From positions 8,540,720-8,583,194 of the forward strand of contig NC_057754.1 in assembly GCF_004010195.1 (NCBI RefSeq): DNA of 42,475 nucleotides, given 5' to 3'. The stretch is from Chiloscyllium plagiosum. Taxonomy: Eukaryota. The notes below the pieces were generated by a model. The model did not search any database and was not told where the DNA came from. It saw nothing but the letters and a program-made list of their open reading frames with translations. The translations under genes and the position numbers were made by a program. How positions within the stretch are numbered: the first letter of the stretch is position 1; the number at the start of each line of letters is the position of its first letter. This document shows positions 1 through 42,475 of this stretch, one piece after another.

Positions 1-3000
1 GCCATGCTAAATTGCCCCTAGTGTCCAGGGATGTGTAGGTTAGGGTGGATTGGCCGTACTAAATTGTCCCAGAATGTACAGCGATGTGCAAGTTAGGGTG
101 GATTGGCCATCCTAAATTGTCCCATACTGCCCAGGGAGGTACAGGTTAGTGTGGATTGGCTGTGCTAAATTGTCCCATATTACCCAGGGACATGCATGTG
201 AGGGTGGATTGGCTATGCTAAATTGTCCCATAGTGTCCAGGGATGTGCAGGTTAGGGTGGATTGGCCATGCTAAATTGCCCCTAGTGTCCAGGGATGTGC
301 AGGTTAGGGTGGATTGGCCGTGCTAAATTGCCCCATAGTGCCCAGGGATGTGCAGGTTAGGGTGGATTGGCTATGCTAAATTGCCCCATAGTGCCAAGGG
401 ATGTGCAGGTTAGGGTGGATTGGCCGTGCTAAATTGTCCCATAGTGTACAGACATGTGTAGGTGAGGGTGGATTGGCCATGCTAAATTGTCCCATACTGC
501 CCAGGGAGGTACAGGTTAGTGTGGATTGGCTGTGCTAAATTGTCCCATATTACCCAGGGACATGCAGGTGAGGGTGGATTGGCCATGCAAAATTGCCCGT
601 AGTGTCCAGGGATGTGCAGGTTTGGGGGGATTGGCCATGCAAAATTGCCCCATAGTGTTCCAGGGATGTGCAGGTGAATGTGGGTTGGCCGTGCTAAATT
701 GCCCCATAGTGTCCAGGGATATGCAGGTTTGGGGGGATTCGCCGTGCTAAATTGTCCCATAGTGTACAGGGATGTGCAAGTTAGGGTGGATTGGCCATGC
801 TAAATTGTCCCATACTGCCCAGGGAGGTACAGGTTAGTGTGGATTGGCTGTGCTAAATTGTCCCATATTACCCAGGGACATGCAGGTGAGGGTGGATTGG
901 CTATGCTAAATTGCCATGATAAATTTCCCCATAGTGTCCAGGGATGTGCAGGTTAGGATGGATTGGCTATGCTAAATTGCCCCATAGTGCCAAGGGCTGT
1001 GCAAGTGAGGGTGGATTGGCCATGCTAAATTGCCCCATAGTGTTCCAGGGATGTGCAGGTGAATGTGGGTTGGCCGAGCTAAATTGCCCCACAGTGTCCA
1101 GGGATGTGGAGGTTAGGGTGGATTGGCCATGCTAAATTGCCCCATAGTGCCCAGGGATGTGCAGGTTAGGGTGGATTGGCCGTGCTAAATTGCCCCATAG
1201 TGCCCAGGGATGTGCAGGTTAGGGTGGATTGGCCGTGCTAAATTGCTCCATAGTGTCCAGGGATGTGTAGGTTAGGGTGGATTGGCCATGCAAAATTGTC
1301 CCATAGTGTCCAGGGATGTGTAGGTTAGGGTGGATTGGCCGTGCTAAATTGTCCCATAGTGTACAGGGAAGTGCAAGTTAGGGTTGATTGGCCATGCTAA
1401 ATTGTCCATCGGGTCCAGGGATTTGCAGGTTAGGGTGGATTGGCCGTGCTAAATTGCCCCATAGTGCCCAGGGATGTGCAGGTGAATATGGGTTGGCCAT
1501 ACTAAATTGTCCCATAGTGCCCAGGGATGTGCAGGTTAGGGTAGATTGGCCGTGCTAAATTGTCCCATAGTGACCAGGGATGTACAGGTTAGGGTGGATT
1601 GGCTGTGCTAAACTGTCCCACAGTGCCCAGGGATGTGCAGGTTAGGTTGGATTGGCTATGTTAAATTGCCACATTGTGTCCAGGGATGTGCAGGTTAGGG
1701 TGAATTGGCCGTGCTAAATTGCCCGTGTGTCCAGGGATGTGTAGGTTTGGGGGGATTGGCCGTGCTAAATTGCCCCATAGTGCCCAGGGATGTGAAGGTG
1801 AATGTGGGTTCGCCATACTAAATTCTCCCACAGTGCCCAGGGATGTGCAGGTTAGGGTGGCTTGGCTGTGCTAAATTATCCCATAGTGTCCAGGGATGTG
1901 CAGGTTAGGGTGGGTTGGCCATGCTAAATTGTCCCATACTGCCCAGGGAGGTACAGGTTAGAGTGGATTGGCCATGCTAAATTGCCCCATCGTGTCCAGG
2001 GATGTGCAGGTGAATGTGGGTTGGCCGTGATAAATTGTCCCACAGTGCCCAGGATGTGCAGGCTAGGGTGGATTGGCTATGTTAAATTGTCCCATAGTGT
2101 CCAGGGATGTGCAGGTTAGGGTGGATTGGCCATGCTAAATTGCCCGTAGTGACCACGGATGTGCAGGTTTGGGGGGTTTGGCCGTGCTACATTGTCCCAC
2201 AGTGCCCAGGGATGTGCAGGTTAGGGTGGATTGGCCATGCTAAATTGCCCCATAGTGCCCAGGGATGTGTAGGTTAGGGTGGATTGGCCGTGCTAAATCG
2301 CCCATAGTGCCCAGGGAGGTGCAGGTTAGGGTGGATTGGACATGCTAAATTGCCCCATAGTGCACAGGGATGTGCAGGTGAATGTGGGTTGGCCGTGCTA
2401 AATTGACCCACAGTGCCCAGGGATATGCACATTAGGGTGGATTGGCCGTGCTAAATTGCCCCATAGTGTCCAGGGATGTGCAGGTTAGGGTGGATTGGCC
2501 TTGCTAAATTGTCCCATAGTATCCAGGGATATGCAGGTGAGGGTGGTTTGGCCGTGCTAAATTGCCCGTAGTGTCCAGGCATGTGTAGGTTAGGGTGGAT
2601 TGGTCATGCTAAATTGTTCCATAGTGCCCAGGGATGTGCAGATTAGGATGGATTGGCTATGCTAAGTTGCTGCATAGTGTCCAGAGATGTGCAGGTTAGG
2701 GTGGAATGGCCATGCTAAATTGCCCGTAGTGTCCAGGCATGTGTAGGTGAGGGTGGATTGGCCGTGCTACATTGTCCCACAGTGCCCAGGGATGTGCAGG
2801 TTAGGGTGGATTGGCCATGCTAAATTGTCCCAGAATGTCCAGGGACGTGCAGGTTAGGGTGGATTGGCCGTGCTATATTGCCCCATAGTGCACAGGGATG
2901 TGCGGGTGAATGTGGATTGGCCGTGCTAAATTGCCCCATAGTGCCCAGGGATGTGCAGGTTAGGGTGGATTGGCCATGCTATATTCACCCTCGTGTCCAA

Positions 3001-6000
3001 GGATATGCAGGTTAGGGTGGATTGGCCTTGCTAAATTGTCCCATAGTGCCAAGGGATGTGCAGGTTAGGATGGATTGGCCATGCTAAATTGCCAGTAGTG
3101 TCCAGGGATATGCAGGTGAATGTGGATTGGCCTTGCTAAATTGCCCCATAGTGCCCAGGGATGTGCAGGTTAGGGTGGATTGGCCATGCTAAATTGTCCC
3201 ATTATGCCCAGGGATGAGCAGGTTAGGGTGGATTGGCCATGCTAAATTTCCAGTAGTATCCAGGGATGTGCAGGTTATGTGTATTTGCCATGCTAAATTG
3301 CACGTAGTGTCCAGGCATGTGTAGGTTAGGGCGGATTGGTCATGCTAAATTGTTCCATAGTGCCCCGGGATGTGCAGGTTAGGATGGATTGGCTATGCTA
3401 AATTGTCCCATAGTGTCCAGAGATGTGCAGGTTAGGGTGGATTGGCCATGCTAAATTGCCCGTAGTGTCCAGGCATGTGTCGGTGAGGGTGGATTGGCCA
3501 CGCTAAATTGTCCCATAGTGGCCAGGGATGTGCAGGTTAGGATGGATTGGCCGTGCTAAATTGCCCCATAGTGTCCAGGGATGTGCAGGTTAGGGTGGAT
3601 TGGCCGTAATAAATTGTCCCATATTACCCAGGGACATGCAGGTGAGGGTGGATTGGCCATGCTAAATTGCCCCATAGTGCCCAGGGATGTGCAGGTTAGG
3701 GTGTATTGGCCGTGCTAGGTTGTCCGATAGTGTCCAGGGATGTGCAGGTTAGCGTGGATTGGCCATGCTACATTGTCCTATATTCCCCAGGGATGTGCAG
3801 GTTAGGGTGATTGGCCATGCTAAATTGCACCATATTACCCAGGGACATGCAGGTGAGGGTGGATTGGCCATGCTACATTGTCCCATAGTGTCCAGGGATG
3901 TGTAGGTTAGGGTGGATTAGCCGCGCTAAATCGCCCATAGTGCCCAGGGAGGTGCAGGTTAGGGTGGATTGGCCATGCTAAATTGCCCCATAGTGCCCAG
4001 GGATGTGCAGGTGAATGTGGATTGGCCTTGCTAAATTGCCCCATAGTGCCCAGGGATGTGCAGGTTAGGGTGGATTGGCCATGCTATATTGACCCTAGTG
4101 CCCAGGGATGTGCAGGTTAGGGTGGATTGGCCATGCTAAATTGTCCCATAGTGCCAAGGGATGTGCAGGTTAGGATGGATTGGCCATGCTGAATTGCCAG
4201 TCGTGGCCAGGGATGTGCAGGTTGAGGTGTATTGGCCGTGCTAAATTGTTCCATAGTATCCAGGGATGTGCAGGTTAGGGTGTATTTGCCATGCTAAATT
4301 GCACGTAGTGTCCAGGCATGTGTAGGTTAGGGTGGATTGGCCATGCTAAATTGTCCCGTAGTGCCCAGGGATGTGCAAGTTAGGATGGATTGGCCGTGCT
4401 AAATTGCCCCATAGTGTCCAAGGATGTGCAGGTTAGGGTGTATTGGCCATGCTAAATTGTCCCATAGTGTCCAAGGATGTGCAGGTTAGGGTGTATTGGC
4501 CATGCTAAATTGCCCTATAGTGCCCAGGGATGTGCAGTTTAGGGTGGATTGGCCGTAATAAATTGTCCCATATTACCCAGGGACATGCAGGTGAGGGTGG
4601 ATTGGCCATGCTAAATTGCCCCAAAGTGCCCAGCAGATGTGCAGGTTAGGGTGATTGGCCATGCTAAATTTCCCCATAGTGTCCATGGATGTGCAATTAG
4701 GGTGTATTGCCCGTGCTAAGTTGTCCCTTGGTGTCCAGGGATGTGCAGGTTAGGGTGGATTGGCCATGCTAAATTGTCCCATAGTGTTCAGGGATGTGCA
4801 GGTTAGGGTGGATTGGCCTTGCTACATTGTCCTATAATCCCCCGGGATGTGCAGGTTAGGGCGAATTGGACATGTTAAATTGCCCCATATTGCCCAGGGA
4901 TATACAGGTGCGGGTGAATTGGCCGTGCTAAATTGCCCCATAGTGTCCAGGGATGTACAGGTTAGGGTGGATTGGCCATGCTAAATTGCCCCATAGTGCC
5001 CAGGGATGTGCAGGTTAGGGTGGATTGGCCGTGCTAAATTATCCCATAGTGCCCAGGGATGTGCAGGTTAGGGTGGATTGGCCATCCTAAATTGCCCCAT
5101 AGTGCCCAGGGATGTGCATTTTTGGGTAAATTGGCCGTATTCAATTGCCCCATAGTGCCCAGCGGATGTGCAGGCTACGGTGGATTGGCCATGCTAAATT
5201 GTTCCATCGTGCCCAGGGATGTGCAGGTTAGGATGGAATAGCTATGCTAAGTTGTCCCATAGTGGCCAGGGATGTGCAGGTGAGGTTGGATTGTCCGTGC
5301 TAAATTGCCCCATAGTGTCCAGGGATATGCAGGTTAGGGTGGACCGGCCATTATAAATTGCCCCATATTGTCTAGGGATATGCAGGTGAGGGTGGTTTGG
5401 CCGTGCAAATTGCCCGTAGTATCCATCGATGTGTAGGTTAGGGTAGATTGGCCATGCTAAATTGCCCCATACTGCCCAGGGATGTGCAGGTTAGGGTGTA
5501 TTGGCCGTGCTAAGTTGTCCCATAGTGTCCAGGGATGTGCAGGTTAGGGTGGATTGGCCAAGCTACATTGTCCTATATTCCCCAGGGATGTGCAGGTTAG
5601 GGTGAATTGGCCATGCTAATTTGCCCCATATTACCCAGGGACATGCAGGTGAATGTGAATTGGCCGTGCTAAATTGCCCCATAGTGTCCAGGGATGTGCA
5701 GGTTAGGGTGTATTGGCCGTGCTAAATTGCCCCATTGTGCCCAGGGATGTGCAGGTTAGGGTGTAATGGCCGTGCTAAATTGTTCCATAGTGCCCAGGGA
5801 TGTGCAGGTTAGGGTGGATTGGCCATGCTAAGTTGTCCCATAGTGTCCAGGGATGTGTAGGTTAGGGTGGATTGGCCATGCTAAATTGCCCCATAGTGCC
5901 CAGGGACATGCAGGTGAGGGTGGATTGGCCATGCTACATTGTCCCATAGTGTCAAGGAAAGTGCAGGTTAGTGTAGATTGGCCGTGTTAAGTTGTCCCAT

Positions 6001-9000
6001 AATGCCCAGGGATGTACAGGTTATGGTGGATTGGCCGTGCTAAATTGCACCATAGTGCCCAGGGATGTGCAGGTTAGGGTGGATTGGCCGTGCTAAATTG
6101 CCCCACAGTGCCCAGCGATGTGCAGGTTAGGGTGGATTGGCCATGCTATATTGACCCTAGTGCCCAGGGATGTGCAGGTTAGGGTGGATTGGCCGTGCTA
6201 AATTGTCCCATAGTGCCATTGGATGTGCAGTTTAGGATGGATTGGCCATGCTAAATTGCCAGTAGTGTCCAGGGATGTGCAGGTTAGGGTGGATTGGCTA
6301 TGCTAAATTGTCCCATAGTGCCCAGGGATGAGCAGGTTAGGGTGGATTGGCTATGCTAAATTTCCAGTAGTGTCCAGGGATGTGCAGGTTAGGGTGGATT
6401 GGCTATGCTAAATTGTCCCATAGTGCCCAGGGATGTGCAGGTTAGGATGGATTGGCTATGGTAAGTTGCCGCATAGTGTCCAGAGATGTGCAGGTTAGGG
6501 TGGATTGGCCATGCTAAATTGCCCCATACTGCCCAGGGACATGCAGGTGAGGGTGGATTGGCCATGCTAAATTGCCCCATAGTGTCCAGGGATGTGCAGG
6601 TTAGGGTGTATTGGCCATGCTAAGTTGTCCCATAGTGTCCAGGGATGTGTAGGTTAGGGTGGATTGGCCATGCTAAATTGCCCCATTGTGCCCAGGGATG
6701 TGCAGGTTAGGGTGTAATGGCCGTGCTAAATTGCCCCATAGTGTCCAGGGATGTGTAGGTTAGGGTGGATTGGCCATGCTAAATTGCCCCATACTGCCCA
6801 GGGACATGCAGGTGAGGGTGGATTGGCCATGCTAAATTGCCCCATACTGCCCAGGGACATGCAGGTGAGGGTGGATTGGCCATGCTAAATTGCCCCATAG
6901 TGTCCAGGGATGTGCAGGTTAGGGTGGATTGGCCATGCTAAATTGCCCCTAGTGTCCAGGGATGTGTAGGTTAGGGTGGATTGGCCGTACTAAATTGTCC
7001 CAGAATGTACAGCGATGTGCAAGTTAGGGTGGATTGGCCATCCTAAATTGTCCCATACTGCCCAGGGAGGTACAGGTTAGTGTGGATTGGCTGTGCTAAA
7101 TTGTCCCATATTACCCAGGGACATGCAGGTGAGGGTGGATTGGCTATGCTAAATTGTCCCCTAGTGTCCAGGGATGTGTAGGTTAGGATGGATTGGCCAT
7201 GCTAATTTGCCCCTAGTGTCCAGGGATGTGTAGGTTAGGGTGGATTGGCCGTACTAAATTGTCCCAGAATGTACAGGGATGTGCAAGTTAGGGTGGATTA
7301 GCCATGCTAAATTGTCCCATACTGCCCAGGGAGGTACAGGTTAGTGTGGATTGGCCGTGCTAAATTGTCCCATATTACCCAGGGACATGCAGGTGAGGGT
7401 GGATTGGCTATGCTAACTTGTCCCATAGTGTCCAGGGATGTGCAGGTTAGGGTGGATTGGCCGTGCTAAATTGCTCCATAGTGCCCAGGGATGTGCAGGT
7501 TAGGGTGGATTGGCTATGCTAAATTGCCCCATAGAGCCAAGGGATGTGCAGGTTAGGGTGGATTGGCCGTGCTAAATTGTCCCATAGTGTACAGGGATGT
7601 GCAAGTTAGGGTGGATTGGCCATGCTAAATTGTCCCATACTGCCCAGGGAGGTACAGGTTATTGTGGATTGGCTGTGCTAAATTGTCCCATATTACCCAG
7701 GGACATGCAGGTGAGGGTGGATTGGCTATGCTAAATTGTCCCATAGTGTCCAGGGATGTGCAGGTGAATGTGGATTGACCATGATAAATTGTCCCACAGT
7801 GCCCAGGGATGTGCAGGTTAGGGTGGATTGGCTATGCTAAATTGCCCGTGTGTCCAGGGATGTGTAGGTTTGGGGGGATTGGCCGTGCTAAATTGCCCCA
7901 TAGTGCCCAGGGATGTGCATGTTCGGGTGGATTGACCATTTTAAATTGCCCCATAATGCCCAACGGATGTGCAGGTTAGGGTGGATTGGCCATGCTAAAT
8001 TCTTCCATAGTGCCCAGGGATGTGCAGGTTAGGATGGATTAGCTATGCTAAGTTGTCCCATAGTGCCCAGGGATGTGCAGGTTAGGTTGGATTGTCCGTG
8101 CTAAATTGCCCCATAGTGTCCAGGGATGTGCAGGTTAAGGTGGACCGGCCATGATAAATTGCCCCATATTGCCTAGGGATATGCAGGTGAGGGTGGTTTG
8201 GCCGTGCAAATTGCCCGTAGTGTCCATGGATGTGCAGGTTAGGGTGGATTGGCCATGCTAAATTGCCCCATACTGCCCAGGGATGTGCAAGTTAGGGTGG
8301 ATTGGCCGTGCTACATTGTCCCATAGTGTCCAGGGTTGTGTAGGTTAGGGTGGATTGGCCATGCTAAGTTGTCCCATAGTGTCCAGGGATGTGCAGGTTA
8401 GGGTGGATTGGCCATGCTATATTGTCCTCTATTCCCCAGGGATGTGCAGGTTAGGGTGAATTGGCCATGATAAATTGCCCCATATTGCCTAGGGATATGC
8501 AGGTGAGGGTGGATTGGCCGTGCTAAATCGCCCATAGTGCCCAGGGTGTGCAGGTTAGTGTTGATTGGCCATGCTAAATTGTCCCATAGTGCCAAGGGAT
8601 GTGCAGGTTAGGATGGATTGGCCATGCTAAATTGCCAGTAGTGTCCAGGGATGTGCAGGTTAAGGGGTATTGGCCGTGCTAAATTGTCCCATAGTGTCCA
8701 GGCATGTGTAGGTTAGGATGGATTGGTCATGCTAAATTGTCCCATAGTGCCCAGGGATGTGCAGGTTTGGATGGATTGGCTATGCTAAGTTGTCGCATAG
8801 TGTCCAGACATGTGTAGGTGAGGGTGGATTGGCCACGCTAAATTGTCCCATAGTGCCCAGGGATGTGCAGGTTAGGATGGATTGGCCATTCTAAATTGCC
8901 CCATAGTGCCCAGGGATGTGCAGGTTAGGGTGTATTGGCCGTGCTAAATTGTCCCATAGTGCCCAGGGATGTGCAGGTTAGGGTGTATTTGCGGTGCTAA

Positions 9001-9096
9001 ATTGCACGTAGTGTCCAGGCATGTGTAGGTTAGGATGGATTGGTCATGCTAAATTGTCCCATAGTGCCCAGGGATGTGCAGGTTTGGATGGATTGG

Positions 9097-9864
9097 NNNN
9101 NNNNNNNNNNNNNNNNNNNNNNNNNNNNNNNNNNNNNNNNNNNNNNNNNNNNNNNNNNNNNNNNNNNNNNNNNNNNNNNNNNNNNNNNNNNNNNNNNNNN
9201 NNNNNNNNNNNNNNNNNNNNNNNNNNNNNNNNNNNNNNNNNNNNNNNNNNNNNNNNNNNNNNNNNNNNNNNNNNNNNNNNNNNNNNNNNNNNNNNNNNNN
9301 NNNNNNNNNNNNNNNNNNNNNNNNNNNNNNNNNNNNNNNNNNNNNNNNNNNNNNNNNNNNNNNNNNNNNNNNNNNNNNNNNNNNNNNNNNNNNNNNNNNN
9401 NNNNNNNNNNNNNNNNNNNNNNNNNNNNNNNNNNNNNNNNNNNNNNNNNNNNNNNNNNNNNNNNNNNNNNNNNNNNNNNNNNNNNNNNNNNNNNNNNNNN
9501 NNNNNNNNNNNNNNNNNNNNNNNNNNNNNNNNNNNNNNNNNNNNNNNNNNNNNNNNNNNNNNNNNNNNNNNNNNNNNNNNNNNNNNNNNNNNNNNNNNNN
9601 NNNNNNNNNNNNNNNNNNNNNNNNNNNNNNNNNNNNNNNNNNNNNNNNNNNNNNNNNNNNNNNNNNNNNNNNNNNNNNNNNNNNNNNNNNNNNNNNNNNN
9701 NNNNNNNNNNNNNNNNNNNNNNNNNNNNNNNNNNNNNNNNNNNNNNNNNNNNNNNNNNNNNNNNNNNNNNNNNNNNNNNNNNNNNNNNNNNNNNNNNNNN
9801 NNNNNNNNNNNNNNNNNNNNNNNNNNNNNNNNNNNNNNNNNNNNNNNNNNNNNNNNNNNNNNNN
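9097..9864. other. Assembly gap (768 N) inside the satellite
   Basis: Run of n. Confidence 1.
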
Positions 9865-11429
9865 GATTGGCCATGCTAAATTGCCCCATATTGCCCAGGG
9901 ATATACAGGTGCGGGTGAATTGGCCGTGCTAAATTGCCCCATAGTGTCCAGGGATGTGCAGGTTAGGGTGGATTGGCCGTGCTAAATTGCCCCACAGTGC
10001 CCAGCGATGTGCAGGTTAGGGTGGATTGGCCATGCTATATTGACCCTAGTGCCCAGGGATGTGCAGGTTAGGGTGTATTGGCCGTGCTAGGTTGTCCCAT
10101 AGTGCCCAGGGATGTGCAGGTTAGGATGGATTGGCCATGCTAAATTGCCATTAGTGTCCAGGGATGTGCAGGTTAAGGTGTATTTGCCGTGCTAAATTGT
10201 CCCATAGTATCCAGGGATGTGCAGGTTAGGGTGGATTGGCCGTGCTAAATTGCCCCATAGTGTTCAGGGATGTGCAGGTTAGGGTGGATTGGCCATGCTA
10301 AATTCTTCCATAGTGCCCAGGGATGTGCAGGTTAGGTTGGATTGTCCGTGCTAAATTGCCCCATCGTGCCCAGGGATGTGCAGGTTAGGGTGATTGGCCA
10401 TGCTAAATTGCCCCATAGTGCCCAGGGATGTGCAGTTAGGGTGTATTGGCCGTGCTAAGTTGTCCCTTGGTGTCCAGGGATGTGCAGGTTAGGGTGGATT
10501 GGCCATGTTACATTGTCCTATATTCCCCAGGGACATGCAGGTGAGGGTGGATTGGCCATGCTACATTGTCCCATAGTGTCCAGGGAAGTGCAGGTTAGGG
10601 TGGATTGGTCGTGCTAAGTTGTCCCATAATGCCCAGGGATGTACAGGTTATGGTGGATTGGCCGTGCTACATTGCCCCATAGTGTCCAGGGATGTGCAGG
10701 TTAGGGCGAATTAGCCATGCTAAATTGCCCCATATTGCCCAGGGATATACAGGTGCGGGTGAATTGGCCGTGCTAAATTGCCCCATAGTGCCCAGGGATG
10801 TGCAGGTTAGGGTGGATTGGCTATGCTAAATTGCACCATAGTGCCCAGGGATGTTCAGGTTAGGGTGGATTGGCCATGCTAAATTGCCCCATAGTGCCCA
10901 GGGATGGGCATTTTCGGGTGGATTGGCCATTTTAAATTGCCCCATAGTGCCCAGCAGATGTGCCGGTTCGGGTGGATTGGCCATGCTAAATTCTTCCATA
11001 GTGCCCAGGGATGTGCAGGTTAGGTTGGATTGTCCGTGCTAAATTGCCCCATAGTGCCCAGCAGATGTGCAGGTTAGGGTGGATTGGCCGTGCTAAATTG
11101 TCCCTTAGTGCCCAGGGATGTGCAGGTTAGGGTGGATTGGCCGTGCTAAATTGTCCCATAGTGCCCAGGGATGTGCAGGTTAGGGTGAATTGGCCGTGCT
11201 AAATTGCCCCATAGTGCCCAGCAGATGTGCAGGTTAGGGTGGATTGGCCGTGCTAAGTTATCCCTTGGTGTCCAGGGATGTGCAGGTTAGTGTGGATTGG
11301 CCATGCTAAATTGTCCTATAATCCCCCGGGATGTGCAGGTTAGGGCGAATTGGCCATGCTAAATTGCCCCATTTTGCCCAGGGATATACAGGTGCGGGTG
11401 AATTGGCCGTGCTAAATTGCCCCATAGTG

Positions 11430-11611
11430 NNNNNNNNNNNNNNNNNNNNNNNNNNNNNNNNNNNNNNNNNNNNNNNNNNNNNNNNNNNNNNNNNNNNNNN
11501 NNNNNNNNNNNNNNNNNNNNNNNNNNNNNNNNNNNNNNNNNNNNNNNNNNNNNNNNNNNNNNNNNNNNNNNNNNNNNNNNNNNNNNNNNNNNNNNNNNNN
11601 NNNNNNNNNNN
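11430..11611. other. Assembly gap (182 N)
   Basis: Run of n. Confidence 1.
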
Positions 11612-11657
11612 GGATGCTGCCTGACCTGCTGCGCTTTTCCAGCAACACATTTTCAGC
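11612..11657. mobile_element. Arm of a family-A Penelope-end fold-back element inserted in the satellite (rest hidden in the gap)
   Basis: ggatgctgcctgacctgctgcgcttttccagcaacacatttttcagc matches the arm ending at 32926 and at about 18980-19025; satellite resumes immediately after. Confidence 0.85.
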
Positions 11658-12055
11658 GTTTTCAATTGCCCCATAGTGCCCAGCGGATGTGCAGGTTAGG
11701 GTGGATTGGCCATGCTAAATTGTTCCATAGTGCCCAGGGATGTGCAGGTTAGGATGGATTAGCTATGCTAAGTTGTCCCATATTTCCCAGGGATATGCAG
11801 GTGAGGGTGGTTTGGCCGTGCTAAATTGCCCCATAGTGTCCAGGGATGTGCAGGTTAGGGTGGACCGGCCATGATAAATTGCCCCATATTTCCCAGGGAT
11901 ATGCAGGTGAGGGTGGTTTGGCCGTGCTAAATTGCCCGTAGTGTCCATGGATGTGCAGGTTAGGGTGGATTGGCCATGCTAAATTGCCCCATACTGCCCA
12001 GGGATGTGCAAGTTAGGGTGGATTGGCCGCACTACATTGTCCCATAGTGTCCAGG

Positions 12056-12197
12056 GATGTGTAGGTCAGATGCATTTGTTAGGGTTGATTGAAGAGTAAT
12101 AGGGTAAAGGAATGGAACTCGGTGGGTTACTCTTCAGAGGCTCAGTGTGGACCTGTTGGGCCAAAGCGCTTGTTTCCACACTGTAGAGATTCTATGA
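12056..12197 (+). mobile_element. 3' tail of an HE1 SINE terminating the satellite
   Basis: ...ggtgggttactcttcagaggctcagtgtggacctgttgggccaaagcgcttgtttccacactgtagagattctatga matches the 3' end of the HE1 copy at 37005-37340. Confidence 0.9.
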
Positions 12198-12279
12198 TCA
12201 GAGATGACCATTAAACCTTCTTTCTCTACCTGAACATACTTGCATTGGGCTCCAGCTTGAGTCTAGGGCATCACTGATG

Positions 12280-12378
12280 ACAATAGACAATAGACAATAG
12301 GTGCAGGTGTAGGCCATTCTGCCCTTCGAGCCTGCAACACCATTCAATATGATCATGGCTGATCATCCTTAATCAGTA
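12280..12378 (-). mobile_element. CR1-type LINE 3' end fragment
   Basis: (caataga)n terminal microsatellite followed by ggccattctgcccttcgagcc, typical of the reverse complement of a CR1 tail. Confidence 0.7.
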
Positions 12379-13118
12379 AGCCAACACTGCCCTGATACCA
12401 CCAGGGAGAGACATTGCACGTCAGCACCACCTCTCGCTTCAGATCATAGTGGGCCATTGGACCATCTTGTGTGCGTGGCAATGGCTCCTTCAGTCACCAG
12501 GAGGGGCTGAAAGGAGTCACTTCAGGAAGGGAGCCAGGCAATTGACACACAAGCCGGAGTTGGGGCTGCCCGTGTCTCTGAGGAAAGGGGCGAGAGTTGT
12601 GGCAAATGCGCAGTTGCCAGCAGCGCCATCGGAATCTTTAGAAAACGGCTAAAGTTCGGCTGCAAAATGAGCCGCTTGGGTCAGAAGCAGAGATAAAGGA
12701 AATGCAGAGAATAACCCTGGCAGAATGAAAAGAAAGAGAAAATGAAACGAAACAGTTTGAAGTAGGATTAAATGCAGAGGATAAAGAAAAGGAGACGAAG
12801 CAGAAGAAAGGGAGAAAGAGCAGAAAGGGAGAGTTTGAACTTTAGAGGCTGGAACTGAAAGTCAACTTAGAATGGTGGCAGTAGTAGTGAAACGTGGGAG
12901 TACTGATGAGGACAGAGAGAGACAGGAATCTCATCGTAGCCAGGTGCCTAGTGGAGGATTTATTGAAGTACGTCCAAGCGTCATCTTAGTTAGGTGCGAA
13001 GTTTTGCGAAATCCTTTTCATTTCAGTTAAGGAAGTCGTTGAACAAATGAAATGGCTGGTGACCACGTGGGTATTGTTGATCCAAACAAAGTTGGACAGC
13101 AGAGCTCGTGAGGTATTT

Positions 13119-13284
13119 GTGTTGCTGGAAAAGCACAGCAGGTCGGGCAGCATCAGAGGAGCAGGAGAATCGACGTTACGGGCAAAAGCCCTTCATCAGG
13201 GATTTCCTGCTGCCTGACTGCCTGTACTTTTCCAGCACCACGCTCTCGACTCTGATCTCCAGCATCTGCAGTCCTCACTTTTGC
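13119..13284. mobile_element. Family-A Penelope-end fold-back element with degenerate hammerhead core
   Basis: Inverted arms. Minus strand reads ctgatga-a-gggc-tttt-gccc-gtaa-cgtc. 15-bp TSD ctc(g/a)tgaggtatttg at 13105-13119 and 13285-13299. Confidence 0.85.
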
Positions 13285-13360
13285 CTCATGAGGTATTTGC
13301 ATCACTATCAGAGGAGGTATCTGGGGAGTATAATGAGTTGAAGAAATCCATTTTAATCTC

Positions 13361-13503
13361 AAAGTTAAAAATCACACAACACCAGGTTATAGTCCAACAG
13401 GTTAAATTGGAAGCACACTAGCTTTCGGAGCGTCGCTCCTTCATCAGGTGATAGTGGAGGGCTCAATTGTCAGGCACAGAATTTATAGCAAGAATTTACA
13501 GTG
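13361..13503 (-). mobile_element. Family-B Penelope-end element carrying an intact minimal hammerhead core
   Basis: aaagttaaaaatcacacaacaccaggttatagtccaacagg terminus shared with copies at 25111-25616 and 41137-41285; interrupts the Gypsy gag frame. Confidence 0.8.
13416..13450 (-). ncRNA. Minimal type I hammerhead ribozyme motif (family B)
   Basis: Minus strand: CAC-CUGAUGA-A-GGAGC(GAC)GCUCC-GAAAGCUA-GUG. Stem I CAC/GUG, perfect 5-bp stem II, palindromic AGCU loopless stem III, CUA cleavage triplet. Confidence 0.8.
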
Positions 13504-13567
13504 CATAATGAGTTAGGACCAGAAGCCTATGGAGAACTTTTCAGGAATCTAAGGAGGGATCCTGATC

Positions 13568-13838
13568 ATAGAACATAGAACATAGAAAAATACAACGCAG
13601 TACAGGCCCTTTGGCCCTCGATGTTGCGCCGTTCCAAGCCCACCTAACCTACACTAGCCCACTATCCTCAATATGCCAATCCAATGCCCGTTTAAATGCC
13701 CAGAAAGAGGGAGAGTCCACCACTGCTACTGGCAGGGCATTCCATGAACTCACGACTCGCTGAGTAAAGAATCTACCCCTAACATCTGTCCTATACCTAC
13801 CACCCCTTAATTTAAAGCTATGCCCCCTCGTAATAGCA
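13568..13838 (-). mobile_element. CR1/HER1 LINE 3' end
   Basis: (catagaa)n tail and reverse complement of RT C-terminal region (FFTQRVVSSWNALP). Confidence 0.88.
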
Positions 13839-14036
13839 GAGTGCTGTAGAGACAGAGTTCTTGTGTATGTTTAAACTGAGATAGATTCTTGATCAGTTGG
13901 AGAATCAAGCGCTACAGGGAAAGGGGCAAGGAAGTGGAATGAGGACTGTTGGATCAGCCAAGTATCAAGGAATGTTGGACCAGCAGGCTCGAGTGGCTGG
14001 AAGGTATGCTCCTGGCTCTATTTCTTATAGTCTTAA
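13839..14036 (+). mobile_element. CR1-type LINE 3' end, diverged
   Basis: gagatagattcttgatcag...ctcctggctctatttcttatagtctta, a CR1 3'-UTR pattern. Confidence 0.65.
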
Positions 14037-14304
14037 TACATTCTCCTAGAAACAGAGATTGTTGAAGACGGTTAAGGGAATAGGTTTCCTCAATGTAAAG
14101 GTTGTTGTTTATGAAAACATCCAGACGAGAGATATTTCATTGTAAATCTGCAAAAACTTTTAATGGAAGACTGAGAAAATCTTGGTAGCGTGAGTGCTCG
14201 TGGGAAAAAAAGCATCGCAGCTTATGAGACTGGAACAGTTAAATGAAACATGCAGATCTGGTAGTGAAGGAAAATTACCTCAAGTTTTGAATAACTAGAA
14301 CGTT

Positions 14305-14900
14305 TTTAGATTGATTCACTCATGGAACATGGGTGTTGCTGGCTAGCTGGCATTTATTGCCTGTCCATTGTTGCCCTGTGAGAAGGTGGGAGTCAGCTGC
14401 CTTTCTGAGCCATTGCAGCCCATGGACAGTAAGGAGACCCACAATGCTATTAGGGAGGGAATTCCAGGATTTTGACCCAGTGACAGTAAAGAAGAATGAC
14501 ACATTTCTAAATCAGGATGGTGACTGGCTTGGAGACACTTGCAGGTGGTGGTGTTCTGATGTATCTGCTGTCCTGGTCCTTCTAGATGGAAGTGGCTCTG
14601 GATTTGGAAGGGGCTAAGGATCTTTCATGAATTTCTGCAGTGTATTTTGTAGATATACACACTATCACTACTAAATGTCGATGGTGAACAAAGTGGGTGC
14701 AGTGCCAATCAAGTGTGCTGCTTTGTCCTGGATGATGTGAAGCTTTTTGAGTGCTACTGGAGCTGTACTTTTACAGTAAAGTGGGGAGTACTCCATCACA
14801 CCTGTGCCATGTAGATCATGGACAGGGTTTAGGGAGTCAAGAGTTGATTTATTCAATGCAGTATTCCGAGCCTCTGAGCTACTCGTGCAGTCACTGTGTT
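14305..14900 (-). mobile_element. Non-LTR (CR1/L2-group) LINE 3' fragment
   Basis: Minus strand MEYSPL...LKKLHIIQDKAAHLIG and FTVTGSKSWNSLPNSIVG; same family as 37575-37885 and 39165-39460. Confidence 0.75.
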
Positions 14901-14904
14901 TATA

Positions 14905-15212
14905 TAGAATCCCTACTATTTGGAAAGAGGCCCTTTAGCCCAACATGTCCAACACCATCCCCCGAAGAGCATCCCACCAAAAAACATCTCCCTACCTTGT
15001 CCCTGCAACCCCCACGGCTAATCGCCAAACCTACACATCCCCAGACAATGGACAATTTAGCATGGCTAATGGCTAATCCATCTAACCTGCACATCTTTGG
15101 ACAGAGAAAGGAAACCACAGCACCTGGAGGAAACCCTTGCAGACATGGGAGAATGTACAAACTCCACATAGACATTTGCCCAAAGCTGGAAATGAACCCA
15201 AGCCCCCTGTGC
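14905..15212 (-). mobile_element. HE1 SINE, 5' degraded
   Basis: Reverse complement of V-domain and tail (ggacaatttagcatggctaat...acctgcacatctttgga...aaactccaca). Confidence 0.85.
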
Positions 15213-15361
15213 CTATAGTTACTAGGGTTATCCCTACTCCCCTTCTTGAACAAGGGTACCACATTTGCTATCCTCCAGTGTACTGGCACTATTCCTGTAG
15301 ACAACGAGGACATAAAAACCAAGGCCAATGGCTCTGCAATCTCCTCCCTTGTATTGAGAGA
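15213..15361 (-). mobile_element. CR1 ORF2 fragment
   Basis: EEIAEPLALVFMSSLSTGIVPVHWRIANVVPLFKKGSRDNPSNYR. Confidence 0.9.
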
Positions 15362-15369
15362 GATCATAG

Positions 15370-15780
15370 CAAATGTACTTTGAAAGGATCAAATAAAGTA
15401 ATTTTGATAAGTGGATAAGGGCAATGAAAATGGAACAAATATATAACGCTCGTAGAGAGATGATTATTTTGAAGGAGTTCAAAAGTCCATTTCTTGAAGT
15501 AGTGCAAACTCGTGTGAAAGTGCAGAGAGTTAAAACGGCAAGATCAGCATCAGAAATGGCGAACGATTATGCGTTGGTTCGTAAATCAGAGTTTGGTTTC
15601 TGGCATCAATTTCAGTTGGTGAGGGATAGGAACTGGGGAGAAGAGAAATCCTCAGGTGCTGAGGGAAAAGGAGATCTCCTTGGAAATGGCCGAGATAGCT
15701 TCCCACAGGGAAAACAGGAAACCCGTGAGAGGAGAAAAGGAGGGAGTAGGCCACATGAAGTCGTAGTGTTGGTGGTTTAG
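15370..15780 (+). pseudogene. Gypsy gag capsid C-terminal / SCAN-like domain remnant
   Basis: NFDKWIRAMKMEQIYNARREMIILKEFKSPFLEVVQTRVKVQRVKTARSASEMANDY resembles the SCAN pattern (L.ELIILEEF...V.T...AAE.ADDY). Confidence 0.7.
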
Positions 15781-15887
15781 AAAAGGAAGATGGATGGGGT
15801 GAACACGACAAGCCAGTGAGTTTTGTTGGAGTGAGAAAGGAAAACACAGCCAAAGCTAAAAATGTCCCTAAATCAGGGTTTTTTTAA

Positions 15888-16180
15888 AGATTAGATTCCC
15901 TACACCATGGAAACAGGCCCTTTGGCCCAACAAGTCCACATCGACCCTCCGAAGGACAACACACCCAGACCCATCCCCCTAACTAATGCACCTAACACTA
16001 CGGGCAATTTAGCATGGCTAATTCACCCTAACCTGCACATCTTTGGACTGTGGGAGGAAACCCACGCAGACATAGGGAGAATGTGCAAACTCCACACAGA
16101 CAGTTGCCTGAGATTGGAATTGAATCTGGTCCCAGGCTCTGAGAGGCAGCAGGGCTAACCACTGAGCCACTGTGCCGTCC
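15888..16180 (-). mobile_element. HE1 SINE
   Basis: tRNA-derived head (reverse complement of ggcacagtggctcagtggttagc), V-domain, (gatta)n tail. Confidence 0.92.
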
Positions 16181-16386
16181 CAACCACTGTGAAGTGCTTG
16201 AGAAGGTGCCAGATCTTTTACTTGTAAGGGTAAGGTTTACTCATGTTTGCTAGGCAGGAGCGGGTAAAGAAACTAAAATAGGGGAGCATGTCAATCTTCA
16301 ATGGTGAGCAATTCAGAAGGAGCATTCCCAGAAAAGCTGGTAATATGGGCAATTCATGATGAGAAGAGCAGGGTTCCATTATATAA

Positions 16387-16754
16387 GAACAAAGAACATT
16401 ACAGCACAGGAACAAGCCTGTGTTGATCCCGTTCCTCGATCTAAACCTGCTGCTTATTTTCTAAGGATCTGTATCCCTTTGTTCTCTGCTCATTCATGTA
16501 TCTGTCTAGATACATCTTAAATTATGCTATCATGCCAGCTTCTACCACCTCTTCTGGCAATGTTCCAGGCGCACTCTGCGTGATGAACTTTCCACACATA
16601 TCTCCCCTAAACGTTTCCCCTCTCACCTTGAACTCATGACCTGTGGTAATTGAGTCCCCCACTCTGGGAAAAAGCATCTTGATATCCACCCTGTTTATAC
16701 CACTCATGAATTTGTAGACCTTAATCAGGTGCCCCCCTCAACCTCCATCTTACG
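16387..16754 (-). mobile_element. CR1 LINE 3' end inserted in the Gypsy protease
   Basis: LFPRVGDSITTGHEFKVRGETFRGDMCGKFITQ; possible TSD tataa at 16382-16386 and 16755-16759. Confidence 0.85.
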
Positions 16755-17073
16755 TATAAAGTGAGGTTGGAGAGTCCGGTGAAAAGTGGTGAAGTTGCTG
16801 TGGGAATAAAAGAGAAATTCTTGGTTCCAGAAAGATCATTTCTCCTTGGTAACGATACAGCTGGATCACAGGTGGGAGTGATGCCTACGGCAGTTGAAAA
16901 GCCAGTGGAAAATCAGGTAACTGAAACGATACAGTGAGTATATCTTGGAATTTTTACTTACTGTGTGGTGACAAGATTACAAAACCACATGTTGAAGCAG
17001 GAGGAGAAATCAAGGATAAGGAAGTTGAAGTTCAATTTTATCAGAGACTGATCAAATAGTTGAGAAATAAATA

Positions 17074-17587
17074 GGAATACTGCATCCAGTTCTGTTCACC
17101 TTGTTACAAGAAAGATGTTATTAAGTGAGTGGGGATTCCGAGAAGATTTGCTAGGATGTTGCTGGGAACAGAGGGTTTGAGTCCTAAGGAGAGGCTGGGA
17201 ATATTTTCATTGGGACAAAGGGGATTGATGGATGACCTTTACAAAATCATGAGGGGTGCAGATAAGGGGAATGGCAGGTGTCCTTTTCCCTGGGGTGGTG
17301 TTTTCAACACTAGGGGGCATATTTTTAAGGTGAGAGGAGAAAGATTTTAAAAAGACATTTTACACAGAGAGTGGTTCGTATGTGGAATGAACTGCCAGAG
17401 GAAATGGTGGATGAAGGTACCATCATAACGTTTAAAAGACATTTGAATACAATACATGAATAAAAAATGTTTGGAAAGATATGGGCCAAGTGCAGACAGT
17501 TGGGACTAGTTTAGTTTGGGATTATGGTTGGCATGGACTGGTTGGACCAAAGGGTCTGTTTCCGTGCTGTTTAACTCTATGACTCCA
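17074..17587 (+). mobile_element. CR1/HER1 LINE 3' fragment
   Basis: EYCIQFCSP...RRFARMLLG...YKIMRG...TRGHIFKVRGERF, ends ctctatgactc. Confidence 0.9.
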
Positions 17588-17589
17588 AG

Positions 17590-18593
17590 AACAGATAAAG
17601 TGGATATTTTTAGTTCACAGGAATTAACTGAATTACAATGGAAAGATGAGGAATTAAAGCAGTCATGTCAAAAAGCATACACTGAAGAGACATCTGAGTG
17701 TATCCCAAATGTTGCTATCTTAAAAATAATGCCTTGATGAGGAAACGGAGACTATCACATATTCTGGTGGGTGGGAAATGGGCAGAAGTTCATCACGTTG
17801 TATTACTGGTCGGCTACAGAAAGGAGGTGTTACATGAATTAGCAGTAGAGGTTCATTTTGGAGAAAGGAAAACTCCAGCTAAGATACAAAAGCATTCGGA
17901 TTGGACTGCATAAGGATATAGTTGAACTTTTCCGGATATGTCATACGTGTCAGGTAATTGGAAAACCCCAGGCATTGATAAAACCAACGCCTTTAATACT
18001 CATTCCTGTGTTTCAGGAATCTTTTACAAGGTTCTTCATTGATTGCATGGGACCTCTACATAAGACAAAAAGTGAGAATCAGTATTTGTTAACCGTGATG
18101 AATGTGTCCACTAGATTTCCAGAGGCCATTCCAATACACAGTAACATGGCTAAAAGGAGTATAGAAGAGTTACTCAAAATTTTTAACTAATTTGGACTAC
18201 CCACAGAGATACAATCAGATCAAGGGTCAAATTTTACATCAAGGTTATTCAAGGAAGTTATAGATAGTTTAGGAATAAACTATCAGGTCTAGTGTGTACC
18301 ATCCAGAATCAGAGGGTGCATGAGAACAGTGGTATCAAACTTTAAAGACCATGTTGAGGGCTTATAGTCAAGACGATACAGAGGATCAGGATAAAGGAAT
18401 TTCATTTGTACGTTTTGCAATTAAGGATGCACCAAATGAATCAACTACGTTCAGTCCATTTGAATTAGCTTTTGGGCGTAAGGTGAAAGGATTACTGAAA
18501 ATATTTACAGAGAAATTGGTGAATGAGAGTTCAGAGAACATATATTTGGACTGTGTGGCAAATTTCAGGAAAGGATTAAATCGAGCTCGTGAA
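17590..18593 (+). pseudogene. Retroviral-type integrase remnant (H2C2 zinc-binding region plus DDE core)
   Basis: KEVLHELAVEVHFGERKT...RICHTCQVIGKP; FFIDCMGPLHKTKSENQYLLTVMNVSTRFPEAIP; GLPTEIQSDQGSNFTS; YHPESEG; ESTTFSPFELAFGR; broken by frameshifts and stops. Confidence 0.92.
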
Positions 18594-18865
18594 TCTCCCT
18601 GGAACAGAATGGTAGTGAAGGTGGATCTGAGTGTACTAGGATGATTCTGAGTGAGAGACTGACTGCACCTGAACCATCCTGTGTGTGAATCTGACTGCAT
18701 CAGAATCACTTGGATGTGAATCGGACATGTCTGTAATTATTTTGAGTTTGCATCCTGACTGGATTGAACGCTTTATGAGTGTGACTCAACCAGAATCATT
18801 TGAAGTGTGAATCTGACCAGTTTCGAATGATTCTGAGGATGAATCAGGCTAGAACCATATTTTAG

Positions 18866-19068
18866 CTGAAAATGTGTTGCTGGAAAAGCGCAGCAGGTCA
18901 GGCAGCATCCAGGGAACAGGAGAATCGACGTTTCGGGCATAAGCCCTTCTTCAGGGCTTATGCCTGTTCCCTGTTCCCTGGATGCTGCCTGACCTGCTGC
19001 GCTTTTCCAGCAACACATTTTCAGCTCTGATCTCCAGCATCTGCAGACCTCACTTTCTCCTCAAAGAT
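18866..19068. mobile_element. Family-A Penelope-end fold-back element
   Basis: Near-perfect inverted arms plus tail ctctgatctccagcatctgcagacctcactttctcc; perfect 16-bp TSD tagaaccatattttag at 18850-18865 and 19069-19084. Confidence 0.9.
18927..18954 (-). ncRNA. Minimal hammerhead ribozyme core (family A)
   Basis: Minus strand: CUGAAGA-A-GGGC(UUAU)GCCC-GAAACGUC; palindromic ACGU stem III, GUC triplet; stem I weak in this copy. Confidence 0.7.
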
Positions 19069-19335
19069 TAGAACCATATTTTAGTAAGTGTGCATTTGAC
19101 AGGACCACAATCATTAAGAACGGCAGTCTGATGACACAGGAGTCATTTGGAGTGTGAATCTGACCAGACCAGAATTATTCTGAATATAAATATGACTAAA
19201 CCTGAATATTTATGAGTGTGAGACTTACTGTACCAGAATCATTCTGCCTGTGAATCTTATTGGACCAGAAACATTTTGAGTGTGAGTTGACCATTGTAGA
19301 ATGATTTCGAGTGTGAATCTGACTGAACCAGAATC

Positions 19336-20090
19336 TGAGTCGAGAGTGTGTTGCTGGAAAAGCACAGTCGGTCAGGCAGCATCCAAGGAACAGGAAAATT
19401 GACGTTTTGGGCATAAGCCCTTCCTCGTTTTCCAGCACTACACTTGACTCTGGTGGAGCTGATAGGTGGGAAAGGTGATGGACAGGTCAGGAGGGTGGTG
19501 CCGAGTTCTTCAAGATCACAATGTCCCCTCCCACATGGTTGATGATGGCCTCCATAGCATCTCCTCCACTTCCTGTACCACCGCCCTTGAACCCCACCCC
19601 TCCCAACGCAACAAGGACAGAATCCCCCAGTCCTCACCTTCCACCCATCTCCACAAATATAACATCATCCTCCACCACTTCAGATATACCTATCAGCATT
19701 CTGGAGAGATCATTCGCTCCGCGACTCCCTCATCAGGTCCAAGACCACCCACCAGGCTAACCCCACACCCAGCACCTTCCCTTGCCACTGCAGGAAGTGC
19801 AAAACCTGTGCCCACACCTCCTGGCCCATAAGCCTCATTCCGATGAAGGGCCTATGCCTGAAACGTCGATTCTCCTGCTCCTGGGATGCTGCCTGACCTG
19901 CACCACACTCTCGACTCTGATCTCCAACATCTCCAGCCCTCACTTTCTCCTGGTGGATTTTAACCCCACGGTGAAACCTCTTCCAAGGATGCCTACCTTG
20001 AAGAAGCTCTCCTCCTCACTCCACAAAGATCTGAGTGAGTCGCCCCCAGGTCATCTCCTCTGCCCTGAAGCTCTTCAGCCACAGCCACTA
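19336..20090 (+). mobile_element. Rearranged Penelope-like element (Neptune-type) fragment: inverted end, ORF remnant, pseudo-LTR
   Basis: PSHMVDDGLHSISSTS...RNKDR and the Cys-rich linker TFPCHCRKCKTCAHTS (about 19770-19820), then the family-A terminal sequence (19838-19951) running into a putative ORF start MPTLKKLSSSLHKDLSES. Confidence 0.8.
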
Positions 20091-20245
20091 TCACTCTGTT
20101 TGTTAATCTGACTAAACCATTCTCATTGCTCATGTGAATCCCCCTGGAACAGAGTGTTGATGATTGTGATTCAAATAATTCTGAGTGTCAATCTGAATCA
20201 ACTGGAATCCTTCTGGATGAGAGTCTGACTGAACCCGGATCATGT

Positions 20246-20580
20246 GGGGTGGCACGGTGGCTCAGTGGTTAGCACTGCTGCCTCACAGTGCCCGGGACCC
20301 CAGGTTCGATCTCGGGTGACTGTCTGTGTGGAGTTTGCACATTCTCCCCGTGTCTGCATGGGTTTCCTCGGGGTGCTCTGATTTCCTCTCACAGTCACAA
20401 AGATGTGCAGGTTGGGTGGATTGGCCGTTCTAAATTGCCCCATAGTGTCCAGGGATGTGCAAGTTAGGTGTGTTGGCCAAATATAGGGTAGGGGGCTGGG
20501 TCTGTGTATGATGGTCCTTCGGAGGGTGGGTATGGACTTGATGGTCCAAATGACCTGTTTCCACACCGTTGGGATTCTAG
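20246..20580 (+). mobile_element. HE1 SINE, near full length
   Basis: A box tggctcagtgg, B box ggttcgatc, V-domain, internal direct repeat gatgtgca(g/a)gtt, CR1-derived tail. Confidence 0.93.
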
Positions 20581-20968
20581 GGACTCTGAACATGAATCCA
20601 ACTAGACTGGAATCACGAGTGTGAACCTGATTGGGCTGGAACTGAATCGTTCTGAGGATGAGTCTTCCTGGACCAGAATCATTGGGATCATTAATCTGAC
20701 GAGGCTTGAATCAGTTTGCGTGTGAATCTGACTGGAGTGGATGCTGTGTGAAATGTGGATCTGCCTCAGAAGCTGAATATTATGATGTTCACAGAGTGTG
20801 AATAAGACTGGACAGAAATCACTGGGTGTGTGAGTTGGCCCACTTCAGAACCATTTGAGAGTGAATTGGACACATCTGTAGCCATTCTGAGTTTGAATCT
20901 GACTGGACTGGATGCTTTATGAGCAACTGGAATCATTCTGTGTGCAAAGCTGACCAGTCTTCAATTAT

Positions 20969-20997
20969 TGTGTGTGTGTGTGTGTTTGTGTGTGTGT
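20969..20997. repeat. (TG)n microsatellite
   Basis: tgtgtgtgtgtgtgtgtttgtgtgtgtg. Confidence 0.9.
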
Positions 20998-21469
20998 ATC
21001 TGACTAGAATGAATCATACTCAGTGCAAGTTTAACAGGATGACAATATTCAAGAAATGTGTATCTGACTCACCCAGAGTCACCCTGAGTGCGAATCTGAC
21101 CAGACCAGAATTATTACGAGTGTGAGACTTACTGGAGTGAATTATTCTGCCAGCAACTCTGACTAGGCCAGGAGCTTTCTCTGTGTTCATCTGATTAGAC
21201 CCGAATAATTCTGACTGCGAATCCGACTCAACCAGCCTCATTCTCTGTATGAAATTGACCTGATTGGAATCACCCAAAGTGTCAATCTGGGAGGACCTGA
21301 ATCATTTTGAGGATGAGTCTTACTGGACCGGGACCATTCCGAGTTTGATCTGACTGGACTGGATGTTTTATGAGTATGAATCCGACTCAACCACAATTAT
21401 TCCATGTGAGAATCTGACTCAATCAGAATTATTCTGAGTATGAATCTGATTGGTTTAAAGACGGTTTCA

Positions 21470-22075
21470 TTCACAGTCTTTATATTCCTCGCCTGATTAT
21501 CCTTAGAGTTTAGATTTATATCTTTGCTATCATTTTTGGGTCCTACTTTGCTGGATATTCAATTTATCCCAATTTTTGCTCAACATCACTGACTCTGGCC
21601 TCCTTATGTGCTTTTTCTTTCAATGTAATGCTCTCTGTTATTTCCTTGGTTGGACTTTGTTGGTTTAACCCTTTCTTAGAATCTTTTCGCTTTACTGAGA
21701 TTTTTGTTTTGCTGAGAGTCATGATTTACCTCATTAAATGCCTGACATTGCTTTTTCTTAACCTGTCAGTCCGACGAACCTAAAAACCCAGTTCACTTTA
21801 GCTAACCGTACCTTCATTTCATTGTAATTCCCGTACTGAAGTTAAGCATTGTTATTTCTGAACCAACTAATTCTCGAACTGCACAGTAAGTTCTATCATG
21901 TTAGAACTACTCTTTGGGAATGTAGCCAATCAAGTGGTGAAAGTTTCAGAGGGTGAGCATTTTAGGGATAGTGACGATAACTCTGCAGTTTCAGAGCCAC
22001 TGTGGGAAGGGACAAGGATAGTGCAGCAGCTAAGTGTCTGAACGCTGATTGCAAAGCCATGAGATGGGATCTGGC
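21470..22075. mobile_element. Old CR1 ORF2 fragments (minus strand to about 21925, plus strand after)
   Basis: gagcattttagggatagtgacgataactct and gatctggcaaacatagactggga resemble the CR1 post-endonuclease region (EHFGDSDHNS; DLA..DW). Confidence 0.55.
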
Positions 22076-22826
22076 AAACATAGACTGGGAAGCAGACAGG
22101 CAGGAGGCTGGAAGAACACAGCAAGCCCAGCAGCATCAGGAGTTGGAGAGGAGAGGTAGAATCCTTCTTCAGGAATGCAGGTGGGGTCGAGGGAGCTGTG
22201 GATAACAAGAGAGGTGTGGGGGAGGGTTTTGGGTGGGGACGGGGCAGAATGGTGAGATAGTAGTAGCTGACCACTTGGTCGATGGGAGGGATGAATCCAG
22301 TTGGTAGCTGGAAGGGAGGTTCGATCGTAGGGTTGGAGCCGGGTGGGTGGGGGAAGGGTGTGGGTGGGAAGGTTATTTGGAATTGGAGAACTCAATGGTG
22401 AGTCCTCTGGGCTGTAGGCTGTCCAGGTGGAACATGAGGTGTTGTTCCTGCAATTTGCGGTCGGATGCACTGTGGCAATAGAGGACGCCGAGGATGGACA
22501 TGCCGGAGAGGGAGTGGGAAATGGGCGGTGACCGGGAGGGCAGGCTGGCCCTGAGAGGCCCAGCTGAGATGCTTGATGAATCATTCCCTCAGCTTACGGT
22601 TTGGTCTCAGCAGTGTGGAGAAGAACACATCAGGAGCACCGGATACAGTAGACTAGGTTGGAGGGGATGCAGTGAAACCTGTTTCAACTGGAAGAACTGT
22701 TTGAGGCCTTGGGTGGAGGTGAGGGAGGTGGAGTGCCGGCAGGTTTTGCATCTTTTACAATTGCAGGGGAAGGGGGGAGGGGAGAGAGAGTCTGGTGCGA
22801 ACCAAGGAGTGACGATGGGACGTGTC
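22076..22826 (-). mobile_element. Penelope-like element 3' fragment with GIY-YIG endonuclease remnant
   Basis: Minus strand PFPCNCKRCKTCRH, NLVYCIRCS*CVLLHTAETK, RKLQEQHLMFHLDSLQPRGLTIEFSN; C-rich 3'UTR; partial ctgaagaagg core. Confidence 0.85.
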
Positions 22827-23142
22827 TAGATTAGATTAGATTACTTACAGTGTGGAAACAGGCCCTTCGGCCCAACAAGTCCACACTGACCCGCCGAAGC
22901 GCAACCCACCCATACCCCTACATTTACCCCTTACCTAACACTACAGGCAATTTAGCACGGCCAATTCACCTAACCTGCACATCTTTAGACTGTGGGAGGA
23001 AACCGGAGCACCCGGAGGAAACCCACGCAGACACAGGGAGAACGTGCAAACGCCACACAGTCAGTCGCCTGAGGCGGGAATTGAACCCGGTACTCTGGCG
23101 CTGTGAGGCAGTAGTGCTAACCACTGTGCCACCGTACCGCCC
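22827..23142 (-). mobile_element. HE1 SINE, full length and apparently young
   Basis: Intact A/B boxes (reverse complement of tggcacagtgg and ggttcaattcc), V-domain, (tagat)n tail. Confidence 0.95.
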
Positions 23143-23149
23143 ACCATGC

Positions 23150-23693
23150 CGTGTCCTCTCAGTCCTTTGCAGACTCGACTGGCACTTCAAATGTGCCTGA
23201 CTGTCAGAGCGTTGCAACAGGTTTACCGTCAGTGGGAGCAATGGAGTTAAAACCATGTCAAACCATCAAACCTCAGGCTGATTGAGATCACATCGTATTG
23301 TCAATGATCTCTCCAGGTTCATATGTAAAAGGAAAGGGGACATTAGTTAAACAGAGTACACTGCAGGTTGTTGCGAGCACCACAGCTGCAGTTTTCTCTG
23401 TGCGATATGTTGTTTTTAGCTTCTGGCAAAAAAAAACACACCAATTGAAGGCGAAAGAGATGGCGAACCAGACAGACCTGTCAGCGGCTGCACAAATCAT
23501 GGCATAAATAGTATTACAGATAGGGATAATGTCCAGGAAGGATCCAAGCAAATAATAATGATGAATCCACCCCAGTACCACCTCAACAACAAAACCAGTA
23601 GATCCACTGTTGCCGTGGCCACCAGATAGTGAGTGATGCGAGCTGAGAGTCAGCAATTCGCCTGAGACAGGATCCCAATAGTCGCTTAATTCG
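23150..23693 (-). pseudogene. GPR139/GPR142-like GPCR pseudogene (exon 2, TM1 to ICL3), paralog of the gene at 35037-40131
   Basis: Acceptor ttctgtttcttgcAG (23694-23695), then N*ATIGILSQANC*LSARITHYLVATATVDLL...SVWFAISFAFN...CQKLKTTYRTEKTAAVVLATTCSVLCLTNVPF...MVLTPLLP...SRVCKGLRGH. Stops and frameshifts; DRF motif lost; TM6-7 absent. Confidence 0.9.
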
Positions 23694-24027
23694 CTGCAAG
23701 AAACAGAAGGTTGCAGAGACTAGATGTTACCGATCAACGTTTCTCTGCATCATGTCCGCTCCTGAACATCACTGCAAGAGTTTCTCAGACTAATGTCTTT
23801 GGACGTACGATTGTTGTCTGCTTCACCTAGACAGTGGGAAAGGGTGAGCAGAATGTACTGTAAATGTGACCTCTCAGAGGCGATACTTGGGAAGGTAAAT
23901 TGGGATGGAGCATGGGGAACATTGTGCACGGTGGGAGATCAGAGTTGTTGATTAGTGGTGACTTCCGCTGGCTACTGTATTCATTCTGGGAGTGTGTTGC
24001 CTGATGACAAAACCTGATTCCAGAATA

Positions 24028-24680
24028 CACAGGAACCTCGATTATCCGAATGAGGTGGGTGGGCACTATTTCATTCAGATAATTGATTATTTGGATAATC
24101 GATTTGACCTTAAACAATGGGAAGCCAGACTGATCTAATGCGGTGCTCTACTGGTGAGTTTGTTTAAATCTATAATTTTGATGAGTCTGCTATTTAAACA
24201 AACTAATCTTTGCATTCTGCAATTTACAGGTTAAACTGCGATGGACTAAAACCTGATCATAACAAAAATATATGAAATCCCAGCATTCAGTAAGGTCCCG
24301 AACAGCTTCTACAGTCACAAGAGTATTTGTCAGTTTCCGCTGAACTCAGTATCGCGATAGAAATACAGAAGTACAACCTCACGCATGTGTTTATTTCCTT
24401 GGCCATTTTTCTTTCATGAATAGCCCAGTAAAGTGATGTGAATAAGGCACTTACTTTTGCAAAGGGCTGTGTAACTAACCTTTATGTTTAAAAAAATTCA
24501 GTCGCTGTTGCTTGAAGTGCTTGTGTTTCTTTGTTATTGCGAGTGTTTTCGCATGTTCTTCAGTACAGGTAATTCGAATACACTTACCTCTTTGATGCCA
24601 CGTTTCTGTGGGACCTTGAGATCTACTTCGGATAATCTGAAATTCAGATAATTGATATTCGGATAATTGAGGTTCCTCTG
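24028..24680. mobile_element. Non-autonomous Tc1/mariner-pogo (Tigger-like) DNA transposon, 653 bp
   Basis: TA TSD (24026-24027, 24681-24682); 24-bp TIRs ca(c/g)aggaacctc(g/a)attatccgaat with 2 mismatches; subterminal (g/a)gataat repeats; no transposase ORF. Confidence 0.88.
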
Positions 24681-25110
24681 TATTCCAATATTGACATCCC
24701 AAGTCTACAGAAATTTACTTTGCAACAATGCAGAGGGTGAGGATAAAGAATTTGCAAGGACATGCATTGACAGACCATGGCTGGTGAAGCAGAGAGGCCC
24801 AATGGGCAGGGATCAGTCCCGCATCAGATCGGCCACTCAGTCCTCCAGGAATATGATCAATCCCCCGTCACACCGATCACGCAGTCCTCCGGGACACAAA
24901 TTATCAACCAACCTTTTGAACATCAGTGGTAGGAAATCTAACAGGATCCTCACTAAAGTGGAGAAACCTGTGAGAGAGAAGGGAATCTCAGGTAATTCTG
25001 TTTGCTTTAGATGACAGGAGGATTGAGTGTGTCATAGGATTCCAGCATGGACTCGTTGGACTGAAAGCACTTCAATTTGTGCTGGATGTCCCATGACAGA
25101 TTTAATCTCA

Positions 25111-25616
25111 ATGTGGAGGAACCAGTGTCGGACTGGGCTGGAGAAAGTTAAAAATCGCACAACACCAGGTTACAGTCCAATGGGGATAGCTTTCAGAGTG
25201 CCGTTCCTTCTTCGGGTGGTTGTGAAGCAGGATCATAAGACACAGAATTTATAGCAAAAGATTACAGTGTCATACAGCTAAAATGATATATTGAGAAAAC
25301 CTGGATTGTTGTTAAGTCTTTCATCTTGTGTAATGGGGTAAACCTTAAGTTATCTAGAGAAGGTGTCTTAAAAGAAGTTCTGAGATTTACATATTAATGG
25401 ATTGAAACCATTGTAAAAGATGAAAGACTTAGCAACAATCCAGGTTTGTTCAATATATCATTTCAGTCGTATGACACTGTAATCTTTTGCTATAAATTCT
25501 GTGCCTTATGGTCTTATTCTCCACAACCACCTGATGAAGAAGCAGCGCTCCCAAAGCTAGTGCTTCCAAATAAACCTGTTGGACTGTAACCTGGTGTTGT
25601 GTGATTTTTAACTAAG
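25111..25616. mobile_element. Family-B Penelope-end fold-back element
   Basis: About 190-bp inverted arms; degenerate hammerhead cac-ctgatga...caaagcta-gtg at 25528-25562; 10-bp TSD tttaatctca at 25101-25110 and 25617-25626. Confidence 0.85.
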
Positions 25617-25767
25617 TTTAATCTCACAAATTTTCCAAAATGGAGATACTTGAAATCACGTCACTCGCACTCTCACACACACTCATTTAACACACTCACT
25701 CTCAATCTCACTCACATTCACACTCCCTCATTCACACACACAATCAGACACACACTTGCATACAAAG

Positions 25768-26800
25768 TAGGCTTCATGATGGCAAACAGAGGGCAGTAGC
25801 TGGGAGGGTTTTTTTATCGGACTGGAGGTCTGTGACCAGCGATGGTCCACAGGGATTAGTACGGGGTCCACTTTTGTTTGTCATTTATAGAAATGACTTT
25901 GGATGAAACTGTAGGAGATATGGTTAATAACTTTGCAGATGACACCAGAGTAGTGGTACAGTGAACCGTGAATCAGGTTATCTGAGATTATCTTGGTCAA
26001 ATGGAACAATGGGCTGAGGAGTGGCAGATGGAGTTTAATTTGGATAAATGTAACACATTGCATTTTGGTAATATAAACAAGGACAGGACTTCCACAATTA
26101 ATGGTAGGGCCCTGTGTTGTGTTGTATAACAGAAAGATTTTGGGGTTCAGGTACATGATTCTTTGAAATTTACATCACAGGTAGTCAGAAGTCATTTTGC
26201 ATGCTTGTCTTCATTGTGCAGATGTTTAGGAGTTGAGACACGGTGTTGCGAGTGTACAGGACATTGGTGAGGCCTCGTCTGGAGTACTGTGTTCAGTTAT
26301 GGTCACCCTGCTAGAGGAAGAATAATAAACCAGAGAGGATTCAGGAAAGATTTACCTAGGTGTTGCTGGGAATGGTGCATTTGAGATATAAAAATAGACT
26401 GGAAAGGTTGGGACTTCTTTTTCACTGGAGCATAGGAGATTGAGAGATTAATCGTTTATTAAATCATGAGGGGCATAAATAAGGTGAATGTCAAGGATCT
26501 TTTCCCTCGGGTGGGGAGTTCAAAACAAGGGGCCGTGCTTTCAAGATGAGAGGAAAAAGATTTAAGAAGGAGGAGAGGCAATGCTTTTACACAGAGAGTG
26601 GTTCGTGTGTGGAATGAATTGCCAGAGAACGTGCTGGGTGTGGGTATAGTTGCAATGTTGAAAAGATAAATTCATGATTAGGAAAGGTTTGGAGGGATAT
26701 GAGGCAAGGCAGCAGGTGGGACTAGTTTAATTTGGAAACATGGTCAGCATGGATTACATGGACAAAATGGTCTATTTCCATGCTGTATGGCTCTATGACT
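25768..26800 (+). mobile_element. CR1/HER1 LINE, 5'-truncated RT to 3' end
   Basis: PQGLVRGPLLFVIY, FADDT, EEWQMEFNLDKC, RPRLEYCVQLWSP, tail ctctatgact. Confidence 0.92.
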
Positions 26801-27246
26801 TACTTCAGTCACATCATACCCACTCTCTGTCACACATTCACTCATTCAGACTCTTATACACACTCATCTCACTCATCTCTCATATGTACACTCTGAACTT
26901 CTCCCAAAAACTCTTACACGAACACTCTCACACAGACGTTCTCATATACACTCCCTAATGCACACACTAACACATCTTGCACTGTCATCTCACACTCATC
27001 TAGACACACATCCTCATTCACACTCTCTCACACAAACGCACTCTCACACCTACACTCACTCACACCTTGATGCACACACACACTCAATTCTCTCAATCTT
27101 TTACACACTCTTGCATTCTGACAATTAGACATGCACGCACTCACACTCTCTACCTTCACATAACCATCTCACACACTCTCACTTACACAGTATCTCTAAC
27201 ACTCATATACTTACATTCTCTCATTTACACATACGCAAATTATCTG

Positions 27247-27500
27247 CACTATGGTTTAGGAGAGATGTCAGAGGTCAGTTCTCTACACAGAGAGTGGTGG
27301 GTGCGTGGAATGCACTGCCAGCAGTGGTAGTAGAGTCAGATACATTAGGGACATTTAAGCGACTCTTGGATAGGTACATGGATGCTAGTGAAATATCGGA
27401 TATGTAGGTTAGTCTGATCTTAGAGTAGGATAAAAGATCGGTACAATATTGAGGGCCGAAGGGCCTGTGTTGTGCTGTACTGTTCCATGTTCTATGTTCT
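27247..27500 (+). mobile_element. CR1 LINE 3' end
   Basis: TQRVVGAWNALP, tail (tgttcta)n. Confidence 0.88.
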
Positions 27501-29714
27501 AACTCAGACTCACATTCTCTGTCAAACACAGATAAGTTCACACATGCGTACACAAACTTACAAATGCTTGCACACACACTCACCCTGACAATCACTGTCA
27601 AACACACACTCACTTAAACACACCTGTACAACCTAGTACACACACACGCTCAGCTTTACACATTCTCTCACTCTCATTCTCCCTCACACATTCATCCCAC
27701 GCACTCACTTGGAAACTCTGACGCATACACACACACATGCACGGAGTACTTATTCAGCAAGCACTTTCTTAGGCACCCTCTCATACACTCTCACTTAACA
27801 CTCACACACTGACAGTCTCTCACTCACACACTCAGCCTCACATTCACACAAACTCACTCTCTCACACACACACATTCTCTCCCTCTCATGACAGATATGT
27901 TTGGAATTTGCACTTCCTGTATAAACTCATTAAGTATTCTGGATTTTGGGATCAAGAGAGGAGGGTGAGTGGCATTTTTGATAAGGGATGTATTACATCT
28001 GTACTTAGGGAGGATATTCCTGAGAATACATCCAGGGAAGTTATTTGGGTGGAACTGAGAAATAAGAAAGGGATGATCACCTTATTGGGATTGTACAATA
28101 GACCCCTAATAGAGAGCGGGAAATTGAGAAACAAATTCATAAGGAGATCTCAGTTATCTTAAAGAATAATAGGATAGTTATAGTAGGGGATTTTAACTTT
28201 GCAAACATAGACTGGGACTGCCATAGTGTTAAGTGTTTAGATGGAGAGGATTTTGTTAAGTGTGCACAAGAAAATTTTCGGGTTCTGTATGTGGATGTTG
28301 CTACTGCAGAAGGTGCAAAACTTGGCCTGCTCTTGGGAAATAAGGCAGGGCAGGTGACTGAGGTGTTAGTGGGAGAGCATTTTGGGGCCAGCGACCTTAA
28401 GGGAACTTAGGAGGGCAAAAAAGGGACATAAGACATCTTTGGCAAATAGAGTTAAGGAGAATCCAAAAGATTTTTATAAATGCATTAAGGACAAAAGAGT
28501 AACTAGGGAGAGAATAGGGCCCCTCGAAGATCAGCAAGGCAGCCTTTGTGTGAAATGGCAGGAGATGGGGTAGATGCTAAATGAGTATTTTGCATCAGTG
28601 TTTACTGTGGAAAAGGACATGGAAGATATGGAATGTTGGGAAGTGATTGCTGGGCCCCTTGCTGAGATATTTGTATCATTGATAGTCAGGTGAGGTGCTG
28701 GAAGACTGGAGGTTGGCTAACGTGGTGCCACTATTTAAGAAGGGCGGTAAGGACAAGCCAGGGAATTAAAGACTGGTGAGCCTGACCTCGGTGGAGGGCA
28801 AGTTGTTGGAGGGAATCCGGAGGGACAGGATTTACATGTATTTGGAAAGGCAAGGACTGATTAGGGATAGTCAACATGGCTTTGTGCATGGGAAATCATG
28901 TCTCACAAACTTGACTGAGTTTTTTTGAAAAAGTAACAAAGAGGTTTGATGAGGGCAGAGCAGTGGAGGTTATCTATATGGACTTCACTAAGGCTTTTGA
29001 CAAGGTTCCCCATGGGCGACTGATTAGCAAGGTTAGATCTTATGGAATACAGGGAGAACTAGCCATTTGGATACAGAACTGGCTCAAAGGTAGAAGACAG
29101 AGGGTAGTGGTGGAGGGTTGTTTTTCAGACTGGAGACCTGTGACCAGTGGAGTGCCACAAGGATTGGTGCTGGGTCCACTACTTTTCATAATTTATATAA
29201 ATGATTTGGATGGGAACATAGGAGGTATAGTTAGTAAGTTTGCAGATGACACCAAAATTGGAAGTGTAGTGGACAGCAAAGAAGGTTACCTCAGAGTACA
29301 ACGGGATCTTGATCAGATGGGCCAATGGGCTGAGAAGTGGCAGATGGAGTTTAATTCAGATAAATGCGAGGTCCTGCATTTTAGAAAGGTAAATCTTAGC
29401 AGGACTTAATGGTAAGGTCCTGGGGAGTGTTACTGAACAAAGAGACCTTGGAGTGCAGGTTCATAGCTCCTTGAAAGTAGAGTCATGGGTAGATAGGATA
29501 GTGAAGAAGGTGTTTGGTATGCTTTTCTTTATTGGTCAGAACATTGAGTATAGGAGTTGGGACGTCATGTTGCGGCTGTACAGGACATTGATTAGGCCAC
29601 TTTTGGAATCTTGCATGCAATTCTAGTGTCCCTCCTATTGGAAGGGTGTTGTGAAACTTGAAAGGGTTCAGAAAAGATTTACAAGGATGTTGCCAGGGTT
29701 GGAAGGTTTGAGCT

Positions 29715-29932
29715 GGAAATGTGTTGCTGGAAAAGCACAGCAGGTCAGACAGCATCCAGGGAACAGGAGAATCGACGTTTCGGGCATAAGCCCTTCTTCA
29801 GGAAAGCCCTTCTTCGGGCTTATGCCCGAAACGTCGATTCTCCTGTTCCCTGGATGCTGTCTGACCTGCTGCGCTTTTCCAGCAACACATTTCCAGCTCT
29901 GATCTCCAGCATCTGCAGACCTCACTTTCTCC
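29715..29932. mobile_element. Family-A Penelope-end fold-back element nested in CR1
   Basis: Near-perfect inverted arms; intact hammerhead core on minus strand at 29774-29801; perfect 16-bp TSD ttggaaggtttgagct at 29699-29714 and 29933-29948. Confidence 0.92.
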
Positions 29933-30119
29933 TTGGAAGGTTTGAGCTATAGGTAGAGGCTGAATAGGCTGGGGCTGTTTTCCCTGGAGTGTCAGAGGCT
30001 GAGGTGTGACCTTATACAGGCTTATAAAATCAGGAGGGGCATGGATAGAGTAAATTGACAAGGACTTAGCGAGTTTTGACAACGTCTTTTCCCTGCGGTG
30101 GGGAGTTCAGAACGAGAGA

Positions 30120-30657
30120 TTGGTGGAGTAGCAGAAAGCATAAGGGACTGTCAGAGAATACAGGACGATATAGATAGACTGGAGAGTTGGGCGGAAAAGT
30201 GGCAGGTGGCTTTCAATCCAGACGAATGTGAGGTGATGCCTTCATTGGACGGGGTATTGAGTACAAGAGCTGGCAAGTCATGTTAAAATTGTACAAGACA
30301 TTTGTCCGGCTGCATTTAGAATATTGTGTACAGTTCTGGTCGCCACATTACCAAAAGGATGTGGACCCTTTGGAGAGGGTGCAGAGAAGGCTTACGAGGA
30401 TGTTATACACGTGGCAAGTACTTCACACAGAGGGTGGTGGACATTTGGGACGCGTTGCCAGCAGAGGTGGTAGAGGCAGGCATGGTAGATTCATTTAAGT
30501 TGCGTCTGGACAGATGCATGAGTAGGTGGGGAGCAGAGGGATACAAATGCTTAGGAGTTGACCAACAGGTTGAGACAGTACATATGGATCGGCTCAGGCT
30601 TGGAGGGCCGAAGGACCTGTTCCTGGACTGTAATTTTTTCTTTCTTTGTTCTTCTTT
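30120..30657 (+). mobile_element. Second CR1 subfamily fragment nested in the CR1 3' region
   Basis: IQDDIDRLESWAEKWQVAFNPDEC, LEYCVQFWSPHY, its own 3' tail; possible TSD gagaga at 30114-30119 and 30658-30663. Confidence 0.85.
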
Positions 30658-31553
30658 GAGAGAGCATAGGTTGAAGATGAGAGGGGAAAGATATAAAAGG
30701 GACCTAAAGGGCAACTTTTTCACATAGAGGGTGGTGCATGAATGGAATGAGCTGCCAGAGAAAATGGTGGTGGCTGGTACAATTACAGCATTTAAAAGGC
30801 ATCTGGATGGGTATGTGAATAAAAAGGGTTTAGCGAAATATGGACCAAGTGCTGGCAAATGGGGCCAGATTAATTTAGGATATCTGGTCAGCATGGACGC
30901 GTTGGACTGAAGGGTCTGTTTCCGTGCTGTATATCTCTAATACTCTATGACTTATTGATCTTTATGACCCTAATGCATACTTGCTTGCACAATTTGCTTA
31001 TCACAAGGTGTTGGTGGAACCATTTTTCATGTTCGCCAGCATTCTGTTTGCTCTTGCACACCTTATTCCCCTTTTACTTTCTTTCCTAGTTGTACTTACG
31101 TATTTCCTGTTGAATGGCTAATCTAACTTGCATCCCATTCAAAGTATATGGATATCCTTTCTCTCTCTTTCATTATCAGTAGAATCCTGGCATTGGCTCA
31201 TCCATCGTTCCTTCTCAATTGAAGCAAGCCAGACATTCACATTGAAATTCAATGCCAGTTTGAAAAGTTGCAATGTAACATGGAGAGGTCAGGATATGAG
31301 TTACTCCATAGGTCAGACGGAAACACAGACAAACTGATCCAAGTTTCAGTCCAATGTCCTTTCATTACTTCTGGGCTAATTGGAATAGTAGTGTGCTTTA
31401 AGGCAGTGAAAGAGTGGGGAAATAAGGCAGAAATATCGACCTGGAAAATGTTTGGAAGCCAGGAGGGAGAGACTAAGATTAGCACATGTCAGGTCCAGTC
31501 AAGAGGAGAGCAGCATAAGCTTCCTCACGCTGCAGCCCAGTGTCAGAGCAATT

Positions 31554-31685
31554 CATAGAACATAGAAAAGTACAGCACAGAACAGGCCCTTTGGCCTACG
31601 ATGTTGTGCCGAGGATTAATCCTAATGTAAAATAAAATAACCTAACCCACGCCCCCCTCAATTCACTGCTGTCTATGTGCATATT
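31554..31685 (-). mobile_element. CR1 LINE 3' tail
   Basis: catagaacatagaaaagtacagcacagaacaggccctttgg. Confidence 0.8.
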
Positions 31686-32379
31686 CAGTTACCCAATTCA
31701 ATGGGAAAAACCAAAGTATGTGGAGGAGATGTGAATGGTAGAATGGAGACAATTACCAACAGGAAAACAAAACCATGTGGAAAGTCCGGTTTAAGCTCAA
31801 ATTCTACAAACGATATTAAATCAAAACGAGGAACGGTTTCTGATATCGTTGATTCAATTTTGATCCCTGGAAGACTGGGAAGCACTGAACTGACAGATGT
31901 GGTGCGATTTCTTGATCTCGTGAGCTGAGAATCTTTGGAAAATGTCAGGAGGTCGAGAACCCAGTGATGAGCTTGAACTAATTTGCCCCAGATATTTATT
32001 TCACCACCTTGACTCTCGGCTAATATTGGGTCCACAAAACACTGATCCGTCAACCATACAAACTACTCAATCCTTACTGCTGTATGAAACTGGCGCTGAT
32101 ATATATTTTAATCTTTCAGGAGAGATCAATGATTTTATTTTCATGAATATCCAAAATTCAAAGCATTTACTCAAAGAATTCCACGTTTTAGAACAGCAGG
32201 CTTTTTACTATATAATAATTAAAAATGTACACACTACATCATTCCTGCGACAGCAATCAGGGATGCCGCATTCACATATGTTAAATGTAGGTTAACATGA
32301 CATTTCAGCTAATTACAAATTATAGATTGTTGATTACTTGTTAACAGCAGATGCAGAGAAGACAGATCTTATTGGATCT

Positions 32380-32755
32380 TACTTTACTGGTCAGAGCATT
32401 GAGTATAGGGGTTGGGAGGTCATGCTGCAGCTGTACAGGACATTGGTCCAGTGTCTTTTGAAATATGGTATGGAAGGATGTTGTGAAACTTGAAAGGGGT
32501 TCAGAAAAGATTTGCAAAGATGTTTCCAGGGTTGGAGGGCTTGAGCTATAGAGAGAGGCTGAATAGACTAGGGCTGAGCGTCGGAAGCTGAGAGGTGACT
32601 TTATAGAGGTTTATAAAATCATAAGGGGCATGGATAGGAGAAATAGACAAAGCCCTTTCCCTGGGGTAGGAGAGTCCAGAACTAAAGGGTATACGTTTAG
32701 GATGAGAGGGGAAAGATATAAAAGAGACCAAAGGGGCAACGTTTTCATGCAGAGG
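32380..32755 (+). mobile_element. CR1/HER1 LINE fragment
   Basis: LIEVYKIIRGMDR, GVGESRTKGYTFRMRGERYKRDQRGNVFMQR. Confidence 0.88.
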
Positions 32756-32833
32756 TTAAAGAGACAGTGGCAAACATTGACTCGAAGGGACCACAGAAAC
32801 AGAGAGAGGAATGGGAGCATTTAACCCTTTGTA

Positions 32834-32926
32834 GGAGAAAGTAGGGCTTATGCCCGAAACGTCGATTCTCCTGTTCCTTGGATGCTGCCTGACCTGCTGC
32901 GCTTTTCCAGCAACACATTTTTCAGC
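32834..32926. mobile_element. Family-A Penelope-end element with one arm almost entirely missing
   Basis: ggagaaagt (9-nt inverted tail stub) joined to agggcttatgcccgaaacgtc...cagc; perfect 14-bp TSD tttaaccctttgta at 32820-32833 and 32927-32940. Confidence 0.88.
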
Positions 32927-33119
32927 TTTAACCCTTTGTAAACAAGGATGGCCGGCCTGACAGCCAATGGAGCAGGTGTGACAATGAAAGGGACTGACTG
33001 TGAATAAAGATATGAAAGTTTGGATGATGTTGAGAGTACAAAATGGGATAATTATGGGAGACCATCATAATGCTCTCCCATAATGCGTTGCAATATTGAC
33101 ATTCTGTGCGATGCATGGA

Positions 33120-33730
33120 TTAGATGTCCAGCGCCCCTTGAACAGAGACAGGAGGTGAAGCCTGGGTAATCTTTATGGCGGTAAGTATTCATTCCTATTA
33201 GCAGAGAGCAAGGTGGCAGATAGTGGACGGGTCAAAAGAGAGATAGCGCTCGGTTAGAGATGGAAATCTCCAACCTGTGTGTAGGAACCTCCACTGTGTT
33301 TTGCATGGTGTGGCTGAGGAATATCCAGTATCTGAGAAATCTGAAGCAGCCATGGAACGGTGAGGGGATGGAGTCAAGATCCAGGTGCGGTCCCGCTCGA
33401 CTTGATGTTGGTGGAGAGTGAATGGAAGATGCTGGTGAGGCAGGAGTGCCAATATCAGTGGGCAGGTTGTAAAGAAGGCAAGTAGATATTTGGCACCATC
33501 AAATAAGATGTAATTTCTCCCTTGATATTTCCGCACTGTGTCTGGGCTGAATTCTGAATGGAAGGATTCAATATTAAGCTCTGGCACAGGTCGGGGAAGT
33601 AACATCAGGATCAAAGATTTTGGAGAGGAAAAGGGGATTGGAAATTGTGTTGCAAGGGACAGATGGCGTGGTGTATTTCAGCAGAGGCTTGAGTATGGCT
33701 GGTTTAATGTAGCAAGGGATAGGCTGTAAG
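33120..33730 (-). mobile_element. Highly degraded L2-type LINE RT fragment
   Basis: Minus strand aatttccaatccccttttcctctccaaaatc resembles RPISNLPFLSKIL; weaker matches to SAAFDT and WF.SYL motifs. Confidence 0.4.
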
Positions 33731-34096
33731 TACAATTCCATTTGGTCCATTCAAACAGCCACCAAATGGAAGCACCAGGCAGGACTGTTGCTCATGTTAT
33801 ACTCACAGAGACATCTAGCATCTGCAGCAGCTTGCTCTTGTAAGGATAAGATATTTCTTCTTGAGCAGATGGAAATAGGTGCGATTCCAACCACTCGGAG
33901 TGTGAGAGACAATCCCTGCTGCCCCCTCTCGAGGTGCTGTATCTCTCCTGAACTCACTTGCTGGAACTCCAATCTCTTTCCCCCTGTGCACCTCACTTTG
34001 TCCTCGACTGGGCGTCTTTGAGTCACTTCGTGAAATCGAAACCTTGAGACCGGTTCTGTGATGTCGAATATTTCGGTTAGAAATTAAATGAGCAAT

Positions 34097-35097
34097 GGGC
34101 AAGGATGTCCTGCAGCAACCCAGAACTCAGGAAGACAGAATATATACAAAGGATTTAAATGGAACAGTTAACCAAAGAGCACTATCCTCCAGTTCTTAAG
34201 GGACAAACCCAAAGGAAAAAAAAACACATGACCAGACACGAGAGCGACCAAACCATACATCAAAGACATATCAGAGATAACTACCTAACTACTCAGAACC
34301 CCTGGCAATCTTAGTGGCTCCATAAACCGGTTAGCACTTTCCACCAGCTCCTCACAAAGGTTAAAGACTCAACACCCACATCCAACAGGATGGATGTCAT
34401 GTACAAGTCTGTGAAAATCACCACATGGGACAAACAGGAAGAAAACTAACCATACGAGTGTACCAACATCAGCTGACCACTGCCGGACATGACCAGTTCT
34501 CTCTCAGTTTCAATGACACAGACAAGGAAGGACACAAATTCAACTGGGACAATGTAACCATCCTAGCACAGACAAAACCGAGACATGCCAGAGAGTTCCT
34601 TGAATCCTGGAACTCCAATGAGAACTCAATCAATAGAGACACAGAGACATAGAGATGTACAGCACAGAGACAGGCCCTTTGGTCCAACCTGTCCATACCG
34701 ACCAGATATCCCAACCCAATCCAATCCCATTAGCCAACACTTTGTCCATCTCTCTCTCTAAACGATTTCTATTCAATACCCATTCAGATGCTTTTTAAAA
34801 TATTGTAACTGAACCAGTCTCCATCACTTTCTCTGGCAGCTTATTCCACACACTCACCACCCTCTGCGTGAAAAAGTTGCCCCTTTGGTCCCTTTCATAT
34901 CTTTCCCCTCCATTGAACAGGAGCCCATATACAAAACACTCAGATACAGAACTGGAAGTACCAACAAACAGAGACATTTAGATACCAGATGGGACAGAGC
35001 ACCAGAGCCTTATCAAAGACACAGGGACGATGTCACCTAGCGAGGTGTCGAAACGTTACCAGAGGAACGGCTCGGCGAACGAATCCACGACTTCATG
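34097..35097 (+). mobile_element. 5'-truncated Penelope-like element (Poseidon-type) with GIY-YIG remnant, inserted into the GPCR C-terminal coding region
   Basis: ARMSCSNPELRK, PYIKDISEIT, HKPVST, MGQTGRKLTIRVYQH...GHKFNWDNVTILAQ...REFLESWNS..SINR; degenerate hammerhead at about 35024-35057; 11-bp TSD aaatgagcaat at 34086-34096 and 35098-35108. Confidence 0.88.
34642..34910 (-). mobile_element. CR1/HER1 3' end nested in the Penelope element
   Basis: GERYERDQRGNFFTQRVVSVWNKLPEKV on minus strand; splits the Penelope INR/IE.EPIY sequence. Confidence 0.88.
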
Positions 35098-35986
35098 AAA
35101 TGAGCAATTGCTGTAAGTGGATATGTCACCATGCTCCTGAGCTGTTCTCGAAACTTGGACTGAGTCACTCCATAAATGAATGTGTTGGTGCAGCAACTCA
35201 AATTCAGTAGCATGATTCCCACTTCGTGAAATATATATTCTGAATGGTTGTAATCAAGAGGCTGTTTTCCTGCAAATTCACCATACAAAATATCAATAAC
35301 AATAACCAACCAAAGGATGATGAAGCTACCAGAAACAGTGAAGAGTAATACCACAGATTTCCTTCTGCTCTCCACCTCTGGGTCACGGTGATCCCCTGGG
35401 CTTCGATGACCCCTCAGTCCTTTGCGGAGTTGACTTGCCTGTAAAATGTGCCTGACTGTCAGAGCATTGAGAAGCAGAATTAAAACAAATGGGAGCACTG
35501 GAGTTAAGATCATGTCAAACCAGCGAAATCTGACCCACCCAGGCTCAGTGAAGTAACTTGGTTTAATATAGCAGTCCCAGGATGCACGGTCAATTCTCAG
35601 CCCGGGTTCAAATACAAAGAAGAAGGGAACATTTTTTAAACAGAGCAGGGCGCAGGTTGTTGCAAGAACCACAATCATATTTTTCGCAGTGCAATATCTT
35701 GTCTTTAGCTTCTGGAAACAAATGGCCACAAATCTATCAAATGAGAAAGTCACAGTGAACCAGACAGAGCAGTTTACAGCTGCACGAATTAGGACAGCAA
35801 TGATGCTGCACACAGGGACGATATTCAGGAAACAAAATAGAAAGTAATAAGAATTGAGCCGCCTCAGTATGATCTCAGTGATAATCACCAGCAGATCAGC
35901 CATTGCCATGGCTATCAGGTAGCGAGTGCTGCAGATGGAGAGGCCACACTTTCTCCAGGCAAGGATCACAATCGTGAACACGTTAA
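35037..35986 (-). CDS. Exon 2 of a class A (rhodopsin-like) GPCR, GPR139/GPR142-like; 338 aa when joined to exon 1
   Basis: Open frame with TM1(end) to TM7: YLIAMAMADLLV, SVWFTVTFSFDRFVAIC, KSVVLLFTVSGSFIILW, SCCTNTFIY, SKFREQL; acceptor tctctctcctttAG at 35987-35988; phase 1 matches exon 1; TAG at 35037-35039. Confidence 0.92.
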
Positions 35987-36374
35987 CTAAAGGAGAGAGA
36001 AGGTACTTAAAATGTTTATCATAAAATCTGTCACAGGATTTCAGGACTGTTTGCAGCTGGTTAAAATTAGCAAATCACAAAATCTCAGTTCTAACTCCAA
36101 CACATTTCCAATATTAGCAAGTTGAATAAAAGCTGAAAAGCAGGCATGATGACGACCAGTCAAAATCTCTGTATTGACCTTTTTATGGGTATTTCTACAG
36201 CCATCCAATTTTTTCCTTTGGAAATTATACATATGAGTATGTAAATCTGATCAGGACAGGAAAGATTTGAAAATAACTAGCCGTAAAATCAGAATCTATC
36301 GAGGCAAAAATGGTGCTGCCAGTTCAGTTCTTTAATCACACCTTGAAGCCATTGGATATTGACCATATTAAAAG

Positions 36375-36591
36375 AATAGGAGAAAGTGAGAACTGCAGAT
36401 GCTGGAGGTCAGAGTCAAGAGTGTAGTACTGGAACAGCACAGCAGGTCAGGCAGCATCTAAGGAGCAGGAGAATCGACATTTCAGGCATAAGCCCTCCTT
36501 CCTGATGAAGGGTTTATGCCCAATACATCGATTCTCCTGCTCCTTGGATGCTGCCTGACCTGCTTTGCTTTTCCAGCACTACACGCTCAAC
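36375..36591. mobile_element. Family-A Penelope-end fold-back element in the GPCR intron
   Basis: Inverted arms; degenerate core ctgatga-a-gggt-ttat-gccc-aata at 36502; 12-bp TSD ccatattaaaag at 36363-36374 and 36592-36603. Confidence 0.87.
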
Positions 36592-37004
36592 CCATATTAA
36601 AAGTATGGTAGGGTCAGAATAATGTTGGGCGTAGGGAGGGAGGGGCATAGACGAATGTCTATGGATGGAATAATTCAATTTTAAAAGGAATAATGTTTGA
36701 AGACAATTGGGACGATTAAAAATTGAATGATAGGTACAGGACAGGTAATAATTTGTGGCAGCAGAATAACAAAGCAACAGAAAAGTTTGTAAATTCTAGA
36801 AAAGACGTGGAAGCACCACAGGCTTAGAAAGGTGATGTGTAGACACAAGAGTTTGAACCAGCCAGCGAGCTGTGTATCAATAAGGGGGAAGAGAACTATA
36901 TGATCAATCAGAAATTGGGAAGAAGAAGCTGAATGCCAAAATCTAAAGACAAATCTAAATTGAAAATGCAGCTGAAGGTGATGAAGACAGGTGTAATGCA
37001 GCTT

Positions 37005-37341
37005 GGGGTGGCACAATGGCTCAGTGGTTAGCACTGCTGCCTCACAGCACCAGGGACCCAGGTTCGATTCCAGCCTCAGGCGCCGGTCTGTGTGGAGTTT
37101 GCACAATCTCTTGTTTGGGTAAGTTTCCTCCAGGTACTCTGTTTCCTCCCACAATCCAAAGATGTGCAGGTTAAGTGCTAAAATTGCCCATTGTTCTCAG
37201 GGATGTATAGGTTAGGTGCATTAGTCAGGGGAAAATATAGGATAATAGAGTAGGGGAATGGGTTGAGTGGGTTACTCTTCGGAGGGTCGGTGTGGACTTG
37301 TTGTCTGAAGAGCCTGTTTCCACACTGTAGCAATTCTATGA
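37005..37341 (+). mobile_element. HE1 SINE (intronic)
   Basis: A box tggctcagtgg, B box ggttcgattcc, V-domain, tail gtttccacactgtagcaattctatga. Confidence 0.93.
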
Positions 37342-37574
37342 GTGCATCTGAACACATCCAGTATAATCATGAGGGAAGACTTTAAGTAGATAATCAGTTG
37401 CAATATAGCTGAGTTTGTGAGGTGCGATGTTTTTGCTGGAAGGATTAGAGATCGGATTATGGTTTAGGGATGAGGTGGCTGAATGAGGTCGGCGACGGGA
37501 GGGGGGAAGGGCAGAGGCGTTCATGTAGACATTCGGAAAGCTGTTAAACCAAATCTGCAGCAGCACTTGCTGGA

Positions 37575-37885
37575 TACACTGTAGGAATTCACCAAAGATC
37601 CTGAGGTAGTACCTTCCAACTACTTCCATCCAGCAGGATAAGGGCAGCAGATACATGGGAACACCACCATCTACAAGAAGCCCTCCATGCCACTGGACAC
37701 CCTGACTTGTTCCTTCACTGCCATCGGTCAAAATCCGGGAACTCCCTGCCATAAGGCATTATGGGTCCACCTAAACACATGAACTGCAGCAGTTCACGAA
37801 AGCAGCTCTCCACCACCTTCTAAAGGGCAACTAGGGACGGACAATAAATGCTGAACCAGCCAGCGATGTCCATGTCTCCTGAACC
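37575..37885 (+). mobile_element. CR1/L2-group LINE 3' end
   Basis: gcagctctccaccaccttctaaagggcaactagggacggacaataaatgctg; same family as 14305-14900. Confidence 0.75.
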
Positions 37886-38324
37886 AATTTTTGAAAAGAA
37901 GATTTTAAAATATCACATATTGATGTGCTGGAGAAATCATATTTGTTTTAAGCCGGATTTCATCAGAACTGAGAAGAGTGGGCTATTAAACTCGTGAGTA
38001 CAATTTTATGAATGCCAGGTTTATTGCGTGCATTCTGATCTCTGTACGATGCAATCCCAACATGTATGGCCACAGTTATAGCCACCTCCCCTGTCAGGAA
38101 CACGCTACTCAACTGGGTGTTGGTACAGTTAAACATGTATGGACCAATCGTCGGTCCAAGCTGACCCGCCAAAATGTAATCAGTTACATATATTTATGAC
38201 TCTGTCTTAGAGGGATAATGAATTTCAGTAAACTTGGCTAACAGATTCTCGGGACCTTAGAACATCGAACTTTACTAATCATGCCTGGTACGTTCTCATC
38301 CAAATCCTTGGTATAGATAACAAA

Positions 38325-38472
38325 AGCATTGGACCCTGCACCGATCCCTGAGGCACTCCACTAGAACATAGAACACTACAGTGCAGTACAGGCCATTCGG
38401 CCCTCAATGTCGTGCCGACCTGTGAAACCAATCTGAAGCCCATCTAACCTACACTATTCCATTTTCATCCTT
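38325..38472 (-). mobile_element. CR1 fragments (RT motif plus 3' tail)
   Basis: Reverse complement SGVPQGSVQGP; tagaacatagaac tail. Confidence 0.75.
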
Positions 38473-38789
38473 GTTGTGGGGAGAGGAGGGATCAACACAA
38501 AAATGATAGAACTCTTCACAATATCAGTTCTCAGAATATGCAAGTTACTTTACAGAGGATTTGATTGTCTGTATAACTGTTTCCATGACACTATCTCTTT
38601 TTTGTTGTTGTTGGAACAGAATAATAAAAATGCATTGGACATTGCTTTACATGAGGATTAACGAAAGCAATCTCTTCTGCTGGAGTGAAGATGGAGAGAT
38701 CCATCTGCTCCAGCAATGATTTCAATAAAGCGCCAGTCTGTTTCATTCCAGTTAGTAACTCACATTGTATAGCCAGATCCCCGCAGCAG

Positions 38790-38910
38790 GCAAAAGCAAA
38801 ATGCAGCCGGCATTGCAAATCTGAAATGCTGGAGAAACTCAGCCGGTGTGGCAGCATCTGCAGAGAGAGAAGGAGTTACATTTTTGAGCCAAGTATGACT
38901 CTTCTTAAGG
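38790..38910 (-). mobile_element. Probable Penelope-end element of a third, older family
   Basis: aatgctggagaaactcagccggtgtggcagcatctg parallels the family-A arm gctggaaaagcgcagcaggtcaggcagcatcc. Confidence 0.5.
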
Positions 38911-39164
38911 CAGGTGACAGCTATTCGTGCTGATTTTTAAAAGGTGGAATTTGACCCAGGCAGGGTCTCCCACTAACACCTTCCTTGCACTGAGGTGGGA
39001 ACGTGTATGTGTTTACATGAGAATTCAGCCACCCTGCGAATGTCAATCAAAGCTTTGCCCGCATCAGCTAAGGGGCAGAAGCACTGCTTGATAAACAGTG
39101 CACAGTCGGCACTGGTAGTCACTTTAAACATTAAGGCTACAAGAGCAGGTTAAAGACTGGGAAT

Positions 39165-39460
39165 CCACATCAGGTAACCCACTTTAAAAGGCACAAGTCA
39201 GGCGTGTGATGGAATACCCCCAACTTGCCTGGATGGGTGCAGCTCTAACAACATTTAAAAAGCTCAACACCATCCAGGACATAGGATCCCTGTTGATTAG
39301 CACTTTATCAGTAAACATTAACTTCCTCCACCACTGACGCATAGTGGCAGCAATGTGTATATCTACACAATACACTGTACCAGCTCTGTAAGACTCCTTT
39401 GTCAGCAGGTTCCAAATTTAGAAGGACACAGGCAACAGACACATGTGACCACCATCACCT
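39165..39460 (+). mobile_element. CR1/L2-group LINE fragment
   Basis: KAQVRRVMEYPQLAWMGAALTTFKKLNTIQD. Confidence 0.75.
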
Positions 39461-39827
39461 GGGTTAGGGATAGGGTTAGTGATAGGGATAGGGTGAGAGA
39501 TGGGGACAGGAATAGGGGTATGGATAGAGGCAGGGATAGGGATGAGGTAGGGATAGGGACAGGGATAGGGATAGGGACAGAGGTAGGGTGAGGGATAGAG
39601 ATGGGGTAGGGATAGGGTTAGGGATAGGGATAGGGTTAGAGATAGGGATAGGGTTAGAGGTAGGGGTAGGGGTAGGGATAAGGGTAGAGATAGGGATAGT
39701 GTTAGGAATAGGGATAGGTTAGGGTTAGGGTTAGGGATAGGGATAGGGATAGGGATAGGGTTATGGATAGGGATAGGGTTAGGATAAGGGATAGGGATAG
39801 GGTTAGGGTCAGGGTTAGTGTTAGGGT
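39461..39827 (+). repeat. Degenerate telomere-like hexamer array (ATAGGG/TTAGGG)n
   Basis: About 60 hexamers, mostly gggata with interspersed gggtta. Confidence 0.92.
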
Positions 39828-40064
39828 CCCAGTTTGTGTCAGCTGTTGAAGATGACAACACTCCCATCTAAGCAGTCATAGCAAGAAATGCCATGCTCAC
39901 CGTGCCCAATAAAACAACAGTGGAGAGAATTCAAATCATTTGGGTTGAGGAAATTATTCAATAAGTGATCGCCCACCCTAATACAATCACTCGAGCAGCC
40001 AGGAGCATTATCAGTGACCAGAGATCTGCTCAGCAGCCAGCTTTGCTCAACTACTGTCACTTAC

Positions 40065-40131
40065 CAGGAACACCAATGATAGCAATGACCAGGTAATAGA
40101 TCTTAGCAATACTATAAAATGTCTCACGCAT
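40065..40131 (-). CDS. Exon 1 of the GPR139/GPR142-like GPCR (MRETFYSIAKIYYLVIAIIGVP)
   Basis: ATG at 40129-40131, 67 nt, consensus donor G|GTAAGT at 40064; splicing gives TM1 motif IIGVPVNVFTIVIL in frame (67+950=1017 nt); 4078-bp intron. Not in the ORF track. Confidence 0.88.
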
Positions 40132-40456
40132 TTTCTGAGTAGAGTGATCCTTTCCTTTATGCTGCCAGCAATACTTCGTATTGAATTCCAAGGAGACAGG
40201 TTGCAAGTTTCATTAATTTGTACTCTGTTGCATCCCAGTGGATGTATTGAGGTTACATCATCATTCCAAATAATTGGGAAAAAAATAAACACATGACCTT
40301 GAGTCAACTCCTGCTGTCATAAAATGTATTCCCTTCGGATGTTGAATTGGTAAACATAAAAGAATGGAAAATTCTGAATGCATTGGAAACTAATTAGCAC
40401 GTTGTACAGAGATGGTTTCCATGATTTAGTGCATAGTGGTCTGGATTTTAACTTTA

Positions 40457-40464
40457 TTTATATA
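40457..40464 (-). promoter_or_regulatory. Possible TATA box for the GPCR gene
   Basis: TATATAAA on the minus strand about 325 bp upstream of the ATG in TE-free sequence; motif match only. Confidence 0.2.
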
Positions 40465-40519
40465 AAGTGGTCACAAAATCCATAAATTGCATGGCTATTA
40501 AGAAGAGCTTCTATGCCCG

Positions 40520-41125
40520 GAGGTGTTAACATTGAGGTCTCTAATTTGAAATAACCTTTCCACCCATCCCCTTTCAGCCCCTCCTCCTCCCTTCCCTTCC
40601 ACCCCCTGGCTCACTGGCTTCTCAATCTAGGCGAAAGTGGGTACTGCAGATGCTGGAGGTTGGAATCAAGATTAGGGTGGTGCTGGAAAAGGACAACAGG
40701 TCAGGCAGCATCCGAGGAGCAAGAAAATCAACGTTTCAGGCAAAAATCCTTCATTAGAAAGATTTTCTTGCTGCTCGGATGCTGCCTGACCTCTTGGCTT
40801 CTCTATCTCCCCACCCCAAATCTCATCCCATGTCCAGCCCTTACTCTCTTCCCCACCTCGTTGACCTGACCCACCTATCCATCTTTTTTCCCACTTATCC
40901 ACTCATCCACTCCACCCTTCCAACTGGCCTATCACATTAAGCCCCTGCATCCACCTATCGCGATCCCACTTCCCTGTCCCTAGCCCCATCCCCTCCTCGC
41001 TTTCTTTCTGAGCTCCCTTCCCCCTCCCCCATCCTGATGAAGCATTTTGACCTGAAATGTTGACTTCCCCACCTCCTGATGCTGCCTGGCTTGCTGTGTT
41101 TTTCCAGCCTGATCTTTGTCAACCT
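40520..41125. mobile_element. Penelope 3'-end fragment with a nested family-A fold-back element (about 40628-40792)
   Basis: C-rich 3'UTR ending cctgatgaagcattttgacctgaaatgttgac...gatgctgcctggcttgctgtgtttttccagc; nested inverted arms. Confidence 0.75.
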
Positions 41126-41136
41126 CGAAATAACGA

Positions 41137-41285
41137 TGATGTGGAGGTGCCAGTGTTGGACTAGGGTGGACAAAGTTAAAAATGACAAAACACCAGGTTA
41201 TAGTCCAACAGGTTAATTTGGAAGTACTAGCTTTTGGAGCGATACTCCTTCATCGGGTACCTGTGGAGCAGGATCATAGGACACA
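41137..41285 (-). mobile_element. Family-B Penelope-end element
   Basis: atgtggaggtgccagtgttggactagggtggacaaagttaaaaat...caccaggttatagtccaacagg; degenerate hammerhead. Confidence 0.8.
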
Positions 41286-41630
41286 TAGAATCATAGAATC
41301 CCTACAGTGTGGAAACAGGCCCTTCAGCCCAACAAGTCCACACTCCGAAGAGTAACTCACCCAGTCCCATTGCCTTACCCTATTACTCTACTTTCAGCCC
41401 TGACTAATGCACCTAACCTACACATCCCTGAACACCATGGGCAATTTACCACAGCCAATTTACCTAACCTGCACATCTTTGGATTGTGGGAGGAAACCGG
41501 AGCACCCGGAGGAAACCCACGCAGACACAGGGAGAATGTGCAAACTCCACACAGACTGTCGCCCGAAGCTGGAATGGAACCCAGGTCCCTGGCGCTGTGA
41601 GGCAGCAGTGCTAGCCACTAAGCCACTGAG
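41285..41630 (-). mobile_element. HE1 SINE
   Basis: (catagaat)n tail, V-domain, tRNA-like head. Confidence 0.93.
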
Positions 41631-41811
41631 CAATAGATTACACTGTAATGTGTCATTTTTAACTTTGAAATAACAAAGTAGTTAAGACCTGACTATGACT
41701 TTTAGTACCGGTCCTAACTGCTTAGTTATTTCAAGTTGTTTTAGTTCTGTTAGGATTACAGTTTAAAAAGGACCAATTTAAGACCGGAGTTTCATTAAAA
41801 ACTGTGGTGTT

Positions 41812-41912
41812 CAGGTGCCGGTGTCAGACTGGGGGTGGATGAAATCAGAAGTCACAAGGCACCTGACGAAAGAGCACCTGTTGGACTATAACACAGTATT
41901 ATGTGACTCCTG
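41812..41912. mobile_element. Short degraded family-B fold-back remnant
   Basis: ggtgccggtgtcagactgggggtgga...cacctgacgaa...cctgttggactataac. Confidence 0.55.
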
Positions 41913-41985
41913 ACATTAAAATTTGTTTAAGTAAGGTGTTGCTCGATATAATAAGATATACTACTGTAATAGCAGAGCACGTGAC

Positions 41986-42170
41986 TAGAGAAAGCGAGGA
42001 CTGCAGATGCTGGAGATCAGAGTCGAGAGTGTGGTGCTGGAAAAGCACAGCAGGTCAGGCAACAGGAAAATTGCCTTTGCAGGCATAATTCTGATGAAAG
42101 ACCTATGCTCGAAACATCGATTCTCATGCTCCTCGGATGCTGCTTGACCTGCTGTGCTTTTCCAGAGCAC
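41986..42170. mobile_element. Family-A Penelope-end fold-back element
   Basis: Inverted arms; ctgatga...gaaacatc degenerate core near 42091. Confidence 0.82.
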
Positions 42171-42359
42171 TTAATAATACAAACTATATTCAAACAGAGT
42201 CAGATAGCTTAAAGAAGGGGAAAAAAAACATGGTTGACAAATGTATTACATGAGAAAGCAGGACATGTAAAGTGGCTCCATTAGCTGTAATGTAGACATG
42301 GACTTCAAAGAGGCATTTGAAAGAGAATATTGTGTTAGGTCTATGAAATGGGATTAAAA

Positions 42360-42475
42360 CGAGGTAAAAACAATGACAGCAGATGCTGGAAACCAGATTC
42401 TGGATCAGTGGTGCTGGAAGAGCACAGCAGTTCAGGCAGCATCTGAGGACAGGCAAAGTCCGAGGACAGGCAAAA
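42360..42475 (-). mobile_element. Family-A-related Penelope end, runs off the window
   Basis: gcagatgctggaaaccagattctggatcagtggtgctggaagagcacagcagttcaggcagcatc. Confidence 0.7.

What the first reader, a model, noticed from the sequence alone, without database searches (positions are those of the whole stretch)
1..12197. 12-kb satellite amplified from inside a single HE1 SINE
Seen: dispersed HE1 copies here contain one monomer bounded by a short direct repeat (gatgtgcaggtt...gatgtgcaagtt at 20402-20465). The array is that interval repeated about 200 times. At 12056-12197 the last monomer continues without a junction into a normal HE1 3' tail. Inference: slippage or unequal exchange between the internal direct repeats expanded one SINE into a satellite in place. 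The tRNA-derived head with its Pol III A/B boxes should then lie at the far left end, outside the window, and could in principle drive transcription into the array.
Basis: partly seen in the sequence, partly recalled or inferred. Interest (0 to 1): 0.72.

Follow-up and report, generated by a model that had tools for sequence, protein, structure and literature searches.

The report
Shark SINE-derived 53-base satellite array
About 200 head-to-tail copies of a 53-base piece from the middle of a common short jumping element run straight into that element's tail, and the block likely grew by repeated uneven DNA exchange, a way of making repeat DNA already reported in frogs, snakes and lizards.

Summary
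The array is real: 206 full 53-bp monomers, 84.8% mean pairwise identity. It is not continuous: two N gaps (950 bp) and a 46-bp arm of another repeat interrupt it. The monomer matches the interval between two internal direct repeats of a dispersed tRNA-type SINE, and the last monomer passes in register into that SINE's tail (112/137 identical to the best copy). Only 4 of 6 dispersed copies carry the second repeat. Block duplications and shared variants point to growth by repeated unequal exchange. The monomer is closest to one SINE copy and the tail to others (weak support), so the unit may have moved between loci rather than arisen once here. The head at the left end and transcription remain untested: no genome is held, and no listed contig bridged the junction. 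Precedents: squamate SINE-derived satellites (PMC10702118) and the 52-bp V-SINE minisatellite of frogs (PMC10794172). The HE1 name was not tested against a reference. The scan noted the same thing on three other pieces of this genome (unchecked notes). New member of a known kind.

The parts
1..9096 (+). Array segment A, 171 full 53-bp monomers; open at the window's left edge
   Evidence: TRF 172.0 copies; monomer table
9097..9864 (.). Assembly gap, 768 N
9865..11429 (+). Array segment B, 28 full monomers; shares a 128-bp exact match with segment A (6059 and 9948)
11430..11611 (.). Assembly gap, 182 N; may hold the rest of the palindromic insertion (inferred)
11612..11657 (.). 46-bp arm of an unrelated palindromic dispersed repeat inside the array (Penelope-like by recall, not tested)
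   Evidence: 100% identical to 18865-18910 and 18980-19025, 17 other hits in the window; full palindromes printed
11658..12054 (+). Array segment C, 7 full monomers plus a partial one; 11664-12066 is 95.8% identical over 403 bp to 7944-8345
12055..12080 (+). Second direct repeat of the SINE: the in-register passage from monomer to tail
   Evidence: column-by-column comparison; laid-contig depth falls from about 3-5e5 at 12056-12066 to 4-11 at 12078-12088
12081..12197 (+). SINE 3' tail, ending in the same short terminal motif as the dispersed copies
   Evidence: 112/137 to the copy at 41626-41294; alignments
20245..20580 (+). Dispersed full SINE copy with direct repeats at 20402 and 20454; its unit is the closest to the array consensus
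   Evidence: 72/81; 0.90; positions
41294..41626 (-). Dispersed full SINE copy with both repeats (51 bp apart); its tail is the closest to the array's tail
37004..37338 (+). Dispersed full SINE copy, unit shortened to 41 bp; same tail type as the array
14905..15174 (-). Dispersed SINE copy without a head, both repeats (56 bp apart)
15892..16182 (-). Dispersed SINE copy lacking the second direct repeat
22847..23148 (-). Dispersed SINE copy lacking the second direct repeat

Best explanation
This is a tandem array of a 53-bp unit that matches the stretch between two internal direct repeats of a tRNA-type SINE and runs in register into that SINE's tail; it likely grew at this locus by repeated unequal exchange or slippage, probably with exchange of units between different SINE loci. 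Steps: (1) shown: one form of the SINE carries about 1.5 units, a roughly 25-bp repeat recurring 51-56 bp downstream; (2) inferred: misalignment of the two repeats gave two units; (3) shown as pattern, inferred as process: blocks of several monomers were copied to near and far places in the array and variants were reshuffled; (4) inferred, weak: the successful monomer type was not necessarily invented here but is shared with SINE copies of another tail type; (5) shown: a palindromic element later landed near the right end. A head at the unseen left end is about an even bet. No function is needed; the array is most likely neutral repeat DNA.
For: Unit equals the repeat-to-repeat interval: 72/81 to the copy at 20241, 62/75 to the copy at 41626. 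Tail real and in register. The terminal segment belongs to the same array despite the gaps: 95.8% over 403 bp to 7944-8345, 93.1% to 5143-5544, and a 101-bp exact match. Block copying: 35 of 201 six-monomer windows have a partner at 93% or better; mean best partner 0.912 against 0.894 (maximum 0.897) in 20 order shuffles; 12 of 625 neighbour-variant tests pass Bonferroni; exact matches of 196, 128 and 119 bp at lags of 131, 73 and 6 units. Reshuffling: 123 of 295 pairs of common variants show all four combinations; only 30 of 1006 non-consensus cells are singletons. A signature of the second repeat lies inside the array: T at column 8, the state at the terminal junction and in 3 of the 4 dispersed second repeats, follows T at column 49 in 24 of 25 cases (22 of 23 among full monomers, p 9e-9). 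Precedent: squamate arrays with one extended SINE end, up to hundreds of units (PMC10702118); 52-bp piece of a V-SINE expanded in frog subtelomeres (PMC10794172); short flanking repeats as seeds (PMC6947457).
Against: The left end is outside the window and no head or body sequence lies in 1-12200. The unit-versus-tail discordance rests on 6 copies with bootstrap 51 (unit) and 83 or 33 (tail, 125 or 72 nt); concerted change of the monomer could give the same picture. The column 49/8 linkage could also come from one mutation inside the array. Four-combination pairs can come from recurrent mutation. There is no gradient of divergence along the array (Spearman -0.06, p 0.35), so nothing shows directional growth from the tail.
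Confidence: 0.65

Rival explanations
1. An array born at another locus was joined to this SINE's tail by one crossover inside the shared direct repeat; there is no head at the left end.
For: A crossover in the repeat gives the same seamless junction. Monomer and tail have different nearest relatives. One-sided arrays are the common form in squamates. Monomer-like sequence is very abundant in 3 of 3 contig sets laid (depth up to about 2e6 against 7-120 on the flank; not a copy number).
Against: The terminal block has a 95.8% internal copy that also shares the column-8 T of the junction, which fits exchange between the array and its own end (chance about 12%, as 24 of 206 monomers carry it). Unchecked scan notes report other loci in this genome with both ends.
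Confidence: 0.16
2. One reading: one plain 1.5-unit SINE expanded once, in place, with no input from other loci, and its head sits at the far left.
For: In-register tail and unit identity; tail divergence from the local majority (64 of 72) is of the same order as monomer divergence from the array consensus (9.2%).
Against: The array unit shares a G at column 20, four pyrimidines at columns 39-42 and C at column 50 with the copy at 20241, whose tail is of another type, and not with the copies at 41626 and 37004 that share its tail (read by eye from the alignments). Scan notes (unchecked) report the same 52-53-bp unit in arrays on three other pieces.
Confidence: 0.11
3. Assembly artefact: monomers from several arrays were stitched together, or a satellite was mis-joined to a dispersed SINE through the shared repeat.
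For: Two N gaps. The first 196 bases of the window are identical to 6932-7127, which can be a recent duplication or a mis-join.
Against: 185 of 206 monomers are distinct. Private variants of the last monomer (about 12029-12035) and of the tail (from 12066) lie within about 40 bases of unbroken sequence. The flank at 12351-13095 is single-copy and present in other individuals and a second organism. One contig of the second organism runs from tail into flank (12171-12225, 3 other letters in 55; short of the tool's 31-letter rule).
Confidence: 0.05
4. Reverse direction: the satellite came first and the SINE picked up its unit.
For: The copy at 20241 looks array-like in its unit and second repeat, so single copies may have been overwritten by array sequence.
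Against: All 6 dispersed copies, including the 2 without a second repeat, carry most of the unit as an integral part between body and tail.
Confidence: 0.03

Closest known systems
SINE-derived satellites sSat1-3 of squamate reptiles (Vassetzky, Kosushkin, Ryskov 2023, PMC10702118; parts 1-4 of 5 of the text read)
   Same: Tandem unit shorter than the SINE and taken from inside it; a longer terminal unit that continues to the SINE's end; up to hundreds of units (320, about 950, over 1200); locus-specific subvariants.
   Different: Unit 53 bp against about 70-290; other SINE family and taxon; identity here (84.8% pairwise) is lower than the 91-94% given for long cobra loci; a pre-existing internal direct repeat is visible here as the seed; chromosome position unknown here.
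52-bp minisatellite from SINE/tRNA-V in Xenopus tropicalis and other frogs (Bredeson et al. 2024, PMC10794172; passages only; 5 supplementary files gave no hit, file 5 not searched)
   Same: About the same unit length, from the 3' part of a V-SINE (HE1 is listed as a V-SINE in PMC3747384 and PMC4824008); expansion ascribed to unequal crossing over.
   Different: Frog arrays are shown to be subtelomeric; the position here is unknown. Whether the two units are homologous could not be tested.
Minisatellites seeded by short direct repeats in Alu and B1 SINEs (Haber and Louis model, as reviewed in PMC6947457; passages only)
   Same: First duplication between short repeats that flank the future unit, then expansion by slippage, conversion or unequal crossing over.
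   Different: The flanking repeat here is about 25 bp rather than 5-10 bp, and the array exceeds 11 kb.
HE1 SINE of sharks and rays, partner LINE HER1 (table row in PMC3747384; passage in PMC4824008; original papers not held)
   Same: tRNA-type head with A-box-like and B-box-like motifs, about 330 bp long, conserved 3' tail.
   Different: Identity with HE1 not tested against a reference; internal arrays are not mentioned in the passages seen.

Membership tests
SINE-derived satellite (sSat type) | Tandem unit similar to part of a dispersed SINE and shorter than it | tested here: met
   72/81 and 62/75 to dispersed copies of about 330 bp
SINE-derived satellite (sSat type) | At least four middle monomers, head to tail | tested here: met
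   206 full monomers
SINE-derived satellite (sSat type) | A terminal unit that extends to one SINE terminus | tested here: met
   12056-12192 aligns to the 3' end at 112/137
SINE-derived satellite (sSat type) | Many loci of the same unit in the genome | tested here: inconclusive
   No genome held; very high summed contig depth on monomers is not a copy number; other loci known only from unchecked notes
SINE-derived satellite (sSat type) | Subtelomeric enrichment | not testable with these tools
   Chromosome position of the window unknown
Array inside one SINE with both ends kept | Head and body in register at the 5' end | not testable with these tools
   Window begins inside the array; no head or body hit in 1-12200
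Array inside one SINE with both ends kept | Target-site duplication around the whole | not testable with these tools
   Left flank missing; in 4 dispersed copies properly tested the longest shared flank word was 4-6 nt, so the test would be weak
tRNA-derived SINE (dispersed copies) | Pol III A and B boxes in the head | tested here: met
   A-box-like motif in 5 of 6, B-box-like in 4 of 6 copies with recalled patterns; ARAGORN finds no tRNA and Rfam no tRNA hit at E 0.1, as is usual for SINE heads
HE1 / V-SINE | Similarity to the HE1 consensus and the 80-bp V-domain | not testable with these tools
   Original paper not held; no sequence in the supplement searched
HE1 / V-SINE | 3' tail shared with the HER1 LINE | not tested
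   A CR1-like reverse-transcriptase fragment lies at 28915-29409 (named by recall) but its 3' end was not compared
Satellite with a regular higher-order repeat | A fixed multi-monomer period | tested here: not met
   Mean identity at lags 1-30 is flat, 0.843-0.854

The most novel reading that the evidence does not exclude
The same short stretch behind the V-domain of V-SINEs is a reusable satellite seed in both sharks and frogs, and in this shark one monomer type spreads sideways between SINE subfamilies by ectopic conversion; where the head is kept, Pol III could read more than 5 kb of terminator-free array (no T4 on the + strand before 5119), giving long satellite RNAs from a SINE promoter.
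Probability: 0.12. Interest if true: 0.6.

Novelty: new member of a known kind. Interest (0 to 1): 0.3.

Why it matters
The squamate study left open whether SINE-derived satellites occur outside scaled reptiles, and the frog study gives one V-SINE case. A likely shark case widens the range, and here the seed (a 1.5-unit SINE form), seedless forms and a long array lie in one window, so the first step of satellite birth can be studied directly. My searches found no shark report: shark + satellite DNA + SINE + elasmobranch gave 0 papers; shark + minisatellite + SINE + subtelomere gave 1 unrelated paper; a monomer motif gave 0; one shark genome paper's Y-satellite table has no match to two monomer motifs. 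The library lacks most subscription journals. The process itself is known and nothing here shows a function.

Tried and rejected
Whole genome: none held, so no left end and no census. Metagenome scans for a two-unit pattern and a one-unit pattern: 0 matches each. Sequencing runs for 11612-13600: 24 listed, no RNA holder listed; 5 of the 24 were laid. Junction check with contigs of 4 runs on 11990-12290: no listed piece had 31 letters on both sides of the monomer-to-tail join; pieces were 39-95 letters, 32 of 7205 shown. Three of those runs had no depth at 12210-12290; the tool's filter makes a hole no evidence. RNA: one single-cell poly(A) run, about 2 in 100 of it read, put 2730 reads on 11612-13600; monomer bins had 0.4-19 reads a strand on both strands, and 97% of laid reads ran on unlike the stretch, so they are mostly from other copies; no verdict on transcription. 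A 15-bp target-site duplication around the palindromic insertion was considered and set aside: the monomer left of the gap and the one right of the arm are of different variant types. Regular higher-order repeat: none. Gradient of divergence or of likeness to the SINE unit along the array: none. Coding capacity: longest stop-free stretch in segment A 105 codons. Rfam on 11600-42475: 6 sub-threshold hairpin hits, none on the SINE. The flank test for the copy at 41626 picked a wrong end and was dropped; the copy at 15174 has no head. Look-ups of earlier notes by sequence and by relatives found nothing. The frog monomer could not be seen (one supplementary file unread), and supplements I could not see may bear on homology.
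Full report
Observation. Tandem Repeats Finder reports period-53 arrays at 1-9096, 9865-11429 and 11664-12066, 209 copies in all. Cutting them into units gives 212, of which 206 are full (171, 28 and 7). Mean pairwise identity is 84.8%, mean divergence from the consensus 9.2%, and 185 of 206 monomers are distinct. The array is not continuous: N gaps lie at 9097-9864 and 11430-11611, and 11612-11657 is a 46-bp arm of a palindromic dispersed repeat, identical to 18865-18910 and 18980-19025. Sequenced array comes to 11,070 bases. The window starts inside the array, so its true length is unknown.

The SINE. A BLAST search with the copy at 20241-20590 finds five more long copies (14905-15174, 15892-16182, 22847-23148, 37004-37338, 41294-41626) and one weak 38-bp hit that I left out. 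Five of six have an A-box-like and four of six a B-box-like motif (recalled patterns). All six carry most of the monomer between body and tail, but only four have the second direct repeat, 52, 51, 56 and 41 bp after the first. Where present the repeat extends over about 25 bp, so that form of the SINE already holds about 1.5 units. That the organism is a shark rests on that label and on earlier notes.

The junction. The last full monomer ends at 12054; the next begins as the SINE's second repeat and continues as the tail to about 12197. The stretch 12056-12192 matches the copy at 41626 at 112 of 137 columns, and the part beyond the repeat scores 130 against at most 29 in 300 shuffles. The terminal segment is tied to the main array by sequence, not only by scaffolding: 11664-12066 is 95.8% identical to 7944-8345 and 93.1% to 5143-5544. 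Independent confirmation of the join failed for lack of long contigs. The flank beyond is single-copy and present in two runs of organism A and, at about 95% identity, one of organism B; a second run of organism B has a 55-letter contig from tail into flank, a weak hint that the SINE tail is at the same site there.

How it grew. There is no fixed higher-order period and no gradient along the array. There are multi-monomer blocks copied over short and long distances: 35 of 201 six-monomer windows have a partner at 93% or better, the mean best partner exceeds all 20 order shuffles, and exact matches of 196, 128 and 119 bp occur at lags of 131, 73 and 6 units. Variants are shared and reshuffled: 830 of 1006 non-consensus cells belong to variants seen five times or more, and 123 of 295 variant pairs show all four combinations. 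This is the pattern expected from repeated unequal exchange and conversion; the process is inferred. One detail links the array to the SINE's second repeat: T at column 8, found at the terminal junction and in three of four dispersed second repeats, follows T at column 49 in 24 of 25 cases inside the array. A single mutation inside the array could also give this.

One event in one SINE? The array consensus is closest to the unit of the copy at 20241 (0.90; others 0.69-0.84), but the array's tail is closest to the copies at 41626 and 37004 (0.84, 0.76; the copy at 20241 0.65). Tree support is weak (51 for the unit; 83 for 125 nt of tail, 33 for the last 72 nt).

Head and transcription. No head or body sequence lies in 1-12200, and no genome is held. 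In squamates most such arrays have one extended end and two ends are uncommon (PMC10702118); unchecked notes claim loci with both ends in this genome. I put the head at about even odds. The + strand has no run of four T before 5119, then T5 at 5119 and T4 at seven later places; by established knowledge of Pol III termination a read-through transcript would likely stop there. The one RNA run laid gave no verdict.

Comparison. It works like, and meets the tested defining features of, the SINE-derived satellites of squamates (PMC10702118, parts 1-4 of 5 read). The nearest case by family and unit length is the 52-bp minisatellite from SINE/tRNA-V in frog subtelomeres (PMC10794172, passages); homology of the units is untested. 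Seeding by short internal direct repeats is the standard model for Alu minisatellites (PMC6947457, passages; PMC3389668 seen only in a search listing). I found no shark report in the library (PMC10468316 and PMC11406177 passages).

Verdict. A real SINE-derived satellite, a new member of a known kind, already noted by this scan on three other pieces of the same genome. Interest 0.3.

Noticed in passing
window 11612-11657; also 18865-19025, 29712-29897, 36429-36578, 42030-42165: An abundant palindromic repeat (two inverted arms, about 135-190 bp) occurs many times in the window; one truncated arm sits inside the array beside the 182-N gap, which could hold the rest of it. Penelope-like by recall only.
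   Followed up: partly
window 1-12066: The monomer contains the telomere hexamer TTAGGG (114 occurrences, all on the + strand; 15 and 9 on the two strands in the rest of the window) and six GG tracts; most dispersed SINE copies have one G fewer at that spot.
   Followed up: no
window 1-196 and 6932-7127: 196-bp exact match, the longest in the array: a very recent block duplication or an assembly join.
   Followed up: no
window 35037-36074 (-): 345-codon open frame that looks like a seven-transmembrane receptor; a shorter related frame at 23288-23719 (-).
   Followed up: no
window 28915-29409 (+), 30320-30727 (+), 14900-15388 (-): Fragments that look like CR1-type LINE reverse transcriptase (by recall); the headless SINE copy at 15174 directly abuts one of them.
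   Followed up: no
window 39461-39826: Hexamer microsatellite, 61.5 copies of GGGATA.
   Followed up: no
window 19200-21500: AT-rich degenerate 32-bp-period repeats around the SINE copy at 20241, which make its flanks unsuitable for a target-site test.
   Followed up: no
window 12610: Contigs of one run of organism A and one of organism B carry 9 more bases here than the window, while another run of organism A matches the window: a small indel polymorphism in the single-copy flank.
   Followed up: no

What the first reader, a model, noticed from the sequence alone, without database searches (positions are those of the whole stretch)
13105..42170. Family A: short non-coding fold-back elements with hammerhead ribozyme cores and 12-16 bp TSDs
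Seen: at least seven 90-220 bp copies (13119, 18866, 29715, 32834, 36375, 40628, 41986, plus a fragment at 11612). Each is an inverted duplication of one terminal sequence containing CUGA(U/A)GA-A-GGGC(UUAU)GCCC-GAAACGUC or a decayed version; five have clear TSDs. The same sequence is the terminal repeat of the ORF-bearing Penelope fragment at 19336-20090. Established: Penelope-like elements carry minimal type I hammerheads in their pseudo-LTRs and often form inverted ends. Inference: these are either extreme truncation products or a non-autonomous ribozyme-bearing family that is recently active (perfect TSDs, near-identical arms) and very dense here. The loopless palindromic stem III (ACGU) implies cleavage only as a dimer.
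Basis: partly seen in the sequence, partly recalled or inferred. Interest (0 to 1): 0.7.

Follow-up and report, generated by a model that had tools for sequence, protein, structure and literature searches.

The report
Fold-back stubs of shark Penelope retroelement
These short mirror-image inserts are real end-pieces of a Penelope-type jumping gene in shark-like DNA, each with its own join and decaying ribozyme motif, likely made afresh when both cut DNA strands copy the element's RNA up to a predicted RNA start; the layout is already described, so this is a new example of a known kind rather than a new ribozyme family.

Summary
Observation mostly confirmed. Eight insertions and two fragments of one terminal repeat (pLTR) lie in the window; five have clear 12-16 bp TSDs, one checked against empty sites. 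The linked ORF piece is a Neptune/Nematis-type Penelope-like element (PLE) whose closest named relatives are shark proteins. All 8 junctions differ, only 2 of 15 aligned arms keep an intact hammerhead core (both without native stem I), the core is no better conserved than its flank (91% vs 91%), and copy 32834 is not a fold-back. So these are independent dead insertion stubs, not a non-autonomous ribozyme family. The layout (inverted pLTR, 30-40 nt tail on one arm, TSD, minimal hammerhead) is published. The ends are informative: main arms stop near +97 from the cleavage site, inverted arms near +62, arms mostly start near -32 (the front of stem I, an initiator-like motif), and some insertions have arms from different sequence variants. 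That fits two separate priming events, one per cut strand, running off the RNA 5' end. The scan has noted this before on other DNA (156 findings in at least 21 genomes hold the same key words). Cleavage untested.

The parts
11612..11657 (+). pLTR fragment of the young subfamily, ends near +61, in the 53-bp satellite, left side hidden by the assembly gap 11430-11611
13105..13299 (+). copy 1: TSD 13105-13119 / 13285-13299; inverted arm about +53..-32 (core with one mutation), main arm 0..+97 with an 11-nt deletion
18850..19084 (+). copy 2: TSD 18850-18865 / 19069-19084; inverted arm +62..-29 with intact core, main arm -22..about +104 with a deletion over the cleavage site
19336..20090 (+). complex longer insertion: inverted arm 19336-19427, short rearranged pieces, decayed RT-thumb/linker ORF piece 19505-19821 with CX4CX2C motif at 19783-19809, pLTR 19820-19951 (cleavage site before 19868), run-on to about 20090
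29699..29948 (+). copy 3: TSD 29699-29714 / 29933-29948 inside a CR1-type LINE; inverted arm 29710-29804 (+63..-31, intact core), 12-nt templated repeat at the hinge, main arm 29816-29933 (-20..+97)
32820..32940 (-). copy 4: TSD 32820-32833 / 32927-32940; main arm only 10 nt (32834-32843), inverted arm -21..+62 without the CUGA half; not a fold-back
36363..36603 (-). copy 5: TSD 36363-36374 / 36592-36603; main arm +97..-24, inverted arm -31..about +61; core decayed
40615..40808 (-). copy 6: TSD 40615-40628 / 40795-40808 (1 mismatch), inside the 3' region of a related PLE; main arm +97..-31, inverted arm 0..+32
41973..42170 (-). copy 7: weak TSD (8 bp exact); main arm about +96..-17, inverted arm -32..+46; core decayed
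42376..42453 (-). diverged pLTR fragment at the window's end

Best explanation
Each insert is a separate, truncated landing of the terminal repeat of a Neptune/Nematis-type Penelope-like element, likely written by two priming events, one from each strand of a staggered cut, whose short cDNAs likely ran off the RNA's predicted 5' end at the front of the hammerhead and were then joined head to head. Steps: (1, shown) the arms are pLTR sequence of an endonuclease-bearing PLE and each insertion has its own junction and TSD. (2, shown as end positions; inferred as priming sites by analogy with the Anolis protein) one arm stops near +97 from the cleavage site and the other near +62, the 35-nt difference being the known tail. 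(3, shown as a boundary; inferred as a transcription start) arms mostly begin near -32, the first base of stem I, in an initiator-like motif; priming sites that lie about 100-130 nt from the RNA's 5' end would give stubs of just this size, which explains why stubs outnumber long copies. (4, inferred) the two cDNA 3' ends are joined through short matches supplied by the ribozyme's own stems and palindromes, with local trimming. (5, shown for this window) the copies then decay neutrally and are not working ribozymes.
For: Unique junctions in 8 of 8 insertions. Main arms end at +95..+98 in 6 of 8 (others about +104 and +236); inverted arms at +60..+64 in 5 of 8 (others +53, +46, +32). Genome-wide sharp end at +97: 703 and 700 contigs in runs X1 and X11 of two organisms, followed by unrelated AT-rich DNA. 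14 of 16 arms start between -32 and 0; in 6 of 8 insertions one arm reaches -29..-32 and stops (limits judged by eye); 789 contigs leave the reference at -31 with agreement 0.35 beyond, 153 continue as a head-to-head partner starting at the same point; 7 of 8 listed joints from that place carry the -32 base and only 1 of those continues into upstream family sequence; loose ends keep about 10 upstream letters, then lose agreement; go-back joints restart at the same boundary. The tail stays on one arm whichever arm reaches further upstream (inverted arm in copies 1, 2, 3, 5, 7; main arm in copy 6 and 19336), and copy 4's arms do not overlap. Arms of one insertion differ at family-variable non-CpG sites in 3 of 7 two-armed cases (19336: 3 of 3 sites; copy 1: 2 of 2; copy 7: 1 of 1), and share private variants in copies 3, 5, 6. 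The Anolis PLE protein cuts and extends both strands, starts at two internal sites bounding the tail, and is predicted to be a dimer (PMC11167929). A. vaga pLTRs hold initiator-like motifs (PMC3846280).
Against: No transcription start was measured: polyA single-cell reads of X21 (2,136 laid, both strands) show no pile of ends and X22 gave none. The -31 pile coincides with the place where the reference copy leaves the family sequence, so it counts all contigs reaching that far; only the low agreement beyond shows that most stop, and its majority letters do follow upstream sequence for about 20 nt, so a minority runs on. Frangieh et al. saw no difference in start site between strands in vitro, which does not by itself predict one arm at each site. 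3 of 8 inverted arms end well short of +62. Discordant arms could be post-insertion mutation or gene conversion in old copies (arms 75-84% alike), and the sites were picked partly from the same alignment. That the sequence past +97 is the ORF's start could not be shown. Eight insertions is a small sample and no assembly was available.
Confidence: 0.65

Rival explanations
1. Self-priming: an antisense transcript (or the first cDNA) folds back at the ribozyme's stems and is copied into the second arm, as proposed for head-to-head PLE palindromes by Arkhipova et al. 2013.
For: Published model (PMC3846280). Hinges lie in a region rich in hairpins and palindromes; arms share private variants in copies 3, 5, 6; the inverted arm reaches further upstream in 5 of 8 insertions, as an antisense template would give; X21 reads lie on both strands.
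Against: Both polarities occur with the tail still on one arm (copy 6, 19336); copy 4's arms do not overlap; arms differ at family-variable sites in 3 of 7; does not explain a fixed boundary at -32.
Confidence: 0.15
2. Hammerhead cleavage or stalling at the folded ribozyme, not a transcription start, sets where the arms begin.
For: Two of 16 arms (copy 1 main, copy 6 inverted) begin exactly at the cleavage site, and the -32 boundary is exactly the 5' edge of stem I.
Against: Cleavage would give a boundary at 0, yet 13 of 16 arms include sequence upstream of it; position 0 is not among the six best loose ends (fewer than 109 contigs, against 942 at -30/-31); stem I complementarity alone can place a join at 0; in Anolis uncleaved RNA was the main template.
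Confidence: 0.1
3. A non-autonomous fold-back element (SINE-, MITE- or retrozyme-like) amplifies as a unit from master copies and is kept for its ribozyme.
For: Very high abundance (55,591 contigs of X1 laid on 126 bp), similar sizes, TSDs, a young subfamily 90-99% alike; non-autonomous PLE derivatives exist (PMC8557442; bioRxiv 10.64898/2026.07.22.740005).
Against: 8 of 8 junctions differ; best opposite-strand joint has 3 contigs, and those listed have 1 contig per run; no excess core conservation; the motif is trapped in a hairpin of -195.7 kcal/mol; no tandem same-strand ribozymes in these copies.
Confidence: 0.05
4. The stubs are what is left after longer inverted insertions lost their middle by later deletion.
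For: Long inverted repeats are unstable (general knowledge); several arms carry small internal deletions and 19336-20090 is rearranged.
Against: Young copies with 98-99% alike arms and perfect TSDs are already minimal; deletion would not stop repeatedly at -32; the same boundary recurs in head-to-tail joints.
Confidence: 0.05

Closest known systems
Endonuclease-positive PLE insertions with inverted pLTR, tail and TSD (Adineta vaga Pen2/Pen2a, PMC3846280; general scheme in PMC8557442 Fig. 2 legend)
   Same: Head-to-head inverted pLTR, a 30-40 nt tail on one arm, inverted arm about 35 nt shorter, TSD, microhomology joins.
   Different: Here the unit is collapsed to 95-225 bp with no ORF between the arms, TSDs are 12-16 bp rather than 8-10, and arm starts cluster at one boundary.
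Minimal type I hammerheads of metazoan PLEs (Cervera and De la Pena 2014, PMC4209133)
   Same: Core boxes, extra base between 9 and 10.1, G10.1-C11.1 pair, palindromic 15.2-16.2, dispersed single motifs and pairs on opposite strands 100-700 bp apart ascribed to truncated PLEs.
   Different: Stem II is 4 bp; stem I is 3 Watson-Crick pairs plus a U-U mismatch and is cut or replaced in the stubs; sharks are not named in the parts I read.
Poseidon element of Anolis carolinensis in vitro (Frangieh et al. 2024, PMC11167929)
   Same: Internal reverse-transcription starts downstream of the hammerhead that bound the tail; extension of both strands; AT-rich targets; uncleaved RNA as template.
   Different: Another PLE clade; the paper does not address inverted stubs, their joining or a fixed upstream boundary.
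Non-LTR retrozymes (bioRxiv 10.64898/2026.07.22.740005)
   Same: Non-coding, pLTR-derived, hammerhead-bearing, present in a cartilaginous fish.
   Different: Retrozymes are head-to-tail tandem repeats with an intact ribozyme per unit; these copies are head-to-head singletons with unique hinges and mostly broken cores.

Membership tests
EN+ Penelope-like element, Neptune/Nematis type | Linked to an ORF of the RT plus C-terminal GIY-YIG class | tested here: met
   ORF piece 19505-19821 matches P0006 (RVT_1 and GIY-YIG, both under Pfam cut-off; DKG, YIDD, YIGET motifs) and shark proteins at 52-61%; 3 of the 10 hits were unrelated repetitive proteins. No whole ORF is in the window.
EN+ Penelope-like element, Neptune/Nematis type | CX2-5CxxC motif in the RT-EN linker | tested here: met
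   CX4CX2C at 19783-19809; motif defined in PMC8557442.
EN+ Penelope-like element, Neptune/Nematis type | Placement in Neptune rather than Nematis by RT phylogeny | not tested
   No RT core of this family in the window; no tree built.
EN+ Penelope-like element, Neptune/Nematis type | Inverted pLTR with a 30-40 nt tail on one end, and TSD | tested here: met
   Ends at +97 and +62; TSDs.
Minimal PLE hammerhead | Core boxes, extra base after position 9, G10.1-C11.1, palindromic 15.2-16.2 | tested here: met
   Intact in 2 of 15 aligned arms; traits from PMC4209133.
Minimal PLE hammerhead | Helix I of 4-5 bp | tested here: inconclusive
   Family sequence gives 3 pairs plus a U-U mismatch; both core-intact arms have lost part of the 5' strand.
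Minimal PLE hammerhead | Self-cleavage as a dimer | not testable with these tools
   Co-folding does not return the hammerhead dimer as the lowest-energy form, which is not decisive; no pile of RNA ends.
Non-LTR retrozyme | At least two consecutive same-strand units with complete ribozymes | tested here: not met
   No such tandem among the window's copies.
Non-autonomous element amplified from a master copy | Copies at different loci share internal structure and ends | tested here: not met
   8 of 8 hinges differ; no deep shared inversion joint listed (both lists are cut).

The most novel reading that the evidence does not exclude
The stubs are a genome-wide record of PLE integration: a dimeric complex primes two RNAs, sometimes from different source loci, one on each strand of a 12-16 bp staggered cut at the two tail-bounding sites, and both cDNAs run off a transcription start that coincides with the first base of the hammerhead. 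This would replace the antisense self-priming account of head-to-head PLE palindromes and map the promoter from DNA alone.
Probability: 0.4. Interest if true: 0.6.

Novelty: new member of a known kind. Interest (0 to 1): 0.36.

Why it matters
As an element class it is ordinary: PLE stubs with minimal hammerheads. Its value is as data. How PLEs finish integration and why they form head-to-head repeats with a one-sided tail is unsettled, and what their hammerheads do in vivo is stated to be unclear (PMC8557442). A shark genome holds very many such stubs, so end positions and arm-to-arm variants can be counted to tell two-strand priming from self-priming and to test whether cleaved RNA is ever the template. 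For annotation, these hairpins mimic miRNA precursors and likely cause assembly gaps.

Tried and rejected
No whole genome is held, so no assembly-wide count. Rfam: no hammerhead family hit; miRNA hits are below gathering scores and reflect the hairpin. Word-index protein searches with two ORF pieces found nothing; the Atlas gave no usable hit; Pfam gave nothing for the PLE pieces themselves. Metagenome scan for the core pattern: 0. No RNA holder was listed for 29000-37000; raw RNA runs X21 and X22 showed no pile of starts or ends, and a polyA single-cell library cannot map a start or a cleaved end. The cleavage site was not among the six loose ends shown of 159, so a small peak is neither shown nor excluded. 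The sequence past +97 did not match the start of any of 120 PLE proteins. The single arm does not fold better than shuffles (z -0.22). A window search for the upstream boundary motif was at chance level (4 against 3.05). Lunse et al. 2017 is not held; I saw it only as cited in PMC6765202. Searches for Penelope + hammerhead + shark, Chiloscyllium + Penelope + repeat and Penelope-like + twin priming + inversion listed no paper on these stubs, judged from titles and abstract starts; most subscription papers and Repbase/Dfam are not covered.
Full report
Setting. The window is a 53-bp satellite to about 12080 followed by repeat-rich animal DNA with CR1-type LINE pieces and a GPCR ORF. The organism is shark-like: relatives of the linked ORF piece are named whale-shark and Chiloscyllium punctatum proteins. 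Positions written +n or -n below count from the first base after the predicted GUC cleavage site, on the ruler.

Observation. Blastn with three window arms found all seven copies, the 11612 fragment, the longer insertion 19336-20090 and a fragment near 42400. TSDs are exact 16, 16, 14 and 12 bp for the copies at 18866, 29715, 32834 and 36375, 15 bp with one mismatch at 13119, 14 bp with one mismatch at 40628, 8 bp at 41986, and ambiguous at 19336; 2 of 300 random pairs reached an exact 11 bp. The 29715 duplication is single in two uninterrupted CR1-type copies. A strict minimal-hammerhead descriptor hits 3 places against 0 in 20 simulated sequences, two of them in this family.

Identity. The ORF piece in 19336-20090 was missed by word-index searches, the Atlas and Pfam, but the exhaustive search gave 10 hits, 7 of them with the matching linker; P0006 carries RT and GIY-YIG domains (both under Pfam's cut-off) with DKG, YIDD and YIGET motifs. 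The window piece has the CX4CX2C linker motif that marks Neptune and Nematis PLEs (PMC8557442, passages). The hammerhead has the traits listed for metazoan PLE minimal hammerheads, and that paper already reports pairs on opposite strands 100-700 bp apart and dispersed single motifs from truncated PLEs (PMC4209133, parts 1-2 of 4 read). The inverted pLTR with a 31-bp tail, a 37-bp shorter inverted arm and a TSD is described for A. vaga (PMC3846280, passages).

Master family or independent events. All 8 hinges differ. Laying contigs of run X1 on the young arm gave 55,591 records and only five joints, the best opposite-strand one in 3 contigs; the tool warned that some joints were not counted. 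On 19690-20130, the 8 opposite-strand joints listed (of 44 joints, 15 shown) had one contig per run. Core positions match in 98 of 108 cells, stem II in 89 of 101, the flank 0..+50 in 643 of 704, with no compensatory pair change: neutral decay, as expected of dead copies, which says nothing against a working ribozyme in the source element. A transcript of copy 29715 folds into one long hairpin (-195.7 kcal/mol, z -24.65) that hides the motif. The non-autonomous reading is therefore unlikely.

What the ends show. Main arms stop at +95..+98 in 6 of 8 insertions, and 703 and 700 contigs of two organisms and 356 RNA reads break at that point into unrelated, in the DNA runs AT-rich, sequence. Inverted arms stop at +60..+64 in 5 of 8. 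The gap of about 35 nt is the PLE tail. Depth on the pLTR is 10 to over 1000 times that on the ORF-side sequence (summed contig depth, not a copy number, and dented where the reference has private changes). On the other side 14 of 16 arms start between -32 and 0, and in 6 of 8 insertions one arm reaches -29..-32 and stops (limits judged by eye). In X1, 789 contigs leave the reference at -31 with agreement 0.35 beyond, close to the 0.33-0.34 of unrelated flanks, and 153 continue as a head-to-head partner; 7 of 8 listed joints from that place carry the -32 base and 1 of those continues upstream (12 of 42 shown). The reference itself ends its family match there, so the pile includes a minority that runs on. 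The boundary is the first base of stem I and sits in a motif that fits the initiator consensus YYANWYY (consensus recalled, not from a call); initiator-like motifs are reported in A. vaga pLTRs and an internal pLTR promoter in D. virilis (PMC2377424, passages).

Mechanism. The Anolis PLE protein cuts and extends both strands, starts at two internal sites that bound the tail, uses uncleaved RNA, and is modelled as a dimer (PMC11167929, parts 1-2 of 4 read). If the transcript starts at -32, priming on its 5' pLTR at +97 from one strand and +62 from the other gives two run-off cDNAs of about 130 and 95 nt; joining their 3' ends through the stems' short matches, with trimming, gives the observed units. 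This is inferred. Points for it over the published self-priming model: the tail stays on one arm whichever arm reaches further upstream, copy 32834's arms do not overlap, and arms differ at family-variable non-CpG sites in 3 of 7 insertions, while 3 others share private variants (sites +4 and +10 are also variable genome-wide). Points against: no start was measured, 3 of 8 inverted arms end early, old copies may have mutated or converted, and the ORF start past +97 was not confirmed. Two arms begin exactly at the cleavage site, but that position is not among the six top loose ends of 159 and stem I complementarity can explain it, so cleavage in vivo is neither shown nor excluded.

Prior work. 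The layout and the ribozyme are in print. The fixed -32 boundary and the two-template arms were not in the passages I read nor in the listings; supplements were not examined and may bear on this, above all those of the retrozyme preprint (part 1 of 5 and passages read). Also seen as passages only: PMC6155905 and PMC6765202. The scan's own notes hold the same reading many times (156 findings in at least 21 genomes); I had noted the two-strand and start-site ideas before that look-up, and those notes are not independent evidence.

Verdict. Interest 0.36, for the testable handle on PLE integration.

Noticed in passing
window 34086-35108: A third PLE family (GIY-YIG-like 3' part) of about 1 kb with an 11-bp TSD (34086-34096 / 35098-35108) sits in the 3' end of the GPCR ORF 35037-36074 (minus); the element supplies the ORF's last codons and stop, and the former C-terminus continues in ORF 33815-34126.
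   Followed up: partly
window 25101-25626: A second hammerhead-bearing family forms the same head-to-head layout with a 10-bp TSD and a one-sided extension; an intact core of that family with a different 5-bp stem II lies at 13447 (minus).
   Followed up: partly
window 22100-22800 (minus) and 40570-41110: 3' ends of related Neptune/Nematis-type PLEs (linker and GIY-YIG remnants at 22400-22790, decayed hammerheads); copy 40628 is inserted into the second.
   Followed up: partly
window 29760-29805, table 5c: Same-strand jumps from the -32 boundary back to -1..+14, the deepest at depth 122, would make short head-to-tail hammerhead dimers elsewhere in the genome; possible dimer-competent units.
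   Followed up: no
window 1-12080: 53-bp satellite, with an assembly gap 11430-11611 directly beside the young pLTR fragment, which may hide the rest of a fold-back copy.
   Followed up: no
window 18600-21480: Diverged 32-bp tandem repeat that hosts copy 18866 and the 19336-20090 insertion.
   Followed up: no
window 23288-23719 (minus) and about 39950-40150: Further decayed pieces resembling the GPCR at 35037-36074, suggesting a receptor gene cluster (by eye; no Pfam hit for 23291-23719).
   Followed up: no
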